Assembly: GCA_029262415.1 (NCBI GenBank)
Contig: JAJCZL010000068.1
Location: 2,372-66,371, forward strand
From: Deltaproteobacteria bacterium
Lineage (GTDB): Bacteria; Desulfobacterota; Binatia; UBA1149; JAJCZL01
Direction of reading: 5' to 3'
DNA: 64,000 bases
This document shows, piece by piece, positions 1-64,000 of the stretch. The position numbers and the translations under genes are program-made. Under the pieces are notes generated by a model. That model was given only the letters and a program-made list of their open reading frames with translations, searched no databases and had not been told where the DNA came from. How positions within the stretch are numbered: the first letter of the stretch is position 1; every line of letters starts with the position of its first letter.

Positions 1-317
1 TACGCGGCGACGCCCTCGGCAGCGAGATCAGCGAACATCTCGGCCGTCGAGCGTTCGTCGAACGGGGCCCCCGCGTCCTCGGCGGCCTTCCACATCGCCA
101 GCCACCTGGCCCTCTGCGACGGGGCTGTGAGCGCCAGCTTCGGCTCGCTGTAAGCGACCCAATGCTCGCGAAGCAACAGGCCGATCTCGACCGCGTAGAC
201 CGTGACGAGCATCGCGACCAGCGCAACAATCGTCCCCAGGATGCGCGAGTTCGCACCCCGACGACCTGCGAAAGCCGCAGATTCCGGCGTATGGTTTTCT
301 CGCTGCGGCTCTGACAT
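1..317 (-). CDS. hypothetical membrane-anchored protein, 5' part only (gene runs off window start)
   Basis: Minus-strand ATG at 317 preceded by AAGG; reads MSEPQRENH...ILGTIVALVAMLVTVYAVEIGLLL (one TM segment) and is open to position 1; not in ORF track because no stop in window. Confidence 0.3.
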   Translation of the reverse strand, partial: MSEPQRENHTPESAAFAGRRGANSRILGTIVALVAMLVTVYAVEIGLLLREHWVAYSEPKLALTAPSQRARWLAMWKAAEDAGAPFDERSTAEMFADLAAEGVAA

Positions 318-529
318 CTCAGTTACCTTCAAGGTCGTGCCGGCCGGAGCGGGACGCGCTCACACCGTAAACGCTTTCTATGGAAGATAGGTGATACCTT
401 CAATCGCCCATCTGATTTCAGACGCACGTCACTTCTTGCCAATCACCGAACGCACGTGCCCTCAGTAGCCGGGCATTGGCGGTGTGCAGCAGATGACGGC
501 CAACTCAAAAAAGGCGCTTGATTACGGCT

Positions 530-967
530 TCAACTCGCGGACGTCGATTGATTGGGCGGCTCGAGCAGACCCAACTGTACCAGAAGCGTGAACTGATCGG
601 TCAGCGCCCACTGCTCGGCAATCTTTCCGTCTTGCAAACGAAAGATCGAGGTGTCGGCAATCTCGACCGACTTTCCCGTTGCCGCAGCGAACGGTAACCG
701 GCCTTTGTGGGTGCCGCGAATCGTAAGCCGGACAACCACTCGATCTCCGGCAGCGATGAGATCCTCGATTGTCTCGTTGTAGTCGGGAAAGGCTTCGCGA
801 AGCATGGCGGCGAGTTCTTTTACGCCGCCGGCGCCACTGCCCCAACTCGGACCGAACGGAGAGGCGTGTACCTGGAAATCCTCGGCGTAGAACTCCGGGG
901 TGCGAGCGATATCGCCTTCGCTCCAGATGACGCGGCACGCGGTGCGTACGATTTCTTCATTTGTCAT
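530..967 (-). CDS. SnoaL-like / ester-cyclase-like (NTF2 fold) protein
   Basis: 145 aa; GDRVVVRLTIRGTHKG...FRLQDGKIAEQWALTD pattern typical of SnoaL-like polyketide cyclase family; recalled from memory. Confidence 0.5.
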   Translation of the reverse strand: MTNEEIVRTACRVIWSEGDIARTPEFYAEDFQVHASPFGPSWGSGAGGVKELAAMLREAFPDYNETIEDLIAAGDRVVVRLTIRGTHKGRLPFAAATGKSVEIADTSIFRLQDGKIAEQWALTDQFTLLVQLGLLEPPNQSTSAS

Positions 968-1074
968 ATGTCTGACTTTGCATTCCGCGACAGCTGTGTC
1001 ACCTGGCCGGCTCCACGTCTCAAGACCGAAATCGCTCGAGTTGAGACCGGCGGATCAAATCAACGAAGGATCGA

Positions 1075-1431
1075 TCACGAGCCGCCACGCATCGCGCGCA
1101 CGGAGTTAGCGGTACTTCCCATTGGCTCTCTAAAGACCGAGCCGTGGTTGAACTCAGCGGACCACGCAGTCTTCACACTATTAGTATTGTCGGCATTGAC
1201 AGTGGACGACCAGTATCTGTCGAGTAGTAGCGTGCCGCTACAAGCCGGATCGCTCACCTCGGTACAGCTCGCCCCGCAGTCGGTCCCATGCAGCGCAGGA
1301 TCTAACGCCGGTTCCGCCGCGCGGACATCTCGAAGCGTTTCCAGCTCACTGAGCGTCGGGATTCGCCAATCGTCGTAGCCGCCCACCACGACGAGGTCGT
1401 TTAGTGCCACAATGTGCTGCCAGATCGTCAA
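1075..1431 (-). CDS. DUF1566 (Lcl C-terminal domain) protein, possibly N-terminally truncated
   Basis: WRIPTLSELETL motif characteristic of DUF1566; short N-terminus without signal peptide. Confidence 0.4.
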   Translation of the reverse strand: MTIWQHIVALNDLVVVGGYDDWRIPTLSELETLRDVRAAEPALDPALHGTDCGASCTEVSDPACSGTLLLDRYWSSTVNADNTNSVKTAWSAEFNHGSVFREPMGSTANSVRAMRGGS

Positions 1432-1751
1432 TCGACCCGAGGCCAGGTCGCACGTTTCTCCCTCGTCGAACTCGCCAATGCGATTTTCGAGTACCTAGAG
1501 GTCTTTCACAATCGCCAGCGTCGACACTCGGCGCTTGGTATGGTTTCACCAGTCGAGTTTGAGATTCGACACAGAAGCGGGGCGGCAGCATGAATCCAGT
1601 TGGCCGACTCCACGAAAGTCAGGGCACACCAAAGTGTCCGGAGAACCCCGGGCGGTTCGTTGTGGCGCGCACTTCGCTTTTCACGTACAAGGTCGAGCTT
1701 TGCACGACGCCGCTGCGGCTCTGAGGCCGCGTAACGCAAGGATCATAACCG

Positions 1752-2795
1752 ATGAAGAGCATTCGAAATGACAAGGGCGCGAGCCCCATTTGCCGTCGTA
1801 TTTTGGCTGCAGTCCTGGTGCTGCTCTCGCTTGCGGCGGCGCCGCCGGCGTACGCGTCTGAGACGGCCGCAACAGTGGCGGGCGAGCCCATCACGATGGG
1901 CGAGCTCGAGAAGAGTGTCCGATCGCATCTCATTGAGATCGACAACCAACGCTACGAAGTTCTCGATGCGGGCCTGCAGGAATTGATCGGCGGGCGTCTA
2001 TTCCTTGCCGAGGCAAAGTCACGTGGGATCGCGGTCGAAGCGTTGCGCCGGGAAGAAATCGTATCGAAGGTCGCCGAGGCGACCGACGCCGAGATCCAAG
2101 CCGTCTTTGATATGAACAAGCAGAAGCTCGGCGAAACCACCCTCGACGACGTACGCGACCAGATCGTCGCCTACTTGCAGGGACAGCGTACGGCTGCGCG
2201 CACGACGGAGTTCTTGGGCGAGCTGCGCGCCAAGTATCCGACGGTGGTGATGTTGAAACCGCCGCTCGTCAAGGTTGCCACCGGCAACAACCCGCCGCGC
2301 GGCGCCGCCGATGCTGCGGTGACGATCGTAGCGTTCTCCGACTACGAGTGTCCCTACTGCAAGCGCGGCGAGCAGTCGATCGAAGCGGTGCTGACCAAGT
2401 ACGGCGACAAGGTCCGGTACTACCACCGCGATTTTCCGCTGCCCTTCCACGCCAATGCGCGTCCGGCGGCGCAGGCCGCACGTTGTGCAAACGAGCAGGG
2501 AAAGTACTGGGACTACCACGCGATGCTGTTCCGCAGCGCCGAGCTGTCCGAGGAGCACCTCAAGGAGATCGCCGACAGTCTCGGCCTCGATCGTGGCAAG
2601 TTCGACGAGTGCCTCGCCTCGGGCAAGTACGGTAAGGCGATCGACGCCGACGTCGCCGCCGGCGCCGAGGTCGGAGTGTCGGGTACGCCGGCGTTTTTCG
2701 TCAATGGCCGCATGTTGTCCGGAGCGCAGCCGGCCGAGAAGTTCTTTGCGCTGATCGACGCCGAGCTTGCGCGCAAAGGGGTCGGCCGCCGGTAG
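1752..2795 (+). CDS. DsbA-family thiol:disulfide oxidoreductase with N-terminal SurA-N-like chaperone region
   Basis: Signal peptide LAAVLVLLSLAAAPPAYA; thioredoxin CPYC active site (AFSDYECPYCKRGE); GTPAFFVNG DsbA-like tail. Confidence 0.75.
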   Translation: MKSIRNDKGASPICRRILAAVLVLLSLAAAPPAYASETAATVAGEPITMGELEKSVRSHLIEIDNQRYEVLDAGLQELIGGRLFLAEAKSRGIAVEALRREEIVSKVAEATDAEIQAVFDMNKQKLGETTLDDVRDQIVAYLQGQRTAARTTEFLGELRAKYPTVVMLKPPLVKVATGNNPPRGAADAAVTIVAFSDYECPYCKRGEQSIEAVLTKYGDKVRYYHRDFPLPFHANARPAAQAARCANEQGKYWDYHAMLFRSAELSEEHLKEIADSLGLDRGKFDECLASGKYGKAIDADVAAGAEVGVSGTPAFFVNGRMLSGAQPAEKFFALIDAELARKGVGRR

Positions 2796-2816
2796 AGGTT
2801 GGAGCCGGCCGGCGGG

Positions 2817-5800
2817 TTATTCAATAACTTCGCCGGTCCCTTCTGTCGGCGGACACGGACAGTCGAGCGTGATGCCTGCAACGCCGACGGCCGCGCGCAA
2901 ACACGTCAAAGCGTCGGTTGCTGTTGTGGGCATCGTGCCCTTGGGCGCGCAGATGCATTTGGGCGCGCAGATCGTGGCGCCGACCGCGGTTCTCAACAGA
3001 TAGAAACAGTCGGTTGCGACCGGGCCAACGCTCGACCGCGAGACCGGCGCCGAGCACACGCCGGGGCCTCGGTAGCCGCCCGCGAGCCCGGTCGGATCGA
3101 CGATGCGGCCGTTTGCGACGCCGTCCAGGTCGCCGAGACCGCCGTCTACGTAGGTAATAGTGCGCCCTTCCCCGAACGGGCCGGCGTCGGCGGTGAGATC
3201 GACGAAACCTTCGGTCGGATCGTACTGTAGAAACTGATCCGCACCGGGGTGGAAAAAGTTCACGTAGTAGAAAGCCCCGATGCTTTGGCCGACCGCGAGG
3301 TCGTCAGTACGGTAGCCGACCACGCCGAACGGAAACACGATATTGGGCACGTCGGCGGGGCTGGCCGCTAAGGCTTCGGTTTGCGAGAGCGTCGAGATGC
3401 GGTTGATGTTTCCCTGCGTTGAGAAAATCCCCATCACGTCGCCGTTCTCGGCGTTCTTGTACACGCTGATTCTTTGCGTGCTGTCGTCGATCCCATCTGA
3501 GTTGACGTCGAAGAAGCCGGTGACTTCTGCGCGGTCTTCGACGCCGTTGTCGTCGGCATCGTTCGGATCGACCGCGGCCGTCGTGAATGCAAAGGGTCCA
3601 GAGTATTCGGAGACCTGGCCCGAAGAGTCTACGTAGCGTGCGCTGATCGTATAGCCGGTGCCCGGGTCGAGCAGCGGTCGCGGCAAGACGAGTTCGCGCG
3701 AGCCGACCAGCTGTAGATGCCGTTCAAATACGACGCCCTGCACGCCGCCGTCAAGAGGACCTTCAATGCGGATGCCTACTGCGCTGGCACCGTCGATGCT
3801 GTCGGGGTCGTTAAACGACGAGATCGCAAGATTGAACTGTGAGAGCGGGAACGCGGAATCAGGAGTAAGTCCGGAAATACTCGGAGTCTCGGGCGGATAG
3901 CCCGGCAGCAGCGGCAAGGTAGTCGTGGTCGGGCCGGGGAACGTCGTGGTGGTACTGCTGATGGTGGGCTTGACGGTTATCAACTCGCCGGCCTGGTGGT
4001 CGAACTGCAGTGGTGCGGCGATGATCAGCGAGCCGAGACCGGTGATCGTCGCTTCTTCTTGGTTCGCGCCGCCCGGATTGATGACGATCGCCTGCCCGTT
4101 CTGGAAGAACTCGTTTTGCGCGGGATCCAACCCAAGTACTTCGAGGTCGTGGATCTCAAGCACCGTGGTACCCGCGGCAGCGTCGGCAGCGAGAGCGGTT
4201 TGCGGGAGTAAGAACACTTCGAGACCCGAGGGCACGTAGTTGCGCCAGCCGCCGCCCGGTGTCCAGCGTTGCAGATGACCGAAGGTGTTTTGGCGCAGCA
4301 CCAGCGCGCTCGGATTGGTGGTGTAGGTGGGAGTAAGCGGGCAGCTTTGCGCTGCGGCCGGGCCGGCCCCGCGCGGCGCAGACCCCAGGCCGGCCCCAGG
4401 CGGCGCAGAGCCCGGACAGCCCGAGCTGATGATCGCCCAGGTGCCGGGTCCGACATACACGAGTTGCTCTTCCTCGACCGCCGCTGCGAGGTCGTCGAGG
4501 CTGTCGGGTGTGGCATCGGCTGCACGTAGGTTCAGCGTGGCTCCGCGGAAGTACATCCTTGCGGCAGTGCGGAAGTCGACCGGATCGTTCCAGCTCTTGC
4601 CCGGGTCAAAGCGCGTTGCCCTTACGCGGCCGTCGGGTCTGTAGGCAGCCATCGCCGGTGAGTTGGGAGTGTGGGTGGAGAACTCGCGCAGATACGCGTT
4701 GCGTCCGGCGGCGTCGTTCCAAGTAAGCGTGGCCGGGTGTTGGAACTTGAGCTTGCGCATCAACTTATAGATTTCCAAACGAACTTCGGGCGGAAGTATC
4801 TTTCCGTCGGGGCCCAGGAACGCCATCGGGTCGATGTCGCCGGTGACCTTCTGCCAGCCTTGTAGCGGGTCTTCGATGTTGGCCACGAGTGCTGGACGGC
4901 CGTTTTGACCGGTTACCGGCGAGCCGCGGAACCTACGTTGTTCGGTGATCAAAGCTTCTGCGGGCAGCGGGAAGTTCTGGTCGAAATTGTCGGCTGCGCC
5001 ACTCAGGCTGTTGCGCGAGACCGGCATGCCGTCTTTCTGGAACTTGAGCCACTTTGCACGCTCACTCTTTGCGATATCGCCGCCGAGCCCGGTTTCGGGA
5101 TGCGCCCCCTTGCCGTACCACTCATCCCAGCGTTGGCCCCAGCGTGCTTCGACTTCGGCGATCGTCTCCGAATGCGCACCGGCATTGTTCAGCCGCCGCC
5201 GGACCTCGGAAAGAGGCGGCGGTTGGGCGATCAGCACCTCGTCGATCTGGTTGGGGAAGTCGAGCCAATCTACGTCGATGGGGTGAACGTTCTTGGCCTT
5301 GAGCGGGAAAGGCTTGAGCGCGAATTTTCCGGTTCTGAGTTTCTGGATAACGCCCGCACCGCGACGACGAACAACGATAGTGATGTTCCAGCGCTCGGCA
5401 AATTCACGGAACAACCGGTCGCTTAACTTGTCGATCCCGAACAACGGAGCCAGGTGAGCGGCATAGGCAAGGTCGTCACCGTTCTTCAGCGCACGTACGC
5501 CTACTGCTGCGCGCGCTTCGAGTGTTGCGGCTTGCGAAGCGGCTTTAGCCGCGACGCCGCGCGTGGCGGTGAACGCGGTCTTGTGTGCGAGCTTGCAGAT
5601 AGCGAACACGCCGGGAAGTACCACATCGATGTTCTCGCCGGTGAGCTCTCCCCACCACTGTGCAACTGCGGCAGAGTCGCCCGTTTCCCAGTCTGTGGCC
5701 AGGCGGGTAAAGCGTTGCTCGACGGCGTTATCGAAAAGTACGCCTGCATCGTTGAACGGCATCGCGAACGCGATCGCTATCGCGGCGATCGTGTTTGAGT

Positions 5801-8222
5801 CATACAGTGCCTTGTCTGCCGGCGTGAGGCCTTCGCGGATGTCGAGCAGGTACTTGGCAACCTTGTCGCCGACGGCCTCGTAGGTTTCCGGCCAATCCCA
5901 GGGCGACAATCCGAGAACGAGCGCTTGTCCGGCCAGACCGACGAGTGCAGAAATGCCCTCGGCGACGGTTGCGAGGCCGTCGAAGGTGCCGACCAAGTAG
6001 TGGCCGATCAACGCGCCGACCGACGCATCGATCGGCGGGTCGCTCGAGACGTCAACGCGCACAAGGTGGTCGGTAGAGCCTTCCTTGTAGAAGATCTGTT
6101 CCGGTGCGAGCGCAGTGCGCGTGTCGTCGGGGTTCAGAATGAAACCGGTAGGCTTGAAAGTGACCGTTCCGCGTGTACCGCCGTCTACAAGTGTACGTAC
6201 GGGCGCGCGGAACATAACCTTCTCACGCGGCGCAAGAACCTGCGCGATACCGATCGCGCACTCGGCATCCGGAGCGCTGGTGCCATTCGGGATCGGCTGA
6301 GCGTAGAACGCATTGCCCTGCGGCTGCGGCCGCACCACGACGAGGATCGTTTCATCGTTGCTAAGATTCTCGACTGTTCCGAGTATGCGCCAAGAGTTTC
6401 CGCCGATTACCCACTCGGCGCCGTTGCGAAGGAAGGTGTTGGAGGTCTCGCTTTCGAAGTACAGGATTATGTCGCCCGAGATCTTTACGACTGTAAAGCC
6501 GGTTTCGCTGAGCGTGCCTATACCGGACGGGTCTTGTGCGGTGATGAGCGCTTCGACGTTGTATTCACCGTCGGCGCGCGCTTCTAAAGTGTAGGTACGC
6601 GAGATCGACTCGCCCGGTGCCAGCGTACCCAAGGCCGCCGGGTTCGGATTGGGGCCGACCGGGTCGAACGGGCCGCCGGTGACCTGCAGCGCTCCGAGCA
6701 CCGGCGGCGGGATCAGCCGTGAGGATACCGCGATCGGTTGGGCGAATATGTTGTTGACGTCCTGGTTGAAAACGTTGGTCACCGTGACCGTAGCAGTGAC
6801 CGTTTGCGGGATGGGGCCTTGGGCGGTGTCCTCAAGCACCACCACGGGTTTGTCTACGTCGACCTTCACTTTCAAGATCGTCTGCGGCACGTCGATGACG
6901 CGTGTTACAGGGCCGGGTACGACCGCGAATCCGCGGCTGTCAACGCCGGTCGCGTCGTTGCTAAGAGTCAGCCTACCCCTGGAGGTGGCGCGCAGTGTGT
7001 ACGTACGCGACAACGCTTCGCCGGGCTGCAGGCTGAAATTTTGCGGGATCCCCGGCGGGTTCGGACCGGCTACGACTTCGACAATCGCCGACGGCGAGAA
7101 CACCAGCGGGGTCCAATCGATGCCGGTGATTGCCGCGGTGTTAGTCGGATCGGCCTGGATCGTGACGCGCACGTCGAATTGCTCGTCGACCTCGACGACG
7201 CTCAAGAGGCGGCCGGGGAGCGTCAAGGAGAGGATCAGGTTGTCCGTCATCCCGATCGCGACGCTCTCGGCATTCATCTCGATTCCGCGCTCGCTGTCGC
7301 TGTTCGTCGGTGAGTAGTGCTCGAAGACCTCGAAGTAGTAGCTGGCCCCGCGCGCCTCGAGCACGGTGAGATCGCTGGGAAGCTGCGACGCATCCCGCAC
7401 CTGCACCCGATACGTCATCGTGAAGGACGTCGGAGGCAGGGGGCCGCCCCGATCCCACCTGACACCCACGGCCTGAGAGTCGCCGGTGACTACGGCGCCC
7501 GGCGCGCCGGTTACCGAACCGGGGACGATGTCCGCGCCTAACGGGGCGTAGAGGAACACGCGCGCGAACTGTATCTCGCCGTACGGATAGTCCGTGGCCG
7601 TCACCGTGTACGTGATTTCATCGCCGGGGGCGGCCGATCCCTGATTCGCCGTCATCCGCACACGGGAGTAGAGGAACGTCGCCTCCTCGACGAGGTCGCC
7701 TTGGGCGCTTCCATGGCCGACCTCGACGACGTTCGCGTCGATGTGCATCGCGATCGTCACCTTGGGTGCGATTTCGGGGAGGTCGGCCAGGTCGGCCACG
7801 CGCACGAGGATCTCTACTTCGGTGTGACTGTGTACGGATCCCTGGCCGGTCGAATCCTGCATCAGGCTGACCGTGTTGCCGTTCGCGGTCACGGTCGTCG
7901 GGTTCCCGGGAGGAAGGAACTCCCAGTCCAGGTACTCCATGGAGGACGGCAGTATTACTGTCGTCGTTGCCGTCGCCACACCGTGATTCGTCACACCGCT
8001 CCGGAGCCGGAGCCTCAGAACCTCTCCCGGCACGATTAGGTGGGTGAACCCGTCGCGACTGATGATGTCGAGACTTATCTCTCCGTCAGCGGTTCCGTGA
8101 GCCGCGGCGGGTGATGCTCCCAGGCCCGCGAGCACTCCGAGGACTGTGATCGCCGCGATCAGCCGGCGTAGGCAATGTGGCGGGGAATGGCGGTTCCTCA
8201 GGGCCCGGCTCTGGTTGGTCAT
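2817..8222 (-). CDS. giant secreted surface protein: DUF11-type repeat array, about 500-aa unassigned central region, Thr-rich linker, FN3-like and Ca-binding D-rich repeats, C-terminal dockerin-like module
   Basis: 1812-aa ORF 2817..8255; likely start is MTNQS at about 8222 with GGGAGG 6 nt upstream; signal peptide; repeated TYTVTATD-like DUF11 segments; C-terminal ATDALTCLRAAVG dockerin-like motif. Confidence 0.6.
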   Translation of the reverse strand: MTNQSRALRNRHSPPHCLRRLIAAITVLGVLAGLGASPAAAHGTADGEISLDIISRDGFTHLIVPGEVLRLRLRSGVTNHGVATATTTVILPSSMEYLDWEFLPPGNPTTVTANGNTVSLMQDSTGQGSVHSHTEVEILVRVADLADLPEIAPKVTIAMHIDANVVEVGHGSAQGDLVEEATFLYSRVRMTANQGSAAPGDEITYTVTATDYPYGEIQFARVFLYAPLGADIVPGSVTGAPGAVVTGDSQAVGVRWDRGGPLPPTSFTMTYRVQVRDASQLPSDLTVLEARGASYYFEVFEHYSPTNSDSERGIEMNAESVAIGMTDNLILSLTLPGRLLSVVEVDEQFDVRVTIQADPTNTAAITGIDWTPLVFSPSAIVEVVAGPNPPGIPQNFSLQPGEALSRTYTLRATSRGRLTLSNDATGVDSRGFAVVPGPVTRVIDVPQTILKVKVDVDKPVVVLEDTAQGPIPQTVTATVTVTNVFNQDVNNIFAQPIAVSSRLIPPPVLGALQVTGGPFDPVGPNPNPAALGTLAPGESISRTYTLEARADGEYNVEALITAQDPSGIGTLSETGFTVVKISGDIILYFESETSNTFLRNGAEWVIGGNSWRILGTVENLSNDETILVVVRPQPQGNAFYAQPIPNGTSAPDAECAIGIAQVLAPREKVMFRAPVRTLVDGGTRGTVTFKPTGFILNPDDTRTALAPEQIFYKEGSTDHLVRVDVSSDPPIDASVGALIGHYLVGTFDGLATVAEGISALVGLAGQALVLGLSPWDWPETYEAVGDKVAKYLLDIREGLTPADKALYDSNTIAAIAIAFAMPFNDAGVLFDNAVEQRFTRLATDWETGDSAAVAQWWGELTGENIDVVLPGVFAICKLAHKTAFTATRGVAAKAASQAATLEARAAVGVRALKNGDDLAYAAHLAPLFGIDKLSDRLFREFAERWNITIVVRRRGAGVIQKLRTGKFALKPFPLKAKNVHPIDVDWLDFPNQIDEVLIAQPPPLSEVRRRLNNAGAHSETIAEVEARWGQRWDEWYGKGAHPETGLGGDIAKSERAKWLKFQKDGMPVSRNSLSGAADNFDQNFPLPAEALITEQRRFRGSPVTGQNGRPALVANIEDPLQGWQKVTGDIDPMAFLGPDGKILPPEVRLEIYKLMRKLKFQHPATLTWNDAAGRNAYLREFSTHTPNSPAMAAYRPDGRVRATRFDPGKSWNDPVDFRTAARMYFRGATLNLRAADATPDSLDDLAAAVEEEQLVYVGPGTWAIISSGCPGSAPPGAGLGSAPRGAGPAAAQSCPLTPTYTTNPSALVLRQNTFGHLQRWTPGGGWRNYVPSGLEVFLLPQTALAADAAAGTTVLEIHDLEVLGLDPAQNEFFQNGQAIVINPGGANQEEATITGLGSLIIAAPLQFDHQAGELITVKPTISSTTTTFPGPTTTTLPLLPGYPPETPSISGLTPDSAFPLSQFNLAISSFNDPDSIDGASAVGIRIEGPLDGGVQGVVFERHLQLVGSRELVLPRPLLDPGTGYTISARYVDSSGQVSEYSGPFAFTTAAVDPNDADDNGVEDRAEVTGFFDVNSDGIDDSTQRISVYKNAENGDVMGIFSTQGNINRISTLSQTEALAASPADVPNIVFPFGVVGYRTDDLAVGQSIGAFYYVNFFHPGADQFLQYDPTEGFVDLTADAGPFGEGRTITYVDGGLGDLDGVANGRIVDPTGLAGGYRGPGVCSAPVSRSSVGPVATDCFYLLRTAVGATICAPKCICAPKGTMPTTATDALTCLRAAVGVAGITLDCPCPPTEGTGEVIE

Positions 8223-8513
8223 CGCAGCCTCCCAGTATCCCCGGCGATAGGGCATCGGGGGAGGACTAGCTTAGAGGCGACGGTTTCCCGGGAAGGGCAT
8301 CGTTCCAAGCGCAACGCGATCATCGTGTGAGCAGCATGCACCGCACTGGATAGTGCCAAGTGCCCGAAGTTAGAACAATTCTGACAAGGTATGCTTGTAA
8401 TCTAAATCGCCGCCGATCCCCCATATGGGTACTTCTTCATCGATTGCGTGACTTCACTCGTGCAGTTGATGTACGGAGCCTTCTCTGAGCGAGCGATCTG
8501 TTGGGTGGGACGT

Positions 8514-10049
8514 TCAGCCGAGGAACAGTCGATAAGCCGGGTTCTGCGTCTCATCGACGTAGCCGTAGCCGACTTCGTCCAAGAAGCGCTCGAACTCAGG
8601 CTTCTCGGCCGGGGGCACCTGCATGCCGATCAACACGCGGCCGTAATCGGTGCCGTGGTTGCGGTAGTGGAACAGACTGATGTTCCACGTGCGGCTCATG
8701 TGTTCGAGAAAACGCATGAGCGCGCCGGGACGCTCCGGGAACTCAAAGCGGTAGAGTAGTTCGTGCGCTGCCTGCGGCGCATGGCCGCCGACCATGTGGC
8801 GGATGTGCAGCTTAGCCATCTCGTTTGCGCTGAGATCGATAGTGTCAAAGCCCGAAGCATCTAACTGATCTGCTATCGTCGCCGCCTCGGCTTTGCCGCC
8901 GACTGCGATGCCGACGAATATGTCGGCGCGGTCTGAACTGCCGTAGCGGTAATTAAATTCGGTAATACTGTGTTCGCCGATCAGCCGGCAGAACGCTTTG
9001 AGGCTGCCCGGGGTCTCCGGGATCGTAACGGCGAGAATCGCTTCACGGTGCTCGCCGAGTTCGGCGCGCTCGGAGACATGGCGCAGGCGGTCGAAGTTCA
9101 TGTTGGCGCCCGAGCAGATCGCTACGATACTGCCACTGCCACTGCCGGCTGCAGCGCCGGTTTCGTCTGCGCGCGCCGCCCACGCCTTGGCGCCCGCGAC
9201 CGCGAGCGCGCCCGCGGGCTCGAGCACCGCGCGGGTGTCTTCGAATACGTCTTTGATCGCCGCACAGATCGCGTCGGTGTCTACCAGTACGATCTCGTCG
9301 ACGAGTTCTTTGACCAGGCGAAAGGTTTCTTTGCCGGCGATTTTGGTCGCCACACCGTCGGCAAACATACCGACGTGATCCAATTCGACGGGATGTCCCG
9401 CCTGGAGGGCCGCATGCATTGATGCGGCGTCTTCAGGCTCGACGCCGATCACTTTGGTATCCGGGCGCAGGCGTTTAACGTAGGCGGCAATCCCGGCGAT
9501 GAGTCCGCCGCCCCCCACCGGTACGAACACCGCATCGATCGCGCCGCTGTGCTGGCGCACGATTTCCACTCCGATGGTGCCCTGCCCGGCGATGACGTCG
9601 GGGTCGTCGAAGGGGTGAACCAAGACGCGCCCGGTCTGCGCCGCTATCTCATGGGCATGGGTCTGGGCTTCGTTGTAGTTGTCGCCGTGCAGGATGACGG
9701 TGCCGCCTAAGCGACGCACGGCATCGACTTTGATTGCCGGGGTCGGCACCGCCATGACGATGCTCGCGTCGATACCGAGCTTGGAGGCGGCAAGCGCGAC
9801 TCCCTGTGCGTGGTTGCCGGCCGATGCCGCAACCACGCCGCGGGCGCGCTCATCGGCACTCAGATTTGCAATCTTGTTGTACGCGCCGCGAAGTTTGAAC
9901 GAGAAGATCGGCTGTTCGTCTTCACGTTTTAGAAAGACCGGCCGCCCGAGCCGCATCGAGAGCGCGGGCGCTTGGTCGAGTGCGGTTTCGCGTGCAACCG
10001 CGTAAACCTGCGCGCTGAGGATCCGTTCGAGGTAGTCGACGCCCGCCAC
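8514..10049 (-). CDS. ilvA: threonine ammonia-lyase, biosynthetic (two C-terminal ACT-like regulatory domains)
   Basis: PLP-enzyme motifs FSFKLRGAYN, SAGNHAQGVA; 511 aa matches the biosynthetic IlvA architecture. Confidence 0.85.
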   Translation of the reverse strand: MAGVDYLERILSAQVYAVARETALDQAPALSMRLGRPVFLKREDEQPIFSFKLRGAYNKIANLSADERARGVVAASAGNHAQGVALAASKLGIDASIVMAVPTPAIKVDAVRRLGGTVILHGDNYNEAQTHAHEIAAQTGRVLVHPFDDPDVIAGQGTIGVEIVRQHSGAIDAVFVPVGGGGLIAGIAAYVKRLRPDTKVIGVEPEDAASMHAALQAGHPVELDHVGMFADGVATKIAGKETFRLVKELVDEIVLVDTDAICAAIKDVFEDTRAVLEPAGALAVAGAKAWAARADETGAAAGSGSGSIVAICSGANMNFDRLRHVSERAELGEHREAILAVTIPETPGSLKAFCRLIGEHSITEFNYRYGSSDRADIFVGIAVGGKAEAATIADQLDASGFDTIDLSANEMAKLHIRHMVGGHAPQAAHELLYRFEFPERPGALMRFLEHMSRTWNISLFHYRNHGTDYGRVLIGMQVPPAEKPEFERFLDEVGYGYVDETQNPAYRLFLG

Positions 10050-10060
10050 GCGCGCCCGTG

Positions 10061-10801
10061 TCAGGACGCGTCGGCTGCCGCGGGGCTCTTGCGCGCAAGA
10101 CCGGGGGCATCCTCGGCCGCTTCGCTTTCGGCGTTCTTGTCGCGCAGCAGTGCGATCAAGCCTTTCGGTCCGCGTTTGCTCGCCACGTCTTGGAACTGTG
10201 AGCGGAAATTCGAGACCATGCTGACGCCTTCAATGACGATGTCGATGATTTTCCATTCGCTGCCGCGCACCCGCATCCGGTAATCGATCAAAATGTCGGC
10301 GGCATTCGGTCGTATGATCTTGGTGTTGACGGTGCGGTCGCCGCGCGCTTCTTCGCGCTCGCCGGAGACAACGAAAGCAATGTCGGGAAAGTTATCGACG
10401 TTACGTCCGTAGGTGATCGACAGGTGACGCCGGAACACTCTCTGGAACTCGAGCTGTTCGTCCTTGTTGAGTTTGGTCCAGTTACGTGCGAGCACCAGCC
10501 GCGACACCGTGTAGAAATCTGCCGTCTCATCGAAGAGTGCTTCCAGCTGATCGCGCTTTTCGGCGGCGGGGGTGACCTCGTCTTTAATGATGTCGAGTGC
10601 TCTGTTCGCGGTCGTCTGGACCAGTTCTTTCGCATCGCCCGGTCCGTCGGCGATACCGAGTTTGGCCCACGCGGTCACGACGATCGCGCCGATTATAAAT
10701 CCGGCGAGGAGCTTGCGCCTCGAAGGCGGCGTTCTCGGCAGCGCCTCCTGCTTTTGATTGTCGCGCACGTCGTTATTCTCCGTCGAAGTAGTAGAGGTCA
10801 T
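10061..10801 (-). CDS. mlaC: phospholipid-binding periplasmic protein MlaC (Ttg2D family)
   Basis: MlaC-like sequence, last gene of the mla cluster; TM/signal segment LLAGFIIGAIVVTAWA. Confidence 0.65.
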   Translation of the reverse strand: MTSTTSTENNDVRDNQKQEALPRTPPSRRKLLAGFIIGAIVVTAWAKLGIADGPGDAKELVQTTANRALDIIKDEVTPAAEKRDQLEALFDETADFYTVSRLVLARNWTKLNKDEQLEFQRVFRRHLSITYGRNVDNFPDIAFVVSGEREEARGDRTVNTKIIRPNAADILIDYRMRVRGSEWKIIDIVIEGVSMVSNFRSQFQDVASKRGPKGLIALLRDKNAESEAAEDAPGLARKSPAAADAS

Positions 10802-11588
10802 CTTCGCTCTCCGCTGTTACGCCTTCGCCGTTTCTAATCTCGATTTCGCGTTGCTGAAAGTAGAGGTTACGGACAAACGTATAGTAGTCGAGAGAAGTCG
10901 CTTTCGCATCTTCGATCTCTTCGATGACCCCGGACCGCCAGTGTATGGTTTGCAGCGTTCGTTCCGCTGCCAATTCTTCGGGTTTGACCTCCGGCGGCCA
11001 AATTGCCAACGGATAATCGACCAAAGTGCCGGCAAAATCGCGCACGGTAGAGGGACCCAGGAAGGGTAGCACTAGGTAAGGGCCCGCCGGTACCTTCCAA
11101 ACCCCAAGGGTTTGCCCAAAGTCTTCGCTGCGGCGTTCGACGCCGTCGCATCCGGTGATGTCGACGAATCCTGCGACCCCGAGGCCGGTATTGACGAAGA
11201 AGCGGCCGAAGTTCTCGAGTGCGAGTAGCGGGTGACCTTGGAGAATGTTGTTGCCGATCACCACGGGCGAGCGCAGGTTGCGGAAAAAATTGGTGAATCC
11301 GTTGCGCACCGATTGCGGTGCGGCCCAACGCCATCCGCGTGCGGCGGGTTCGAGGAAGTAGACGTCAACTTTGTCGTTGAACGCCCAGATCACGCGGTTA
11401 AGGCCTTCGAACGGGTCGCTCTCGCGGCTTGTCGGTTCAGCGCTGTCTACTTGGGCGGCGGGCGTGGTCTCTAGCGATGCGGTCGCAAGCTGCGCGAGCG
11501 CGTCGCCGGCGGTCGCGAGCACCAGCGCGGCCGCTAACACCGGCGTGGCCGCTAACGACGATACGACTCGGTTGCGCGCGGCCTTCAT
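10773..11588 (-). CDS. mlaA: MlaA/VacJ family lipoprotein
   Basis: DPFEGLNRVIWAFNDKVD motif typical of VacJ/MlaA; signal peptide; overlaps mlaD stop by 4 nt. Confidence 0.7.
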   Translation of the reverse strand: MKAARNRVVSSLAATPVLAAALVLATAGDALAQLATASLETTPAAQVDSAEPTSRESDPFEGLNRVIWAFNDKVDVYFLEPAARGWRWAAPQSVRNGFTNFFRNLRSPVVIGNNILQGHPLLALENFGRFFVNTGLGVAGFVDITGCDGVERRSEDFGQTLGVWKVPAGPYLVLPFLGPSTVRDFAGTLVDYPLAIWPPEVKPEELAAERTLQTIHWRSGVIEEIEDAKATSLDYYTFVRNLYFQQREIEIRNGEGVTAESEDDLYYFDGE

Positions 11589-12049
11589 CTGTCGTCCTCG
11601 CTGCCGGTGCTGCCGTAAACGAATTTGCCGAGCAGGCGTTCGAGCAGAACCGCCGACTCAGTGAACTCGAGCTGTTCGCCTTCCTTGAGCATCGTCTCTT
11701 CGCCTCCAAGCAGCATTGTAAGGTAACGGTCGCCGAGAAGGCCGGAGGTGACGATCGAAACCGATGTATCGACGGGGATTTGGAGTTCCGGGTTCAGGTT
11801 CATCTCAACGCGCGCACGATAGTCGGCGTCGAGTACGATCGACTCGACCGCGCCGACCTTGACCCCGGCGATTACCACGGGTGCGCGGGGTTTGAGGCCG
11901 CCGAGTTCGTCGAACGTTGCGTACAAGGTAAGGCCGCCCGGGCCGCCGTAGCTGATGCCGCCGACGGTGATCGACAGGTAGGCGACCGCGGCCAGTCCGA
12001 TGAGCACGAAGATGCCCACGATAAAGTCACGAAGTGGATGCCTGTTCAT
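11585..12049 (-). CDS. mlaD: MlaD (MCE-domain) protein
   Basis: N-terminal TM followed by MCE domain (LKPRAPVVIAGVKVGAVESI). Confidence 0.75.
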   Translation of the reverse strand: MNRHPLRDFIVGIFVLIGLAAVAYLSITVGGISYGGPGGLTLYATFDELGGLKPRAPVVIAGVKVGAVESIVLDADYRARVEMNLNPELQIPVDTSVSIVTSGLLGDRYLTMLLGGEETMLKEGEQLEFTESAVLLERLLGKFVYGSTGSEDDR

Positions 12050-12053
12050 TGAC

Positions 12054-12830
12054 TCAAACTCCCCATAGCGCGGTGATGAAATAGTCGGAGATCAACACGC
12101 ACACCGACGCGAAGACTACTGTCGAGGTAGTTGCCGAACTCACACCTTCTGAGGTCGGTGTGGCTGTAAAGCCGCGGTAGGTCGAAATCAAGCCGACCAA
12201 TATGCCGAATATGACCGATTTGAGCAGGCTACCGGCGACGTCGTCGGCGAAGGTCATCGAGGATTCCATGCTGGTCAAGTAGGTGCCGCCGTCGATGCCC
12301 ATAAGTAGAACGCCGATCATCCAGCCGCCGAACAAGCCGCAGCAGATAAACATTGCCGAGAGCAGCGGCATGACCAGGATCATCGATGCGGCTTTAGGTG
12401 TGACGATCAGGTGCATGGGGTCGATCGACATCATGCGCAGACCGTCGAGCTGTTCGTCTTTGACCATCGTAGCGATTTCGGCCGCGGTAGCCGAGCCGGC
12501 GCGTCCGGTGGTAAGTAGCGCGGTGAGCACCGGGCCGAGTTCTCTGACCAAGCTAAGTCCGACCACAGCCCCGAGAGTTTCTTCGGCACCGAAGCGTATC
12601 AGTGTGTTGTAGCCCTGCAGACTCAGCACCATGCCGACCGCGAGGCCCGAGACGCAGATGATGACGATTGACAGAACGCCTTCTTTGAAGATTTCCTCGC
12701 AGAAGCGCCGCCAGCGCAGCGGCCGTACAAAAAGATTTTTGACCACCGACAGCGCGAACATACCGAAGCGTCCCAGATCATAAATGAAACGGTAGACGAG
12801 GAAGCCGAGTTCTCGGATCAGCTCGATCAT
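12054..12830 (-). CDS. mlaE: MlaE ABC transporter permease
   Basis: 258 aa polytopic permease with strong MlaE/Ttg2B similarity. Confidence 0.85.
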   Translation of the reverse strand: MIELIRELGFLVYRFIYDLGRFGMFALSVVKNLFVRPLRWRRFCEEIFKEGVLSIVIICVSGLAVGMVLSLQGYNTLIRFGAEETLGAVVGLSLVRELGPVLTALLTTGRAGSATAAEIATMVKDEQLDGLRMMSIDPMHLIVTPKAASMILVMPLLSAMFICCGLFGGWMIGVLLMGIDGGTYLTSMESSMTFADDVAGSLLKSVIFGILVGLISTYRGFTATPTSEGVSSATTSTVVFASVCVLISDYFITALWGV

Positions 12831-12856
12831 ATAGGTTGGCTTGGCGCGCCGCGCTC

Positions 12857-13657
12857 TTATGCGCGGGCAGCCCCACCTTCGGGCTCAATGTCGTCGATGT
12901 TGTCGGTGAGTTCGTCGCTAAGCAGGTTGTGGATGAGTGGATCCGCGCTGGCCCGCATCTCTTCGGGCGATCCGGAAACGGCGCCCGAGGCTTTGAGCAC
13001 CAGGACGTGGTTGGCCATACGCATGGTCGTGGCGACGTGGTGGGAAACCAGCAGCGTCGTCATTTCGTAGCGTTGGTTGACCTGGAGCAACAGCGCTTCG
13101 ATACGCTTGACAGAGATCGGATCCAAACCCGAGAAAGGCTCGTCACATAGAAGAATTTTCGGCCGTTGGATGATCGCACGCGCGAGCGCCGCGCGTTTGA
13201 GCATGCCACCGGAGAGCTGCCCGGGCAGTAGGTCTTCTGCGTTGGCAAGGCCGACTGCATCGAGGCGGTCGCGGACCTCGTCGGCGATGTCGTCTTCGCT
13301 CATGTCGGTGTGTTCGTGCAGAGGAAAGGCGAGGTTGTCGAAGACTGAGATCGAATCAAGCAGAGCGCCGTGCTGGAACATCATGCCGATGTCACGTCGT
13401 ACGTCGTACATGTCGGACTCGGCCAGTTTGGTAACATCGCGGCCGTCGATGTAGATCGCGCCCGACTGCGGCCGGATCAGGCCGCCAATCAATCTGAGCA
13501 GGGTCGATTTACCGCTGCCGCTGCCGCCCAGGATCACGGTGATCTTGCCGCGCGCGAACTCGCAGGTGAGATCGTGCATGACACGCCGCGTCCCAAACGA
13601 CATGTTTACGCCCTCTAGCGCGATCGCGACCGATTTATCGTTGCGTGCTGACTTCAT
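12857..13657 (-). CDS. mlaF: MlaF ABC transporter ATP-binding protein
   Basis: Walker A GGSGSGKST, signature LSGGMLKRAALARA; start refined to MKSARN ATG at 13657 with AGGA RBS (ORF track extends to 13807). Confidence 0.85.
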   Translation of the reverse strand: MKSARNDKSVAIALEGVNMSFGTRRVMHDLTCEFARGKITVILGGSGSGKSTLLRLIGGLIRPQSGAIYIDGRDVTKLAESDMYDVRRDIGMMFQHGALLDSISVFDNLAFPLHEHTDMSEDDIADEVRDRLDAVGLANAEDLLPGQLSGGMLKRAALARAIIQRPKILLCDEPFSGLDPISVKRIEALLLQVNQRYEMTTLLVSHHVATTMRMANHVLVLKASGAVSGSPEEMRASADPLIHNLLSDELTDNIDDIEPEGGAARA

Positions 13658-13866
13658 CCTTATATAGGCGAGGAGGTTTTCAACGGTTTGAGAGGGTTGC
13701 GACCGACCGGCGGCGCCCTTTTTAGCAGCAGAGGGCCGGGATTCCAACGACGCTTCGCACGACGTCGCCGCAGATAGCGAACGGGGGACACATTTCGACG
13801 CAGGCAAGGCTCAGCCTCGGCACGCGAAATGACTGGGGTACCGGCCCCCTCCAAGGTATTGACATT

Positions 13867-13885
13867 GATTGTGATGTTCAATATC
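13867..13885. promoter_or_regulatory. Fur-box-like site between divergent mlaF and TonB-dependent receptor
   Basis: GATTGTGATGTTCAATATC matches about 14/19 of Fur consensus GATAATGATAATCATTATC; embedded in an inverted repeat CATTGAT...ATCAATG, with TTGACA just upstream. Confidence 0.3.
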
Positions 13886-13940
13886 AATGTAGCCACGGAG
13901 CGCTGCAGGCTCCGCAATACACAACCAGGATGAAGCCGAA

Positions 13941-16379
13941 GTGAGAATACGACAAACCATTAATTGCATCCTAGAACCGGCCGTCAAGCCCTGCGCGGCT
14001 CCCGAGCCCACACGGGCGATTGCTCAACCTTGGGGTCGCCGACCAACGAATAACCGCCGAGGCTTTACGCTTGCCGGCCGCGCCGCCTGGGTTCTGAGCC
14101 TGCTCGGGGTCGTGGGTGCCGCCGGCCTTGAGTTTTACCCCGGCGTGGCCTTCGGCGCTGACCACACGTCCCGCGGGGAGCGTCGAGTACTCGAGCTGCC
14201 AACCGTGACTGTTCTCGGCGATAGCGACCTACGCACGCTGCCCGGGTCAGGGAGGCGGGTCACCAGCGATGAGATCCGCACACAGAGCTATGACGACATC
14301 AACCGCGTGCTGCGTAAGGTGCCCGGTGTCTACCTGCGCGAAGAAGACGGCCAGGGTCTGTTTCCGAACATCAGCCTGCGCGGTGTCGACGGCGCGCGCA
14401 GCGCCAAGGTGACGATCATGGAAGACGGTGTGCTGACGGCGCCTGCACCGTACGCAGCACCGTCGGCCTACTATTCGCCGACGGCAGGACGGATGCACAG
14501 CATCGAAGTTCTCAAGGGCTCGAGCCAGGTTCGCTACGGGCCGCACACCACGGGTGGCGTCATCAACTACGTATCCACTCCTATACCGGCCGAGCCGACC
14601 GTGTACTTCAAGCAGCTCTTCGGCAACTTTGAGGAGATTCGCTCGCACCTTTATTTCGGCGACACCATCGACACCAACAATGGACGTTTGGGTTTTTTGG
14701 TTGAGGGCTTCTTCCGTCGCAACGAAGGTTTCAAAACTCGCGACACGGCGCCCGACTTTGCCGATGGCGACGACACCGGTTTTGAGAAGACCGAGCCTAT
14801 GGTCAAGCTCTCGTGGGAGCCCGACACGCCGACCTATCAGCGCTTCGAGGCCAAGCTCGGCTACAGCGACATCGATGCAGACGAGGGGTACCTCGGCCTG
14901 ACCGAGGCCGACTTTGCGGCCGACCCGTACCGGCAGTACACAGCTTCGCGCTTCGATCACTTCGAGAGCACCCACACCCGCAGTTACTTACGGCATTACA
15001 TTGAGCCGACACGAAACCTCAACGTTACGACCACGGCCTACTACAACAAGTTCCACCGCAACTGGTTTAAACTGAACGACGTTAGCGACGATCCCAATGC
15101 TACGCCGGTGACCTTCGGCGCCTCCGACCTGGCGTTGGCAAAAGCGTTGGCCGAGGGTGGTACGCACCTCGACGTTCTCAAGGGGAACGCCGGCGGCACC
15201 TGGCGCGTGCGCAACAACAACCGCGACTATTACCTGTACGGGATGGAGAGCGTGCTGAACACACAGATAGAAGTCGGCGGCATCGAGCACAACGTTACGG
15301 CTGGACTGCGCGCCAACAGCGACAAGGAGCGTCGCTTCCAGACCGACGAGTACTTCAACACCAACGCCTCGGGCGTGGTAACCGGCTCTACACTGGGCGA
15401 AGCCGGAGCGGGCGGCGATCGTGAAGAGAAAGTTGATGCATATACCGCGTTCGTCGAAGACAAGATCACGCTTGGACGTTTGACCATCACCCCCGGTGTG
15501 CGCGTCGAGCATTTGGAGTTATCGACCGTCGACTTCCGTTCGGGCGAAGCGCTTGACGGTAGTCTCAACCTGCTGGGCGGGGGTGTCGGTGTTTCGTTTG
15601 AGGCGTCGGATACGACGACGTTGTTCGGGGGTGTGAACCGTGGCTATTCGCCGCCCGGACCACGCGCACACTTGCGTGGCGACATGCTCGATGAAGAGAC
15701 CAGCATCGCTACTGAACTTGGCGTCCGCTACGACAGCGGCGATGGCGTCGTGATCGGCGAGGCGGTGGCTTTTTACACTGCCTTCGATGACCTGATCGTG
15801 CTCGACAATGTCGGTGGAGCAGGCGGCTCGAGCGGCGACCCGATCAGCGAGAACGCCGGTCGCGTCGATAGTTACGGCTTGGAGCTTTCCTCTACTTATG
15901 ACGCCGGTGTAGCCAACGGTTGGCAGGTTAACAACCCGTTCTTCTTGGCGGTGACGCTTACGCAGGCCGAGCTGAAGAACGATGTGAACTCGACGGACGG
16001 TGAGTCAATTTTCGCAGGCGGCTTTGACGGCGCGAAGGTTCCCTATGTGCCCGAGATTCAGGCCTCGGCCGGTGTTGCCGTGAATGGACAGCGCGCGGGT
16101 GCGGAGTTGGTCGTAAACTACGTAGACTCAACCTTTTCGACGGCGAGCAACGTCAGTACTCAAATCGACGCATTCGGCCAGCCCGATGCGCGTTTCGGGC
16201 GCATCGACTCGTATGTGACCGTCGACCTTGCCGCACACTACGACATCAACGACAACGTGCGTTTGCTGGTCGGTGCCCAAAACCTGTTTGACGAAGACTA
16301 CTTGGTTTCTCGTCATCCCTTCGGTCCGCGTCCGGGTCGCCCCTTTACGGCTTACGTCGGGTTAGAATTGAAACGTTGA
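13941..16379 (+). CDS. TonB-dependent outer-membrane receptor
   Basis: Plug-domain motifs (DINRVLRKVPGVYL, NISLRGV) and 22-strand barrel length; true start may be an internal GTG after the signal region. Confidence 0.8.
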   Translation: MRIRQTINCILEPAVKPCAAPEPTRAIAQPWGRRPTNNRRGFTLAGRAAWVLSLLGVVGAAGLEFYPGVAFGADHTSRGERRVLELPTVTVLGDSDLRTLPGSGRRVTSDEIRTQSYDDINRVLRKVPGVYLREEDGQGLFPNISLRGVDGARSAKVTIMEDGVLTAPAPYAAPSAYYSPTAGRMHSIEVLKGSSQVRYGPHTTGGVINYVSTPIPAEPTVYFKQLFGNFEEIRSHLYFGDTIDTNNGRLGFLVEGFFRRNEGFKTRDTAPDFADGDDTGFEKTEPMVKLSWEPDTPTYQRFEAKLGYSDIDADEGYLGLTEADFAADPYRQYTASRFDHFESTHTRSYLRHYIEPTRNLNVTTTAYYNKFHRNWFKLNDVSDDPNATPVTFGASDLALAKALAEGGTHLDVLKGNAGGTWRVRNNNRDYYLYGMESVLNTQIEVGGIEHNVTAGLRANSDKERRFQTDEYFNTNASGVVTGSTLGEAGAGGDREEKVDAYTAFVEDKITLGRLTITPGVRVEHLELSTVDFRSGEALDGSLNLLGGGVGVSFEASDTTTLFGGVNRGYSPPGPRAHLRGDMLDEETSIATELGVRYDSGDGVVIGEAVAFYTAFDDLIVLDNVGGAGGSSGDPISENAGRVDSYGLELSSTYDAGVANGWQVNNPFFLAVTLTQAELKNDVNSTDGESIFAGGFDGAKVPYVPEIQASAGVAVNGQRAGAELVVNYVDSTFSTASNVSTQIDAFGQPDARFGRIDSYVTVDLAAHYDINDNVRLLVGAQNLFDEDYLVSRHPFGPRPGRPFTAYVGLELKR

Positions 16380-16405
16380 AGGGCGTCGGTGCGTCGGTGG
16401 TGAGA

Positions 16406-17035
16406 TCAGTGACGCGAAGAGCGGCTGTGGCGAGCCAGTTCGAACTCGAAAGGGATCGTCGCCTCGTACTCAACCGCTAGACCGGCGCGCGAAGCGGGGG
16501 TGAAGCGATAGAGCGCCGCTGCTTTGCGCGCGGCCTCGTCCAGGGTGATCACTCCTGAACTGCGTAGCGTCGTAACGTTACCGACTTTCCCGCTCGCAAG
16601 GACCAGGAGTTTGAGAAGAACAGTTCCTTCTTGCCCGGCGCGTTGTGCGCTTTGCGGATAGATCGGCGGCCGGTTACGTGACCAGGGCACCGGTTCCGTA
16701 TCAATAACGCGTGCTACGCTTTCGTTTACCTCGCGCGATGCGTCCGGCGCTGCGACCGGCACCGGCACTACGGGTTTTTGCGGAGCTACTTTGGCCATCG
16801 GCTTCGGTTTCGCCGGTGCAGGCTCGGGAACGACCTCGCTTACGGGTTCGGGCTTGACGGCCTCGAGTACCGGTGGTGACGGCACCGTAGGTGCGCGTAC
16901 CGAAACGCTGATGCGTTCGGAACGGACGTTGAGTTGCGGTGTACGGATGTGGGGCGCCGCGGCGAGTATCGCAATGTGGGCAAATACCGAGGCCGCGACC
17001 AATGAGTGGAAGCCAAAGTCGTTGTCAATGCGCAT
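16406..17035 (-). CDS. tonB: energy transducer TonB
   Basis: Pro-rich spacer (PEPAPAKPKP...) and TonB C-terminal domain; start refined to MRIDND. Confidence 0.65.
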   Translation of the reverse strand: MRIDNDFGFHSLVAASVFAHIAILAAAPHIRTPQLNVRSERISVSVRAPTVPSPPVLEAVKPEPVSEVVPEPAPAKPKPMAKVAPQKPVVPVPVAAPDASREVNESVARVIDTEPVPWSRNRPPIYPQSAQRAGQEGTVLLKLLVLASGKVGNVTTLRSSGVITLDEAARKAAALYRFTPASRAGLAVEYEATIPFEFELARHSRSSRH

Positions 17036-17057
17036 GTTCAACCGTGTCGCCTCTTCT

Positions 17058-17468
17058 TCATTCGCCCGTCGGCGGTGTGTTATGCGCGATGTCCAGCGAT
17101 TTGGCGCCTGCACGGCGCGCGGCGTCGATGACTTGGACCACCGTTTTGTATGGAACGCTCTCGTCGCCGCGGAAGATCACGGCTTTCTCCGGCGCTTCCG
17201 CTAAAGCGTTGCGCAGTTGGTCGAGGAGTCCGTCGGCGAGGACTTCGACCTGATTGACGAACAGCCTGCCGTCGGCGCCTGCGCTGACCATGACCGCACG
17301 CCCGTCGCCAGGACCGTCGTTGGTCTGCGCTTCGGGTAGCGCGACTTCGATGCGCGGCGCCATGAACGTCGAACTCAACATAAAGAAGATCAACAACTGT
17401 AAGACGATGTCGAGCAGGGGGCTGATATCGAGCGTGGTCGAAGGTTTTTTGGTACGGCGGAACTTCAT
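17058..17468 (-). CDS. exbD: biopolymer transport protein ExbD/TolR
   Basis: 136 aa, single N-terminal TM, ExbD family similarity. Confidence 0.8.
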   Translation of the reverse strand: MKFRRTKKPSTTLDISPLLDIVLQLLIFFMLSSTFMAPRIEVALPEAQTNDGPGDGRAVMVSAGADGRLFVNQVEVLADGLLDQLRNALAEAPEKAVIFRGDESVPYKTVVQVIDAARRAGAKSLDIAHNTPPTGE

Positions 17469-17498
17469 CGTCGGCGCATCTCGTTCGCGACGCTGACC

Positions 17499-18188
17499 TC
17501 AGCCCTGTCCGACCGCAGCTGGCAGCGAGTCGCGTTCACCTTCATCACTATGCATTTGTGCGGTGTGTTTGCCGAGCCACTGGTCGAGGTAGCTGACGAT
17601 GAAGCTCATGCGACGTGCCATTTGGTCGGCGCGGCTTTCGAGGGAGTGGAACGCGGCAAGACAGGGAATGGCTATCGCCAGGCCGAAGACCGTGGTGAGA
17701 AGTGCTTCCCAAATGCCCGCTGCCAAATCGCTCGGCTGTACCTGTCCGCCGGCGAGTTCGATCTGGTGGAAGGCACCGACCAGTCCAGCAACGGTTCCGA
17801 GCAGCCCGAGCAGGGTTGCAAGGTGGGCGATAGTAGAAAGTCCGCGTAGGCGTTGCTCGGCACCTTCGAGTGCGAGTGCACCCTCGCGCGCAACCACCGA
17901 ACCACGCGCGTCGTCGTCGAGGTCGATGGTGTCTAGGTAGGCACCGGCCGTTGCGGCGACCGGTCCGCGGTATGTGCTGCAGAGTTCGCGCGCCTGTTCG
18001 AGTTTGCCCGTCGTTACCCGCGCGGCGAGTTCGCCGACGAACTTAGGGTAGTCCAAACGCATGCGGATATGGGCGAGGCTGCGGTCGAGGATCAGCGCGA
18101 GAGCGACGACCGAGCAGCCGAGTAGCGGCCACATGATGGGTCCGCCTTTGAGGACGAGTTCGGCGAGTGAATGATTCCAGACTTGCAT
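17499..18188 (-). CDS. exbB: MotA/TolQ/ExbB proton channel protein
   Basis: ExbB family TM core; start refined to MQVWNH at 18188. Confidence 0.8.
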   Translation of the reverse strand: MQVWNHSLAELVLKGGPIMWPLLGCSVVALALILDRSLAHIRMRLDYPKFVGELAARVTTGKLEQARELCSTYRGPVAATAGAYLDTIDLDDDARGSVVAREGALALEGAEQRLRGLSTIAHLATLLGLLGTVAGLVGAFHQIELAGGQVQPSDLAAGIWEALLTTVFGLAIAIPCLAAFHSLESRADQMARRMSFIVSYLDQWLGKHTAQMHSDEGERDSLPAAVGQG

Positions 18189-18260
18189 ATGTATAACCGC
18201 CTGCCGCCTTAGCACTCTCCTGTGTCGTCGCGCAAGCGCGACAACCATGGGACTCACTTT

Positions 18261-18279
18261 GATTATGAATGTCGTTATC
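18261..18279. promoter_or_regulatory. Fur-box-like site about 70 bp upstream of exbB
   Basis: GATTATGAATGTCGTTATC matches about 14/19 of Fur consensus; sits in the 560-bp exbB / DUF938 divergent intergenic region. Confidence 0.35.
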
Positions 18280-18745
18280 AGCGTACCATGTCAAGTGGTC
18301 ACCCCTCTAAACGCGACTGAGTTAGGTCGCTTAATAATAAAAAAAATGACACGGCGCGTAACAACCCAGAATTCGCTACTTTGCCCTAATTCCGCCGCTT
18401 TTCACTCACTACGGTCGCGACCGTCGGTATTGCCAAAGCTCCGGCGGCCGCGGCCGTAGAAAAACTGGTCGTTCACAGCGGCCGCGCGAGTCCCTGTTCG
18501 GCCCGAGTTTCGGGCGCTTCGCGGAAGCGACCGGCATCAAGGCTGAGGTTTGCTACAACGACACGCCTGCGTCGGCCATTCAACTGCTTGCCGGGGTTGA
18601 AGCCAGCCTGGCGGACGTAAAAACTTGTTTTAGGAGTCCGGCTATTTCGGTGCGCACCAATCCGCGCTTCGACGATTCGCAGGGCCACAGGGTCGGCACC
18701 ATCGGCAGGACTGCGCGCCGTGATAAGCTCCACGCCGTGAAACAG

Positions 18746-19336
18746 ATGGCGCGACACTGCGACAGGAATCAAGCCCATATCTTGGACGTGCTGCGTGAAG
18801 CCTTTGCAGACGTCGGCAGCGTACTCGAGATCGGCAGCGGCAGCGGACAGCACGCGGCTTACTTCGCGAGTAACCTGCCGCGCCTACAATGGACACCGAG
18901 CGATCTCGTCGAAAGTCATCCGAGTATTCAAGCGTGGCGTGATGAGCTCGCGCTCGCCAATTTGCACGCGCCGCTTGCCCTCGACGTAGACGATTCGGTG
19001 TGGCCCGGCGAACCCTTCGACGCGATCTTCACCGCGAACACTTTGCATATCATGGGCTGGCCCTCTGTTGTGAACCTCTTCGCGCACGCACCGCTTGTGC
19101 TGCGGCCCGGTGGGCTGTTGTGCATATACGGTCCGTTCAACTACGGCGGATGCTATACCTCGCCCGGTAACGAGGCCTTCGATGCGCGTTTGCAGGGGGA
19201 CGATCCGGTGCGTGGAATCCGCGACTTCGAGCGGATTGATGCGCTGGCCCTAGCGCATGGCATGCGCCTGCGCAAAGACTACGAGATGCCGGCCAACAAC
19301 CGCATCCTCTTGTGGGTCAACAAAAGCGACGAGTGA
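18746..19336 (+). CDS. DUF938 family (SAM-MTase-like) protein
   Basis: Conserved DUF938 core (ILDVLREAF...LEIGSGSGQHAAYFA...ANTLHIM); start refined to MARHCD. Confidence 0.55.
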   Translation: MARHCDRNQAHILDVLREAFADVGSVLEIGSGSGQHAAYFASNLPRLQWTPSDLVESHPSIQAWRDELALANLHAPLALDVDDSVWPGEPFDAIFTANTLHIMGWPSVVNLFAHAPLVLRPGGLLCIYGPFNYGGCYTSPGNEAFDARLQGDDPVRGIRDFERIDALALAHGMRLRKDYEMPANNRILLWVNKSDE

Positions 19337-19364
19337 GCCTGCCGCAGGTTAGTCTATATAGGTT

Positions 19365-20366
19365 GTGATACCTGCAAGAGTCGGTTTTTGCTTAGCTGCG
19401 GCTCTGTTCTCGGCAGCGGCGACCGCGGTCGCTTATCTACAGACTGCCGATCTGCCCGGACCCGGCGTGTTTACGTTGTGGAACGTTCTCGCCCTGGCCA
19501 ATTTGGCATTCGCGGTGGTGGGGCTCGCGCTCAACTCCTTGGTCATCAAGTCCAAGCAGGTTCGTTCGGTAAGGCCCGGCGATTGGGCGGTGCTCTGTGT
19601 CATCGCTGTGGTTTCCGGCGGGATTGCGCCCGCGATGTTGTTCTCCGCGCTCGCCGATCAGTCGGTGGCCGGCGTCGTGGTGCTCTCGCGTATTGAGCCG
19701 CCGCTTACGCTCTTTCTCGCAGCGGCCCTGCTCGGCGTGCAGGCCAACGCTTTGCGCACAGGTGGTGCATTTCTTGTGTTCTGCGGCGTGTTGCTGACGG
19801 TCATGCTGCAAGGGCCGATGGGTCACCTGACCAAGACGGGTCTCTTGCAGATCGGGACCGGCGAGTTGCAGGCGATCGGGGCGGGGATGTTGTTGTCGAT
19901 CACGACAGTTGCCTACCAGATGCGGCTTGCCCACGTGCCGATCTCGATCTACGTAGTCGCGCGCGCTTTCATTTGCACCGTGTTTTTCTTGGTGGTCGGG
20001 GCGGCCGTGCAGACGGATTCGCTGTTCAGCGCGATGGCCACGGCGGGTGTTTGGCCCTACCTCGGTGGCTACATCGCCGTCTTCGGAGTTGCGGCGCCGC
20101 TGTTCTGGGTGATCGGGTTGCGCAGGTTGCATCCAGCGACGGTCTCAGTCGCAGTCTCGACCACGCCGTTTCTCGCGGTGATCATTGCAGCGCGGGTGCT
20201 CGGACAACTGCCGACGATGGCTGAGATTGTTGGTGGCAGTCTGGTCGCGCTCGGCTTGATCATGACCATCGTTGGGGCCATGGAAGACGGCCGTCGCGGT
20301 CGGCACTTTGCGTCTGTCGGGTCCGCTGACGAGTTCGACAGCGGGCTTGGATTCAAAGGGGTCTAG
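19365..20366 (+). CDS. DMT/EamA-family membrane transporter
   Basis: 333 aa, about 10 hydrophobic helices, duplicated EamA-like halves. Confidence 0.55.
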   Translation: MIPARVGFCLAAALFSAAATAVAYLQTADLPGPGVFTLWNVLALANLAFAVVGLALNSLVIKSKQVRSVRPGDWAVLCVIAVVSGGIAPAMLFSALADQSVAGVVVLSRIEPPLTLFLAAALLGVQANALRTGGAFLVFCGVLLTVMLQGPMGHLTKTGLLQIGTGELQAIGAGMLLSITTVAYQMRLAHVPISIYVVARAFICTVFFLVVGAAVQTDSLFSAMATAGVWPYLGGYIAVFGVAAPLFWVIGLRRLHPATVSVAVSTTPFLAVIIAARVLGQLPTMAEIVGGSLVALGLIMTIVGAMEDGRRGRHFASVGSADEFDSGLGFKGV

Positions 20367-20400
20367 TTGTTCCTTGGGCGGGGCGCCGCTATGACGGGGA

Positions 20401-21144
20401 ATGCCCTATCGCACCTTCGCCGCTTTGGTATTAGCCCTCGCTTTCTTGTCGGCTGCCCTTCCCGGGGTGGGGCGCTTCGAAGCCTGCGCGCGTGACCACG
20501 GCCATTCCGAAGCCAAGCCGGGAGACGAGTGGTTCGGGGCAACCAGCCATCGTCGCTTTGACGACGCGAAGTACTGGTCGACAGTCTTTGACGACCCGAA
20601 ACGTGCGGTTTGGCAAAAACCCGTAGAAATTGTCGCCGCACTTGATTTGCAGCGCGGGACGACCGTTGCTGATCTCGGCGCCGGCACCGGTTATTTTCTC
20701 GCCCATCTGCTCGCCGCGATCGGCGCACAAGGCACAGTTTACGCGGTTGAGGTCGAACCGAATCTCGTTGTTCACCTCCGCGAGCGCGCGCAGACCGCTG
20801 GGTGGCAGAACGTGATCCCCGTGCTCGCGTCCAACGATAACCCGCGGTTGCCGGCGGGCTCGATAGATATCGTGCTGATCGTCGATACCTACCACCATCT
20901 CGACGACCGGCGCGCGTATCTCGGTCGACTTACGCGTGCGCTATCGAAGCGCGGACGGATCGCGATCGTCGATTGGAAGAAGGGGGACTTCCCCGAGGGT
21001 CCCGACGACAGCCACAAGCTCAGTCGTGAGCAGGTCGCCGGCGAGATGGAGCAAGCGGGCTTTCGCTTGGTGGCCGACCCGATCGTGCTCCCTTATCAAT
21101 ACATGTTGATCTACGAATCGGCGTCGCCGAACAACGGAGAGTAG
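20401..21144 (+). CDS. class I SAM-dependent methyltransferase with N-terminal signal peptide
   Basis: SAM motif I VADLGAGTGYF and methyltransferase core. Confidence 0.65.
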   Translation: MPYRTFAALVLALAFLSAALPGVGRFEACARDHGHSEAKPGDEWFGATSHRRFDDAKYWSTVFDDPKRAVWQKPVEIVAALDLQRGTTVADLGAGTGYFLAHLLAAIGAQGTVYAVEVEPNLVVHLRERAQTAGWQNVIPVLASNDNPRLPAGSIDIVLIVDTYHHLDDRRAYLGRLTRALSKRGRIAIVDWKKGDFPEGPDDSHKLSREQVAGEMEQAGFRLVADPIVLPYQYMLIYESASPNNGE

Positions 21145-21146
21145 TC

Positions 21147-21500
21147 ATGGCCGCACTCAAGCTTTACCACAACCCGCGATGCAGTAAGTCGCGGGAGGCT
21201 CTAGCTTTACTCGAAGCAAAAGGCGCCGAGTTCGCGATCGTCGAGTATTTAAAAAACTCCCCCACAGCCTCGGAAATAGAAAAACTGATTCGCACTTCCG
21301 ACGATCGGCCCGCGGCGTTCGTGCGCACCGGCGATGCGAGCTTCAAGGAGGCCGGCCTCAGTCTCGCGCCCGACGCCGACGCCGCCGAGGTTGCCAAGTT
21401 GATTGCGGCACACCCGGCGCTGATGCAACGCCCGATTCTCGCTTCTGCGGACAAGGCCGTGGTCGGCCGTCCAGTCGAAAATCTTCTCAAACTCCTCTGA
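21147..21500 (+). CDS. ArsC/Spx/YffB-family protein
   Basis: KLYHNPRCSKSREAL motif with catalytic Cys; 117 aa. Confidence 0.65.
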   Translation: MAALKLYHNPRCSKSREALALLEAKGAEFAIVEYLKNSPTASEIEKLIRTSDDRPAAFVRTGDASFKEAGLSLAPDADAAEVAKLIAAHPALMQRPILASADKAVVGRPVENLLKLL

Positions 21501-21505
21501 CCGGG

Positions 21506-21958
21506 TCAGAGCACCGACATCAGGATCTGCGTGCACATTCCGAATATGGCGAGCGCGCCCACAACGTAGGAGATCGCACGCCACGGTTGCAGGTGGCCCA
21601 TGTAGACGCCGGTGTGGACCAGCCGCGCGATCGTGAACGTCCACATATATACCGAGGCCCCGAACGGCGTCGCACCGCTCAGAACGTAGAGAAGCCCGAT
21701 CGCGAAGAAGATCGGGATATTCTCGAGGTCGTTGCGCTGGATGCGCAACGCGTGCGCGACCTCCTCGGTTTCTAACCCTTGTGCCGCCGCCTGTGCGTTA
21801 GCGTGGCCGAACACGTGTGCGTCTTCGTTGTTGACGTAGCCGACGTGTCTTTGGCGCGTGACGCCGGTGTAGGCGGCCGAAAGTATCATCTTAATCGCCA
21901 GTACCGTCGCGCAAATTGCGTACGTCACAAAGGCGGGGTTCGAAAGTAGATCTTCCAT
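21506..21958 (-). CDS. MAPEG-family membrane protein
   Basis: 150 aa, 3-4 TM, MAPEG-like conserved R/Y pattern. Confidence 0.5.
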   Translation of the reverse strand: MEDLLSNPAFVTYAICATVLAIKMILSAAYTGVTRQRHVGYVNNEDAHVFGHANAQAAAQGLETEEVAHALRIQRNDLENIPIFFAIGLLYVLSGATPFGASVYMWTFTIARLVHTGVYMGHLQPWRAISYVVGALAIFGMCTQILMSVL

Positions 21959-22043
21959 CCTGACCTCTTATCTTCTTGTATTCGCGCGGCGAGAGCGGCG
22001 AGTTCGGAGCGTCGCGAGATGCAGCTATGATAGTCGAGCACTT

Positions 22044-22085
22044 GGGGCATGGGAAGGCGCGGCCGGGGCATGGGAAGAGGCGGCC
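22044..22085. repeat. 2 x 21-bp tandem direct repeat
   Basis: GGGGCATGGGAAGGCGCGGCC / GGGGCATGGGAAGAGGCGGCC, about 60 bp upstream of rnhA start. Confidence 0.6.
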
Positions 22086-22140
22086 CGGGCGGCGTGTCTG
22101 CGAGCGAAGCAATATTGAGAATGCGAGCGAAGCGATACCG

Positions 22141-22989
22141 ATGAAGAAGGGCGAAGCAGTGGTGTTTACCGACGGCGCGGCCAAGGGGAATCCGGGTCCC
22201 GGCGGATGGGGGGCGATCGTTTTGTTGGTGGGCGGCCGGGTTGTCGAGTTCGGCGGTGCCGAGGACCACACCACAAACAACCGTATGGAGATGACGGCCG
22301 CGATCGCGGCGCTCGAGTTCCTCGCCGCCGAAGCGCTGGACGACCATGTGTTGATCTTCGCCGACTCGAGTTATGTGATCGACGGTGCAACCAAGTGGGT
22401 TGCGGCGTGGAAGCGTCGAGGCTGGAAGAAAGCCGACGGCAACGGAGTCTTGAACCGGGATCTTTGGGAGCGTCTCGCGGCTCTGTGCTCGGTGCGCACG
22501 CGCCGGCGCTTGCTCAGCTGGAAGCGTGTGCGTGGGCACGCCGGGGTTCTCGGTAACGAGCGCGCCGACGAAATCGCATCGGAATTGGCATTAGGCAACG
22601 ACGTCGATCTCTACGACGGCCCGGCCTCGGGCTACCGATACGATCCCGCCGAACTCGTGCGCGATGCCGAGGCCGACTGCAGCGGCGGCGATCGTCGCCG
22701 CGCGGCCGACAAGCCCGGCGTCGGCGGTGGTGGTCGCCCCGCGACAGGCAAGCCCTGCGGCGGCACTGGCGCAGGCGGCAGTAGCACCAAGCCTGCCGCA
22801 CCCGCTCGCAAGGGTAAGCCGCACAGCTACTTGTGTGTCGTCGACGGCGTCGCGCGACGCCACCCGACATGGCCCGAGTGCGAAGCCTTGGTGAAGGGAA
22901 GGTCGGGCGCGCGCTTCAAAAAGGCCATGACCGCCGCCGAGGAGGCCGAGATACTTTCGTCATGGGGCGTGAGCCTCACCAAGACCTGA
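22141..22989 (+). CDS. rnhA: ribonuclease HI with Gly/Pro-rich linker and C-terminal hybrid-binding (caulimovirus-VI-like) domain
   Basis: RNase H motifs VVFTDGAAKGNPGPGGWG, TNNRMEM, HAGVLGNERADE; C-terminal TWPECEALVKGRSGARFKKAMTAAEEAE matches the HBD consensus; start refined to MKKGE at 22141. Confidence 0.8.
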   Translation: MKKGEAVVFTDGAAKGNPGPGGWGAIVLLVGGRVVEFGGAEDHTTNNRMEMTAAIAALEFLAAEALDDHVLIFADSSYVIDGATKWVAAWKRRGWKKADGNGVLNRDLWERLAALCSVRTRRRLLSWKRVRGHAGVLGNERADEIASELALGNDVDLYDGPASGYRYDPAELVRDAEADCSGGDRRRAADKPGVGGGGRPATGKPCGGTGAGGSSTKPAAPARKGKPHSYLCVVDGVARRHPTWPECEALVKGRSGARFKKAMTAAEEAEILSSWGVSLTKT

Positions 22990-23166
22990 CTCTGCCGCCG
23001 GCGAGCCGGCGCTGCGACACTGTGCGGATGGCGCCGTCGCCGGCGTGTTCTTCGCGCAATCGCTCGCTCCCTACGGCATGGCGGCATGGCGGGTGGTCTC
23101 AGTCGTGGCCGAGCGCGCGGCACACCCGCTGATGCCGGTGGCGCAAGGGGACGAGAAGCGTTCCCG

Positions 23167-23219
23167 TAAAACCGCTTTGAGCGGTTCACTATGAAATCCC
23201 CCGGCTTTGCCGGGGGATT
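23167..23219 (-). terminator. two tandem GC hairpins downstream of the HNH gene (candidate intrinsic terminators)
   Basis: AACCGCTttgAGCGGTT followed by TTTT on the minus strand, and TCCCCCGGCtttGCCGGGGGA; both read from sequence. Confidence 0.3.
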
Positions 23220-23295
23220 GTTGCCAGTTCCGCAGCTGCCGATACCACCAACCGTACTTCCGTAGCAGTTTCGCAGGCACCGACACCACCAACCG

Positions 23296-24474
23296 TTATC
23301 CACTCGACAGCCGACGAACATTCCGCGCGGAATGTCGACTTGCGCCGTGCCGCTTGCTCAGCATGAAATCCAGCCCGAAGTCCAGCTCTGCCTGATACTG
23401 GTTGTGGGCCCGGCAACGCAGCGCAATATTGCCTGCCTCGTGGCGGCCGCCTTTGCCGTAGGGGATCCCGTGATGGTACTCGATGCAGCTTGTCGCTCGG
23501 CAGCGCCGTCCCTGTGCATCGACAAACCTGCAACGACCGGCGTCGCGTCTCCATACTTCGCGGCGGATCGCAGCCGGGATCGCGCGTGTTCGCTTAGTGC
23601 TCGGTCGGCCGCTGGGTCGCGCCGCCCTGGTGACCGCCGCTCCGGTGGCGACCTCTCCGGTGACGGAAGCATTGGTGACCGCCGCCTTCTTCTTCAGCGT
23701 ATCGTCGAGAAGTAACTCGATTGCGCGGCTGACGATCAGCGCAGGGTCTGCGCTCGGCAACTGGTGGCCTAGCAAATCCTGCAACGAGCGCAGCCTGTCG
23801 TGCGTCTGCTGGTCGACGGTGATCTCGATCTTGAAACGCCGCGGGGCGAGCGCGACAACTTGTTTGTGAACGGGGACGGGCTTGGCCGCACCGGCCCCGG
23901 CCGTCAGATTGGTCGGCGTGCACTGCCCGTCGCGACCGCGGTCCTCTCGGGCGTTTGTTGTCGGCAGCTCCCTGGGAACAGCGGGTCTGGTCAGTCTCGG
24001 CAGCGCGCGCACGCGCGAAGGCACATCAGGTCGCGGCGCCAGCTCGGCCAGCAAAACATCTATCTCTCGCGAACTCTTGTGCTTGGCACGCCCGAGCAGC
24101 GCTTGATGATTGTCTTCGGTCAGATGCTTGCCCAGCTGATTGATAGCGCTTAGGTGCAGTTCACCGGTGGCTACCATCGGCAAAACCACCGGGAAGCGCC
24201 GCGCGGTTCGCGCCGCCCAGATGCGCTTGGCCGTCATCGACTCCGACATATGAAAGCGCTCCATACAGAACGCGAACATCGACGGGCACGCATGTTTGGC
24301 CCACAGCCTCCGTTCATCGATCTCGCCGATATGCGCGAGCAGCTGCGCGGTATTGTGTCGGTCTTGACGGACCAGATGACCAAAGCGTTGGAGAAGTGCT
24401 TGTTCCGGAAGGTCTGCAAGCAAAGTGTTGAATTCCATCGAGGTGTTAAGTTCCATCGCAGTGTTGGTTTTCAT
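23296..24474 (-). CDS. HNH endonuclease (DUF222-like N-terminal region + C-terminal HNH)
   Basis: C-terminal CRFVDAQGRRCRATSCIEYHHGIPYGKGGRHEAGNIALRCRAHN (HNH His/Asn pattern); palindromic repeat embedded in the 3' end encodes HSARNV. Confidence 0.7.
   Translation of the reverse strand: MKTNTAMELNTSMEFNTLLADLPEQALLQRFGHLVRQDRHNTAQLLAHIGEIDERRLWAKHACPSMFAFCMERFHMSESMTAKRIWAARTARRFPVVLPMVATGELHLSAINQLGKHLTEDNHQALLGRAKHKSSREIDVLLAELAPRPDVPSRVRALPRLTRPAVPRELPTTNAREDRGRDGQCTPTNLTAGAGAAKPVPVHKQVVALAPRRFKIEITVDQQTHDRLRSLQDLLGHQLPSADPALIVSRAIELLLDDTLKKKAAVTNASVTGEVATGAAVTRAARPSGRPSTKRTRAIPAAIRREVWRRDAGRCRFVDAQGRRCRATSCIEYHHGIPYGKGGRHEAGNIALRCRAHNQYQAELDFGLDFMLSKRHGASRHSARNVRRLSSG
23318..23335. repeat. 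18-bp perfect palindrome ACATTCCGCGCGGAATGT (copy 1)
   Basis: Seen directly; lies inside the 3' end of the HNH gene. Confidence 0.7.
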
Positions 24475-24710
24475 AAGCCGAGACTAACACGGGTTTTTTC
24501 GCGCGCGGTGACGCGTGAGTCGTGAAGCCGAGTAGAATTGCTGACAGAACAAACCAGTACCGCGCTGCCAAGCGTTCGACGTCGTTGACACAAAAACTTT
24601 TTACGTTGATCAGAGAACGTCGCTTAACGGCGAAACTATGAGGCCGAAAAACCTGTCAAGAGAAATCGTCATCGCGGCTCAGTTGATATTCCGATCAAGC
24701 ATATCAACGC

Positions 24711-24740
24711 TTGAACATGCCGCGCGGAATGTGAAGTCGA
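24711..24740. repeat. 30-bp repeat unit containing palindrome variant ACATGCCGCGCGGAATGT (copy 2)
   Basis: TTGAACATGCCGCGCGGAATGTGAAGTCGA; first of two identical units with a 47-bp period, about 240 bp upstream of the HNH gene start. Confidence 0.7.
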
Positions 24741-24757
24741 CTCGGGTATACGGGCCA

Positions 24758-24787
24758 TTGAACATGCCGCGCGGAATGTGAAGTCGA
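24758..24787. repeat. 30-bp repeat unit containing palindrome variant (copy 3)
   Basis: Identical to 24711..24740. Confidence 0.7.
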
Positions 24788-24971
24788 TGATTGGTCGCGC
24801 ATATCCGCTATGACCTCGCGCTCAGCCACTTCGCGGCGGCGGTGCGATGATTGTTGCCGGTTTGTGCGACTCGCTCACAGGCTGAGCCCCGCTGCCGGCC
24901 GCGCACTTGCGACCTTCGGACTCGATCGAATCAGTCAGTAGCGTTCTTGAGCGAATTGATCGGACGAGACA

Positions 24972-25796
24972 CTAGGCGCGCCCGGCCTTTTTTAGATCAT
25001 CGTAGGCGGCGTTGATCTCGGCCATACGCTTGCCGGCGATCTCGGCGAACTCTTCGCCCAGGTGCTGGGCACGGTCGGGATGGTTCTCCATCGAGAGTTT
25101 ACGCCACGCGGATTTGATCTCATCCGCGTTCGCTTCGGGTCCGAGGCCGAGTGTTGCCAAGGCTTCGTTCAGCCGATGTGCGGCGCTTGGCCGGGAAAAC
25201 CGTTCGCCGTAATCGCCGCCGGCTTGGCCGAATCCGCCAAAGCCGAATCCGCCCATGAACGCCCCGAGGCCGAGATACCCCGCGACCTCTTCTATGAAAC
25301 GCTGCTCGTTCGGCTTAACGGTGCCGTCGGCTTGGGCGACCGAAGTCAGCACACGGATGACGATGAAACGTTCTTGAAGACCGAACTGCGCGGCGATCCG
25401 CGCACAGATCGACCGGGTGTTTTCGGTGCTCCTGCGGCTCTCTTTGATCAGATCGCGGATCCACAAGAGTTTCTCGTCGTCGTAGCGAAGCGATTGCTGA
25501 AAGTAGGCACGGATCGCGGTGACCTCGCGTGGGTCGAGTTCTCCGTCGAGTTCGGCAAGGCGGGTGAGCAGCAGGACGAGTTCAGGAACGAAGCGTTTTT
25601 GCGCTTCGCTCTGGGCCTTGCGGAAGGCCGGGAGTGTGTAGCGCCGCATGTACCACCGGGCTGCAAATAAGCCGATGGTCGCGAGTAGGAACAGGCCCGC
25701 AAACACCCGTATCATGCCGACGAACAGCGGGCCGCCGCCGAGTAGGGCGATTAGCAGGACAAGCCAGAGGCAGCCGGGGTTGAAACGGAGAGCCAT
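24972..25796 (-). CDS. DjlA-like membrane J-domain co-chaperone (TM + TerB-like + C-terminal DnaJ domain)
   Basis: N-terminal TM helices; C-terminal J domain with HPD (ENHPDRAQH). Confidence 0.65.
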   Translation of the reverse strand: MALRFNPGCLWLVLLIALLGGGPLFVGMIRVFAGLFLLATIGLFAARWYMRRYTLPAFRKAQSEAQKRFVPELVLLLTRLAELDGELDPREVTAIRAYFQQSLRYDDEKLLWIRDLIKESRRSTENTRSICARIAAQFGLQERFIVIRVLTSVAQADGTVKPNEQRFIEEVAGYLGLGAFMGGFGFGGFGQAGGDYGERFSRPSAAHRLNEALATLGLGPEANADEIKSAWRKLSMENHPDRAQHLGEEFAEIAGKRMAEINAAYDDLKKAGRA

Positions 25797-25819
25797 GGGT
25801 CGGGCGCTGAGCCGCCGCG

Positions 25820-25896
25820 TGGTCGGGGTGAGAGGATTTGAACCTCCGGCTCCTGCGTCCCGAACGCAGTGCTCTACCAGGCTGAGCTACACCCCG
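25820..25896 (-). tRNA. tRNA-Pro (anticodon CGG)
   Basis: Minus-strand read CGGGGTGTAGCTCAGCCTGGTAGAGCACTGCGTTCGGGACGCAGGAGCCGGAGGTTCAAATCCTCTCACCCCGACCA; cloverleaf with TTCGGGA anticodon loop, GTTCAAATCC T-arm and encoded CCA. Confidence 0.8.
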
Positions 25897-26043
25897 TTGC
25901 GCGGAAAACGAGTAACCGCAGTCACTAACACGTGGATCGGCAAAAGCGAAGCGAAGCGTGGATTGCCAAAGGCGAAGCGTACATCGCGCCGTGCATCGAG
26001 TGGGCCCCGAGGGTAAGCACCGCAGGGGCCGAAGGAGCGCAAA

Positions 26044-26676
26044 ATGGGATTCTACAACGATGAGATTGCACCCCGCCTGGTAAGCGCTGTATGCGGTGCG
26101 CCGGCGGCTAGGGAGCGCCGACGCCGGGTGGTGCCTTTGGCCGAGGGGCGGGTTCTGGAGATCGGCATGGGTTCGGGTCACAACCTGCCTCTTTACGATG
26201 CCGGCAAGGTTGAGTTCGTTTGGGGGTTGGAGCCCGGCCGGACCATGCGCAAACTCGCCGCCGAACGGGTTCGCAAAGCTCCTTTCGAGGTCAAGTGGCT
26301 CGATTTGCCGGGTGAAGAAATCCCGCTCGAGGACGGCAGCGCCGACACCGTGCTGACGACATTCACGCTGTGCACGATCCCCGACGCGCAGGCCGCGCTC
26401 GCGCAGATGCGCCGGGTGCTCAAGCCTGGTGGTAAGTTGTTGTTCCTCGAGCACGGCGAGTCGCCGGATGCGCTGGTTCACCTTTGGCAGCGCGGGATCG
26501 AGCCGGTGTGGAAACCGCTGTCGGGCGGCTGTCACGTGACCCGCAAGATCCCCAAGATGATCGAGGACGCCGGTTTCTCGGTTAAGAGAATGAACCAGGG
26601 CTACCTGCCCGGCATCGCTGCCAAGCTGACGGCGTTCGCGTCATATGAGTATTGGGGAAGCGCTACGCAAGCGTAA
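26044..26676 (+). CDS. class I SAM-dependent methyltransferase (type-11-like)
   Basis: VLEIGMGSGHNL motif I; RVLKPGGKLLFLEH motif. Confidence 0.65.
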   Translation: MGFYNDEIAPRLVSAVCGAPAARERRRRVVPLAEGRVLEIGMGSGHNLPLYDAGKVEFVWGLEPGRTMRKLAAERVRKAPFEVKWLDLPGEEIPLEDGSADTVLTTFTLCTIPDAQAALAQMRRVLKPGGKLLFLEHGESPDALVHLWQRGIEPVWKPLSGGCHVTRKIPKMIEDAGFSVKRMNQGYLPGIAAKLTAFASYEYWGSATQA

Positions 26677-26790
26677 GTCAGTCGGCGGAGGCGTAGGGGA
26701 ATTCCGAATAAGCAAAGGGGGCAGGTACTTTCTAATTGCGAGAAAATACCTGACCCCGGCAGGAGGTTTGAAGTTAGCTTCGCCGAGCGA

Positions 26791-27453
26791 TTACTGGCCG
26801 GCGGGCAGGGTCGTGGTCGTCGCAATCAGCGTGGTGGTCGGCGTCGTCATCGTCGTCGATGTCGTCGGCGGGACGCAGACGTCGATGCAAGCGTCGAATC
26901 CGGCGACGCAGGCGTCACGGCCCGTGCGCTTATCGGCTTTGCATTCTTTGCGACAGGCTCCGCGGCTTTCGGCTTCGGCGCACTGTTCTTTGCACTGTTT
27001 GCCCGCGGTTCGGATGTCTTTGAAGCAGCGTCCGGCGGCTTTTCCGCAGGCGTTGACGCACTCGCGGTCTTCGGGGATGCGGCAAGTTCCTTTGCACTCG
27101 CGACGATCGGCTCTGCAGATGTCCTGTTCGGCCTGACGTACTTCACCGGCGGCTGCGTTGCAGTCGTCGCTGTCGGCACCGCACACCTCGTTGCAGGCAT
27201 CGTGGTCTGCGGCGCAGGTCTCGCCGTTGCCGCAGGCTTCGCGGTCCAGTGCGCAGCCTTCGCGGCATACGTCGCGCACGGTGCTGCATTCGTCGCGCGC
27301 GGCGTCACGGTCTCGCTTAGCGTCTTTGTCGCAGCTGTTGGCTACTAGGTTACACGCGCTTATGCAGTTGTGGGCATCGGCGGTCGCGTAGGCTGAAAGT
27401 GTCGCGGCAAACGCGAAGGCGGCAGCCAAAGCCAGTCCTTTTACTGAGGTCAT
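26791..27453 (-). CDS. secreted Cys-rich protein, paralog A, ending in Thr-rich linker
   Basis: Start refined to MTSVKG with GGAGAAAC upstream; signal peptide; about 30 Cys in CxxxC/CxDxC spacing; C-terminal PPTTSTTMTTPTTTLIATTTTLPAGQ. Confidence 0.55.
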   Translation of the reverse strand: MTSVKGLALAAAFAFAATLSAYATADAHNCISACNLVANSCDKDAKRDRDAARDECSTVRDVCREGCALDREACGNGETCAADHDACNEVCGADSDDCNAAAGEVRQAEQDICRADRRECKGTCRIPEDRECVNACGKAAGRCFKDIRTAGKQCKEQCAEAESRGACRKECKADKRTGRDACVAGFDACIDVCVPPTTSTTMTTPTTTLIATTTTLPAGQ

Positions 27454-27660
27454 TCGGTGTTTCTCCTTATCTGAATCGGCTCGGCCGGTCACAGGCGTGC
27501 CTCGTTTGAGTGAGTCGAGTTTAGGAAGGAGACCGCTGCAGCTACAAGGTTGCCGGGCGACGCGGGGAGGAAAACTTACCGGTTGTGTACGTGACCGCAA
27601 AGCAGAGCGCCTGCGGGGCAGCGAAAACCCCGCAGGCGACAAAGGCAATGCTTTGTGTTC

Positions 27661-29013
27661 TCAGAGACAGTTTGGATCGGCACCATCGGTCAAATTATCG
27701 CAGTCGTTGTCGATGCCGTCGGTGCACGTTGCGTCGCCGTTAGGTCCTTCGACACCGGGCGTGCCCGGTACGCAGATATTCGGTGTACCGGCAGTGCAGA
27801 CCGCAACCGTTACCTCGCACGCGCCGACGCCGCAGGTTTGGTCGCCGAGGTTCTCAACGGTGCAGCTGTCGCTGCAGCAGTCGCCTGCGGTGGTGTTGCC
27901 GTCGTCGCAGAACTCCGGGGTCTGGACGATTCCGTTACCGCACAACGGGACGTCGCCGACCAAGCCGTCGGAGATGTCGTCCATTACCAATTGGAAGCAG
28001 CTCTTCAGGCACTTGCGGTCGAGCGCGCCCAAGCCGTCGATGCACACGTCGCACGGCGCCGTGACGTCGGGGACGATCAAACCAGTTGCGCCGTCGACCA
28101 TCTGGTCGCCGACACACTTGTCGATTTGGTCGAGCTTTTTCTTTGCGATGCCGGCCTGTGCGTCGCGGCAGATATCGGAATCGATGCCCTGAGCGACGCA
28201 CTTCTTGTCGGCCAGCTGCGAACGCTTCATGGTGTAATTGACCGCGGCCTTGCCGAAGCGCTTCTGGCACTTGGTCTGGTCTTTGAGGAGGTCCTGGTCA
28301 ACGTTCAGCCCGGTCGGCGGGTCGAGTTGCTGGTCGTTGCCGGCGTAGGCGAAGGCGACGATCGATTCGACGAAATCGCCGGGGTCGCAATCGAGCGGCT
28401 CGGGGCCGGCATCCTTGCACTTATCGGCCTTGATGTTGCCTTTCTTGAGCAGCAGGTCGTTGCACTTGGCGCGTTTTTTGGCCTGTTTCTTCACCCACTT
28501 GAAGCAGTCCTTGTCGAGACCCGCGATCGCCTTGGACTGACGAACGGTGATGTCTGAGACCACAAGGGTCGCGCTGGTGTTGACGTCGTCGACCGGCACG
28601 AACACCGTCGCCGCGCCGCGCGCGCTAACGCTGACGCCGTCAGAGCCGTTCGCGGTCACGGTTACGATGCATTCCCCGTCCGGAATGTTCGGACCGCCGC
28701 GCTCGACCAGCATGACTGAACTGACCTGTCCGGTATCTGGATAGGCGCCGGTGACATCGGCGTTGTCGGAAGTGGTCGAGGAGATCGAGCACTTCACGCC
28801 GTTGCCGGTCGCTTCGGTGCTGGTTTTAACGTCGACGACGATGTCTTGCAGGTTGATTCCCGCGATCGGCGCGTCGAACACCACCTGCCCTTGGTAGGAG
28901 ACCGTCCCGTTGTAGTCGACGGCGTGCGCAAGGGGTGCCGCAAAGCAGTACCCCAATACGCCCGCGTAAATGGCGGTTCTTACGGCGACGCCCCTCACCG
29001 TACCGGCCGTCAT
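27661..29013 (-). CDS. secreted protein with Myxococcus-type Cys-rich repeat and MopE-like Cx2DGxDNDCD motif
   Basis: Start at MTAGTV (ATG overlaps upstream stop as TAATG); signal peptide; CGNGIVQTPEFCDDGNTTAGDCCSDSC and TCTDGIDNDCDNLTDGADPNC near the C-terminus. Confidence 0.6.
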   Translation of the reverse strand: MTAGTVRGVAVRTAIYAGVLGYCFAAPLAHAVDYNGTVSYQGQVVFDAPIAGINLQDIVVDVKTSTEATGNGVKCSISSTTSDNADVTGAYPDTGQVSSVMLVERGGPNIPDGECIVTVTANGSDGVSVSARGAATVFVPVDDVNTSATLVVSDITVRQSKAIAGLDKDCFKWVKKQAKKRAKCNDLLLKKGNIKADKCKDAGPEPLDCDPGDFVESIVAFAYAGNDQQLDPPTGLNVDQDLLKDQTKCQKRFGKAAVNYTMKRSQLADKKCVAQGIDSDICRDAQAGIAKKKLDQIDKCVGDQMVDGATGLIVPDVTAPCDVCIDGLGALDRKCLKSCFQLVMDDISDGLVGDVPLCGNGIVQTPEFCDDGNTTAGDCCSDSCTVENLGDQTCGVGACEVTVAVCTAGTPNICVPGTPGVEGPNGDATCTDGIDNDCDNLTDGADPNCL

Positions 29014-29651
29014 TACGGCAACGTCGTCGGAGGCGTAAGGTCTACGCCCGCACATCCGGAGTAACAGAACACTGCATCATCTTCACAGAACTGCGCAGTG
29101 GTGTTGGCGATGCGCCGGCACTCCTTGAAGCAGTTCTTTCGCTCACCGCCGGTCGCGCAGGCGCGCTTGCAGCCTTTCTCGTCGCGCTTGGCTGCGGCCG
29201 TGCAGTCGTGCTCTTGCTTGGTGCACCCTCTTACGCACAAGCCGTCGATCGGGTCTATGCACTGGTCGTCGCAGGTGGTACGCGCAACCGTGCACAGCGC
29301 GCGCAGGTCGTTGCGTGCTGTTTTTGCGTCGTCGCGGCACGTGTCGCGTCCGGTGTCGCAGTTAGCGTCGCAGTTCACGCAGTCGTCGAGGCACTGCAGG
29401 TCCCCTGCGGCGCAGTCGGCCTCGCAGGTTGCGGCGTTGGCCGTACAATCGTTGTGACAGATCGTTTCTTGCTGGTCGCAAACGACCCTTTGGGCTTTCC
29501 ATGCGCCTTTGGCGCTGTGTTGGCAGGCGCGGCGAATCTGGTTGCACACGCTGCGGCAGGTCACCGCGTCGGCTGGGGCCGCCGCGAGTAGGCCGATGCC
29601 GGAGAAGAGAAATGCGGCGAGAAGGCCGGTGACGATAGTCTTACTCTTCAT
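29013..29651 (-). CDS. secreted Cys-rich protein, paralog B
   Basis: Signal peptide MKSKTIVTGLLAAFLFSGIGLLAAAPADA; Cys pattern similar to 26791..27453; ends PPTTLP. Confidence 0.55.
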   Translation of the reverse strand: MKSKTIVTGLLAAFLFSGIGLLAAAPADAVTCRSVCNQIRRACQHSAKGAWKAQRVVCDQQETICHNDCTANAATCEADCAAGDLQCLDDCVNCDANCDTGRDTCRDDAKTARNDLRALCTVARTTCDDQCIDPIDGLCVRGCTKQEHDCTAAAKRDEKGCKRACATGGERKNCFKECRRIANTTAQFCEDDAVFCYSGCAGVDLTPPTTLP

Positions 29652-29813
29652 TATTATAGCTCCCTATGTAACGCGTAAATCTACTCCACTCTCTTCTGTC
29701 TTGTCCACCCATTTGGACGGGTTTCCCCGCTAAAGCGGGAGAGCAGACTATGGTCCTAACCCGAATGGGGGCATCGTTGAGCGGCGCATCCCCAAAGGCT
29801 AGGAGTAGTCGCA

Positions 29814-30951
29814 ATGAACGCACCCGATCTCTCTCACCTCGGCGACGAGCGGATCTTCGTCGATCCGACGCTTTACGCAGACTAAGAAGCCTGGCACGCC
29901 GCCACGACGTCTTTCACGACACCTTGAGGGCGGTGTGGATGCCGATCGAGTCCTACCAGAAGCGCACCGAAATGGGGCTGGATCTTCGCTCGCTGGTTCA
30001 GGTTGACGGCAAAGAGCACCGCGACCTGCGCGCGCTCACCAACGAATGGTTCAAACCGGCCAACCTGCGCAAGCGCACTGAAGCCGCGCTGCCCGTGCTG
30101 GCGCGCAAATTTGTCGACCGCATGAAAGACATGGGCGGTGCGTGCGACTTCGCGCGCGACATTGCGCTTTTTTATCCTCTGCACGTCATCATGGGGATCC
30201 TCGGCGTACCCGAACAAGACGAGCCTTACATGCTCGAGATCACGCAGAATCTTTTCGGATCCGAGGATCCCGATCTGAGCGGCGTCTCGTTCACCGATCC
30301 TGCGTTCTTCACCGAGTTAATGAAGATGGCCCAGTACTTTCAAGGCATCACCGATGAGCGTCGGGCCCACCCGACGCTCGACGTTGCCTCGACGCTCGCC
30401 AACGGACAGATCGACGGGCAACCACTGAGCGATATCCAGGCGATGGGATACTACGCGATCATCGCCACCGCCGGCCACGACACCACTTCGAGTTCGCTCG
30501 CAGGCGGCCTGGAGGCGCTCATCCGGCGTCCCGCCGTGATGCAGGAACTCATCGACGACCCCTCGCTGATCCCCAACGCGGTTGAGGAGATCGTCCGCTG
30601 GGTAACGCCGGCGCGGCACTTTCGGCGCGAGGCACAAGAGGACACCGAAGTTAACGGCGCCCGCTTCAAGAAAGGCGAGTACGTGTTTCTTTTCCATTTG
30701 TCTGCGAATCGAGACGAGACCGTGTTCGAAAACCCGATGGAGTTCGACATTCACCGCCCAATGCGCGTGAGCATCTCGCGTTGGGAATCGGCGTACACTT
30801 TTGCCTCGGCGCACACCTTGCGCTGAGGGAAACGAGCCCCGACTCCGTTTCCGTAGATACCTGGGATTCACGGTCGGGCTATCGCGACTGCAACAATCAC
30901 GGCCCGGCGGCCTGTTTGCGCCGGACCCGGCGGGTGCGCTAGGCTGGCCCA
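29814..30951 (+). pseudogene. cytochrome P450, disrupted (N-terminal stop/deletion and C-terminal frameshift)
   Basis: RBS AGGAG + MNAPDLSHLGDERIFVDPTLYAD hits TAA at 29883; P450 core continues in another frame (ORF 29750..30826: AGHDTTS I-helix, EIVRW K-helix); heme loop HLALGIGVHFCLGAHLA is in a third frame after about 30757. Confidence 0.5.
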
Positions 30952-31037
30952 GCGCTCAGGACAATTGAAGTATCAAGACCGCGACGGCTGGGCCGCGCTA
31001 TGCGACCGGCCCTGTTGCACCCTGCCGCCGAGAGGTG

Positions 31038-31089
31038 GGCAAGAGGTGGCAAGACGTGAGCAAGAGGTGAGCAAGAGGTGAGCAAGATG
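31038..31089. repeat. 5 x 10-11-bp tandem repeat (A/G)GCAAGA(G/C)GTG spanning the translation start of the 31078 gene
   Basis: ggcaagaggtg gcaagacgtg agcaagaggtg agcaagaggtg agcaagATG; each unit carries GAGGTG (SD-like + GTG). Confidence 0.65.
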
Positions 31090-32868
31090 GGCACTTCGAC
31101 CATAACCCTTACACATGTGCAGCGAACCTTCGCATTGGTGGCTGTATACCTCGTTGTTTCGCTAAGCCTCGCCAAACCCGTGAGCGCGCAGAATCCTTGC
31201 CAAGTCGCCGACAACGGCAGCGGGACGGTGTCTTTGCCGCCGGCAGGTTGTCAGTACCTAAGCCCCAGCGAGGTCCACATGATCATCGCCGGGCTTCCGC
31301 CCGGCACCACCATCGAACTGTCACCGATCCACAAGACCTTCATCAATGCTGCGGCCGGCGCGGGCGGTACGCTCGGCGGTGATATCGAGACCTTCGACTC
31401 CACGCTCGAATTCGGAATGATCGGGACCGGCGCCCTGTCGGGGTTCTCACGTTTGCTGCAAATTCCGGTGGCGGTAGAGACGCATACGGCTCCACGCTTG
31501 CCGAACGATCCCATTCAGAGCTTTGACACCGAGATCTTTCGCATCTCAGGTGAACTGTTCGGCGACCCGGACTTTTGTACCCTGCGAGTGACCGCGGGTG
31601 CGGGCAACGCCTTGCCGAGCCCGGGGCGCACCACGCTGGTGCAGTTGCCGTCGGGCGACTTCAACGTCGACAGCTTTTTCGACATCAGCTACCAGATCGA
31701 GTTCGTCGGATGCCCGGGCAGCGTACTCGAGGGCTTCGCGGGAACGACCTCCGATACGATCAAGATGCGTACCGGTGAGCCGGTGTTGCCCACGTGCACT
31801 GTCATCGACAACGGTAGCGGGACGGTCGATCTGCCGCCCCCGGGTTGTGGATACGTCTCGCCGAGCGATTTGCACCTGATGATCGACGGCTTACCGCCGG
31901 GCACAGAGATCCGCGTAAGCCCGGTACACAAGGGCTTCTTCGTGAACGCGCAAGGACCCGGCGGCAATCTTGGGGGCGAATTCGAGCAGTTCGACTCGCA
32001 GCTCGAGATGGCTATGCAAGGCACCGGTGTCTTGGCAGGCTTCCAGAGGCTGATCTCGTTGCCGCTGGCGGGCGAATCGCACATCGGACCCCGCACGCCG
32101 GGCGACCCCGTACAGACTTTCCCAAACGACATGTTCCAGCAGCAAGGACAGATCTTTGGCGATCCGGACTTCGCGCAGCTCCAAGTCAGCGCCGGAACCT
32201 CCTTAGGCCTGCCGAGCGGTGGTCAGACTACGTTGGCCCGGTTGCCCAGCGGAGAGTTTCAGGTGGATAGCTTCTTCGACATTTCCTACCAGATCGATTT
32301 CGTCGGCGCACCGGGAAGCGCGCTCGACGGATTCGCCGGCAGCACCCAGGGGACGGCGCGGATGCAGGCCGCCAACATCGAGCAGCCCGGCGCGTGTTGT
32401 GTGGAGTTTGGCTGCTTGGAAGAAGTCACCGAGCAGTGCTTCGCGATTGGCGGTCAGCCACAGGGCAGCGGAAGCACATGCGGCGGAATCATTTTCCGTG
32501 GCCTGCCCGGTGGATCGATTTGCACGCCCCCTCCGACCACCACAAGCACGACGACGAGCACCACAACGAGTACGACGACGACCACGACGACAAGTACGAC
32601 TACAAGTACCACGACGGGTCCGACGACAACCACGACCCTGCCGAGCAGCTGCAACTGCGGTGACCCGGTTATGCCGGGGGGAGCATTTTTGCGCGCCGTG
32701 ACCTCCACCGATGCGCTGTTCACGCTTCAAGCGGGCGTCGGAGCACAGGTATGTGCGGCGTGTACCTGCGACGTCAACAACTCCGGAGCGGTCAACGCGA
32801 CCGATGCGCTGATTGTTCTGCAGTCCGCGGTCGGCCAACCCGTAGTGCTTAACTGTCCCGTCCTCTAG
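31078..32868 (+). CDS. secreted protein with two about 200-aa tandem repeat domains, Thr/Ser linker and C-terminal dockerin-like module
   Basis: Signal peptide; DNGSGTVxLPPxGCxYxSPS...FFDISYQIEFVG repeated twice; TTTSTTTSTTT linker; C-terminal DVNNSGAVNATDALIVLQSAVG. Confidence 0.6.
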   Translation: MSKMGTSTITLTHVQRTFALVAVYLVVSLSLAKPVSAQNPCQVADNGSGTVSLPPAGCQYLSPSEVHMIIAGLPPGTTIELSPIHKTFINAAAGAGGTLGGDIETFDSTLEFGMIGTGALSGFSRLLQIPVAVETHTAPRLPNDPIQSFDTEIFRISGELFGDPDFCTLRVTAGAGNALPSPGRTTLVQLPSGDFNVDSFFDISYQIEFVGCPGSVLEGFAGTTSDTIKMRTGEPVLPTCTVIDNGSGTVDLPPPGCGYVSPSDLHLMIDGLPPGTEIRVSPVHKGFFVNAQGPGGNLGGEFEQFDSQLEMAMQGTGVLAGFQRLISLPLAGESHIGPRTPGDPVQTFPNDMFQQQGQIFGDPDFAQLQVSAGTSLGLPSGGQTTLARLPSGEFQVDSFFDISYQIDFVGAPGSALDGFAGSTQGTARMQAANIEQPGACCVEFGCLEEVTEQCFAIGGQPQGSGSTCGGIIFRGLPGGSICTPPPTTTSTTTSTTTSTTTTTTTSTTTSTTTGPTTTTTLPSSCNCGDPVMPGGAFLRAVTSTDALFTLQAGVGAQVCAACTCDVNNSGAVNATDALIVLQSAVGQPVVLNCPVL

Positions 32869-35800
32869 ATGACCGGACTCCTCACGCGGGTTGCGCTCGA
32901 CTCTCCGCGCGCGGCCGTGGCAATAGGGGTCTTGATCACCGCGGTATTCGCAACGGGAATCGCGGATCTCGAGCTTCGCACCGGCGGCGATATCCTGCGG
33001 CCCGAGGGGCATCCTTTCGTCGTTCAAAGCGGCGACGACAACCTGCGCTTTCGCGAGCCGCGCCAGGCGATTGTCGTGGTGTCCTCGCGCAAGGGCGGCC
33101 CCGCAGTGGCTTCGCCTCAGGGGTTTCGGTTTCTCAAGCGCATCGACAGCGAACTCAGAACGCTGCCCGCGGTACGCGCGGCCGGGGTACTTTCGCTTGC
33201 GCGACTCGCACGCCCGGTCCGCGAAGACGGATACTTTGGCCTACGCCGCCGCCTCGATCAGGTTCCCGACGACCCCGTTCGCTTCGCAGCACTGCTCGCC
33301 GAGCTTCGCAGCCAACCTCGTACCGACGGACTGCTGCTGGCGAGTGACGGCCGCCTCGCGGCGGTGTACGTCCCACTGAGCGAGGATCGCTCGGTCGGCG
33401 AGGCTATAGGCGAATTGCAGGCCTGGGCGTCGCAATCCATCAACGCACCTTTCGCAGTTCAACTCACCGGCCCGGAGACCGCCGAGGCGACACTCGGGAT
33501 CATGGTGCTGCGCGACCTCGCAGTACTAGTGCCGGTGATGCTCGCGGTGATCGTGACGGTGCTGTTCGTGGTTTTCCGCAATCCGGGCGGAGTGCTGATT
33601 CCAATGATCGAGTCGCTCGTAGTCTTGCTGTGGACGCTGGGAGCGATGGGCTGGCTCGGAGTGCCCGTGACACTTGTCACGACGATTCTACCGGTGGTGT
33701 TGATGACGATGGCGATCACCGATGAAATCCACCTGCTCGAACGCGTCGAGGCCCACCGTGAACAGACCTCCAGCGGTTCGATGAGGGAGGCGGTCGAACT
33801 TTCGCTCGACGAAGTCGGCGCTCCAATTGTATTGACCTCAATCACTACCGCCCTCGCCTTCGCATCCTTCCTTAGCGCCGATATGGCGCCGGTGCGGCAG
33901 TTCGGCGTATTCACCGCATTCGGCATCCTCGCAGCGATGTCCCTTACCTTTGTCTGGATCGCGCCGTTGATCGTGCTGCTCCCCGAGTCGTGGTTTCGCC
34001 GACGCGCGCGCCGGCGATGGCTGGCGGCCGGCGTCGGCCTGGGGCGCTGGGCGGCGCGCCGTCCGAATCTAGCGCTCGCAGTCGGCGCGCTCGCTGTCAC
34101 CGCCGCAGCCGGCGGCCTTCCTGCGCTTCAGGTCCAAGATTCATGGATCGCCAACTTCGCCCCCTCCGACCGGCTGGTCGAGGCCGAGACACGCTACAAC
34201 CAGTCGTTCTGGGGGTCTTACCGCTTCGACATCACCGTGCAGGGGCCGCGCGAGTTGTTCTACAGCCCGGACGGCGCGGCGCTGGTGGAACAAATAGAAG
34301 AGTTAGCCGAGAAAGCCCCGCACACTCAGGCCGCTCTGAGTCACTTGGCGACCCTGCGTGAGATTGCCGAGGCGCTCGGACTGTCAACACACATTTCGTC
34401 GCTTACCGCGCTCGAAGTCGCCGATCTGGCCACGCTTGCAGAGATGGCCGAGGGGCGTTCGCGGTTGCGCGAGTTCATCACCGAAAGCGATGACGCGGTA
34501 CGCGTTCGCCTTTTCATGCGCGATGCCGACTATCGGCGCGCCGATGAGTTGCGTGGCTACCTCGACCGGCATCTCCCGCAACTGCTGCACGGGTTTGAAG
34601 TCGACTATCACTACAGCGGCGACCTGCCGGCCGCGCTCGCGACCGTCCACGCGATTGTCGGCAACCAGGTAAGCTCGGTCGCTTGGGCTCTGCTTACCGT
34701 CGGCGCGGTGCTTCTGGTGATGACCCGCCCGGGTGGGATGCTGTTGTGCTTGGTGCCCGTCGCCGTCGGAGTCGTGGTCGTACTCGGCGCTATGGGGTAC
34801 GCGCGGATTCCACTCGGTATCGCCACCAGTATGTTCGCCGGCCTGACAGTCGGCGTCGGCGTCGACTTCGGCATTCATCTGCTGCATCGCTACCGTCTAG
34901 AGCGCAGCAGAGGCCGCTCGCCTGACCGAGCTGTGGAGGCCGCCGTCGAAACGGCGGGGACAGCCATCGGGTGGGACGCTTTGGTGCTCGCGGCCGGTTT
35001 CTTGGTTCTCATGTTTTCCGCCGTGCGTCCCAACCACAGTCTCGGCGTGTTGCTTGCGGCGGCGATGGCGGCGTGTTCTGCAGGTGCCATGCTGTTCTCA
35101 CCGCGCTTACTCCGTTGGCTCGCGGCCCTCGCTTTGGTCTTTCCGTTGATTGCACCCCCCAACACCACCGCTGCCGAACCGTCGGCCACGACGGCGACCG
35201 AGGCGTGCAAGCGTCCCGAAAACGCCGAAGCTGCAGCGATAATTGCTGAACTAGAGCAGCGCTTCCGCAGCCGTCCGTTGATCACGCGGATGCAGATCGG
35301 AACGGTCTATGGGGAAAAGCACCCACTGCACGCACACTTCAAGGAGGAGCCCTACGAGAAGACTCTGTGGGGGGTCTTCGACGGCGACTCCTCGGTCACG
35401 CGCCTGCTTTACGTATTCTCTGCGCCGGGCCGCTTAGCCGGGACCACGCTACTCATTCACGATTTCGCCGAACCGGCCAGAACCGACGGGATCTGGATCT
35501 ACCTGCGCTCGTTTGAAACCTTTACCAAGCTCGACGCCCGCTCCGAGCGGACCATGGTGCCGGGAACCGCCCTTACCTACGAAGACTCGCGCGGCTTCAT
35601 ACCGCGCGACAAGTACCGTTTCACGTTTACCGAACTCGACGGCATCAAGCCGCGTGAGCACGAGAAACTCGTCTTGGGTTGCCCCGCGAGCGAGCGAATC
35701 CGTGAGAATCTCGGGTATGGATCGGTGGTGGTGCTCATAGATACGCATCTAGGGCTGGTTCGAACGATCGTCTACCGTGACCTCGGCGGCAAGACATTGA

Positions 35801-36111
35801 AGCGTTACGATGTTGTTGCCACCAGCAAACTTGGCGACGAAACGCTGGCTGCCGCGGTACGCATGGAACACCTCACCGATGGGTTCGCCACCACGCTCGA
35901 CTACCGGTACTGGCGGCCGAGCTCCCCGCCCCCGGCTGCGATCTACGATGCGGAAATAGGCAAAGAGAAGTTCTTACCGCGTCTGCAACGGTTGCTCGGC
36001 GACGGCGAGGCGGGTGGACGCCTGCGCAAGGAGATCGAAGCCGCCGACAAAAGCGTGGCCGAATACGAGAAGCGCGAGCGAGAGCGCGCGGTCAAGACCG
36101 AGAGGCCGTGA
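32869..36111 (+). CDS. MMPL/RND-superfamily exporter with fused C-terminal LolA-like domain
   Basis: ATG immediately follows the upstream TAG; two 6-TM bundles with RND/MMPL-like motifs; about 320-aa soluble C-terminal tail (IWIYLRSFETFTK...GTALTYEDSRG) resembling LolA_like lipoprotein-sorting proteins. Confidence 0.65.
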   Translation: MTGLLTRVALDSPRAAVAIGVLITAVFATGIADLELRTGGDILRPEGHPFVVQSGDDNLRFREPRQAIVVVSSRKGGPAVASPQGFRFLKRIDSELRTLPAVRAAGVLSLARLARPVREDGYFGLRRRLDQVPDDPVRFAALLAELRSQPRTDGLLLASDGRLAAVYVPLSEDRSVGEAIGELQAWASQSINAPFAVQLTGPETAEATLGIMVLRDLAVLVPVMLAVIVTVLFVVFRNPGGVLIPMIESLVVLLWTLGAMGWLGVPVTLVTTILPVVLMTMAITDEIHLLERVEAHREQTSSGSMREAVELSLDEVGAPIVLTSITTALAFASFLSADMAPVRQFGVFTAFGILAAMSLTFVWIAPLIVLLPESWFRRRARRRWLAAGVGLGRWAARRPNLALAVGALAVTAAAGGLPALQVQDSWIANFAPSDRLVEAETRYNQSFWGSYRFDITVQGPRELFYSPDGAALVEQIEELAEKAPHTQAALSHLATLREIAEALGLSTHISSLTALEVADLATLAEMAEGRSRLREFITESDDAVRVRLFMRDADYRRADELRGYLDRHLPQLLHGFEVDYHYSGDLPAALATVHAIVGNQVSSVAWALLTVGAVLLVMTRPGGMLLCLVPVAVGVVVVLGAMGYARIPLGIATSMFAGLTVGVGVDFGIHLLHRYRLERSRGRSPDRAVEAAVETAGTAIGWDALVLAAGFLVLMFSAVRPNHSLGVLLAAAMAACSAGAMLFSPRLLRWLAALALVFPLIAPPNTTAAEPSATTATEACKRPENAEAAAIIAELEQRFRSRPLITRMQIGTVYGEKHPLHAHFKEEPYEKTLWGVFDGDSSVTRLLYVFSAPGRLAGTTLLIHDFAEPARTDGIWIYLRSFETFTKLDARSERTMVPGTALTYEDSRGFIPRDKYRFTFTELDGIKPREHEKLVLGCPASERIRENLGYGSVVVLIDTHLGLVRTIVYRDLGGKTLKRYDVVATSKLGDETLAAAVRMEHLTDGFATTLDYRYWRPSSPPPAAIYDAEIGKEKFLPRLQRLLGDGEAGGRLRKEIEAADKSVAEYEKRERERAVKTERP

Positions 36112-36139
36112 CCGCGCTAGGGTTACGAGTCGGAGCGGC

Positions 36140-36541
36140 CTAAGGGAGGTTGCCGATGTTTCGTTGTCTGAGCGCCGAGACTGTCGCGAGCGCGGTAAAA
36201 TCGCGGTCGTGGTGCAGCAGTTCCAAGTCGTGGCGAATTGCGCTGGCTGCGATCAGGCAATCGACCGAGCTGCGCACCGCGGCTCCGCCCCTGCGTGCTT
36301 GGCGGTAGAGGTCGGCGGCGTGCAAATAGAGCGATGCGTCGGCAGGTGAATCGACGGTCGGCATCGCCATGAACGCATCACGCGCGAGCCGAAAGGCACG
36401 CTCGTTGTCGAGCCCTTGCAGGGCCTCTTGAATAACGGGCAAGCAGGTTACCAACTCGTCGAAGTCGGCGAGTGCTTCGAGGTCGAGCGGGTTGTTGTTT
36501 CGAAACACATCGACCCATACCGAGGTGTCGACCAATGTCAC
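36140..36541 (-). CDS. vapC: PIN-domain toxin VapC
   Basis: VTLVDTSVWVD N-terminus (GTG start overlapping upstream stop as GTGA); conserved acidic residues; paralog of 57166..57570. Confidence 0.7.
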   Translation of the reverse strand: MTLVDTSVWVDVFRNNNPLDLEALADFDELVTCLPVIQEALQGLDNERAFRLARDAFMAMPTVDSPADASLYLHAADLYRQARRGGAAVRSSVDCLIAASAIRHDLELLHHDRDFTALATVSALRQRNIGNLP

Positions 36542-36669
36542 TTCTTGCCTTTCCTGTAGACCGCCCGGTCTTTGCGCATTTCGGAAAGATCGCCTTGCCA
36601 GGCGCCCGATCCGCGCAGTTCGAGGATGCGTCTCGCCGATGGCCGCGAAAGCCATAACACCGAAAGCAT
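36538..36669 (-). CDS. truncated VapB-like antitoxin remnant (C-terminal half only)
   Basis: +1-frame ORF MLSVLWLSRPSARRILELRGSGAWQGDLSEMRKDR... ends TGA overlapping vapC GTG; matches the C-terminus of VapB at 57557..57769 but lacks the RHH N-terminal half. Confidence 0.25.
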   Translation of the reverse strand: MLSVLWLSRPSARRILELRGSGAWQGDLSEMRKDRAVYRKGKK

Positions 36670-36744
36670 TGAGCGGGCTAGGTCGACGCGGCTAGGGCCC
36701 TCACCGTGCCGCCCGCTGGGGCGGTCTCAAGATCGGGCTTGTTG

Positions 36745-36772
36745 TGTCTACATTTGAAGAGTAATGTAGACA
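36745..36772. promoter_or_regulatory. 10-bp perfect inverted repeat TGTCTACATT-N8-AATGTAGACA (putative TA operator)
   Basis: Ends 2 nt before the phd ATG at 36774. Confidence 0.4.
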
Positions 36773-36773
36773 C

Positions 36774-37037
36774 ATGCAGGTCGGAGTGCGTGAATTGAAG
36801 CAGAAACTATCGAAGTACCTGGAGCGTGCCGCTGCAGGTGAGACGATCACCGTCACCGACCACGGGGTGCCCAAGGCCGTGCTCGGCCCGATGCCGGGCG
36901 TCGACCGAATTGCGCAGGGGATTGCCGAAGGGTGGATTACACCGGCCGAACAGCCGCCTGATCCTAAGCGCAAATGGAGTCCGTCGAAATCCCAGCGTCG
37001 GATCCAAGATGTACTGGACGAGGATCGGGGGGATTGA
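36774..37037 (+). CDS. Phd/YefM-family antitoxin
   Basis: MQVGVRELKQKLSKYLERAAAGETITVTDHGVPKAVL is typical of Phd/YefM. Confidence 0.7.
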   Translation: MQVGVRELKQKLSKYLERAAAGETITVTDHGVPKAVLGPMPGVDRIAQGIAEGWITPAEQPPDPKRKWSPSKSQRRIQDVLDEDRGD

Positions 37038-37438
37038 GTCTCTACATCGACACCAGCGCGCTGATGAAAGTTTACGTCAACGAGAACGCGAGTGAAGAGT
37101 GTCAACGGATACTCAAGTCCGATCCTACGTGGATTACTGCACGGCACACGTGGGTAGAGGTGATGCGCAACCTTCCGCGTCTGTTGGATCGGCCCGAGCT
37201 TCGACGTCAGGAGAAAGAGTTCCGCAGCGACTGGCGCAGCATGTCGGTGATCGATCTTGACCAACAGACTTGTGAACGCGCGGCAGAGATCGCGCGGACG
37301 CATACTGTTAGGACGCTCGACGCGCTCCATTTGGCAGCGGCGGTGCGAGCCGGCGGAGCCTCGCTCCCCTTCGTGACCTACGATCTCCGCCAGGCCCAAG
37401 CGGCGCGTGCGCTCGGGCTGACGGTGCTTGGCAGCTGA
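37034..37438 (+). CDS. vapC: PIN-domain toxin VapC
   Basis: LSLYIDTSALMKVYV N-terminal PIN motif; TTG start overlaps phd TGA (aTTGA). Confidence 0.65.
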   Translation: MSLYIDTSALMKVYVNENASEECQRILKSDPTWITARHTWVEVMRNLPRLLDRPELRRQEKEFRSDWRSMSVIDLDQQTCERAAEIARTHTVRTLDALHLAAAVRAGGASLPFVTYDLRQAQAARALGLTVLGS

Positions 37439-37505
37439 CGCGCCGGTCTGTACGCAGCGGCTGCTGACAAAGGGACCGCAGCGGGATAAGCGGCGTGGCC
37501 TCTTT

Positions 37506-38156
37506 CTACGCCGCCGCGCGCATCGCGCCGATGGTGCCCGGGTAGTCGCCGCTGCCGAAGATCGCCGAGCCGGCAACTACTACATCGACGCCCGCGTCGA
37601 GTACCAACTTGACGTTTTCCGGATTGATGCCGCCGTCTACTTCGAGCAGGCACGACGAGCCCTGGCGCTTTTTCAATCCGGAGAGCAGACGCAGCTTATC
37701 GAGTGCAACCGGCATGAATTTCTGCCCGCCAAAGCCTGGGAAGACACTCATCACCAGGATCAGCGCCGCGCGATCGATCCACGGCGAGACGGTCTCGATC
37801 TGCGTATCCGGGTTGATGGCAACGCCGGCCTTGGCGCCGTGGCTCTCGATCAACTGAAACAAGCCTTCGAGATCGTCGGTGACTTCTTGGTGAACGGTGA
37901 TGTAGTCGGCTCCGGCCTTAGCAAAGGCCTCGATGTACTTTTCCGGCTCTTCGATCATCAGGTGAACGTCGAGAGGAACGTCGGTTGCGCGGTCAAGTGC
38001 GCCGACAATGTCGGGGCCGAGCGTGAGGTTGGGCACGAAGTGTCCGTCCATCACGTCGACGTGCAGCCAGTCGGCACCGGCGGCGACGACGTTTCGGGCC
38101 TCTTCGGCGAGCCGCCCGAAATCGGCGGCGAGAATCGACGGGGCGATCAAAGGCAT
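37506..38156 (-). CDS. rpe: ribulose-phosphate 3-epimerase
   Basis: MPLIAPSILAADF...HVDVMDGHFVPN...DGG motifs; start refined to MPLIAP (track ORF extends to 38276). Confidence 0.85.
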   Translation of the reverse strand: MPLIAPSILAADFGRLAEEARNVVAAGADWLHVDVMDGHFVPNLTLGPDIVGALDRATDVPLDVHLMIEEPEKYIEAFAKAGADYITVHQEVTDDLEGLFQLIESHGAKAGVAINPDTQIETVSPWIDRAALILVMSVFPGFGGQKFMPVALDKLRLLSGLKKRQGSSCLLEVDGGINPENVKLVLDAGVDVVVAGSAIFGSGDYPGTIGAMRAAA

Positions 38157-38265
38157 AGCCGGTTTATACGAACGCGCGGCGTAGGGGTCAAAGCGGCATC
38201 TGCGGGCTACGCAAGCCGCGGCCGCGCTGCTTGTGTCACGCTGCGCGCGATGGCAGACCGTCAAC

Positions 38266-38673
38266 ATGGAAATCACAACTCTGGTCGGTGGCTGTCTATG
38301 CGGGGCCGTGCGCTTCGAGATCGGCGGCGCGGCACGCCATCTCTGCTTTTGTCACTGCCATAGCTGCCGGTTGGCCGGCGGCGCACCGTTTGTCGCGTGG
38401 GCAAGCGTCGATGCCGATCGCTTCGTTCTGACCCGGGGCGCGTTGCGCGAACACCGCAGCTCGCAGTGTGTTGCGCGTGGGTTCTGTGCCGAGTGCGGTA
38501 CCTCTATTACATACGCGCACGAAGGACGACCCGACGACCTCGACGTCGCGATTGCGACACTCGATCAACCGAATGCACTTGCACCCGCTTGTCACGTCTG
38601 GGTCTCAGAGAAGCTTGCGTGGGTTGAGATCGGCGACGGGCTGCCGCAGTTCGAGGAGTTCGGGGCGGTCTAG
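38266..38673 (+). CDS. GFA-family (CENP-V-like) zinc-binding protein
   Basis: CxC...CHCxxC...CxxCG cysteine pattern typical of the GFA family. Confidence 0.65.
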   Translation: MEITTLVGGCLCGAVRFEIGGAARHLCFCHCHSCRLAGGAPFVAWASVDADRFVLTRGALREHRSSQCVARGFCAECGTSITYAHEGRPDDLDVAIATLDQPNALAPACHVWVSEKLAWVEIGDGLPQFEEFGAV

Positions 38674-38693
38674 CAGCGGCCGTCGGCCGGCGG

Positions 38694-39809
38694 CTATCTT
38701 TCAAGTGTGAAGCGCGCGATTTGTGCGCGGTGATCGCTCGGCGCTGCGGCGAGCAGGCGGTAGTTTGCGAAAGCGATGTGCCGGTTGCCGAGAATGTGGT
38801 CGATCCCCAATACGGGAAGCACCGCCGGAAAACTAAGGTGCGGCCCATGTCCGGCTTCGAGGTGGGCGTTGCGCAGGCCGAGTGTGGTGACGTTGTCGGC
38901 GTAGTAGGGCGCGTTGAAGTCGCCGGCCGCCACCACCGGAGTATCGGTGTGTTGGCGCAGCCACGCGCCGAGCATTGCGGACTCCTCTTTGTGCCAGTTG
39001 GCCGATGATGCCACGTGCACGGTCATTTTGAGCATGCCGTCTTCGGTCCAAATCGGCTTGGTTGCGTGGACGTTTACAATCCACATCTCACTGCCGTCGA
39101 TCTCGGCTCTTACCGCAAAGGTTCGGTAGTCGGTGATGCCGAATGCAACCTCGACGCCGGCTTCGTCGCTCAGTCGGCTACGACGAATCGCAGTTGCCAA
39201 TGCGAACACGCCGGTGCCCTTGCGCTGCGGCATTTGCTCGGGCTCGACCCAGTAGAACGCGAAGTCGGGAAAGGCCGCCACGTACCTCGCGCGGTTATTT
39301 AGACGGAGTTCTTGGAAGCAGAGTACGTCGATGTTTTCGGCGGCGACGATGGCGGGGAGGGTTTTGGTGAGTTCGCTTTTCTGATGGATATTGAGCGCGA
39401 GTAGGCCGAGCTCTGTGCGCTTGGTGGTTGCCGGCGCGACGGTCTGAGTAGTCGCGCGTGTGGTCGCGCGCGTACCGGCCGCGCGAGCGGTGGCGCTTGT
39501 GCCGCCGCCCCAGCCAAGACTGTCTAGGAAAAGCACCGTGCAGATTGTCGAGATTATCAATGCCGGGTTTGCGAAAAACGCAGGGCCGGCAGAACCCGCG
39601 CTGCGTCGCCCGCGTCGTCCGCGTAGCGAGAACGCGGCGACAGCGAATGCGACGACCGCAAGCACGATGCGCGGTGTGTATGCGAACAAGATACCGATCC
39701 GCCAGGCGTCAAGCCCGACATAGGGCGCGACCGCACTCAAAACCAGCAGTGCGAAAAGTGCGTTGCGTGCGAACTGCCCCACACCCCGCGAAACCGAGCG
39801 GTCGGTCAA
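38694..39809 (-). CDS. membrane-anchored endonuclease/exonuclease/phosphatase (EEP) family protein
   Basis: N-terminal TM helices; LLALNIHQ...VLCFQEL EEP motif. Confidence 0.6.
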   Translation of the reverse strand: MTDRSVSRGVGQFARNALFALLVLSAVAPYVGLDAWRIGILFAYTPRIVLAVVAFAVAAFSLRGRRGRRSAGSAGPAFFANPALIISTICTVLFLDSLGWGGGTSATARAAGTRATTRATTQTVAPATTKRTELGLLALNIHQKSELTKTLPAIVAAENIDVLCFQELRLNNRARYVAAFPDFAFYWVEPEQMPQRKGTGVFALATAIRRSRLSDEAGVEVAFGITDYRTFAVRAEIDGSEMWIVNVHATKPIWTEDGMLKMTVHVASSANWHKEESAMLGAWLRQHTDTPVVAAGDFNAPYYADNVTTLGLRNAHLEAGHGPHLSFPAVLPVLGIDHILGNRHIAFANYRLLAAAPSDHRAQIARFTLER

Positions 39810-41266
39810 CGCCGGTACATCCTGCGCGGCGATTCGAGCAAGGTATACAGCACGTTGTCGACGAAAGCCGGGTCGCTGGTCATGTCGAGATGGTCGGTGA
39901 ACAGAAACGTAACCGACGACCAGTCTATTGGGCTCTGGATTGACGGCGACCAGTGGCCGCCCGCGCGCTCATCCATCACCGCGCTGGTGCGCAGCACCCG
40001 GCCGTCACCCGCTGCGAGGGCCGAGACGCGCACCGTGCCGGTGTTTCTGTTTACGCTCAGCCGCGCCGGGGTATCAGCTGCGTCGCCTGCGTACAAAACC
40101 AGGCGTAACGCATCGGGGCGTTTGGCAGGGCGGTCGATTGCCGCGTGAAAGCGTTGTGCCTGTAGCAGCGATTTGTGCAAATGATCGCGTGCGATCCGAC
40201 GTCGCTCGGCTCGGTTGCCTACGCCGGGGAGCAGCCGCACCAGTACGCCGTCTTGTTGCGGATCGAGGATACCCCAGCCGAGTTCATCCCAAAGTGCTGC
40301 GTCGTAGAGGTCGCCGAACGGCGTTGTATCGTTACGGGCGTCAACAACCATCGCGTGGCGCGTGCGCGGCATCAGCTGGTAGAGCCCGGGCATGGTACCG
40401 ATCAGTGCAGGCGGATAGTCGGGTAAGAAGAAGGGGAACTCGACGCCGTTGATCAGGTTTAACACCGGATCTATCGCGCCGGCGTTGGGGGTGCCGACCA
40501 GGATCGCATTCTCGACGTTGCGCGCGCCCGCCCAGGTGAGCTTGGGCAGGCTGCCGTCGATGGGCAAGGGGGCGGCGCCGTAACGCAGATAATAGCGCGT
40601 GAGCAGTCCGCCCATCGAGTGCGCAACGATGTCGAACTTTACGTTCGGATTATCGACGCCGTAGCGCAGTTTAAGCTGCGCACTTACGTAGGCGCGTTTC
40701 TCTTGGATGAACGCATCCAGGCGCGCGGCGTTGGCGGCGTTGTCGCGTCGCCAGTCATACGCGAACTGAAAACACGTAAAGTGCCCGTCGGCGTACTGCA
40801 CCGCGCCGGCTTCGGCGAGTTCTTGGTCTTTGTATCCGCCGGCACCGAGCGTGCGCAGAATATTGACGTAGGCGCGCAACTGCAGCGGCAAGCCGAACAA
40901 GCTCAGTTTGAAACGATCGAGCACGCCGGCAGGCGCTGCGTTGTCGGTCAGTTCCGCAAGCGGCGTGCCGATACGCATCGGCACTGCCACCGAGCGCGCC
41001 CCGGCGGGATCACTTGGGTTGGCGAAGTCGCCCGAGAATGCACCCCAAACGGTCTCACCGGTGTCGGCGTCGACCAGGCGCGAGCCGAGTACGCCCGGGA
41101 TCACGATGATCGGGTTGCGCGTCTCGTCCGATTCCTGCGCGGCGCGGTTATACAGACCGCCGAGGTCGGGGATGTTCAACGCCAGGCTGCAGCCCGACGC
41201 CGCGGTCGCCAGCGCGGCTGCGGCTGCGAGCAACTTTGCGCGGAGTCCTGGTGGTTTGATCGGCAT
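39806..41266 (-). CDS. lipoprotein, LCAT-like alpha/beta-hydrolase (lipase/acyltransferase)
   Basis: Lipobox ATAASGC; IVIPGVLGSRL and nucleophile elbow AHSMGG. Confidence 0.6.
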   Translation of the reverse strand: MPIKPPGLRAKLLAAAAALATAASGCSLALNIPDLGGLYNRAAQESDETRNPIIVIPGVLGSRLVDADTGETVWGAFSGDFANPSDPAGARSVAVPMRIGTPLAELTDNAAPAGVLDRFKLSLFGLPLQLRAYVNILRTLGAGGYKDQELAEAGAVQYADGHFTCFQFAYDWRRDNAANAARLDAFIQEKRAYVSAQLKLRYGVDNPNVKFDIVAHSMGGLLTRYYLRYGAAPLPIDGSLPKLTWAGARNVENAILVGTPNAGAIDPVLNLINGVEFPFFLPDYPPALIGTMPGLYQLMPRTRHAMVVDARNDTTPFGDLYDAALWDELGWGILDPQQDGVLVRLLPGVGNRAERRRIARDHLHKSLLQAQRFHAAIDRPAKRPDALRLVLYAGDAADTPARLSVNRNTGTVRVSALAAGDGRVLRTSAVMDERAGGHWSPSIQSPIDWSSVTFLFTDHLDMTSDPAFVDNVLYTLLESPRRMYRR

Positions 41267-41649
41267 ACGTCGTTTAGTGGTTGTTCTTCTGTGTACGCAC
41301 CGGCAGACGAAGCAACCAAGAGAAGTTCCATCTCTACCAAAGCATCGATATCACGAGACAGCGTTCTATCCGAGAGACGTGCGTACTGTCTCGCGATTCG
41401 AGGCGTGGTTTCACCAAGCTCGCTCGCGGTCAGCGGCCGCTCCAGCGGTACCGCCAGCATCAGCCCGCGCCGTCGCTTAAACGTTTCTTTGTGGCGGTAC
41501 TCGGTGTTCGCGAACTGGGTGTAAATCAGGTCGCGCCAGGCGGTCTCGAACTGGCGTTCTTGCAACCGGGAGAGCAGGCCATGCAGACCGTCTCTATACC
41601 CGGTTACGGCGTAGTCGATGAATGACGAGAGACACCCGGATGGGCCCAC
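41176..41649 (-). pseudogene. C-terminal fragment of a Fic/DOC-family protein (no Fic motif; starts at an AT-rich junction)
   Basis: wHTH-like tail TASELGETTPRIARQYARLSDRTLSRDIDALVEMELL resembles Fic-family C-termini; reading frame opens directly after a TAG at the AT-rich patch 41693..41735. Confidence 0.3.
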
Positions 41650-41994
41650 TACTGTCCATACTACTGTCAGGCAACCTGTCTTTCGTGATGGGCTCTAACT
41701 TATTAATATTATGTTGTAATTTATGTATATCGACGAGTTTGGGGCGTAACTAGGCGGCCTACTGTCTACGAAAGGCGGGTTCTGCGGCACTAGAACTACG
41801 GGGCTTGAGCGCGTAGCAGCCGCCCTGCCGGAGAACAGCTCTTCGCCGCAATCCGACCCGATGGACGGGCGCGACGAGGAACTGGGAAAGAACCGAGCAA
41901 GTCCGACTCAACCCAGACCGTGACCAACAGCAGGTGCGTTGCGCAGCATGAATCTCGGCCAGGCGGCAACTATCTTGACACCTACCGCTTACCC

Positions 41995-42012
41995 ACATTC
42001 CGCGCGGAATGT
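41995..42012. repeat. 18-bp perfect palindrome ACATTCCGCGCGGAATGT (copy 4)
   Basis: Seen directly; intergenic between the Fic fragment and rsmB. Confidence 0.7.
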
Positions 42013-42396
42013 AGCCAAAACTTTGCACCTGGGTGCGTGCCGCCATCCGTACAAAGCGAGTTGGGCTTATTGACGGTGTCTCTCATCTTGCCAACGCCTG
42101 TAGAGCCACTCGCATCATGCTGGAGCCGGCACCAAGGCCATCATCTGCCGCGTGGCGTGCTCGGAAACGATTGATCGTGCCGAAGTCGGGACGAGGAAGA
42201 AGACCGGATCGCCCGCGTCGAGCCCATCGCTCAGATGCGCAGGGAATAGCCGGCCTTGAGCCTGATCCTACCGCTTGAACCGCTCCGCCTCGCTCATGCC
42301 GACGAGTCTACATCAGCGCCCCTGAAACTTTGAGCAGTCTTGGGTCGGTCTCCTGCGCAATCAGTGGTGAGAACGCCGGCGGAATCGGCGTCATGG

Positions 42397-43761
42397 TTAT
42401 CTTGCCTCCAGCGCGTTTCTTGTCATGCGCACGGCATAGAAACCATCGGTGTTGTGACGATGCGGCAGCGTGCGCAGGCTGCCGTCGTCGGCAAACAGCT
42501 CGGGGTCTATCTCGGGCGTTGCTGACGGCTCTGCCATTGTGAAGGTCGTGTGGTGTTCAAGAAAGCCGCGCACGATGTCTTGGTTCTCGGCGCGGGCAAT
42601 CGTGCATGTCGAATACACCAGCGTCCCGCCGGGGCGAACGAACGCGGCCGCGGCGGCAAGCAGCTCGCGCTGCATGGCCGCCAGGCGCCCGACGTCGGCG
42701 CGGCTGCGCCGCCATCTGATTTCGGGGTGCTGGCGAAGCGTGCCGAGGCCGGTGCAAGGGGCATCAACGAGCACGACGTCAAAGCTGCCGGTCTGTGCGG
42801 GGTCGAGACCTGTTAGCGATCCGTGGTGAATGCGGACGGGTGCGCCCTCTTGTTCGGCGCAGCGTGCGCGTTCAAGTGTCGCGCGAATCAACTCGGGTGC
42901 GTGCGCGGTCGGGTCTACCGCGAGTACGCTGCCCTTCGGGCCCGCAAGTGCGGCCAAGTAGGCGGTCTTTCCGCCCGGCGCTGCGCAGGCATCGAGCACC
43001 CGGTCGCCTGCGCGCACACCGGCCAACACGCAGACCAGTTGTGATGACTCGCCTTGTGCAATCGCTATGCCCGGCGCCTCGACGCTCTTGCGCGCGACGA
43101 TTGCATCGGGGCCGTAGCGCGCAGGGCCGGCTTCGATGCCCTCGGCGGCCAGTGCGGCAAGTGCACGGCTGCGCGCGACGAGCGCGCGCAGCACCACTGG
43201 GTTGGCCTCGTTGTTGGCTTGCATCAGTGCGTCGGCTTCGTCTGTGCCGAGCTCGTTGCGCCACATTTCGATCAGCCAGCCCGGGTGTGAGAATTCAAAC
43301 GCCGCCCGTTTTAGGTTGTCTTTGATCTGCGGCGCCGCCAGTTTCTCGCGCAGTGCGCGGCGTAACACCGCGTTGATCAGGCCGCCGGCTTTGGGCGCCA
43401 GACGCTTTGCGAGTTCGACGGCCGAATCGACCACCGCATAAGAAGGCACGCGATCGAGAAACAACAGTTGAAACAACGCCGAGCGCAACAGCACGCGCAC
43501 CGCCGCATCGAGTTGGTCGGTGCTCTTGTCGATACGCGCGCCGATGTGGGCATCGAGCGTTAGCTGCCGCGCGAGGGTGCCGTAGGCGATGATGGTGGCA
43601 AGGCCGCGATCGGCTTCTGAGAGCGTCGTGCGCGCAAGCTCGCGTGCGAGCACGGCGTCGGCGAACGCGCCGCGTTCTTCGACTTCGAGCAGCACGCGTA
43701 CGGCGAGTTCGCGCGCGGCGAGTCCCACCGCGTCGCGCGCACGCTGCTTAGACTGCGGCAC
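42397..43761 (-). CDS. rsmB: 16S rRNA (cytosine967-C5)-methyltransferase RsmB/Sun
   Basis: NusB-like N-terminus; MTase motifs DACAAPGGKT and PCTGLGT. Confidence 0.8.
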   Translation of the reverse strand: MPQSKQRARDAVGLAARELAVRVLLEVEERGAFADAVLARELARTTLSEADRGLATIIAYGTLARQLTLDAHIGARIDKSTDQLDAAVRVLLRSALFQLLFLDRVPSYAVVDSAVELAKRLAPKAGGLINAVLRRALREKLAAPQIKDNLKRAAFEFSHPGWLIEMWRNELGTDEADALMQANNEANPVVLRALVARSRALAALAAEGIEAGPARYGPDAIVARKSVEAPGIAIAQGESSQLVCVLAGVRAGDRVLDACAAPGGKTAYLAALAGPKGSVLAVDPTAHAPELIRATLERARCAEQEGAPVRIHHGSLTGLDPAQTGSFDVVLVDAPCTGLGTLRQHPEIRWRRSRADVGRLAAMQRELLAAAAAFVRPGGTLVYSTCTIARAENQDIVRGFLEHHTTFTMAEPSATPEIDPELFADDGSLRTLPHRHNTDGFYAVRMTRNALEAR

Positions 43762-43764
43762 CGC

Positions 43765-44763
43765 TCAGCCTTCGAAGCGATGCGGCAAATGTTTGCCGTA
43801 TCCGCGCACGAAGTCGGCAGCCGCCATCTGCTTCTTGCCCTCGGGTTGCACGCGGGTGATGCGCAAGAGTCCTTCGCCGCAGGTGACGAGCAATCCGGCC
43901 TCGCCGGCGTCGATGATCTCGCCGTGTGACTGCGCGATGTCCGTCGCCGGCCCGGCGTGCGCGGCGGCTTGGCTGTCAGTGGGGTTGCCAAGCTGCAACA
44001 TGCTCTCATCAATAACGTGTGCAGCGAGGATCTTCAGCCGCTTGCCGCCCAAGAATGTGAACGCAGCGGGTGATGGCAGGAACGCGCGGATCTGACGGTC
44101 GATCGCGTGTGCGTCGGCCGTCCAGTCTATACGCATGTCTTGTTTCGTCAGCGGTGGTGCCGGCGTCGCGAGTGCGTCGTTCTGTGGGGTGAAGGTCGCC
44201 GTGCCGTTGTTGAGCTGTGTGATCACCTGGACGAGCAGCTCGGCCGACATGTCGGCCATGCGCTCACGCAGCTGTCCGCCGGTTATCCGCAGCCCGATGG
44301 GGATAGTCTGCTCCAACATCACATCGCCGGCGTCCATACGTTCGTTAATGCGAATGATAGTGACGCCGGTTTCATCGAGCCCTTGCAGCATCGCGCGTTC
44401 GATCGGTGCGGCGCCGCGCAGCGCGGGCAAGATCGAGCCGTGCGCGTTGATACAGCCGTGCCGCGGGATCTCGAGAACGCTGTTCGGAAGAATCCGTCCG
44501 TAAGCCACGACCACGCCGAGGTCGGGTGCGATCTTGGCCAGTCGTTCGGCGAAGGCCGGGTCTTTCGCGCTGCGCGGCTCCAAGACCTCGAGGTTGTGCT
44601 TGAGCGCGAGGGTCTTGACGGCGCTCGGCTGCAGCTTTTTGCCACGGCCCGCGGGCGCATCGGGGCGTGTGACCACCGCCGCGATCGTGCAGCCGTCAAA
44701 GTCGAGCAGCCGGGCCAGGCTGATTGCCGCATAAGGCGGCGTGCCCATGAACACACAACGCAT
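43765..44763 (-). CDS. fmt: methionyl-tRNA formyltransferase
   Basis: HGCINAHGSILPALRGAAPIERAML motif; start refined to MRCVFMGTP. Confidence 0.85.
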   Translation of the reverse strand: MRCVFMGTPPYAAISLARLLDFDGCTIAAVVTRPDAPAGRGKKLQPSAVKTLALKHNLEVLEPRSAKDPAFAERLAKIAPDLGVVVAYGRILPNSVLEIPRHGCINAHGSILPALRGAAPIERAMLQGLDETGVTIIRINERMDAGDVMLEQTIPIGLRITGGQLRERMADMSAELLVQVITQLNNGTATFTPQNDALATPAPPLTKQDMRIDWTADAHAIDRQIRAFLPSPAAFTFLGGKRLKILAAHVIDESMLQLGNPTDSQAAAHAGPATDIAQSHGEIIDAGEAGLLVTCGEGLLRITRVQPEGKKQMAAADFVRGYGKHLPHRFEG

Positions 44764-44906
44764 CAGGGTCATCGGTTACAGCGGACACGGCCCGACGCAA
44801 ATCGGATCGGCCGCCACGGTCATATTTGCAGACGGAATGGCGTATATGCGTCGTTGAGAACCCCGGTGACGATTCACAACGCGTGTCCGGATCGGAGGTT
44901 CGCCCC

Positions 44907-45125
44907 GTGAGGGTCAAGTACTACAAAGAGACCGATTCGCTCTATATCGACCTTGCCGAGGTGCCGAGTGCCGAGAGTCGCGAGGTCTCCGAAGGGATCG
45001 TTCTTGACTACGATGCCGACGGCAACCTTGTCGGGATCGATATCGACAACGCTACGGCTAAGGTCGGCCTTGAGCGCTTGGTTGTCAGCAGCCTGCCGGG
45101 CACCGTCGAAACTGACGCGGCTTGA
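44907..45125 (+). CDS. DUF2283-family small protein
   Basis: GGAGG RBS + GTG; VKYYKETDSLYIDL...LDYDADGNLVGIDIDNA matches the DUF2283 pattern; sits between def and fmt on the opposite strand. Confidence 0.45.
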   Translation: MRVKYYKETDSLYIDLAEVPSAESREVSEGIVLDYDADGNLVGIDIDNATAKVGLERLVVSSLPGTVETDAA

Positions 45126-45141
45126 GACCGAGCCCTTCCTT

Positions 45142-45687
45142 TTAGATGTTGGGGACGTTGCTCTTGCTGGGATCGGGGTCGGGGATATCGCCGAGTTTTT
45201 TCAGGCGCTTGCGGTACATCTCGCGTTTCAGGCGTGAGAGGTGGTCGATGAACAGGGTGCCGTCGAGGTGGTCGATCTCGTGTTGCAGGCAAACCGCCGC
45301 CAGATTTTCGGCCTCGATCTCGATCTCTTTGTGATCCAGCGTCCAGCCCTTGACCAAAACCCGCGATGCGCGCGTAACCTCGGCGGTGTAGTCGACCACC
45401 GACAGGCAGCCTTCTTCGGTAATCTGGCTGCCTTCGGCCTCGATAATCTCGGGGTTGATGATCTTGAACAGTTCTTTGCCGCGGTCGTTTTCGCGGCCGA
45501 CATCGACGACGATCACGCGCTCGAGCACGCCCACCTGGTTGGCCGCCAGCCCGATACCGTTCGCGCTGTACATCGTGTCGGCCATGTTGTTCAGCAGTGC
45601 GGCCGTCTTGCCGTCGATTTCTTTAACCTTTTCGGCTTCCTTGGCGAGGATACCGTCGGGGAATCTGTGGATGCGCAGAAGCGCCAT
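45142..45687 (-). CDS. def: peptide deformylase
   Basis: GIGLAANQVG, EGCLS and QHEIDHLDG motifs; start refined to MALLRIH. Confidence 0.85.
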   Translation of the reverse strand: MALLRIHRFPDGILAKEAEKVKEIDGKTAALLNNMADTMYSANGIGLAANQVGVLERVIVVDVGRENDRGKELFKIINPEIIEAEGSQITEEGCLSVVDYTAEVTRASRVLVKGWTLDHKEIEIEAENLAAVCLQHEIDHLDGTLFIDHLSRLKREMYRKRLKKLGDIPDPDPSKSNVPNI

Positions 45688-45900
45688 CCTGCTAGATAAC
45701 GTGAGATTGGAGTTGGGTGCAAGGCAGCAGCTGTGGCTGCGGGTCGCGGTGGGAGTGTCGAAAACACGGATTCCGGCATTTAGAGTGCCCGGTCTAAGTG
45801 GCGAACTCACACAAAAAGACTATTTCTACACTTGGCCCGGTGTCGGCACGGTTTGTACGCAGCCGTGGATTGGCCACACACCTCTTCTCCTTTTAACTTG

Positions 45901-47262
45901 ATGCCGCCGACCCGACCAAACACAAACCCGACTGCGCAATCGGCGGTGGCCGCCGGCCGCCAGGCGGTGTTGCGTACGATAACGCGCGAGGGCGTTGCCT
46001 CTAGTGCGATGGTCGGCATCGGCGAGACCTACTTCGCCGCCTTCGCCTTGGCTCTCGGGCACAGCGACGCAACCGCCGGTCTGCTCGCTTCGGTGCCGCT
46101 GTTGGCAGGTGCGGTGTTGCAGATGGCGACACCCAAGGGGCTGGTGCGGCTGCAGTCCTACCGGCGCTGGGTGGTCGGCAGCGCGGTGGTGCAGGCGCTG
46201 ACCTTTGTGCCGCTTATCTGGGGAGCGCTGGCCGGGCGGCTGCCGACCTCTACCTTATTTATTTCGGCCGCGCTGTACTGGGCGGCCGCAATGTCGACGG
46301 CGGCCGGCTGGAATCCGTGGGTCGGTCGCATGGTGCCGCGCCGTACGCGCGCGCGCTACTTCGCCCACCGTGCCCGCTACGCGCAAGCGGCCGTGCTTGT
46401 CGGCATCTGCTTGGGCGGGGTCGTGCTGCACGTCTTTGACGACGGTCCGCAAAAACTCCACGGCTTTGCGTTGCTGTTCGCGATCGCATTCGTGGCGCGT
46501 GCGGTATCGTCACGTCTGCTCGCTTTGCATCCCGATGCTGATCCCTGCTCCGAGCCCGACCCCGACGAGACCGCGGCAATTACACCGGCCGCGGTGGGCG
46601 GCCGCCGACTGTTCGCCTATCTACTCGGCTCGCAACTCACCGTGCAGGTCGCCGCGCCCTACTTCACGCCCTACATGCTCGAGCATCTGCATTTCGGCTA
46701 CGCGCCTTACGTGGCGTTGACCGCCGCGTCTTTCCTTGCACGGATCGTTGCCGCGCCGATGCTCGGCCGCTTCGCGCACAACTACGGTGCCAGGCGGATG
46801 TTGCGCGTCTGCGCGCTCGGCATCACGCCGTTGCCGCTGTTGTGGTTGGTGTCGAATTCGTTCGGCTACTTGCTGGTCGTGCAACTGATAGCCGGTGTCG
46901 CTTGGGGCGGGTACGAGTTGGCGACGTTGCTGTTGTTTTTCGATGCAGTCTCCGAGCGCAGCAGACCGGCCTTGCTCGCGAAGTTCAACCTGGCCAACGC
47001 CGTCGCGATGGTCGTCGGCGCGATGCTCGGCGCGTGGCTGCTCGGCGCCGCGGGCAGCAGTTTGACGACCTACGCGTGGTTGTTCGGCGTTTCCGCCCTA
47101 GGCCGCGCGGCAGTCTTGCCGCTACTCGGCCGCATCCCCGACTACGTGCCGCCGCCGGGGGCCGCAGACGAACTGCCGATCCGTACGATGGCGGTGCGGC
47201 CGTCGATGGGCGCTATTCAGCGGCCGGTGTTGGCGGGGTTGCCGGGGGATAAGAGTGGGTGA
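45901..47262 (+). CDS. MFS transporter
   Basis: 12 predicted TM helices, MFS-like Gly/Arg-rich loops; start may be 45832 or 45901. Confidence 0.6.
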   Translation: MPPTRPNTNPTAQSAVAAGRQAVLRTITREGVASSAMVGIGETYFAAFALALGHSDATAGLLASVPLLAGAVLQMATPKGLVRLQSYRRWVVGSAVVQALTFVPLIWGALAGRLPTSTLFISAALYWAAAMSTAAGWNPWVGRMVPRRTRARYFAHRARYAQAAVLVGICLGGVVLHVFDDGPQKLHGFALLFAIAFVARAVSSRLLALHPDADPCSEPDPDETAAITPAAVGGRRLFAYLLGSQLTVQVAAPYFTPYMLEHLHFGYAPYVALTAASFLARIVAAPMLGRFAHNYGARRMLRVCALGITPLPLLWLVSNSFGYLLVVQLIAGVAWGGYELATLLLFFDAVSERSRPALLAKFNLANAVAMVVGAMLGAWLLGAAGSSLTTYAWLFGVSALGRAAVLPLLGRIPDYVPPPGAADELPIRTMAVRPSMGAIQRPVLAGLPGDKSG

Positions 47263-47280
47263 GCTTTTAGTCGGGGGCGG

Positions 47281-48273
47281 CTACCCCAGGAAACAGTTCT
47301 CGTTGTGCCAGGTCAGCGTGGCAGCATCGGGTCGGTCTGATTCTGTGTGGGGAACGTTGATCTGTTTCCCGTGAAGCGGGTAGTACGTGCGCCCGTTCTC
47401 AAAGTCTGCTTTCAAGCGTGCGCTGACTTCGAAACGGTGCTCGGGCGTGACCGTGACGTAGCCTTTGTCGAAGAGGCGATGGAAGTCCGAACGAAGTAGC
47501 AAGCCGTTCGCCGTGGCGTGCTCGCCACCCTTGGCGTACGGGCGAATGTGTGCAGCCTCCAGAGCCGGCAGCGAGTGCTCGGATGAGACGGCGCAGGTGC
47601 GTCCATACGCGTCCGTCACCGCGATGCGGAATGTCCCTTGGCCGAGGCGCGGCCTCACCAGAGTCGGCTGGCCGAAGCGTTCGGCCGGCTCGGCGATCGA
47701 CGGTGAAGAGGCGCCGCCAGCTGCTCGGGCGTAGTCGGCCTGGACGCGGGCCTGGCACTCTTGGTAAATGCGGAGTCCTTCACCCTGGCTGAGATCCTCT
47801 TGTCGACCTTGAACGGTCGCTTTTCCCCAATCGGACGGTTCTCGTACCCATTCACCTGGTGCAAAGAAGACGGGTTGGGTAATCATTAGACAGCCGACAC
47901 TGTAAGACCCACTTGGATCTCGTTTCTCGGGCTTTCGGTATCGTTCGATCCGCGCGACCATTTCTTCGAATGTTGTCGCTCCGTTTGCTTCTTCGAAGCT
48001 TTCCCAGGCGAGCCACGCAGGCAAGACTGAGGCACGCGCGAGAAACCCGAATCCCCCTATCGCGTTGTGCGGTGCCTTTAGCTTGAAGAAGAACGGAGTG
48101 CCCGGGGGCTTGCTGTGGAATGTCTTTGCGCCTGACGGTTGCCAGAAGTTCACTTCGTCCAACGTCTCGCGGGCGCGCAAGAACTCGTACCAATCAAAGT
48201 CTGTGGGTGCGATGATCCCGTGCATCCGAGTTATCTCTTCTATATAACCGCACCGTTGCGCGTGGCCTAACAA
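47281..48273 (-). CDS. PUA-like (EVE/ASCH-type) domain fused to HNH_2 nuclease; candidate modification-dependent restriction endonuclease
   Basis: N-terminal EVNFWQPSGAKTF...PGTPFFFKLK..NAIGGFG (PUA-like fold pattern); C-terminal CAVSSEHSLPALEAAHIRPYAKGGEHATANGLLLRSDFHRLFDKGYVTV (HNH_2 pattern). Confidence 0.55.
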   Translation of the reverse strand: MLGHAQRCGYIEEITRMHGIIAPTDFDWYEFLRARETLDEVNFWQPSGAKTFHSKPPGTPFFFKLKAPHNAIGGFGFLARASVLPAWLAWESFEEANGATTFEEMVARIERYRKPEKRDPSGSYSVGCLMITQPVFFAPGEWVREPSDWGKATVQGRQEDLSQGEGLRIYQECQARVQADYARAAGGASSPSIAEPAERFGQPTLVRPRLGQGTFRIAVTDAYGRTCAVSSEHSLPALEAAHIRPYAKGGEHATANGLLLRSDFHRLFDKGYVTVTPEHRFEVSARLKADFENGRTYYPLHGKQINVPHTESDRPDAATLTWHNENCFLG

Positions 48274-48320
48274 CCCAGGTGTTTCGTCGGCAACGCGATG
48301 CGTCGCGTACTGGATCGGGG

Positions 48321-48692
48321 ATGGGTATGAGTGATCAGGAGCGATCAGTTGGAGAGCTAAAACATCGAGTGGCGGACTTCTGTTCCGCGCGCGACTGGGA
48401 CCAATTTCACGGTCCCAAGTCTGTCGCAGCCGGTCTGGTCACGGAGGCGGCTGAGTTGTTAGCCGAGCTACGCTTCGCGACCGATGAACAAGAGATAGCG
48501 GCCGTGCAGGATCCCGCTCGCCGCGAACGGCTGGCCGATGAGTTGGCTGACGTGTTTTTCTTCCTGCTCCGTTTTGCCCAACGATTCGATTTCGATCTGT
48601 CCGAATGCCTGGACGCCAAGCTTGCAAAGAATGCCGAGCGTTACTCCGTTGCGAAGTCGCGCGGACGCAACGCGAAGTACGATGAGCTTTAG
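48321..48692 (+). CDS. MazG-like nucleotide pyrophosphohydrolase domain protein
   Basis: EAAELLAE...ELADVFFFLLRFA helix pair typical of the all-alpha NTP-PPase (MazG) fold; start between 48279 and 48327. Confidence 0.6.
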   Translation: MGMSDQERSVGELKHRVADFCSARDWDQFHGPKSVAAGLVTEAAELLAELRFATDEQEIAAVQDPARRERLADELADVFFFLLRFAQRFDFDLSECLDAKLAKNAERYSVAKSRGRNAKYDEL

Positions 48693-48695
48693 TCG

Positions 48696-50639
48696 ATGAG
48701 ACTCTACTCGGGGCCGGTCGACCGCTTCATCAGCGACACGGTTCGCAACCGTGTCGCTGACAAGCTGAAGGACGCATTCTTCGCCTATCACCGCTTCCAG
48801 CCGGGGCCGAGTGAAGTCACATCTTGGCGCAACTCGCTGCGCGCAACGGCGCAGGTCTTTCAAGAGGCGGGGTTCGACGACCACGGCGTCATCCTTGAAT
48901 ACCAACTGCCAATGACGTCGAAACGGCTCGATTGCATGGTCTCGGGCCGCGATGCCGCGGGTGCTCCAAACGCTGTGATCATGGAGCTTAAGCAATGGGA
49001 CAAATGCGAGGAGGCCTACGGTGACGAAGTGGTCGCCACATTCGTCGGTGGGGCTGTTCGTGAGGTGTTGCATCCGTCGGCACAGGTCGGCCGCTACCAG
49101 CGCTATCTAGAAGACTCGCACACGGCTTTCTACGATGGGGAGAACCCGATCAAGCTGAGTTCATGTGCATACCTACACAACTACACGCCTGTAGAGAACG
49201 ACCTGCTCTTGGCGGAAAAGTACCGTCCGCTGCTTGATGAGTTTCCGACCTACACAGCTGACGATGTCGATGAGCTGCTAGGGCACCTTACCGACAAACT
49301 CGGCGCAGGTGGCGGGATGCCGCTTCTCGAGCAGATCGAGGAGAGCCGATACCGGCCGAGCAAGAAGCTGTTGGACCACGTCGCCGGCGTGATCAAGGGG
49401 AAACCTGAGTACGTACTGCTCGACGAACAAGAGATTGTTTATGAGCGGGTGCTCTCCGCTGCGCAGGATGGGTTCGCGGATCGCAAACACGCTGTAGTGA
49501 TCGTGAAGGGTGGACCCGGTACGGGCAAATCGGTCATCGCGATCAATCTGCTCGCCGATCTCTCGTTGAAGGGCTTCAATTCGCACTATGCGACCGGTTC
49601 GAAGGCGTTTACTGAAACTCTGAGGAAGGCGGTTGGGAAGCGAAGCGAAGTGCAGTTCAAGTACTTCAACCAGTATGGCCAGGCGCAACCTAACGATGTC
49701 GACGTGCTGATCTGCGATGAAGCGCACCGGATTCGTGTGACGAGCAACGACCGGTTCACGCCGAAAGCGAACAGGTCGGACAACCCACAAATCGATGAGC
49801 TATTTGATGCCGCGAAGGTCAACGTATTCTTCATCGACGACAAGCAAGGTGTGCGGCCGCTGGAGATCGGTTCGGCTGATTACATCCGAGACGCTGCCGC
49901 CCGCCGTGGCAGCCGAGTGTTTGACTATCAGCTGGAGGCGCAGTTTCGGTGCGCCGGCTCTGACGGGTTCGTTAACTGGGTGAGCAATACGCTTGAGATC
50001 GAGCGTACCGCCAATGTGCTCTGGGACGCAGGCGACGAACAATTCGACTTTCGCATCATGGATTCGCCGGCTGCGCTCGAGACCGCGATTCGACAACGGG
50101 TGTTTGACGGAAACACCGGCCGAATGGTCGCCGGGTTTTGCTGGCCCTGGTCTAAACCGAAAGCAGATCGGACCCTAGAGGATGACGTTGTTATCGGGGA
50201 TTTTGGCCGCCCCTGGAATGCGCGCTCCGACGCCGGTCGACTCGCCCAGGGCATACCGAAGGAGTCGTTCTGGGCGACGGATCCGAACGGTATCGAGCAG
50301 GTCGGATGTGTATACACCGCTCAAGGTTTCGAATTCGACTACGTCGGCGTGATCTGGGGGCCTGACCTTGTTTACGACTTTGATGCGAACGCCTGGCGTG
50401 GTGACAAGACCGCGTCGAAAGACTCAACGGTAAAGCGTGCGAAAGAAGGGTTTACCGAGTTCGTTAAAAATACGTACCGCGTGCTTTTATCACGTGGGAT
50501 GAAGGGGTGCTACGTGTACTTCATGGACAAGGATACGGAGAGGTATTTTAAAAGTCGGATGGAGGGGTTGGATAAGGCGGCTGATCGATGGGGAGATTTG
50601 GAGGCGGCGGAATCGAAGCCGAAATACGGGTCTGAGTAG
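48696..50639 (+). CDS. DUF2075-family protein: N-terminal PD-(D/E)xK-like nuclease motif + SF1 helicase/ATPase core
   Basis: RLDCMV...IMELKQW (D..ExK); Walker A VKGGPGTGKS; Walker B VLICDEAHR; UvrD-like motif VYTAQGFEFDYVGV; start 4 nt after the MazG-like gene stop. Confidence 0.65.
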   Translation: MRLYSGPVDRFISDTVRNRVADKLKDAFFAYHRFQPGPSEVTSWRNSLRATAQVFQEAGFDDHGVILEYQLPMTSKRLDCMVSGRDAAGAPNAVIMELKQWDKCEEAYGDEVVATFVGGAVREVLHPSAQVGRYQRYLEDSHTAFYDGENPIKLSSCAYLHNYTPVENDLLLAEKYRPLLDEFPTYTADDVDELLGHLTDKLGAGGGMPLLEQIEESRYRPSKKLLDHVAGVIKGKPEYVLLDEQEIVYERVLSAAQDGFADRKHAVVIVKGGPGTGKSVIAINLLADLSLKGFNSHYATGSKAFTETLRKAVGKRSEVQFKYFNQYGQAQPNDVDVLICDEAHRIRVTSNDRFTPKANRSDNPQIDELFDAAKVNVFFIDDKQGVRPLEIGSADYIRDAAARRGSRVFDYQLEAQFRCAGSDGFVNWVSNTLEIERTANVLWDAGDEQFDFRIMDSPAALETAIRQRVFDGNTGRMVAGFCWPWSKPKADRTLEDDVVIGDFGRPWNARSDAGRLAQGIPKESFWATDPNGIEQVGCVYTAQGFEFDYVGVIWGPDLVYDFDANAWRGDKTASKDSTVKRAKEGFTEFVKNTYRVLLSRGMKGCYVYFMDKDTERYFKSRMEGLDKAADRWGDLEAAESKPKYGSE

Positions 50640-50649
50640 CGCTTCCTCG

Positions 50650-53600
50650 ATGGCGTTGAATTGCCCTTTCTGTTCCCCCGCCTCCGAGTCCGTCTTCCAC
50701 GCGGGCTCAGCGATTCTCGCCCTCTGGGACGCCCACCCCGTCTCCCAGGGCCACGCCCTCCTAATCCCTAAACGCCACGTCGAAACCTGGTTCGACGCCA
50801 CGCCTGAGGAACAAGCCGAACTCACCGCCGCGATTGCAATAGCTAAGCAGGCGATTGAAGAACAGCACACGCCAGACGGCTACAACATCGGCATCAACGT
50901 CGGCCCCGAGGCAGGACAAACCGTCTTTCACCTGCACGTCCATGTGATCCCGCGCTACCGTGGTGACGTCGACGATCCGCGTGGCGGCGTGCGCTCGGTA
51001 ATTCCTGCCAAGAAAATCCCCGAGAGCGCCCTTACAACCGGCCCGGTCGACGGTGACGAGACGGTCAAGGACACCGAGAACGCTCGATACGCTCCGTCGG
51101 CACTCACGGGTCTGCCGCGCAATCGCGGGATCGTCACGGGTGGCCTGGACGATCCGCTCATCTATCACCTACGCGCACACCTTGACGACGCACGACGCGC
51201 CGATATCGCCGTTGCCTTTGTGCTCGAGACCGGTGTGATCGAAATCGAGGCGCACCTGGCCGAGATCGTCACCAAAGACGACGGCCGCCTGCGTTTGCTA
51301 ACCGGCGACTACCAAGGCGTGACCGAACCCGGCGCGCTGCGCCGCTTGCTCGATCTGACAGCACCTCATCCCGAGCGCGTCGAGCTGCGCGTGTACGAAA
51401 CCGGAGGCGGTAGTTTTCATCCAAAATCCTACATCGTTGAGAACCGCCGCGGCGAGGTTACGGCCTATGTAGGCAGCTCGAACCTGACGCGCACGGCACT
51501 GCGCACCGGCGTTGAATGGAACTACCGACCAGGGAGTGTCTCGCATCCCGAGGGCGTGACCGACGTGCAAGCTGCGTTCGAGCGACTTTTCAAGGACCCA
51601 AAGACCAAGCCGCTCGATGCCGTATGGATCGATAGCTATGAAGCCCGGCGCGCAACGGCGCAGACGCGCATGGACGCACCGGCCGGTATTCCCGATGAAC
51701 CCCCGCCGCCACCGCCCGATCCGCACGCTATCCAACAAGAAGCGCTCGCCGCACTAGGCGCCACGCGCGATGATGGCAACCGCGCAGGCCTTGTGGTGAT
51801 GGGCACGGGCCTTGGTAAGACCTGGCTTGCGGCCTTTGACAGCGCCGTGGCCGGTGCGCGACGCGTGTTGTTCGTCGCGCACCGCGAAGAGATTCTGGCA
51901 CAGGCGCTTTCAACATTTCGCCGCATCCGTCCTGAGGCCAAGCTCGGCTTCTTTAACGGGCTGGCGAAGATCGCCGATGCCGACGTGCTGTTTGCGTCTG
52001 TGCAGACACTCAGCCGCCGCAACCACCTGGACCGCTTCGACGCGCACGATTTCGACTACATTATTATCGATGAATTCCACCACGCCGCCGCGGCGACTTA
52101 CCGGCGTGTGATCGGTTACTTTGAACCGGAGTTCCTGCTGGGACTGACGGCAACGCCCGAGCGCACCGACGGCGGCGACTTGCTCGGCCTTTGCGGTGAA
52201 AACCTCGTTTACCGCTGCGACTTCCTGCGCGGGATCCGCCAAGGCCTGCTCTCACCGTTTCACTACTTCGGCGTGCCCGATGAGGTCGACTACGCGAACA
52301 TCCCGTGGCGAAGCTCGCGCTTTGACGAAGCAGAACTAACTCTCGCCTTGGCCACCGAGAAACGCGCGGCCAATGCGTTGGCGCAGCTTCGCGAGCGCGG
52401 CGGCACACGGACTTTGGCTTTTTGCTGCTCAAGGCGCCACGCCGATTTTATGTGCGAATACTTCAGGGGCGCGGGTATGCGCGCGGCGGCCGTCCACTCG
52501 GGCGAGACTTCCGACCCGCGCGCTACTTCCTTGGAACTGCTCGAAGAAGGCGAACTCGACGTCGTTTGCGCAGTAGACATGTTCAACGAGGGCGTCGACA
52601 TCCCCGAGGTCGACACCGTCTTGATGCTGCGCCCAACCGAGTCGCGCATCCTTTGGCTGCAGCAGCTCGGGCGCGGCTTGCGGCAGTGCGAGGGCAAGAC
52701 GCTTAAGATCATCGACTACATCGGCAACCACCGCAGCTTCTTGCTAAAACCGCAGGCGCTGTTCGGGTTGGAGCAGGGCGATCGCCACGTCCGTGATGTG
52801 CTGGTGGCCGTCGCCGCTGGCTCGTACGACCTACCGCCCGGATGTGAGGTGACCTACGACCTTGAGGCTGTGCGCATCTTCGAGGCGATGCTTCATTCAG
52901 AGAGCGCGGGCGACCTGATGCGCACGTTCTACGAGGATTTTCTTGCCGAACATGGCGAACGTCCGACCGCCCCGGAAGCGTTTTATGCGGGCCTTTCGCC
53001 GCGCTCGGTTCGCAAGAGCTACGGGTCGTGGCTTGGGTTCATAGAGCAGATGGGTGGGCTCACCGAGCCCGAGCAGGCCGTGCGCGCGGGTAGCACCGGC
53101 ACGCTACTTGAGCACCTCGAGACCACGCCGATGTCGCGGAGCTTTAAGATGCTCGTGCTGCTCGCGATGATCGAAGCGGAGGCCTTTCCGGGGCGGATCT
53201 CGATTGAGGATCTTGTCGAGAGAGTGCGAAAGATGGCGCGCCGGTCGGTTCGCGTGCGTACCGATCTTGGCGTCGATATCGAAGACGCCGAAGTAGTGCG
53301 TCGGCATCTCGAACAGAATCCAATTGCAGCCTGGGTCGGAGGGCAGGGGACCGGCGGTGATGCCCACTTTGCTTACGAAGACGGCGAGTTCCGTACGGTG
53401 TTCGGCGCCGGCGACGTTAGTGATGCGCATGCGTATTTGGATCTTGCGCGCGAGTTGGCCGAGTGGCGTTTGGTGCAGTACTTGGATCGGCCGGGGCAAT
53501 CTGACGGCGATCGGATTGTTTGTAGCGTCACGCACAACGCGTCGGGCACGCCCATCTTGATGCTGCCCGATCGCGAGAGGGTGGCTCAGATTCCGAAGGG

Positions 53601-54282
53601 CTGGGTTCGGGTACGAATCGGCGAGGAAAACTTGGAGGCGAACTTCGTAAAGATCGCAGTCAACGTCATGCGGCGTGAAGATACCGAGGAGAACGTACTT
53701 GGGGAAGTATTACGGGGATGGTTCGGTGAGAAGGCCGGCGCATCGGGGACTGCGCAGCGGGTGGTGTTTGAGAGAGGCGAGGATGCGTATGAGTTGGTGC
53801 CGGTCGGGGTTGATGTCCCAGGCAAACCGTCTGGTGCGATCGTGGGCAAGGCCTACAAGCGTGCCGATATTCCCGGGTTGTTTGACCAGGAGCTGACGGT
53901 CGATTTCCAACGCTCGGGTTTCATCGTGAGAGACGGGCACATGTACTTGCTCGTCACGCTTGATAAGTCCGGCTTCGCCGAAGAACACAAATACGGCGAC
54001 CGGTTTCTCTCAGGAGAACTATTCGAGTGGCAGAGTCAGAACCGAACGACGCAGAGTGGTAAGCACGGGCAGCTGATCAAGGGGCACCGAGAGTCTGGCG
54101 TAACGGTGCATCTGTTTGTGCGCGAGCGTAAGGACGTCAGAGGCACGGCATTGCCGTATGTGTATTGCGGCGACCTCGACTTCGTGGATTGGGAAAGAGA
54201 GAAACCGATTACCGTGCGCTGGCGGTTGCAGGTACCGCTTTCAGCCGATCTTCAACGAAGGTTCGCGGTTGGTAGGTCGTAG
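50650..54282 (+). CDS. 1210-aa multidomain protein: HIT (histidine triad) - PLD/HKD nuclease - SF2 helicase (ResIII + HelicC) - DUF3427
   Basis: HIT HLHVHVIP (aa 94-100); HKD FHPKSY...GSSNLT (aa about 256-280); Walker A GTGLGKT and DEFH; helicase-C QQLGRGLR; C-terminal DUF3427-like region; start 10 nt after the DUF2075 gene stop. Confidence 0.7.
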   Translation: MALNCPFCSPASESVFHAGSAILALWDAHPVSQGHALLIPKRHVETWFDATPEEQAELTAAIAIAKQAIEEQHTPDGYNIGINVGPEAGQTVFHLHVHVIPRYRGDVDDPRGGVRSVIPAKKIPESALTTGPVDGDETVKDTENARYAPSALTGLPRNRGIVTGGLDDPLIYHLRAHLDDARRADIAVAFVLETGVIEIEAHLAEIVTKDDGRLRLLTGDYQGVTEPGALRRLLDLTAPHPERVELRVYETGGGSFHPKSYIVENRRGEVTAYVGSSNLTRTALRTGVEWNYRPGSVSHPEGVTDVQAAFERLFKDPKTKPLDAVWIDSYEARRATAQTRMDAPAGIPDEPPPPPPDPHAIQQEALAALGATRDDGNRAGLVVMGTGLGKTWLAAFDSAVAGARRVLFVAHREEILAQALSTFRRIRPEAKLGFFNGLAKIADADVLFASVQTLSRRNHLDRFDAHDFDYIIIDEFHHAAAATYRRVIGYFEPEFLLGLTATPERTDGGDLLGLCGENLVYRCDFLRGIRQGLLSPFHYFGVPDEVDYANIPWRSSRFDEAELTLALATEKRAANALAQLRERGGTRTLAFCCSRRHADFMCEYFRGAGMRAAAVHSGETSDPRATSLELLEEGELDVVCAVDMFNEGVDIPEVDTVLMLRPTESRILWLQQLGRGLRQCEGKTLKIIDYIGNHRSFLLKPQALFGLEQGDRHVRDVLVAVAAGSYDLPPGCEVTYDLEAVRIFEAMLHSESAGDLMRTFYEDFLAEHGERPTAPEAFYAGLSPRSVRKSYGSWLGFIEQMGGLTEPEQAVRAGSTGTLLEHLETTPMSRSFKMLVLLAMIEAEAFPGRISIEDLVERVRKMARRSVRVRTDLGVDIEDAEVVRRHLEQNPIAAWVGGQGTGGDAHFAYEDGEFRTVFGAGDVSDAHAYLDLARELAEWRLVQYLDRPGQSDGDRIVCSVTHNASGTPILMLPDRERVAQIPKGWVRVRIGEENLEANFVKIAVNVMRREDTEENVLGEVLRGWFGEKAGASGTAQRVVFERGEDAYELVPVGVDVPGKPSGAIVGKAYKRADIPGLFDQELTVDFQRSGFIVRDGHMYLLVTLDKSGFAEEHKYGDRFLSGELFEWQSQNRTTQSGKHGQLIKGHRESGVTVHLFVRERKDVRGTALPYVYCGDLDFVDWEREKPITVRWRLQVPLSADLQRRFAVGRS

Positions 54283-54347
54283 TCCCGGGAATGGCTGCCG
54301 CAATCGCCGCGGGTAAATCCATCATGCGAAGGCGACGCTAGCCCTCC

Positions 54348-54941
54348 TCACCTCAACTTCCCCTCCGTCCGCAGCACCGCCTTTGTCAGCAACCGGATAA
54401 TCTCGACCTCGGTCACCCCGAATCGTGCAAGCAATTCGTAGACCCGGCCGACAGTTGTTTGGACCTCCTTTCTCGCCCGTCGCGTCTTCTCGGTTTGGCC
54501 GGCTGCTTCGATTTCGGCCGGGGTGGCTTTGAGCAAGGCGGCTACGCGTAGAACCAGAGTTGCATCGATCGGACTGTCTGGCACCGGCACGTCTTTTCGT
54601 GTCGACCCAGCGGTTCGCGCGCCCGCCGGTTCCTTGGGCTCAAAGCCGCGAACGGAGAACTTGCCGATTTTCAGTTGGCCGCCCTCAATCCCGATCTCGA
54701 TATCCTTGCTTCGCGGCAGCATCGTTCGCAGCTTTACGAGCGGAGTAACGCTGATCGAGATTCGCCCAAGTGACGCCCCACGCGCAGGGATCGTGTGTTT
54801 TACGCGCGGCATCTCGAATCGAACTGCATCGCCGGTAACGGTCACGACAACTCGGCACGCGCCGAACTGCTTCTCGGCGGTCGCCAACTGTTTGAGTGCG
54901 TCGCGCAGTTCTCTGCGGTCTACCTTTGTACGGCTGGCCAT
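54348..54941 (-). CDS. hypothetical protein (no recognizable domain)
   Basis: 197-aa ORF with M start, convergent with the giant helicase gene; no motif recognized. Confidence 0.35.
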   Translation of the reverse strand: MASRTKVDRRELRDALKQLATAEKQFGACRVVVTVTGDAVRFEMPRVKHTIPARGASLGRISISVTPLVKLRTMLPRSKDIEIGIEGGQLKIGKFSVRGFEPKEPAGARTAGSTRKDVPVPDSPIDATLVLRVAALLKATPAEIEAAGQTEKTRRARKEVQTTVGRVYELLARFGVTEVEIIRLLTKAVLRTEGKLR

Positions 54942-55082
54942 CGGGCAGGCAGCGTAGCGGGAAGTTGGGTGCGATGAAACATGAGATGAAACACGAGCGG
55001 TGGCGACCCAGTCTTCGCCGCGAATCTTGAGGGTAGAGACGGTGCGAGTTTAGCGCGAAGGCAAGGCTACGGAACCAAACGA

Positions 55083-55283
55083 CTACTTGCCCTTAGCGTC
55101 CTGTGTTTGACGGGGTTTGTCGTTCGCTTCTTCACGTGACCGCCTCGTCTCGTCGTTTCGCAAGATACTGTCTACACTCGGCGTTCGCATCCATTCAGGC
55201 CAGGCCTCGACCTCCTTGGCCGTACGGTGCACATCCTTCCAGAAATCTTCGCTGCTAGCTTTCTTGTTCTTTTTCATGAGCAC
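55083..55283 (-). CDS. small Lys/Glu-rich hypothetical protein
   Basis: 66-aa ORF upstream of 54348..54941 on the same strand; local GC lower than surroundings. Confidence 0.2.
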   Translation of the reverse strand: MLMKKNKKASSEDFWKDVHRTAKEVEAWPEWMRTPSVDSILRNDETRRSREEANDKPRQTQDAKGK

Positions 55284-55489
55284 TCACCTTCAAGGATTCT
55301 CCGATTCCGTCAAGAAGAGCAACTGCCTTCTTTTCGCGTTCTGGGTATGCGATTGAAACCATTGGCGTACGAGGGTGCGAGTCCACCGCACGCTCTGTTT
55401 ATTACTGATGGGATTGCAACTCCCCCCGGCCCCGCCTCGCCCCGCCCCGGCTTGTCACCACGACTTCCACAGCTTAGTTTCGACACCCA

Positions 55490-57182
55490 CATGGCTGGTC
55501 GCAAAAAGCCGCGCCGCCGTCGCGCTCGGACATCCGCGCGCGCGGAGGGCTGCGGGCAGTGGGTTCTTGCGGTGCGGAGGTTTCCCGGCGTGGTTGCCGA
55601 GCCCGGCCGCGACGAAGTCCGTCCGCTGATTGTCATCTGCTACGAGACCGAATCCGACCTTGTCGTGGGACAGACGCTGGTGATGCCCGATGAGCTGACC
55701 GGCGCGTGCGCACGTGTGCTGAGCAGCGCGTGCGCGGCACCGTCGGCGGGCGCCCCGAGGACCCCGGCCCGTGTGTGGGTGGAGAGCGTGGAGATCGCAG
55801 AAGAACTCTCCTCCATCAAAGGTCTTCGCGCCGAGGTTGTCGTCGGCGAGGTGCCGGAGATCGATGGGGTGATGGATTCGTTGCGGGCCTCGTTGGCCGG
55901 CAGCGGCCGGGCTTCCGACGAAGGGCCGGGCTACCTGCAAGACGGCGGTTTATCGCGCGAGACGGTTGGCGCGTTGTTCGAGGCGGCGCGCGCACTGTAC
56001 GCCGTCGCACCGTGGAAGGATTGCAACGAGTGTCTTGCTCGCATCGATATTCCCGAGCTCGACGTGGCGGGGGCGTGTCTCGTGGTCATCGGCGCGCTCG
56101 GCGATGTTTTCGGGTTTTTGCTGTTCCCCTCGGCCGATGCCCATGAGCAGTTCATCGAAGCCACCGCGCGTACGCGACGCGGCGGGCCCGACCGTTTCGG
56201 CACACCGTTTACGTCGTTGACGTTTGTGTGCGCAGCCGATCTGCCCTCGCGGCACCGCCGCGAGGCCATGCGCGAGCGTTGGCCGGTAGCCTCCAGCGAA
56301 GCCTACCCGTTGCCCGAACGTCTGGACTCAGACGGACTCCGACGCTCCCTCACCGAACGCGACATGAAGGTGCTCGGCGCAGTCACCTCGGCTCTGTGCG
56401 CTTTCGCCGTTCGCCACCCACGATCGCTTACCGATCCCGACAGCGCTCCGGTGCGTGAAACCAGTTCGGGCCGCGACAACATCGCGGTTCGAATCACCGT
56501 GCCCTATGAGGCCTACGAGTTATTTGAAGCCAAACCAACGGGTGCGGCGGGCAAACGCGAGTCGAAGCTTAAGGTCGAAGACCGCTTACTCGGCAGAATG
56601 CTCGGGTTCGCATGCGAGACGCTGGGGCGCAGCTTCGTTGCGGAGATGGAAAGCGACTTCGACGACATCGAGTCTGCCGTTCAACTCGTGCTGCCCTTCG
56701 GCTTGTTTCATCGCCTCTACGGCGGGCGCACGGTTGCCGCGCGCTTCTTTGATGCCCACGGCTCAGAGCTTGCGGGCGAGGAGGCAAAGCTGTTTGCGGC
56801 GCACCGAGAGGGTTGGTTGAGCATTTGGGAGGTCGAGCAGGTGCAGCGCGGGCGCGGCCTGGAGTTGCTTGACGTCTTATCGGGCCAACGGTGCACGGTT
56901 GTCGAGAAAACGCTTTCTCGCAGTGTCGCCGAAGGGCATTGCCTGCTTGCGTGTGTGCTGCGCATGGATGGCCGGTTCGTCATCAACGGCATGCACGGGC
57001 GTCCGCTGGCGGCGCCTGTTGCCGCGCTAGTCGCCGAACGTGGGCGCAGGCGACTGCGCCGCAAGCGCGAGGTTCCGGTGGAGCGCTTGCGCGACGGCCG
57101 CTTCGCGCGCGCACTGCTCGGATACTGGGAAGACGCGGTTGCGACGCTCGATGCGGCTTTGCGGCCTAGCGGCCGCGGATAG
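55490..57182 (+). CDS. hypothetical protein (about 564 aa from MAGRKKPRRRR)
   Basis: Long ORF 55227..57182; Arg-rich N-terminus then acidic/Leu-rich body; no motif recognized. Confidence 0.35.
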
Positions 57183-57570
57183 AGAGAGCCGCGCGCCGCA
57201 AACCGCCGTGCCGCGCGAGCACCTCGAAATCGCTGTCGCAGTGTAGCACCGCGACGTCCTCGCGGATTGCCACCGCGGCGATCAGGCAGTCAATGAGTTT
57301 ACGAACGGTCTCGCCTTGCGCCCGGCATCGGCGGTGCAGTGCAGCGGCTTGGTCGTAGTCGCCTGGGCCGGTTGCAAGCACTGTTGCGCGGGCGAGCAAA
57401 CGCCTAAGGCTCATCAGGTGGCGGTCGTCGCGCGCCCCGGCCATGACCTCCATGCGGATCGGGTCGCAGACGGCGATTTCATCATCGAGCAGACGGTCGA
57501 CGCTGATGCATGCCGGTGAGCCGGTATCGCGCAGAAACTCGACCCATGCAGAGGTGTCAACGAGGGTCAC
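57166..57570 (-). CDS. vapC: PIN-domain toxin VapC
   Basis: MTLVDTSAWVEFLRD N-terminus; paralog of 36140..36541. Confidence 0.7.
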   Translation of the reverse strand: MTLVDTSAWVEFLRDTGSPACISVDRLLDDEIAVCDPIRMEVMAGARDDRHLMSLRRLLARATVLATGPGDYDQAAALHRRCRAQGETVRKLIDCLIAAVAIREDVAVLHCDSDFEVLARHGGLRRAALSIRGR

Positions 57571-57769
57571 TCGCCCGCCCGCTGCGCATTTGTTCCAGAT
57601 CTCCCTCCCAACCAGAGCCGCGCAGGCGCCTGGCCTCGTCGAGGTCCAGCGGTTCTGCGGCGAGCAGTTGTAGCGCGAGGTTCACGGCGTCGCGTTTGGT
57701 CGAAAGGCGGTAGCGACGCATAACCTCGGCGCAAGCCCGCTCGTCTATATCAATGTTCGTGCGCGCCAT
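57557..57769 (-). CDS. vapB: VapB-family antitoxin
   Basis: MARTNIDIDERACAEVMRRYRL N-terminus typical of VapB; overlaps vapC start by 14 nt. Confidence 0.6.
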   Translation of the reverse strand: MARTNIDIDERACAEVMRRYRLSTKRDAVNLALQLLAAEPLDLDEARRLRGSGWEGDLEQMRSGRASDPR

Positions 57770-58043
57770 ACACCACCTATACACCAATACGTGGCCAGCC
57801 TACAACCCGTCAAATCAGGCGCTATTGGGCACTTTTGCTCGACGACAATTACTTTTGCCGGTTGGGGTGGGGAGGTATATTGCGGGTCGGCGCTGCGTGG
57901 GCGCGCATGGGTAGACGACGCGCAGGGATTTGAGTCGGTTATTTGTTGATGGTAATAACTGGCATAAATTTGGTATTTAGATAGATTATTACCACTATTC
58001 GCGCAAGCCCTGCGCCCCGGTACTAGAGGGAAAGTCCTAATAA

Positions 58044-59099
58044 GTGAGATCTCTCGCCCCAGATTTCCTTGAGAAGCTTAGATTCTCGGTGGAGCAAACA
58101 TCGTCGCTGACCGCGCTCGGGCAGGCCTTCGCTCAGCAGCAGCTCTTCGAGAAACAGAGCCCCGAGGCACTTAAGACGCTTCGCACCTCGGCGATCGTCG
58201 AATCGACTGAATCCTCAAACCGTATCGAAGGTGTGGTTGCACCCAAGCAACGATTCGCGGCGATCGTTGCCGGTAAGTCGGAGCCCCGCAACCGCTCCGA
58301 GCAAGAGATCCTTGGTTACCGTGGGGTTCTTGAAATGGTGCATTCGAACGCATCGGAAATCCCGATCACGGCGAACTCGATCCGGCAGCTACACAAAGAG
58401 GTTTACAGGTATCACCCGAATGACGGCGGGAACTGGAAACCAGTAGACAATGAAATCGTCGAAAAGAATACGGCCGGTGAGATCGTGCGCGTTCGCTTCA
58501 AACCGGTCGCAGCTGTGGCGACGCCGCAGGCGATGGCCGACATCGAGCGACTGTACCGCCAGGCCACGACCGACGGTTGCGAGCCGCTCGTGGTGGCACC
58601 GCTTCTGATTCTGGACTTCTTGTGCGTCCATCCTTTTGCTGACGGAAACGGCCGAGTCAGCCGCCTATTGACGCTGCTGGCTCTGTACCACGCCGGCTTC
58701 AGTGTTGGTCGCTACATAAGTCTGGAACGTCTGATTGAAAACACGCAGTCGGACTATTACCGCGTGCTCGAAGCGAGTTCTCAGCGGTGGCACGACGGCA
58801 AGCACGACCCCCACCCTTGGCTCGAGTATTTCTGGGCGATTCTCCTAGCTGCCTACCAGGAGTTCGCCGAGCGCGTCGGCAAAGAATCGAGCGGTCGTGG
58901 TAACAAGACGATGCGTATCCGGGCGGCGATTGAACGCCGAGTCGGCGCGTTCCGCATGAGCGATCTCGAGCGTGACTGTCCCGGGGTGAGCCGAGAGATG
59001 ATCCGGGTTGTTCTGAACGAACTGCGTGACCACGGGCGCGCGGAAGTCACAGGCCGTGGTCGCGGCGCCGAGTGGCACAAGCTGGAGCCGAAGGATTGA
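58044..59099 (+). CDS. Fic-family protein (AMPylase-type)
   Basis: Canonical Fic motif HPFADGNGRVSR; AT-rich promoter region with 8-bp IR upstream. Confidence 0.8.
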   Translation: MRSLAPDFLEKLRFSVEQTSSLTALGQAFAQQQLFEKQSPEALKTLRTSAIVESTESSNRIEGVVAPKQRFAAIVAGKSEPRNRSEQEILGYRGVLEMVHSNASEIPITANSIRQLHKEVYRYHPNDGGNWKPVDNEIVEKNTAGEIVRVRFKPVAAVATPQAMADIERLYRQATTDGCEPLVVAPLLILDFLCVHPFADGNGRVSRLLTLLALYHAGFSVGRYISLERLIENTQSDYYRVLEASSQRWHDGKHDPHPWLEYFWAILLAAYQEFAERVGKESSGRGNKTMRIRAAIERRVGAFRMSDLERDCPGVSREMIRVVLNELRDHGRAEVTGRGRGAEWHKLEPKD

Positions 59100-59437
59100 T
59101 CGCTGCCGAGATCACTCGTACCTGAGAAACGCCTCGTACCTCTCCTCAAGAAACTCAGCCTTGGGCCGCAACTCCGCACTCCGCGGCACGTGGATCGGCT
59201 GATCATGCACTCCCCTTGTCCCTTCTCTGGCGGCGCGGTAGTGCGGATCGACAACGGAATCTCTGCGAGCACCGCCGGTTTGAAGATGCCTTGTTGCGAG
59301 ACTAGCGGCACCCGCCGGCCTTCGAGTTGGAAGCCCTCGCTTAGAACCTTCCAAGGAAGTACGTCTCGGCGTAGGCCTATCCACTCCGTGTAATATTCTG
59401 CTTGCATTTGATTGCACTGCTTCGTACTCTCTTCATC

Positions 59438-59638
59438 ATGGCGTCGGTGACCTATCGAATTGACGACGATCTGAAGGCGGCACTGGAAGAGTTCTGCGAC
59501 AAGCACGGCCTTAAGCACCAGGCTGTGGTCGCCGAGGCACTGGCCTCATGGCTTGAGGACGCCGAAGAGATTGCCGCGATCGAGGATCGTCGCGAGGGCC
59601 CGTGGGTCGAGTGGTCCGATGTCCGCACCAAAGTATAG
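59438..59638 (+). CDS. RHH antitoxin (RelB/DinJ/ParD-like)
   Basis: MASVTYRIDDDLKAALEEFCDKHGLKHQAVVAEAL is typical of an RHH antitoxin; overlaps downstream toxin. Confidence 0.55.
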   Translation: MASVTYRIDDDLKAALEEFCDKHGLKHQAVVAEALASWLEDAEEIAAIEDRREGPWVEWSDVRTKV

Positions 59639-59903
59639 GCTCGTCGTTCATCGTGCGGCGGTCGGCGAAATCGAGTCGCTGTCGAAGAAGATCAAACCAA
59701 AGGTCATTGCAGCGATCGACGCGCTTGCCGAAGACCCGCGTCCGCCCGGCGCCGCCGCGTTGCGCGGACGCAAAAGCGCGTTTCGGCTTCGCGTAGGTGA
59801 ATACCGCGTTCTCTACGAGATACACGCCACCGAGATCGTGGTTTACGTTGTCGCCGTAGGACACAGACGCGATGTGTATGTGCGCACGGTGCGGCGGCGG
59901 TGA
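59619..59903 (+). CDS. RelE/ParE-family toxin
   Basis: RLRVGEYRVLYEIHATEIVVYVVAVGHRRDVY C-terminal signature. Confidence 0.65.
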   Translation: MSAPKYRLVVHRAAVGEIESLSKKIKPKVIAAIDALAEDPRPPGAAALRGRKSAFRLRVGEYRVLYEIHATEIVVYVVAVGHRRDVYVRTVRRR

Positions 59904-60019
59904 CATGACCGCACCCGGGTCGATGCTGCTTCGGCCCCCCAAAAAAAGACCGCTCGAATGCCCTGGTCAGGAAATAGAGATTGAGAGGCGATAGTAATAG
60001 CTAGATTCTAGCCAGAAAT

Positions 60020-60292
60020 ATGATGACCGCAGCGATTACCGACCTGAAGAACCGTTTGAGCTACTATCTGCGCCGCGTTGCACGCGGGGAGAGCATCACC
60101 GTGCGTGGCAACCCCGTCGCTCGGATCACGCCGGTCGGTTCGCACGGCGCGGAACTGGAAGGGCTGGCGGCAGCGGGGCTGGCGAGGCTTCCGGTCGAGC
60201 CCCTTCCCAAGGGTTTCTGGACTCGCTCGCTTCCAAAGCTAAACAAATCGCTGCGCGCATACCTTGCTGAGGACCGCGAGGATCGGTTCTGA
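60020..60292 (+). CDS. Phd/YefM-family antitoxin (no cognate toxin adjacent)
   Basis: ITDLKNRLSYYLRRVARGESITVRGNPVARI is typical of Phd/YefM. Confidence 0.6.
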   Translation: MMTAAITDLKNRLSYYLRRVARGESITVRGNPVARITPVGSHGAELEGLAAAGLARLPVEPLPKGFWTRSLPKLNKSLRAYLAEDREDRF

Positions 60293-60398
60293 TCCGATTT
60301 TCTGCCCCGCGTAGGAGTCACGCCAACAGGTTCCCGTAGCGTACTGTTCCCGTATCGTGCGTTGATCTACACGCGTCCGGTTGCTAGGTTTTGCCGCC

Positions 60399-61064
60399 AT
60401 GGCTGCGTCCAAACGCAAGACTCAGCGCCCGTCGCGCGCATTGAAGTCGGTAGCCAAGAAAGACCCCGAACCGTTGTTGCAACTCCTCATTGTGTTGACC
60501 GGCTGCGACGCGCCGGTGTGGCGGCGCATTCTCGTTCCTGCGCGCTATAACTTCTGGGAACTCCACGTCGCGATCCAAGACGTTATGGGCTGGCTTGACT
60601 ATCATCTACACGAGTTCGTCGTGACTGACCCCGAGACGATGGGTGCCCTACGAATTGGGCTTCCCGACGATGAATTCTTAGATGCACCTCTTACCTTGCC
60701 GGGTTGGAAGATACCGATCGAAGGCTACTTTGGTACAGGGCAGAGCCTACCGTCACGATACACCTATGACTTCGGTGACAATTGGGAACACGTTGTGCAC
60801 CACGAGGATTTCCAAGTGGCCGAACCGGGCATCACCTACCCGGTGTGTTTGGCCGGCGAGAACGCGTGTCCGCCCGAAGACGTTGGGGGCACACACGGGT
60901 ATCGCGAGTTCCTAAAAGTGATCGCCGACCCGAGAGACCCCGAACACGAGCACTTTCGGCGATGGGCCGGTGGAGACTTTGATCCGCGCAGGTTTGACCC
61001 TGCGGCGGTGCGTTTTGACGACCCGGCCAAGCGCTTTAGGCTGGCGTTCGGCCGCGCGGGGTGA
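60399..61064 (+). CDS. plasmid pRiA4b ORF-3-like family protein
   Basis: VWRRILVP...LHVAIQDVMGWLDYHLHEF...DFGDNWEH signature of the PRiA4_ORF3 family. Confidence 0.55.
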   Translation: MAASKRKTQRPSRALKSVAKKDPEPLLQLLIVLTGCDAPVWRRILVPARYNFWELHVAIQDVMGWLDYHLHEFVVTDPETMGALRIGLPDDEFLDAPLTLPGWKIPIEGYFGTGQSLPSRYTYDFGDNWEHVVHHEDFQVAEPGITYPVCLAGENACPPEDVGGTHGYREFLKVIADPRDPEHEHFRRWAGGDFDPRRFDPAAVRFDDPAKRFRLAFGRAG

Positions 61065-61818
61065 TCGGCCGCGCCGCGCGTCTTCTGCTTCCACGCAGCG
61101 CACGCACGAGCGCACCGAGTCGCGGTGTCGGCTGTTGACGGGCCGCCTTGTCGAGCGCGGTGATCAGATTGCGTCTGAGTTCTTCGACTACGCCGAGAAC
61201 TTGTTCGGCCGTTTGCGCGGGTGAAAACCCGCACGCAGACACCTTCAACTCAGTGCTGATGACCGACACGAGAGTTGCCTCGGCGTTCATGCCCGCATCG
61301 ATCTCGTAACCGAGCGCGATGAGGTCGCCGAGGCCGAGTTCGGGGAAGCGTGAAAACAGCCAGTCGAGGTCATAGAGGTCTTTTTCCGAGCATTGGCTGA
61401 CCAACGTTGCCGCTTTCATCTTCAGCAATGTCTCGAGATCGGCAACGCTGACGCGATCGTTCGCCTCGATCGCGGTGCCGACGACGAACACTTGCGGGTC
61501 CAAGACGACTTGAGTTGCGAAAGAGTGACCGTCCAATCGAAAGTCGCCCGCATAGAGTTGCCGACTGCTCTGCGGTTCGGAGGCTTGCGCGCCGATCCGG
61601 GCGAGCGAGCGAACCGCCAGCACGGTTGCTCGAAACGCAGTGTCGTCACGGGCGAATAGGTCAAGGTCGTCCGACCTGCGGTGACCTGCGTAGTATCCGG
61701 CCAACGCGGTTCCCCCCACGAGCATGCAGCCGGACACGTCTTGGGCGAATACGTGCGTCAAGGCACGGTACAGAGGTGCGGGAAGGACCTTTTGCGCTAG
61801 TTCGCTACTTGGTTGCAT
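61036..61818 (-). CDS. AbiEii/AbiGii-like nucleotidyltransferase toxin family protein
   Basis: GGTALAGYYAGHRRSDDLDLF NTase motif; start refined to MQPSSE at 61818, overlapping the upstream XRE gene by 22 nt. Confidence 0.6.
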   Translation of the reverse strand: MQPSSELAQKVLPAPLYRALTHVFAQDVSGCMLVGGTALAGYYAGHRRSDDLDLFARDDTAFRATVLAVRSLARIGAQASEPQSSRQLYAGDFRLDGHSFATQVVLDPQVFVVGTAIEANDRVSVADLETLLKMKAATLVSQCSEKDLYDLDWLFSRFPELGLGDLIALGYEIDAGMNAEATLVSVISTELKVSACGFSPAQTAEQVLGVVEELRRNLITALDKAARQQPTPRLGALVRALRGSRRRAARPITPRGRTPA

Positions 61819-62267
61819 TTCCACTGGACCAACGTCTGCAAATCTCCACGCCGCTTTGGAGCAGTGAAGCGGGAGTACTCGCCGAAGCGTTTCCACACCG
61901 AGGGCCCGAGTATTTTTGCGGCGGCGTACACCCCGTAAACCTCGACGAGTCGCCCAACCGCGCGCGGCTCCCAGCCGATCAGCGCGACCGCGAACTCGGT
62001 CAGGCCTTCGTAGAGGCGATCCCAGAGCAGGTGGGCCCTCAGCGCATCTTCGTTCTCGCCGAGGCACGGCAGCGGTTGCATCAGAGAGTCGAGCGAGACG
62101 TCGAGCGCGCGCCCGATCCCGGCCAGGTGAGAGCCGCGCACGCCGGCGGCTCCTTCGTGTCGAAACCATTTTGAGACCGCCTGGCGACTTAGACCGACGG
62201 CTCTGGCAAGGTCGCTCTGAGACCAACCCCGGGCTAGGAGATAGGCCTTAAGTGTCTGAAGTTCCAC
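61797..62267 (-). CDS. XRE-family HTH regulator with C-terminal extension
   Basis: LLARGWSQSDLARAVGLSRQAVSKW helix-turn-helix. Confidence 0.55.
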   Translation of the reverse strand: MELQTLKAYLLARGWSQSDLARAVGLSRQAVSKWFRHEGAAGVRGSHLAGIGRALDVSLDSLMQPLPCLGENEDALRAHLLWDRLYEGLTEFAVALIGWEPRAVGRLVEVYGVYAAAKILGPSVWKRFGEYSRFTAPKRRGDLQTLVQWKCNQVAN

Positions 62268-62295
62268 GCTAATAGGATAGGCGTGTGCCCGGCTG

Positions 62296-62315
62296 TTGTC
62301 AATCTAAGTTGACAA
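62296..62315. promoter_or_regulatory. inverted repeat TTGTCAA-N6-TTGACAA in a divergent AT-rich promoter region
   Basis: Perfect 7-bp arms; between the XRE gene (minus) and mobile mystery protein A gene (plus). Confidence 0.35.
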
Positions 62316-62465
62316 TTACGTCAGTATTTGTACGCTGCTGTAACAACCCTAGTAACAGAATTCACTCACCTGCTCGATCTTGTAGCAGCCTACCGCCTGC
62401 CATAGAATGACAAAATATTAGGTTATAGCCTGGTATTATATAATGCTTTATCAGGGTATGGCCTT

Positions 62466-62927
62466 ATGACTAATCAGAAGAAAACCGTGGCACGAAAGCG
62501 TTTGGACGAACGGTTAGCTCCACTCAAGCCCGCTTCGCGCTTCCTGGCGCCGCCTAAGGGCTGGGTGCGGGCGATCCGCGACGCGCTTGGGATGTCGGCT
62601 GCGCAACTCGCCAAGCGCGTGGGCGTCCGGCCGCAAAGCGTGTCCGATATCGAGAGGTCCGAAGCCAACGGCACCGTTCAGCTAAACACCCTGCGCAGGT
62701 TTGCCGAAGCGCTCGACTGCACGGTGGTCTACGCGCTGGTGCCCAACTCATCGCTCGAGGGTTTGGTGCAAGACCGCGCACGCGAGATTGCCCGCAAGCT
62801 CCTCGCGCGCAGCGATCACAGCATGGATCTGGAAGCGCAGGGATTGTCACCGCAAGAGCGTGAAGCGCAGATCGACGCCTACGTGCGCGAGCATCTCAGG
62901 GTGCGCGATCTCTGGGAGAACTCGTGA
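62466..62927 (+). CDS. mobile mystery protein A (XRE-type HTH)
   Basis: HTH SAAQLAKRVGVRPQSVSDIE; gene pair with the downstream Fic-like gene, overlap ATGA-style. Confidence 0.6.
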   Translation: MTNQKKTVARKRLDERLAPLKPASRFLAPPKGWVRAIRDALGMSAAQLAKRVGVRPQSVSDIERSEANGTVQLNTLRRFAEALDCTVVYALVPNSSLEGLVQDRAREIARKLLARSDHSMDLEAQGLSPQEREAQIDAYVREHLRVRDLWENS

Positions 62928-63511
62928 GCGATCCACTCGACGGGCTTGCAGGCGGCACGCCGCTGGAGCCCGCGGAACGCGAGGGTCTGTTGCAGACGTG
63001 GATTACCTTTCGCGGCGAACTGAACGAGGCTGAGCAAACCAACATATCTGCCGGCCTCGCCTGGGTTCATCGCCAAGCGCGCAAAGACATCCTTAATGAA
63101 GGATTCATGAGAAACCTTCACAGGCGCCTCTTTGGCGATGTTTGGGCGTGGGCCGGCGAGTTTCGCAGCACGCCGCGCGATCTCGGCGTCGAACCCGCGC
63201 TGATTCGCTCAGAGATAAGGCTGACTTTCGACGATACGCGCTACTGGATCGAGAAGCAGACTTATCAACCCGACGAGATCGCCGTGCGCTTGCACCACCG
63301 CCTGGTGTTGATCCATCCGTTTGCGAACGGCAACGGTCGCACGACCCGACTTATTGCCGACCTGCTCGCAGAACGCCTGGGGCGTGAGCCTTTCACCTGG
63401 GGGCCACAGGGTCTCGACGATATCGGCGAGACCCGTGCGCGATATATCGCCGCGCTCAAAGCGGCCGACGATCATGATATCGAGCCGCTGCTCGAGTTCG
63501 CGCGGTCTTAG
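62924..63511 (+). CDS. mobile mystery protein B (Fic-domain)
   Basis: Fic motif HPFANGNGRTTR; 195 aa. Confidence 0.65.
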   Translation: MSDPLDGLAGGTPLEPAEREGLLQTWITFRGELNEAEQTNISAGLAWVHRQARKDILNEGFMRNLHRRLFGDVWAWAGEFRSTPRDLGVEPALIRSEIRLTFDDTRYWIEKQTYQPDEIAVRLHHRLVLIHPFANGNGRTTRLIADLLAERLGREPFTWGPQGLDDIGETRARYIAALKAADDHDIEPLLEFARS

Positions 63512-63550
63512 CCTTCTGCGCTCCGCGACCGCTTCACGAGGGCCGCGCTC

Positions 63551-64000
63551 TTAGCGCCCGAATGCAGCCACGCCGAACAACCACTTGTGCCCAAAAAGAA
63601 ACGCGAGATAGATCACCACGGCCGCAAGCGGGCGTACCACGCCGATCTCGCCGAGCTTGAGCGAGTTGCGTCCCGAGACAATCGCTGCGAACGGAACGAT
63701 CGATGTCTTCTGCGCAAACGGTTGCCAACGCGGCCCGAGCGCGCGGGCGCGCTTGGCATCGATTGAAGGCGGCCCAGCCACGCCGAGTACCGCAAAGGTG
63801 CCAAAGAAGATCAGCGACGCGACGTCGCCGTTCACGGCAATGTGAGTCAGCGCCCACAGCAGCGCGCCAAACAAGAACGGGTGGCGGGTGACGCGCACAA
63901 TTCCCTTGGCGATGTCGGGGTCGTCGACCAGCCCGGCCTGTCCGGCCGAGGTCGGGTTCTTAGCGGTCAGCCCTAAAACCGCCAGAACGAACGCAACGAG
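63551..64000 (-). CDS. NnrU/ICMT-like polytopic membrane protein (partial; N-terminus beyond window end)
   Basis: VRVTRHPFLFGALLWALTHI motif; reading frame stays open to position 64000. Confidence 0.35.
   Translation of the reverse strand, partial: LVAFVLAVLGLTAKNPTSAGQAGLVDDPDIAKGIVRVTRHPFLFGALLWALTHIAVNGDVASLIFFGTFAVLGVAGPPSIDAKRARALGPRWQPFAQKTSIVPFAAIVSGRNSLKLGEIGVVRPLAAVVIYLAFLFGHKWLFGVAAFGR

Follow-up and report, generated by a model that had tools for sequence, protein, structure and literature searches.

Defence hotspots that carry no integrase and are flanked by core genes have been described in P. aeruginosa (cDHS1/2, PMC10250203) and in E. coli (hotspot #37, PMC10121019). At the level of individual systems, Nhi and 'Nhi-like' proteins are single-gene defences that combine an N-terminal nuclease with DUF2075 (Bari 2022, Millman 2022), and modification-dependent endonucleases of the PUA-HNH type include TagI (PDB 6ghs) and the VcaM4I/TspA15I group (Lutz 2019). 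Here we analysed a 64,000-nucleotide stretch of a contig from an uncultivated deltaproteobacterium (the window), in which 17 genes and the remnant of another make up an island of ~16 kb (47281-63511) between an MFS transporter gene and an NnrU gene. An initial annotation had described this block as dense in defence, TA and Abi genes, and this was borne out: 14 of the 17 island genes belong to such families, as compared to 3 of the 39 remaining genes of the window (Fisher p = 6e-8). Unrelated defence, Abi and TA systems are therefore denser here than in the background, which is what defines a defence island. The PADLOC models matched in the island were mREase_IV, HNH, SoFic, AbiEii, PDC-S04 and PDC-S41. 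We consider it probable that the locus is a chromosomal defence island, not mobile by itself, that was built piecemeal at a permissive location next to the def-fmt-rsmB operon, where self-contained modules were separately acquired, replaced or left to decay; we predict that each of them acts independently.

The left flank consists of the core genes def, fmt and rsmB (42397-45810), directly upstream of the MFS transporter gene (45832-47262, + strand; PF07690, 6.6e-20), which is convergent with the island across a gap of 18 nt. On the right, a gene for an NnrU family membrane protein (from 63551 to the window end at 64000, - strand; PF07298, 9.3e-25) is likewise convergent, across 39 nt, and its complete product, as read on Logan contig L001, has 235 aa. 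Both junctions also appear in a Logan assembly built independently from the same run, which excludes an assembly chimera. The order def-fmt-rsmB-rpe-TerB/DnaJ is syntenic in the three nearest relatives and the content beyond def is different in each, which places the island at a synteny break; such a break at the edge of a conserved block is consistent with a variable region, without proving one. The nearest homologue of the MFS protein is 53% identical and non-syntenic, the nearest fmt is 61% identical, and a scan of genome contigs for close relatives returned only matches of 41% identity or less. As the MFS gene lacks a close orthologue, synteny already ends at def and the window stops 450 nt into NnrU, it could be posited that MFS and/or NnrU are cargo too, within a larger mobile element that encodes its recombinase past NnrU, outside the window. 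We regard this as very unlikely: contig L001 runs ~1.3 kb past the window through NnrU and then another gene with no recombinase signature, the source contig reaches just ~2.5 kb past the window, and no recombinase was present among the genes examined over the 45 kb to the left.

The left 7 kb of the island may form a block against foreign, probably base-modified DNA, in which a reader-HNH endonuclease would be transcribed divergently from an operon running from MazG to a PD-(D/E)xK nuclease/SF1 helicase and on to a SauUSI-like PLD nuclease-helicase. The first gene of the operon encodes a MazG-like all-alpha NTP pyrophosphohydrolase (48321-48692, + strand; PF12643, 7.6e-11), whose metal-binding motif EXXE...EXXD is kept in 96-100% across 53 homologues. 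It is followed by a gene for a PD-(D/E)xK-like protein with a DUF2075 helicase of the Schlafen group 3 type (SLFN-g3, SF1; 48696-50639, + strand; PF09848, 4.5e-93), in which E68, D79, E97, K99 and the Walker A motif GPGTGKS are invariant among homologues. AF2 modelled the N-terminal domain at pLDDT 70-94 with an order of beta-strands compatible with a PD-(D/E)xK-like fold, and the E/D/ExK residues map onto predicted strands beta1-beta3; in a paralogue, weak matches to NERD and HSDR_N were seen, and the top Foldseek matches of the protein were SLFN11, Dda, RecD2 and Dna2.

Homologues of this DUF2075 protein number thousands at 60-66% identity, across phyla that include Omnitrophota and Actinomycetota, and are also present on bacterial and archaeal plasmids. 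In 49 of 73 informative metagenomic loci, MazG lies directly 5' of the DUF2075 homologue, on the same strand and separated from it by a median of 3 nt; in 14-15 loci out of 80, an HNH endonuclease homologue adjoins the DUF2075 gene, and BREX, DISARM, DRT and Gabija genes are found in the neighbourhoods of the DUF2075 homologues. This widely conserved MazG and nuclease-helicase gene pair, on which our literature search found no paper, is the chief point of interest of the island. Its second member shares the architecture of Nhi and the Nhi-like proteins, with a nuclease-like domain preceding the DUF2075 helicase. However, its PADLOC matches to Nhi (6e-10) and AbiO (3e-10) are weak and restricted to the P-loop region (residues 238-390 for Nhi), and the island family has a conserved MazG-like partner and often HNH endonucleases nearby. 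A stand-alone single-gene system homologous to Nhi was ruled out on account of this partner and of the P-loop-only match. Together with the frequent HNH neighbours and the C-terminal S24 (LexA-like) domain borne by many family members, the MazG partner argues that MazG-DUF2075 is not a single-gene system.

The third gene of the operon (50650-54282, + strand) starts 10 nt past the DUF2075 gene and encodes a 1210-aa protein of the order HIT-PLD-ResIII-Helicase_C-DUF3427 (Pfam PLDc_2 2e-6, ResIII 5.5e-36, Helicase_C 2.5e-13, DUF3427 2.9e-21, and also HIT). It matches PADLOC mREase_IV at 1.5e-113 and the structure of SauUSI (PDB 7clg) at 9e-98, and its motifs HLHVH, HPK...GSSN, GTGLGKT and DEFH are intact. 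Judged by homology, it belongs with the SauUSI-like type IV restriction enzymes, to which it adds an N-terminal HIT domain, and restriction is its predicted activity; the MazG/DUF2075/helicase trio of the initial annotation thus stands as a set of genes, whilst the plain label of helicase for its third member does not. As in SauUSI, a PLD-family nuclease, an SF2 helicase and a C-terminal DUF3427 are united in a single polypeptide, but the island enzyme adds the N-terminal HIT domain (HxHxH intact) and a longer linker before DUF3427 (1210 vs 953 aa), and its gene lies downstream of MazG-DUF2075, an arrangement with a SauUSI-like gene near the pair that just 2 of 80 further loci share. Among the best 150 representative clusters, 27 have matches starting at or before query residue 23, within the HIT domain, and no paper combining 'SauUSI' with 'HIT domain' was found in our literature search. 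No methyltransferase is present among the island genes, which is compatible with a modification-dependent action of the SauUSI-like enzyme, such as the ATP-dependent cleavage of 5mC/5hmC DNA expected of this enzyme type.

At the left edge of the island, a 314-aa HNH_2 endonuclease (47281-48225, - strand; PF13391, 4.4e-11; PADLOC HNH PDLC04132, 3.8e-17) is a candidate for type IV (modification-dependent) restriction. It had been annotated as PUA-HNH, of which the HNH_2 domain was confirmed and the PUA part was not: the N-terminal ~190 aa have no match in Pfam or PDB, and a PUA-type Pfam match is likewise absent in six homologues, even at E<=10. A profile search against PDB reaches the HNH part only, with a match at 2e-9 to PDB 6yex, deposited as 'HNH endonuclease', which we take to be VcaM4I; a single-sequence AF2 model of the putative reader domain has a pLDDT of 32. 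The protein thus resembles the PUA-HNH endonucleases in its size of ~310 aa, its C-terminal HNH_2 domain and its lack of an adjacent methyltransferase, but differs in an N-terminal domain with no detectable match to the PUA superfamily (EVE, SRA, ASCH, YTH). We infer an anti-phage function for the block, in which the nucleases and helicases would degrade invading DNA, the SauUSI-like enzyme in a presumably ATP-dependent manner, with DUF3427 as its putative modified-cytosine reader and HIT as an additional, presumed nucleotide-hydrolase domain. MazG and HIT would act on nucleotides, and may either sanitise non-canonical dNTPs or control the nuclease.

Between the two halves of the island lie two uncharacterised genes, rather than the three initially counted, with an HNH gene remnant in addition. 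The first encodes a 197-aa protein (54348-54941, - strand) with no match in Pfam, NCBIfam, PADLOC, PHROGs or PDB, and the second a DUF6930/DUF7309 protein (55227-57182, + strand, probable start 55491) whose PF22007 match is barely over the cut-off (28.4 bits), and for which PDB, PADLOC and PHROGs returned no match. The remnant, found further right at about 59112-59230 (- strand) within an ORF at 59112-59417, is the C-terminal tail of a second HNH_2-type endonuclease and thus a pseudogene fragment: over its final 36 codons, the ORF matches the C-terminus of a DUF2075-adjacent HNH gene in L079 (50% identity, E = 9e-8), and its remainder shows no coding signal.

The right 6 kb would supply modules for growth arrest, abortive infection and addiction, several of which lie behind promoter regions that are AT-rich and bear palindromes, and every family named for this part by the initial annotation was found again. 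The type II TA pair VapBC (57166-57787, - strand; VapC 57166-57570, VapB 57557-57769; PIN 3.6e-18, VapB_antitoxin 5e-12), with VapC as the predicted PIN RNase, exceeds the NCBIfam equivalog cut-off for VapC (133 bits vs 80), and a paralogous pair occurs elsewhere in the window (36164-36687). The Fic-domain protein (58044-59099, + strand; PF02661, 2.9e-12), a putative AMPylase of SoFic-like architecture, has the HPFADGNGR motif intact and matches the PADLOC SoFic model over its full length (2.3e-35), but reaches 51.6 bits against the cut-off of 550 of the NCBIfam equivalog NF046030 and so falls outside that equivalog. A RelB-like (RHH) antitoxin gene (59438-59638, + strand; RelB 3.4e-4) and a ParE/RelE toxin gene (59619-59903, + strand; ParE_toxin 9.6e-11, over the Pfam cut-off) form the RelBE-like pair, with NCBIfam RelB-like and RelE/StbE matches under cut-off. 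The next gene encodes an orphan Phd/YefM-family antitoxin (60020-60292, + strand; TIGR01552, 35.4 bits vs cut-off 20.8; PF02604, 7.4e-6), which, in contrast to the Phd-Doc type II TA system, is of the Phd family and yet without a toxin partner, no toxin ORF being present downstream; a Phd+PIN pair lies elsewhere in the window (36774-37438).

The pRiA4_ORF3 gene (pRiA4b ORF-3 family; 60399-61064, + strand; PF07929, 1.9e-54) is a passenger typical of plasmids and transposons: homologues occur on 741 plasmids, and transposase or resolvase genes lie <=2.5 kb away in all three plasmid regions inspected. The AbiEii-like nucleotidyltransferase gene (61036-61818, - strand; PF08843, 31.4 bits vs cut-off 22.5; PADLOC AbiEii, 3.2e-9) corresponds to the nucleotidyltransferase of AbiE, but its upstream overlapping partner encodes an XRE-family HTH protein (61797-62267, - strand; HTH_3, 1.8e-9) with no AbiEi match. 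The last two genes, mobile mystery protein A (XRE HTH; 62466-62927, + strand; TIGR02612, 186.9 bits vs cut-off 122.6) and B (Fic/Doc-type; 62924-63511, + strand; TIGR02613, 270.7 bits vs cut-off 124.4), overlap by 4 nt, score above the trusted cut-off of both models and match PADLOC PDC-S04 at 1.6e-22; by their domains, they are a predicted HTH + Fic toxin-antitoxin-like pair.

Three AT-rich promoter patches had been noted, and three such patches, the spots of lowest GC in the window, were found in promoter regions with nearby palindromes. The patch at 57940-57999 (GC 0.25, the lowest 60-mer of the whole window) lies in the divergent vapB/fic promoter region (57788-58043), which has an inverted repeat at 57938-57959. 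The second, at 62401-62460 (GC 0.30), falls within the divergent promoter region between XRE and mobile mystery A (62268-62465, GC 0.43), where a perfect palindrome, TTGTCAA-N6-TTGACAA, occupies 62296-62315 and where we found the sole sigma-70-like site that a scan of 19 kb revealed (62302 to 62274, minus strand). The third patch (59967-60026, GC 0.37) is accompanied by a palindrome at 60000-60012, directly 5' of the Phd gene. These operator-like palindromes in AT-rich promoter regions suggest that several of the TA and Abi modules may be autoregulated.

The initial annotation had found neither a recombinase nor flanking repeats and had left open whether the block is an old, degraded element or a recombination hot spot. 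No integrase, transposase or other recombinase family was matched by any of the 17 genes (Pfam, NCBIfam, PADLOC, PHROGs), and at a coding density of 89% the largest free gap is <=550 nt, too small for a recombinase gene. Among direct repeats that span the island, the longest (23-27 nt, 72-74% identity) do not exceed chance level, and the only tRNA of the window (Pro, 25820-25896) is ~21 kb away. Neither a recombinase nor att repeats or tRNA insertion, as would mark an integrative island or mobile element, are thus present. The composition of the island is almost native: the k-mer scan that had been proposed revealed no tetranucleotide anomaly, the distance of the island staying inside the range of the flanks (maximum z 1.8, below 2), although GC3 is slightly lower, by 0.03, than elsewhere in the window (0.706 vs 0.737, p = 0.009), at an island GC of 0.58-0.61 vs ~0.62.

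That slight GC3 difference would fit one ancient integrative or transposable element (an IME, the remnant of an ICE or the cargo of a transposon) from which the integrase or transposase gene and the terminal repeats have disappeared. So would the decay seen in the gene remnant and the presence of several plasmid- or mobile-element-associated families, as noted initially, among which we count pRiA4_ORF3, mobile mystery A/B and the DUF2075 family. We nevertheless judge a single element unlikely, for the missing recombinase remnant, att-like repeat and tRNA target are joined by convergent border genes only 18 and 39 nt apart, by tetranucleotide usage indistinguishable from that of the flanks, and by modules with unrelated distributions elsewhere. 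Of the two possibilities raised, the evidence therefore leans to a hot spot with piecemeal accretion. This reading is favoured not only by the missing repeats and recombinase remnant and the near-native composition, but also by the division into several distinct transcription units, three of which have AT-rich promoter/operator regions, and by the modules' unrelated distribution elsewhere: the MazG-DUF2075 pair, HNH and SauUSI-like genes recur together to very different extents in the loci counted above, and pRiA4_ORF3 belongs to plasmids and transposons. The HNH remnant and the orphan Phd further suggest turnover.

The same near-native composition, together with the tight packing between the flanking genes and the same-family TA pairs at 36.1-37.4 kb of the window, would also fit a locus that is not accessory, but a long-resident, vertically inherited immune locus of the lineage. 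This we hold to be distinctly unlikely. The DUF2075 protein is as similar to proteins of Omnitrophota and Actinomycetota as the housekeeping gene fmt is to that of the nearest relative, which argues for horizontal spread of at least the DUF2075 module, and the remnant and the orphan antitoxin speak for ongoing turnover.

Taken together, this analysis suggests an assembly by accretion, and the locus is best compared with the core defence hotspots. Those are defined by variable occupancy among strains, whereas the island is represented by a single genome, with flanking proteins only 53-61% identical to those of its nearest relatives; it also differs from cDHS1/2 and hotspot #37 in coming from an unsampled lineage and in a composition that is not visibly foreign. 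In common with cDHS1/2 and hotspot #37, it brings together numerous defence, Abi and TA modules that are unrelated to each other, with ordinary chromosomal genes on either side. The genes def-fmt-rsmB on its left are core and keep their synteny in relatives.

ORF listing combined with a GC3-guided gene call yielded 17 genes in the island (47281-63511), and families were assigned from Pfam, PADLOC, NCBIfam and PHROGs. In order, these genes encode an HNH_2 endonuclease, a MazG-like pyrophosphohydrolase, a DUF2075 (Schlafen group 3-type) helicase of 647 aa, a HIT-PLD-ResIII-Helicase_C-DUF3427 protein of 1210 aa, an orphan of 197 aa, a DUF6930/DUF7309 protein, VapC and VapB, a Fic protein, a RelB-like protein and ParE/RelE, a lone Phd, pRiA4_ORF3, an XRE protein with an AbiEii-like nucleotidyltransferase, and mobile mystery proteins A and B, both above the NCBIfam cut-offs. 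The flanking genes, an MFS transporter on the left and NnrU on the right, converge on the island with gaps of 18 and 39 nt. The family searches left the gene list of the initial annotation essentially intact, with minor corrections, and its description of a region dense in defence, toxin-antitoxin (TA) and Abi genes was confirmed: such genes make up 14 of the 17 in the island and 3 of the 39 in the remaining 47 kb (Fisher p = 6e-8). The most parsimonious interpretation is an integrase-less chromosomal defence island, of the kind already described as core defence hotspots. It would have been put together from independent modules, whose functions are those predicted from gene families.

No island gene matched a recombinase family in Pfam, PADLOC, NCBIfam or PHROGs, and coding density is 89%, leaving no free room for an additional gene; the best direct repeats spanning the island are at chance level, and the sole tRNA (Pro) lies 21 kb away. 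Both absences noted initially, of a recombinase and of flanking direct repeats, were borne out. A recombinase sited beyond NnrU would make the island part of a larger element, which we consider very unlikely. In the k-mer anomaly check, tetranucleotide usage stayed inside the range shown by the remainder of the window (z ≤ 1.8); GC is slightly lower, and GC3 is 0.706 versus 0.737 (p = 0.009). A perfect 15-nt inverted repeat brackets the island (47076-47090 and 63570-63584). Nominally this is uncommon: among controls, 8 of 3000 shuffles and 7 of 3915 random pairs of windows (~0.2-0.3%) had a match of 14 nt or longer. Each arm falls within a gene and is translated as W-L-F-G-V, and because the MFS arm is coding sequence conserved in homologues, we rejected the repeat as the ends of an element; it is probably an unexplained coincidence. 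A plasmid origin was also rejected, as megablast of 19 kb against PLSDB returned a single 73% match of 600 nt, as was a phage origin, the DUF2075 family being rare in phages (4 matches in phage records, 6 in IMG/VR). The initial annotation had suggested an old, degraded integrated element or a recombination hot spot. Its defence-dense, integrase-less character stood; that the whole is a single degraded element survives as a rival that we regard as unlikely.

The AT-rich promoter patches reported earlier were recovered. The 60-mer at 57940-57999 (GC 0.25) has the lowest GC in the entire window and that at 62401-62460 (GC 0.30) the third lowest, with a further patch at 59967-60026; all those in the island lie within promoter regions and bear palindromes, one of which, TTGTCAA-N6-TTGACAA, overlaps the only sigma-70-like site found. 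Rfam revealed no RNA family within the island, and a scan for consensus terminators gave no more sites than in shuffled sequence. Outside the island, 1.1 kb at 41267-42396 has no convincing ORF and no Rfam match; among the 60-mers of the window, one in this stretch (41681-41740, GC 0.28) ranks second for AT content.

Both island junctions and one internal piece recur at 99.85-99.98% identity in an independent Logan assembly of SRR15505517, so the block is not a chimera. Breaks in the Logan contigs at ~47850 and ~61946 were considered as population heterogeneity and rejected, since that assembly is in 3-5 kb pieces everywhere. One Logan contig (L001) differs from the right end of the island (61946-64000) by 3 mismatches in 2,055 nt, whereas another (L007) differs from the left flank (42291-47850) by only 1 in 5,560 nt, a contrast that may reflect strain microdiversity. 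Exact-protein look-ups matched nothing beyond short Logan contigs from that run.

The source, a 66.5-kb contig, comes from a poorly sampled lineage. The closest MFS homologue, at 53% identity, has other genes around it, the closest fmt is 61% identical, and the contigs of species-representative genomes gave MFS matches of only 41% and 32% identity. On the three nearest relatives' fmt-bearing contigs, the order def-fmt-rsmB-rpe-TerB/DnaJ is kept; beyond def, they differ from each other and from the window. Synteny thus holds up to def and diverges past it, placing the island at the edge of a conserved block. At this distance, the surroundings of the closest MFS and fmt homologues carry little information past def. 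The window also carries extra DNA relative to these three contigs. Between TerB-DnaJ/tRNA-Pro and rpe lie ~11.7 kb (25800-37500) with a methyltransferase, Cys-rich secreted proteins, an MMPL protein, TA pairs and, judged from translation alone, a P450-like protein; this block, directly adjacent to tRNA-Pro, may be a further insertion. A further ~4 kb (38300-42400) separates rpe from rsmB. Past the TerB-DnaJ gene, ~1.3 kb from tRNA-Pro, 23296-24474 (-) encodes a protein of 392 aa that has no Pfam match and bears an HNH-like motif (HHGIPYGKGG...RCRAHN) at its C-terminal end. The break on the def side and the extra DNA fit a fluid neighbourhood, short of a presence/absence result; that the island is instead a long-resident locus, and not accessory, seems to us improbable.

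The right block of the island consists of TA, Abi and Fic modules, predicted to be autoregulated, and shows signs of turnover. The non-coding-looking ORF at 59112-59417 (-) ends in 36 codons that match the C-terminal tail of an HNH endonuclease adjoining a DUF2075 gene at a metagenomic locus (L079; 50% identity, E = 9e-8). By this similarity, 59112-59230 (-), between fic and relB, is a remnant of a second HNH_2-type endonuclease gene. No toxin accompanies the Phd antitoxin of the island. Another small TA cluster, outside the island at 36140-37438, holds an intact Phd and PIN pair, a VapC paralogue (40% identical) and a truncated VapB. We rejected Phd and pRiA4_ORF3 as a new TA-like pair, as pRiA4_ORF3 had no antitoxin in the three plasmid contexts examined; in these, transposases or a resolvase lie within 2.5 kb.

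The left block is plausibly directed at DNA with modified bases, as it combines two type IV-like nucleases lacking a methyltransferase, a nuclease-helicase and two nucleotide-hydrolase domains. One of these nucleases, the 1210-aa protein (50650-54282, +), is a SauUSI homologue (PDB 7clg, 9e-98; PADLOC mREase_IV, 1.5e-113) with intact PLD, Walker A, DEFH and DUF3427 elements. The HNH half of the HNH protein matches PDB 6yex (2e-9), deposited as 'HNH endonuclease' and which we take to be VcaM4I; its N-terminal ~190 aa, labelled PUA initially, received no PUA-superfamily assignment by any test tried.

Between these two genes, the MazG-like gene (48321-48692, +) precedes that of the DUF2075 protein (48696-50639, +). 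In the latter, four invariant residues (E68, D79, E97 and K99) map to successive predicted strands, a PD-(D/E)xK signature, followed by a Walker A helicase core; Foldseek returned SLFN11, Dda, RecD2 and Dna2. Conservation of the family is unusually strong: there are 7,933 homologues at E ≤ 1e-10, and the 120 listed align with 96-100% of the query at 61-66% identity. Among the matches listed, the few with source names come from Omnitrophota and Actinomycetota. More distant homologues (29-54% identity) are found on bacterial and archaeal plasmids. We surveyed the neighbourhoods of 80 metagenomic loci, 73 of them with enough upstream sequence. In 49 of the 73, DUF2075 is directly preceded by a MazG homologue in the same orientation (median gap 3 nt), and 96-100% of 53 MazG homologues retain the metal-binding (catalytic) motif EXXE...EXXD. 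In 14-15 of the 80 loci DUF2075 adjoins an HNH_2 protein of the island type, and in ~10 more it adjoins other HNH families; a SauUSI-like gene adjoins it in only 2. DUF2075 homologues are set among BREX, DISARM, DRT and Gabija genes, their neighbours including BrxC, DrmMII, DRT reverse transcriptases, GajB, IetA, methyltransferases, DpdB and Cas1-like genes, and a Priestia plasmid carries a parallel operon, DUF3578-pyrophosphohydrolase-DUF2075.

Many DUF2075 homologues (~800 aa; for instance P0136 and P0122) end in an S24 (LexA/UmuD-like) peptidase domain with a GxSM motif, a domain lacking from the window copy. Mutual exclusion of S24-fused and MazG-associated forms was rejected, MazG being present with 12 of 14 long and 34 of 56 short forms; the S24 domain is independent of MazG.

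Coupling of DUF2075 with DUF3427 nucleases was suggested earlier (Lutz et al.). No description of the MazG and DUF2075 pair was found in the literature searched, and PADLOC has no MazG model for it. This absence, the conservation across phyla, the pairing at 49 loci, the preserved motif, the defence-gene neighbours and the Priestia operon lead us to propose, tentatively, that this pair may lie at the core of an anti-phage system that is distinct, very widespread and undescribed. In it, nucleotide hydrolysis by MazG, and by HIT domains of neighbouring nucleases, would be mechanistically tied to the attack of the nuclease-helicase on foreign DNA that is probably hypermodified; we hold the proposal to be possible, somewhat short of probable. 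The pair is often joined by a putative reader-HNH endonuclease, and elsewhere is sometimes fused to the S24 LexA-like domain.

The island itself is a routine example of a well-described phenomenon, and indicates that integrase-less defence clustering occurs also in a deeply branching, uncultivated lineage. Most worth following is the MazG and nuclease-helicase pair, which is highly conserved among bacterial phyla and has an HNH protein as an optional partner; a second lead is the recurrent fusion of HIT domains to SauUSI-type and HNH nucleases, and a third the uncharacterised putative reader domain on the HNH endonuclease. All three bear on how nucleotide-pool enzymes and nucleases are combined against phages with modified DNA. 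Compared with known systems, the DUF2075 protein has the 'Nhi-like' architecture (Millman et al.), with a weak and partial match to the PADLOC Nhi model. The 1210-aa protein differs from SauUSI in having a further domain at its N-terminus, a HIT domain (50650-50970) with an HLHVH motif. An HNH-HIT fusion adjoins the DUF2075 gene at another metagenomic locus (L074:4792-5799), and of the 150 best clusters from an exhaustive search across 1.84 billion representatives, 27 have a match to the SauUSI-like protein that begins in the HIT domain (query residue ≤ 23).

Follow-up and report, generated by a model that had tools for sequence, protein, structure and literature searches.

A MazG-like/DUF2075 gene pair beside a HIT-tagged SauUSI-like enzyme in a defence island of a Binatia bacterium

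The locus described here raises the question of whether three tightly packed genes form one undescribed multi-gene defence system, as proposed in a preliminary description made from the sequence, or adjoin one another as separable modules. It lies in a 64,000-nucleotide stretch of contig JAJCZL010000068.1 (the window) from a Deltaproteobacteria bacterium of the Binatia lineage.

Organization of the locus

Three open reading frames were found on the forward strand at 48279-48692 (gene 1), 48696-50639 (gene 2) and 50650-54282 (gene 3), exactly the coordinates previously claimed, with gaps of 3 nt between genes 1 and 2 and 10 nt between genes 2 and 3. All of the claimed domains were recovered with Pfam (MazG-like PF12643, PF09848, HIT, PLDc_2, ResIII, Helicase_C and DUF3427), and chance reading frames in GC-rich sequence are ruled out for the three genes because of the domain E-values. 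The tight packing indicates that genes 1-3 are probably co-transcribed in this genome, so that the single transcript proposed earlier is plausible.

Upstream and divergent from gene 1, the reverse strand (47281..48225) encodes a 314-aa protein composed of a PUA-superfamily reader and an HNH_2 endonuclease, a putative modification-dependent restriction nuclease that is a recurrent neighbour of MazG-DUF2075 pairs in other loci. The 95 nt that separate the divergent PUA-HNH and MazG-like genes (48226..48320), read directly from the sequence, presumably contain the promoters; a scan of this region for the sigma-70 consensus returned no match. The GC3 is 0.63-0.75 from 47.3 kb onward versus 0.74-0.81 in rsmB, fmt, def and an MFS gene, an island signature that marks the MazG-DUF2075 pair as acquired DNA here. 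The surroundings in the window are rich in toxin-antitoxin (TA) genes, as they are in two other loci (L003 and L171), and the defence-island context of the preliminary description is borne out.

The MazG-DUF2075 pair

The gene 1 reading frame opens at GTG 48279, corresponding to 137 aa. The start is most likely an in-frame ATG at 48321 or 48327; the product would then have 123 or 121 aa, in line with homologs of 107-137 aa. The 137-aa GTG-start version was not present in the protein collection. The product (48321..48692, forward strand) is a predicted MazG-like all-alpha NTP pyrophosphatase resembling DCTPP1/RS21-C6, matching PF12643 with an E-value of 7.6e-11, over the curated cut-off. The best solved relatives are structures of dCTP pyrophosphatase 1 (6sqw/2a3q, 6.9e-17), with which gene 1 shares the small all-alpha NTP-PPase type and the ExxE...ExxD metal site. 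It differs from them in being prokaryotic, in its length of 107-137 aa across the family, and in having a nuclease-helicase gene as its genomic partner. Of 52 MazG partner proteins, 51-52 retain the metal-binding motif E42xxE45...E74xxD77. DCTPP1 prefers 5-modified dCTP. The PADLOC search returned no match for gene 1, and PADLOC has no model for the MazG partner.

Gene 2 (48696..50639, forward strand) encodes a 647-aa nuclease-helicase of Nhi-like architecture that matches SLFN-g3_helicase/DUF2075 (PF09848) at 4.5e-93. Residues 266-611 (49491..50528) form the SF1 helicase core of the DUF2075/Schlafen group 3 type, with Walker A G272-GPGTGKS279 and Walker B D341-E342. Residues 1-220 (48696..49355) form a putative PD-(D/E)xK-type nuclease domain with D79 and E97-x-K99. 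The assignment to this nuclease type, also made in the preliminary description, is supported but not proven. Members of 31-61% identity all retain residues D79, E97, K99 and Q100, and the confident AF2 model of the N-terminus (pLDDT ~85) has the helix-strand-strand-strand-helix-strand order matching PD-(D/E)xK; D79 falls on strand 77-85 and the ExK residues on strand 91-99. The Pfam backing consists of weak single-member matches to NERD (0.003) and REase_MTES_1575 (0.008), and the domain gave no significant match to PDB sequences.

The gene 2 family comprises 857 clusters at 50% identity (E<=1e-30) in bacteria and archaea. Of the 120 closest homologs, 59 carry a C-terminal S24-like extension with a GxSM motif, which is missing from gene 2 in this genome. 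The whole nuclease-helicase unit also occurs fused to N6_Mtase, Type_ISP_C, caspase and PNP_UDP domains, and the genes flanking the family include HNH (8-9), BREX, DISARM, Hachiman, Hma and Type IV matches. These flanking genes and fusions, together with the validated Nhi and Nhi-like relatives, give the family a defence character. Nhi (S. epidermidis SERP2475) and the 'Nhi-like' proteins (Millman et al. 2022), which confer single-gene nuclease-helicase immunity and are validated anti-phage proteins of the same architecture, likewise combine an N-terminal PD-(D/E)xK-type nuclease with a DUF2075 SF1 helicase in ~600-650 aa. However, the match of gene 2 to the PADLOC Nhi/AbiO models is weak (~1e-10, aa ~238-390 around Walker A), most members of its family have a MazG partner, which Nhi is not described as having, the LexA-like S24 extension is present in about half of the closest homologs, and the family reaches the archaea. 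The only other PADLOC match, also weak and the best for gene 2, is to PDC-S41, a single-gene phage-defence candidate whose model, at 657 positions, is close to gene 2 in length and matches it in three stretches (1e-19); the similarity is distant (68 bits).

Neighbourhood statistics were compiled from 80 species-level loci for the gene 2 family and 80 for the gene 3 family. A MazG-like gene lies no more than 2 kb from the DUF2075 gene in 51 of the 80 GTDB species loci, bacterial and archaeal, and directly adjoins it in 49, with gaps mostly of -4 to +6 nt. In Nitriliruptoraceae and Acidimicrobiia the order is swapped and adjacency is kept. The pair was also found in a RefSeq Priestia plasmid, a Microcystis phage and four of six IMG/VR loci. 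DUF2075 genes without MazG account for 29/80 loci, and the closest relative of gene 2 adjoins neither MazG nor a SauUSI-like gene. The conserved unit is genes 1 and 2, not the trio. Since neither PADLOC v2 nor the searched literature contains the pair, it is reasonable to regard it as a new two-gene defence candidate of Nhi-like kind. Novelty, proposed previously for all three genes together, would apply to the pair; gene 3 belongs to an already known kind.

The HIT-tagged SauUSI-like enzyme

Gene 3 (50650..54282, forward strand) encodes 1210 aa in which HIT (3.4e-23), PLDc_2 (2e-06), ResIII (5.5e-36), Helicase_C (2.5e-13) and DUF3427 (2.9e-21) were identified. The PADLOC model mREase_IV PDLC03659 matches it at 1.5e-113, and residues 186-709 match PDB 7clg, which is SauUSI, at 9e-98. 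By sequence, gene 3 is a full-length homolog of SauUSI and a member of the SauUSI-type Type IV restriction enzymes. The PADLOC search found no named multi-gene system covering the trio. The HIT domain (PF01230, aa 20-104, 50707..50961) resembles those of Fhit, Hint and Ap4A phosphorylase on PDB comparison, and its histidine triad, H94-x-H96-x-H98, is invariant among 18 homologs. The PLD/HKD nuclease domain (aa 200-313, 51247..51588; H257-x-K259, S276-S-N278) lies inside the SauUSI-aligned stretch and provides one HKD motif per chain. It is followed by the SF2 ATPase/helicase core (51721..52683; ResIII aa 358-505, Helicase_C aa 576-678) with Walker A G387-LGKT391 and DEFH at 474-477; the HKD, Walker A and DEFH residues are invariant in homologs. 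The C-terminal DUF3427 (PF11907, 53842..54264) is the presumed modified-cytosine target-recognition domain, in keeping with the role of DUF3427 in SauUSI (PMC3141236, PMC6765204).

Gene 3 resembles SauUSI in domain order, a PLD/HKD nuclease followed by an SF2 ATPase/helicase and then DUF3427 at the C-terminus, and in carrying all of these on one chain with a single HKD motif; a DNA methyltransferase gene is absent beside gene 3 in the window, a further likeness. Gene 3 differs in its length (1210 versus 953 aa), its N-terminal HIT domain with intact triad and ~120 further residues between helicase and DUF3427. The ~1,200-aa HIT, PLD, helicase and DUF3427 architecture is common to all of the best 120 homologs, and is a populous family of its own; in other branches of SauUSI-like proteins a SAM-methyltransferase domain takes the place of HIT (L109). 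The closest relatives of gene 3 differ also in what precedes them, an SprT-like gene instead of MazG/DUF2075. Among the ~12 nearest metagenome loci, seven have the SprT-like gene directly upstream, as do L173-L175; the window has none.

One system or adjacent modules

A SauUSI-like gene lies within 10 kb of DUF2075 in 3 of the 80 gene 2-family loci, two on the opposite strand and one degraded, and 4 of the 80 gene 3-family loci have the MazG/DUF2075 pair nearby, placed in tandem, convergently or divergently. The combination is rare, although it does recur in other genomes, and the single conserved three-gene system envisaged in the preliminary description is not supported by these counts and mixed orientations, nor by the company kept by the closest relatives of genes 2 and 3. 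With reasonable though far from complete confidence, the locus is read as two separate anti-phage modules side by side in a horizontally acquired defence island, and not as an obligate three-gene system.

The region would be the start of a defence/TA island with three separable nuclease modules aimed at modified DNA, whose activities and substrate choices we infer as follows. The divergently transcribed PUA-HNH protein would be a modification-dependent nuclease. The Nhi-like PD-(D/E)xK nuclease/SF1 helicase effector would attack invading or replicating phage DNA, while its translationally coupled DCTPP1-like pyrophosphatase, with intact catalytic motif, may hydrolyse non-canonical (5-modified) dCTP or otherwise control the dNTP pool. 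The HIT-SauUSI-like protein would act as a single-polypeptide Type IV restriction enzyme: its DUF3427 domain would recognise modified cytosine, ATP would drive translocation by the SF2 motor, and cleavage by the HKD nuclease would follow dimerisation. To these the HIT domain adds a putative nucleotide-hydrolase module. The latter two modules are juxtaposed here across the 10-nt gap.

Several observations count against separate modules. Genes spaced by 3 and 10 nt are likely co-transcribed, and co-transcribed genes often work together. The order MazG, DUF2075, SauUSI-like on one strand recurs in L109 and L112, in very divergent copies (DUF2075 34% identity, methyltransferase in place of HIT), and the four genes PUA-HNH, MazG, DUF2075 and HIT-SauUSI occur together in L100 and again, though degraded, in L080. 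A PUA-HNH gene lies in the same operon directly upstream of MazG in at least five loci (L034, L038, L041, L080, L083), and in the Priestia plasmid an MrcB_N reader gene directly upstream shares 4 nt with MazG. Lutz et al. (2019) had already seen DUF2075 beside DUF3427 nucleases and proposed a coupling; the VcaM4I-type PUA(EVE)-HNH modification-dependent endonucleases of that study are among the closest known systems. Apart from the spacing, these observations also favour an integrated system, in which MazG-DUF2075 would be an accessory processing unit for adjacent modification-dependent nucleases, here PUA-HNH and HIT-SauUSI: the reader-nuclease would nick or cut modified phage DNA, the nuclease-helicase would load at the break and degrade, and the DCTPP1-like MazG would destroy released or phage-made modified dCTP, preventing its re-use, entry into host DNA and self-restriction. 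DCTPP1 as closest solved relative of the MazG protein fits this scheme, as do two loci (L018, L030) with HNH nuclease arrays and a stand-alone HIT gene directly after DUF2075. PUA-HNH nucleases, near ~12/80 gene 2-family loci, are commoner neighbours than SauUSI-like genes and the commonest flanking family (9/140 flanking genes). However, their density near SauUSI-like loci is similar in magnitude, as from general island clustering, ~80% of pairs have no adjoining reader-nuclease, and many DUF2075 genes lack MazG. Orientation of the pair relative to SauUSI-like genes varies, the usual partner of HIT-SauUSI is the SprT-like gene, and SauUSI and Nhi each act as single proteins. Full integration is thus unlikely, though it deserves consideration; the pair and the SauUSI-like module co-localise above chance, and may therefore have a looser functional link.

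It is more doubtful still that the pair is an abortive-infection-like toxin and regulator, with MazG restraining a potentially self-damaging nuclease-helicase or setting its trigger via nucleotide-signal hydrolysis, and LexA-like S24 variants switched on by RecA-ssDNA after DNA damage. The -4 overlaps imply translational coupling typical of such two-component pairs, and the S24-like extensions and TA-rich surroundings are consistent with it; the DUF2075 genes without MazG suggest a modulating rather than an essential role for MazG. Yet MazG, with its strictly conserved catalytic motif, is closest to house-cleaning dCTPases and not to known antitoxins, and Nhi rids the cell of phage DNA without killing it. 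Very improbable is a non-immune module for DNA repair and nucleotide-pool sanitation, present in the island incidentally. In its favour, bacterial phyla and archaea share 42-66% identity in the DUF2075 protein, an unusual degree of conservation, the S24 link suggests an SOS connection, and in L002/L007 the pair is flanked by the suf operon on one side and an outer-membrane protein gene on the other, in surroundings free of defence genes. Against a housekeeping role, the E. coli-type core lacks the family, which is patchy over distant phyla and carried on plasmids and viral contigs; its flanks are enriched in defence genes, it is fused to methylase/Type ISP, caspase and PNP domains, and GC3 marks the DNA here as acquired.

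The three genes and the island that holds them

It had been proposed in the preliminary description that the genes at 48279-54282 constitute one undescribed multi-gene defense system. The open reading frames were found as claimed at 48279-48692 (gene 1, MazG-like), 48696-50639 (gene 2, encoding a 647-aa DUF2075 protein, a putative nuclease-helicase) and 50650-54282 (gene 3, encoding a 1210-aa HIT-SauUSI-like protein), all on the plus strand with gaps of 3 and 10 nt, and every domain named for their products was recovered by Pfam, the N-terminal nuclease of gene 2 by weak matches. Chance open reading frames in GC-rich DNA are ruled out by the E-values of these domains. The start of gene 1 is probably an in-frame ATG at 48321 or 48327 and not the GTG at 48279, since the ATG start yields a protein of 121-123 aa that fits the 107-137 aa of the homologs. 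The gene following gene 3 (54348-54941), encoding a 197-aa protein that matches no family, is on the opposite strand; thus, genes 1-3 could be one transcript terminating after gene 3. Scanning 47.0-55.5 kb for promoters and terminators left the operon question uninformed: there were no promoter-like sites, and terminator-like sites were as numerous as shuffling predicts.

The GC3 was 0.74-0.81 in rsmB, fmt, def and the MFS transporter gene (42397-47262) versus 0.63-0.75 from the PUA-HNH gene (47281) to the end of the window, a drop that sets the left boundary of an acquired island immediately behind the MFS transporter gene. The surroundings described beforehand, a PUA-HNH gene upstream (47281-48225, minus strand, 314 aa) and TA/Abi genes downstream of gene 3, were present as judged by Pfam and PADLOC searches of the open reading frames. 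In the rest of the island (55227-63511), the gene for a 651-aa DUF6930 protein overlaps with an opposite-strand PIN gene (57166-57570). Also encoded there are a SoFic-like Fic protein (58044-59099; PADLOC SoFic, 2.3e-35), a Phd/YefM-like protein, PRiA4_ORF3, AbiEii (61036-62226, minus strand) and an HTH_3 plus Fic/Doc pair (62466-63511). Assignment of the PUA-HNH gene product as a restriction enzyme for phosphorothioate (PT) DNA was rejected on an NCBIfam score of 65 versus a cut-off of 180 bits, with only the HNH part covered.

Gene 3, a putative SauUSI-type enzyme with a HIT domain

The deduced sequence of gene 3 revealed HIT (3.4e-23), PLDc_2 (aa 200-313; 2e-06), ResIII (5.5e-36) and Helicase_C (2.5e-13) domains followed by a C-terminal DUF3427 domain (PF11907, aa 1065-1205; 2.9e-21). 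The protein matched the PADLOC model for Type IV methyl-directed restriction enzymes (mREase_IV) at 1.5e-113, and residues 186-709 aligned to residues 56-576 of SauUSI (PDB 7clg_A; 9e-98). Alignment of 18 homologs showed that the HKD residues (H257, K259, S276, S277 and N278), the Walker A motif (G387-LGKT), the DEFH motif (D474-E-F-H477) and the HIT triad (H94, H96 and H98) are invariant. SauUSI is a single ATP-dependent polypeptide comprised of a PLD nuclease, a helicase and a DUF3427 specificity domain that cuts 5mC and 5hmC DNA without a partner methylase (PMC3141236; PMC6765204). The features of this type present in gene 3 are the PLD nuclease with HKD residues, the SF2 ATPase/helicase, DUF3427 and the homology to SauUSI, from which it differs by the HIT domain ahead of the PLD nuclease. 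No cognate DNA methyltransferase was found beside gene 3, the sole methyltransferase among the open reading frames scanned from ~38.7 to 63.5 kb being the rRNA enzyme RsmB (42397-43761). Judged from its sequence, gene 3 encodes a putative SauUSI-type Type IV restriction enzyme with an added HIT domain.

The best 120 database matches of gene 3 were all proteins of ~1,200 aa with HIT, PLD, helicase and DUF3427 domains and 52-59% identity, results indicating that HIT-SauUSI is a populous subfamily and no local accident. No paper describing the fusion was found in the searchable literature and the architectures are absent from the END-nuclease preprint; searches combining the histidine triad with anti-phage activity, or SprT-like proteins with Type IV enzymes, returned nothing relevant. 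The start of the gene for the nearest relative (58% identity, contigs L173-L175) is overlapped by 4 nt by a SprT-like gene, and a SprT-like gene (PF10263) was directly upstream of HIT-SauUSI in 7 of the ~12 nearest metagenome loci; none is present in the window. The SprT-like genes are located at L173:2342-2890, L085:723-1256, L086:1603-2124, L087:107-565, L088:70-540, L091:854-1393, L094:1850-2281 and L096:179-670 of the comparison loci.

The HIT, HKD and SprT folds have eukaryotic counterparts in aprataxin, Tdp1 and Spartan, enzymes that act on DNA adducts and on crosslinks between DNA and protein. For the HIT-SauUSI subfamily this may be no more than an analogy.

The MazG-like and DUF2075 gene pair

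Gene 1 matched the MazG-like family PF12643 (7.6e-11) with 42.5 bits versus the curated cut-off of 27, and its nearest solved relatives were dCTP pyrophosphatase 1/RS21-C6 (6.9e-17). DCTPP1 favours 5-modified dCTPs. The ExxE...ExxD metal site (E42, E45, E74 and D77) was kept in 51-52 of 52 proteins partnered with DUF2075, and gene 1 is predicted to encode a catalytically intact, small all-alpha MazG-like NTP pyrophosphatase.

Gene 2 matched SLFN-g3_helicase/DUF2075 (PF09848) at 4.5e-93, and fold searches, the results of which were dominated by the helicase core, returned SF1 helicases and SLFN11. The core is an SF1/Schlafen-type domain, and it is among prokaryotic DUF2075 proteins that the Schlafen helicase domain of human antiviral proteins has its nearest bacterial relatives. 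The predicted structure of the N-terminal 220 residues (pLDDT ~85) placed D79 and E97-x-K99 on successive strands, with a secondary structure compatible with PD-(D/E)xK. Residues D79, E97, K99 and Q100 were invariant in family members only 31-61% identical, and the only Pfam matches of the N-terminus were weak ones of single members to the PD-(D/E)xK families NERD (0.003) and REase_MTES_1575 (0.008). The N-terminal region is likely a PD-(D/E)xK nuclease. Neither gene 2 nor its family profile nor a profile limited to the N-terminus found a useful sequence match in the PDB.

The best PADLOC match of gene 2 was the single-gene candidate PDC-S41 (1e-19), and matches to Nhi (6.2e-10) and AbiO (3.3e-10) were restricted to aa ~238-390 around Walker A. 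Gene 2 is not a sequence member of the PADLOC Nhi family model, and the confined similarity indicates a separate family with Nhi-like architecture. The layout is the same as in Nhi of S. epidermidis, which degrades phage replication intermediates, and Millman et al. validated an Nhi-like nuclease-DUF2075 protein without sequence identity to Nhi. The gene 2 family comprises 857 clusters at 50% identity (E<=1e-30) and is conserved at 42-66% identity over many bacterial phyla and archaea.

The neighbourhoods of 80 species-level loci of the gene 2 family were compared over flanks of at most 10 kb per side, 1.2 Mb in total. A MazG-like gene was within 2 kb of DUF2075 in 51 of the loci and directly adjacent in 49, with none in the other 29. 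The two genes were typically spaced by -4 to +6 nt, with MazG mostly upstream, downstream in ~10 loci and on the opposite strand in three. The MazG gene is directly downstream of DUF2075 in Nitriliruptoraceae and Acidimicrobiia, the -4 overlap again being frequent. The pair was found in bacteria, archaea, plasmids and phage, including four of six IMG/VR contigs, and is annotated in RefSeq on a Priestia plasmid as 'nucleotide pyrophosphohydrolase' and 'DUF2075 domain-containing protein'. This adjacency, which outlasts changes of gene order over distant taxa, is strong evidence that the MazG-like and DUF2075 genes are a conserved two-gene functional module. No Rosetta-stone fusion of the two was found among the best 150 representatives, and literature searches for MazG with Nhi, MazG with Schlafen and dCTPase with defence yielded nothing relevant.

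Several mobile elements carry the pair in company. Genes for a restriction endonuclease, a MutT 8-oxo-dGTPase, an MrcB_N reader, the MazG-like protein and DUF2075 stand in a row on the Priestia aryabhattai plasmid NZ_CP083270.1 (L177, 1634-6815), adjoining a Type I RM system; the MutT protein is a second nucleotide-sanitising enzyme in that cluster. Microcystis phage Mwe-JY31 (L176, PP438423.1) encodes the pair at 1629-5863 preceded by a TPR protein gene, and on a Hymenobacter plasmid (L172:13118-15479) a TPR gene overlaps a MazG-like gene. The pair is also on a putative giant-virus MAG contig (L168, IMG/VR GVMAG-S-1041346-124; 4246-6485). In an Elusimicrobia locus (L030:7671-9908), an opposite-strand RhuM-family gene sits between the MazG-like gene and a DUF2075-S24 gene, which are consequently 1.9 kb apart.

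A C-terminal LexA-like (Peptidase_S24) extension of ~180 aa was present in 59 of the 120 homologs closest to gene 2 (P0002, P0016 and 57 others), as well as in loci L008, L016, L024, L030, L031, L042, L044 and L100 (the last at 15062-17479), and absent from gene 2 of the window. The GxSM motif, found in all 59, suggests that RecA-dependent self-cleavage may serve as a switch in the extended homologs. In other family members (P0454 of 1153 aa, P0421 of 1612 aa, P0443, P0468, P0500 and P0494) the whole nuclease-DUF2075 unit is fused to an N6 DNA methylase, a Type ISP C-terminal specificity domain, a caspase, PNP_UDP, DUF4365 or PIF1. The N6-methylase/Type ISP fusions look like Type ISP-like restriction-modification enzymes with a DUF2075 motor.

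Among 140 genes directly flanking the pair, HNH_2 was the commonest family with nine genes (PADLOC 'HNH', eight genes). The HNH_2 flankers, present in ~12 of the 80 loci, are full-length homologs of the PUA-HNH gene of the window, and such a homolog was directly upstream of MazG on the same strand in five loci (L034, L038, L041, L080 and L083). The third gene accompanying the pair on the Priestia plasmid encodes the MrcB_N reader, and further flanking genes matched BREX, DISARM, Hachiman, Hma and Type IV models. The defence-type flanks, together with the fusions, place the DUF2075 family in restriction or conflict biology and not in housekeeping repair. In two loci (L018 and L030), two further HNH nuclease genes come after DUF2075 and enclose a stand-alone HIT gene, the product of which is 44-49% identical to the HIT domain of gene 3, indicating that HIT is tied to such nuclease clusters even when unfused to a SauUSI-like protein. 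The arrays (L018:11990-15347 and L030:12421-16780) contain three HNH nuclease genes (HNH_2, HNH/HNH_4 and the PUA-HNH type of the window) directly after DUF2075; the stand-alone HIT protein is 127 aa, and a NERD gene is embedded too in L030.

One system or separable modules

The proposal of a conserved three-gene operon was not upheld by the comparison of loci. A SauUSI-like gene was within 10 kb of DUF2075 in only three of the 80 gene 2 family loci, convergent in L011, divergently oriented in L054 and degraded in L080. In a reciprocal sample of 80 metagenomic gene 3 family loci, of which 46 had a flank of 3 kb or longer on one side and 35 had HIT, the pair was near the SauUSI-like gene in only four, convergent in L100, divergently oriented in L137 and on the same strand in L109 and L112. 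Same-strand arrangements of all three genes were limited to L109 and L112, plus the degraded L080. In L109 and L112 a divergent MazG-DUF2075 pair is upstream of the SauUSI-like gene, and the DUF2075 protein is merely 34% identical to that of the window. All four genes of the window are present in L100 in a different arrangement, with degraded copies in L080. The gene for the nearest gene 2 relative (66% identity, L171) adjoins neither MazG nor SauUSI. Co-occurrence that is rare and of mixed orientation, and nearest relatives that stand without the other module, indicate that genes 1-3 are not a conserved unit. A single further contig with all three genes (L001, Logan) is of identical sequence, hence not independent. 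The view that no named multi-gene system spans the genes was confirmed with PADLOC-DB v2.0.0, in which gene 1 was unmatched, gene 2 matched weakly and gene 3 matched a single-gene Type IV model. Tight spacing in a single genome is insufficient for naming a multi-gene system.

Overall, the locus is probably a defence island whose three nuclease modules are separable: the PUA-HNH protein, the MazG-like and DUF2075 pair, and the HIT-SauUSI-type enzyme. The last two are joined here in what looks like one operon. The Nhi-like nuclease-helicase would degrade invading or replicating DNA while the DCTPP1-like pyrophosphatase would clear non-canonical dCTP or tune the dNTP pool; the LexA-like S24 domain in 59 of the 120 closest homologs suggests that they may be under RecA-ssDNA control. 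The main rival explanation, that the pair and neighbouring readers of modified bases function jointly as a single system, is consistent with the recurrences in L109, L112, L100 and L080 and with the existence of reader-MazG-DUF2075 operons. Lutz et al. 2019, having observed DUF2075 beside DUF3427 nucleases, foreshadowed this idea. An obligate link is opposed by the ~80% of pairs that have no adjoining reader and by the variable orientations, and we regard the joint system as unlikely.

It is likewise doubtful that the pair is an undescribed bacterial and archaeal immune module against modified-cytosine phages, with readers as sensors and the four genes of the window as a cooperating network. 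In such a network the DCTPP1-like enzyme would destroy the modified dCTP pool of the phage, sparing the host its incorporation, and the nuclease-helicase would degrade the DNA of the invader, unleashed in roughly half of the closest relatives by RecA-dependent self-cleavage of S24. Interchangeable modified-base readers (PUA-HNH, MrcB_N proteins and SauUSI-like enzymes) would be recruited as the sensors.

The locus holds nothing categorically new, gene 3 being a SauUSI variant and gene 2 a family-level Nhi-like variant. Neither PADLOC v2 nor the searchable literature appears to describe the partnership with MazG, the S24 extension, the fusion to HIT or the SprT-like partner. If the three modules are indeed separable, the island is an ordinary one, yet with two testable and apparently undescribed variants that bear on how cells handle phages with modified DNA. 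The widespread and unusually conserved pair would link nucleotide-pool editing with DNA degradation in immunity, and the other variant is a large HIT-tagged SauUSI-type branch, often with a gene for a SprT-like protease. The locus offers solid testable candidates and not the surprising three-gene machine that had been proposed.

The SauUSI-like proteins of L109 (3592-7440) and L112 (3829-7677) are 1282 aa in length, with an N-terminal SAM-methyltransferase domain replacing HIT and a Peptidase_S24-like match between the helicase and DUF3427.
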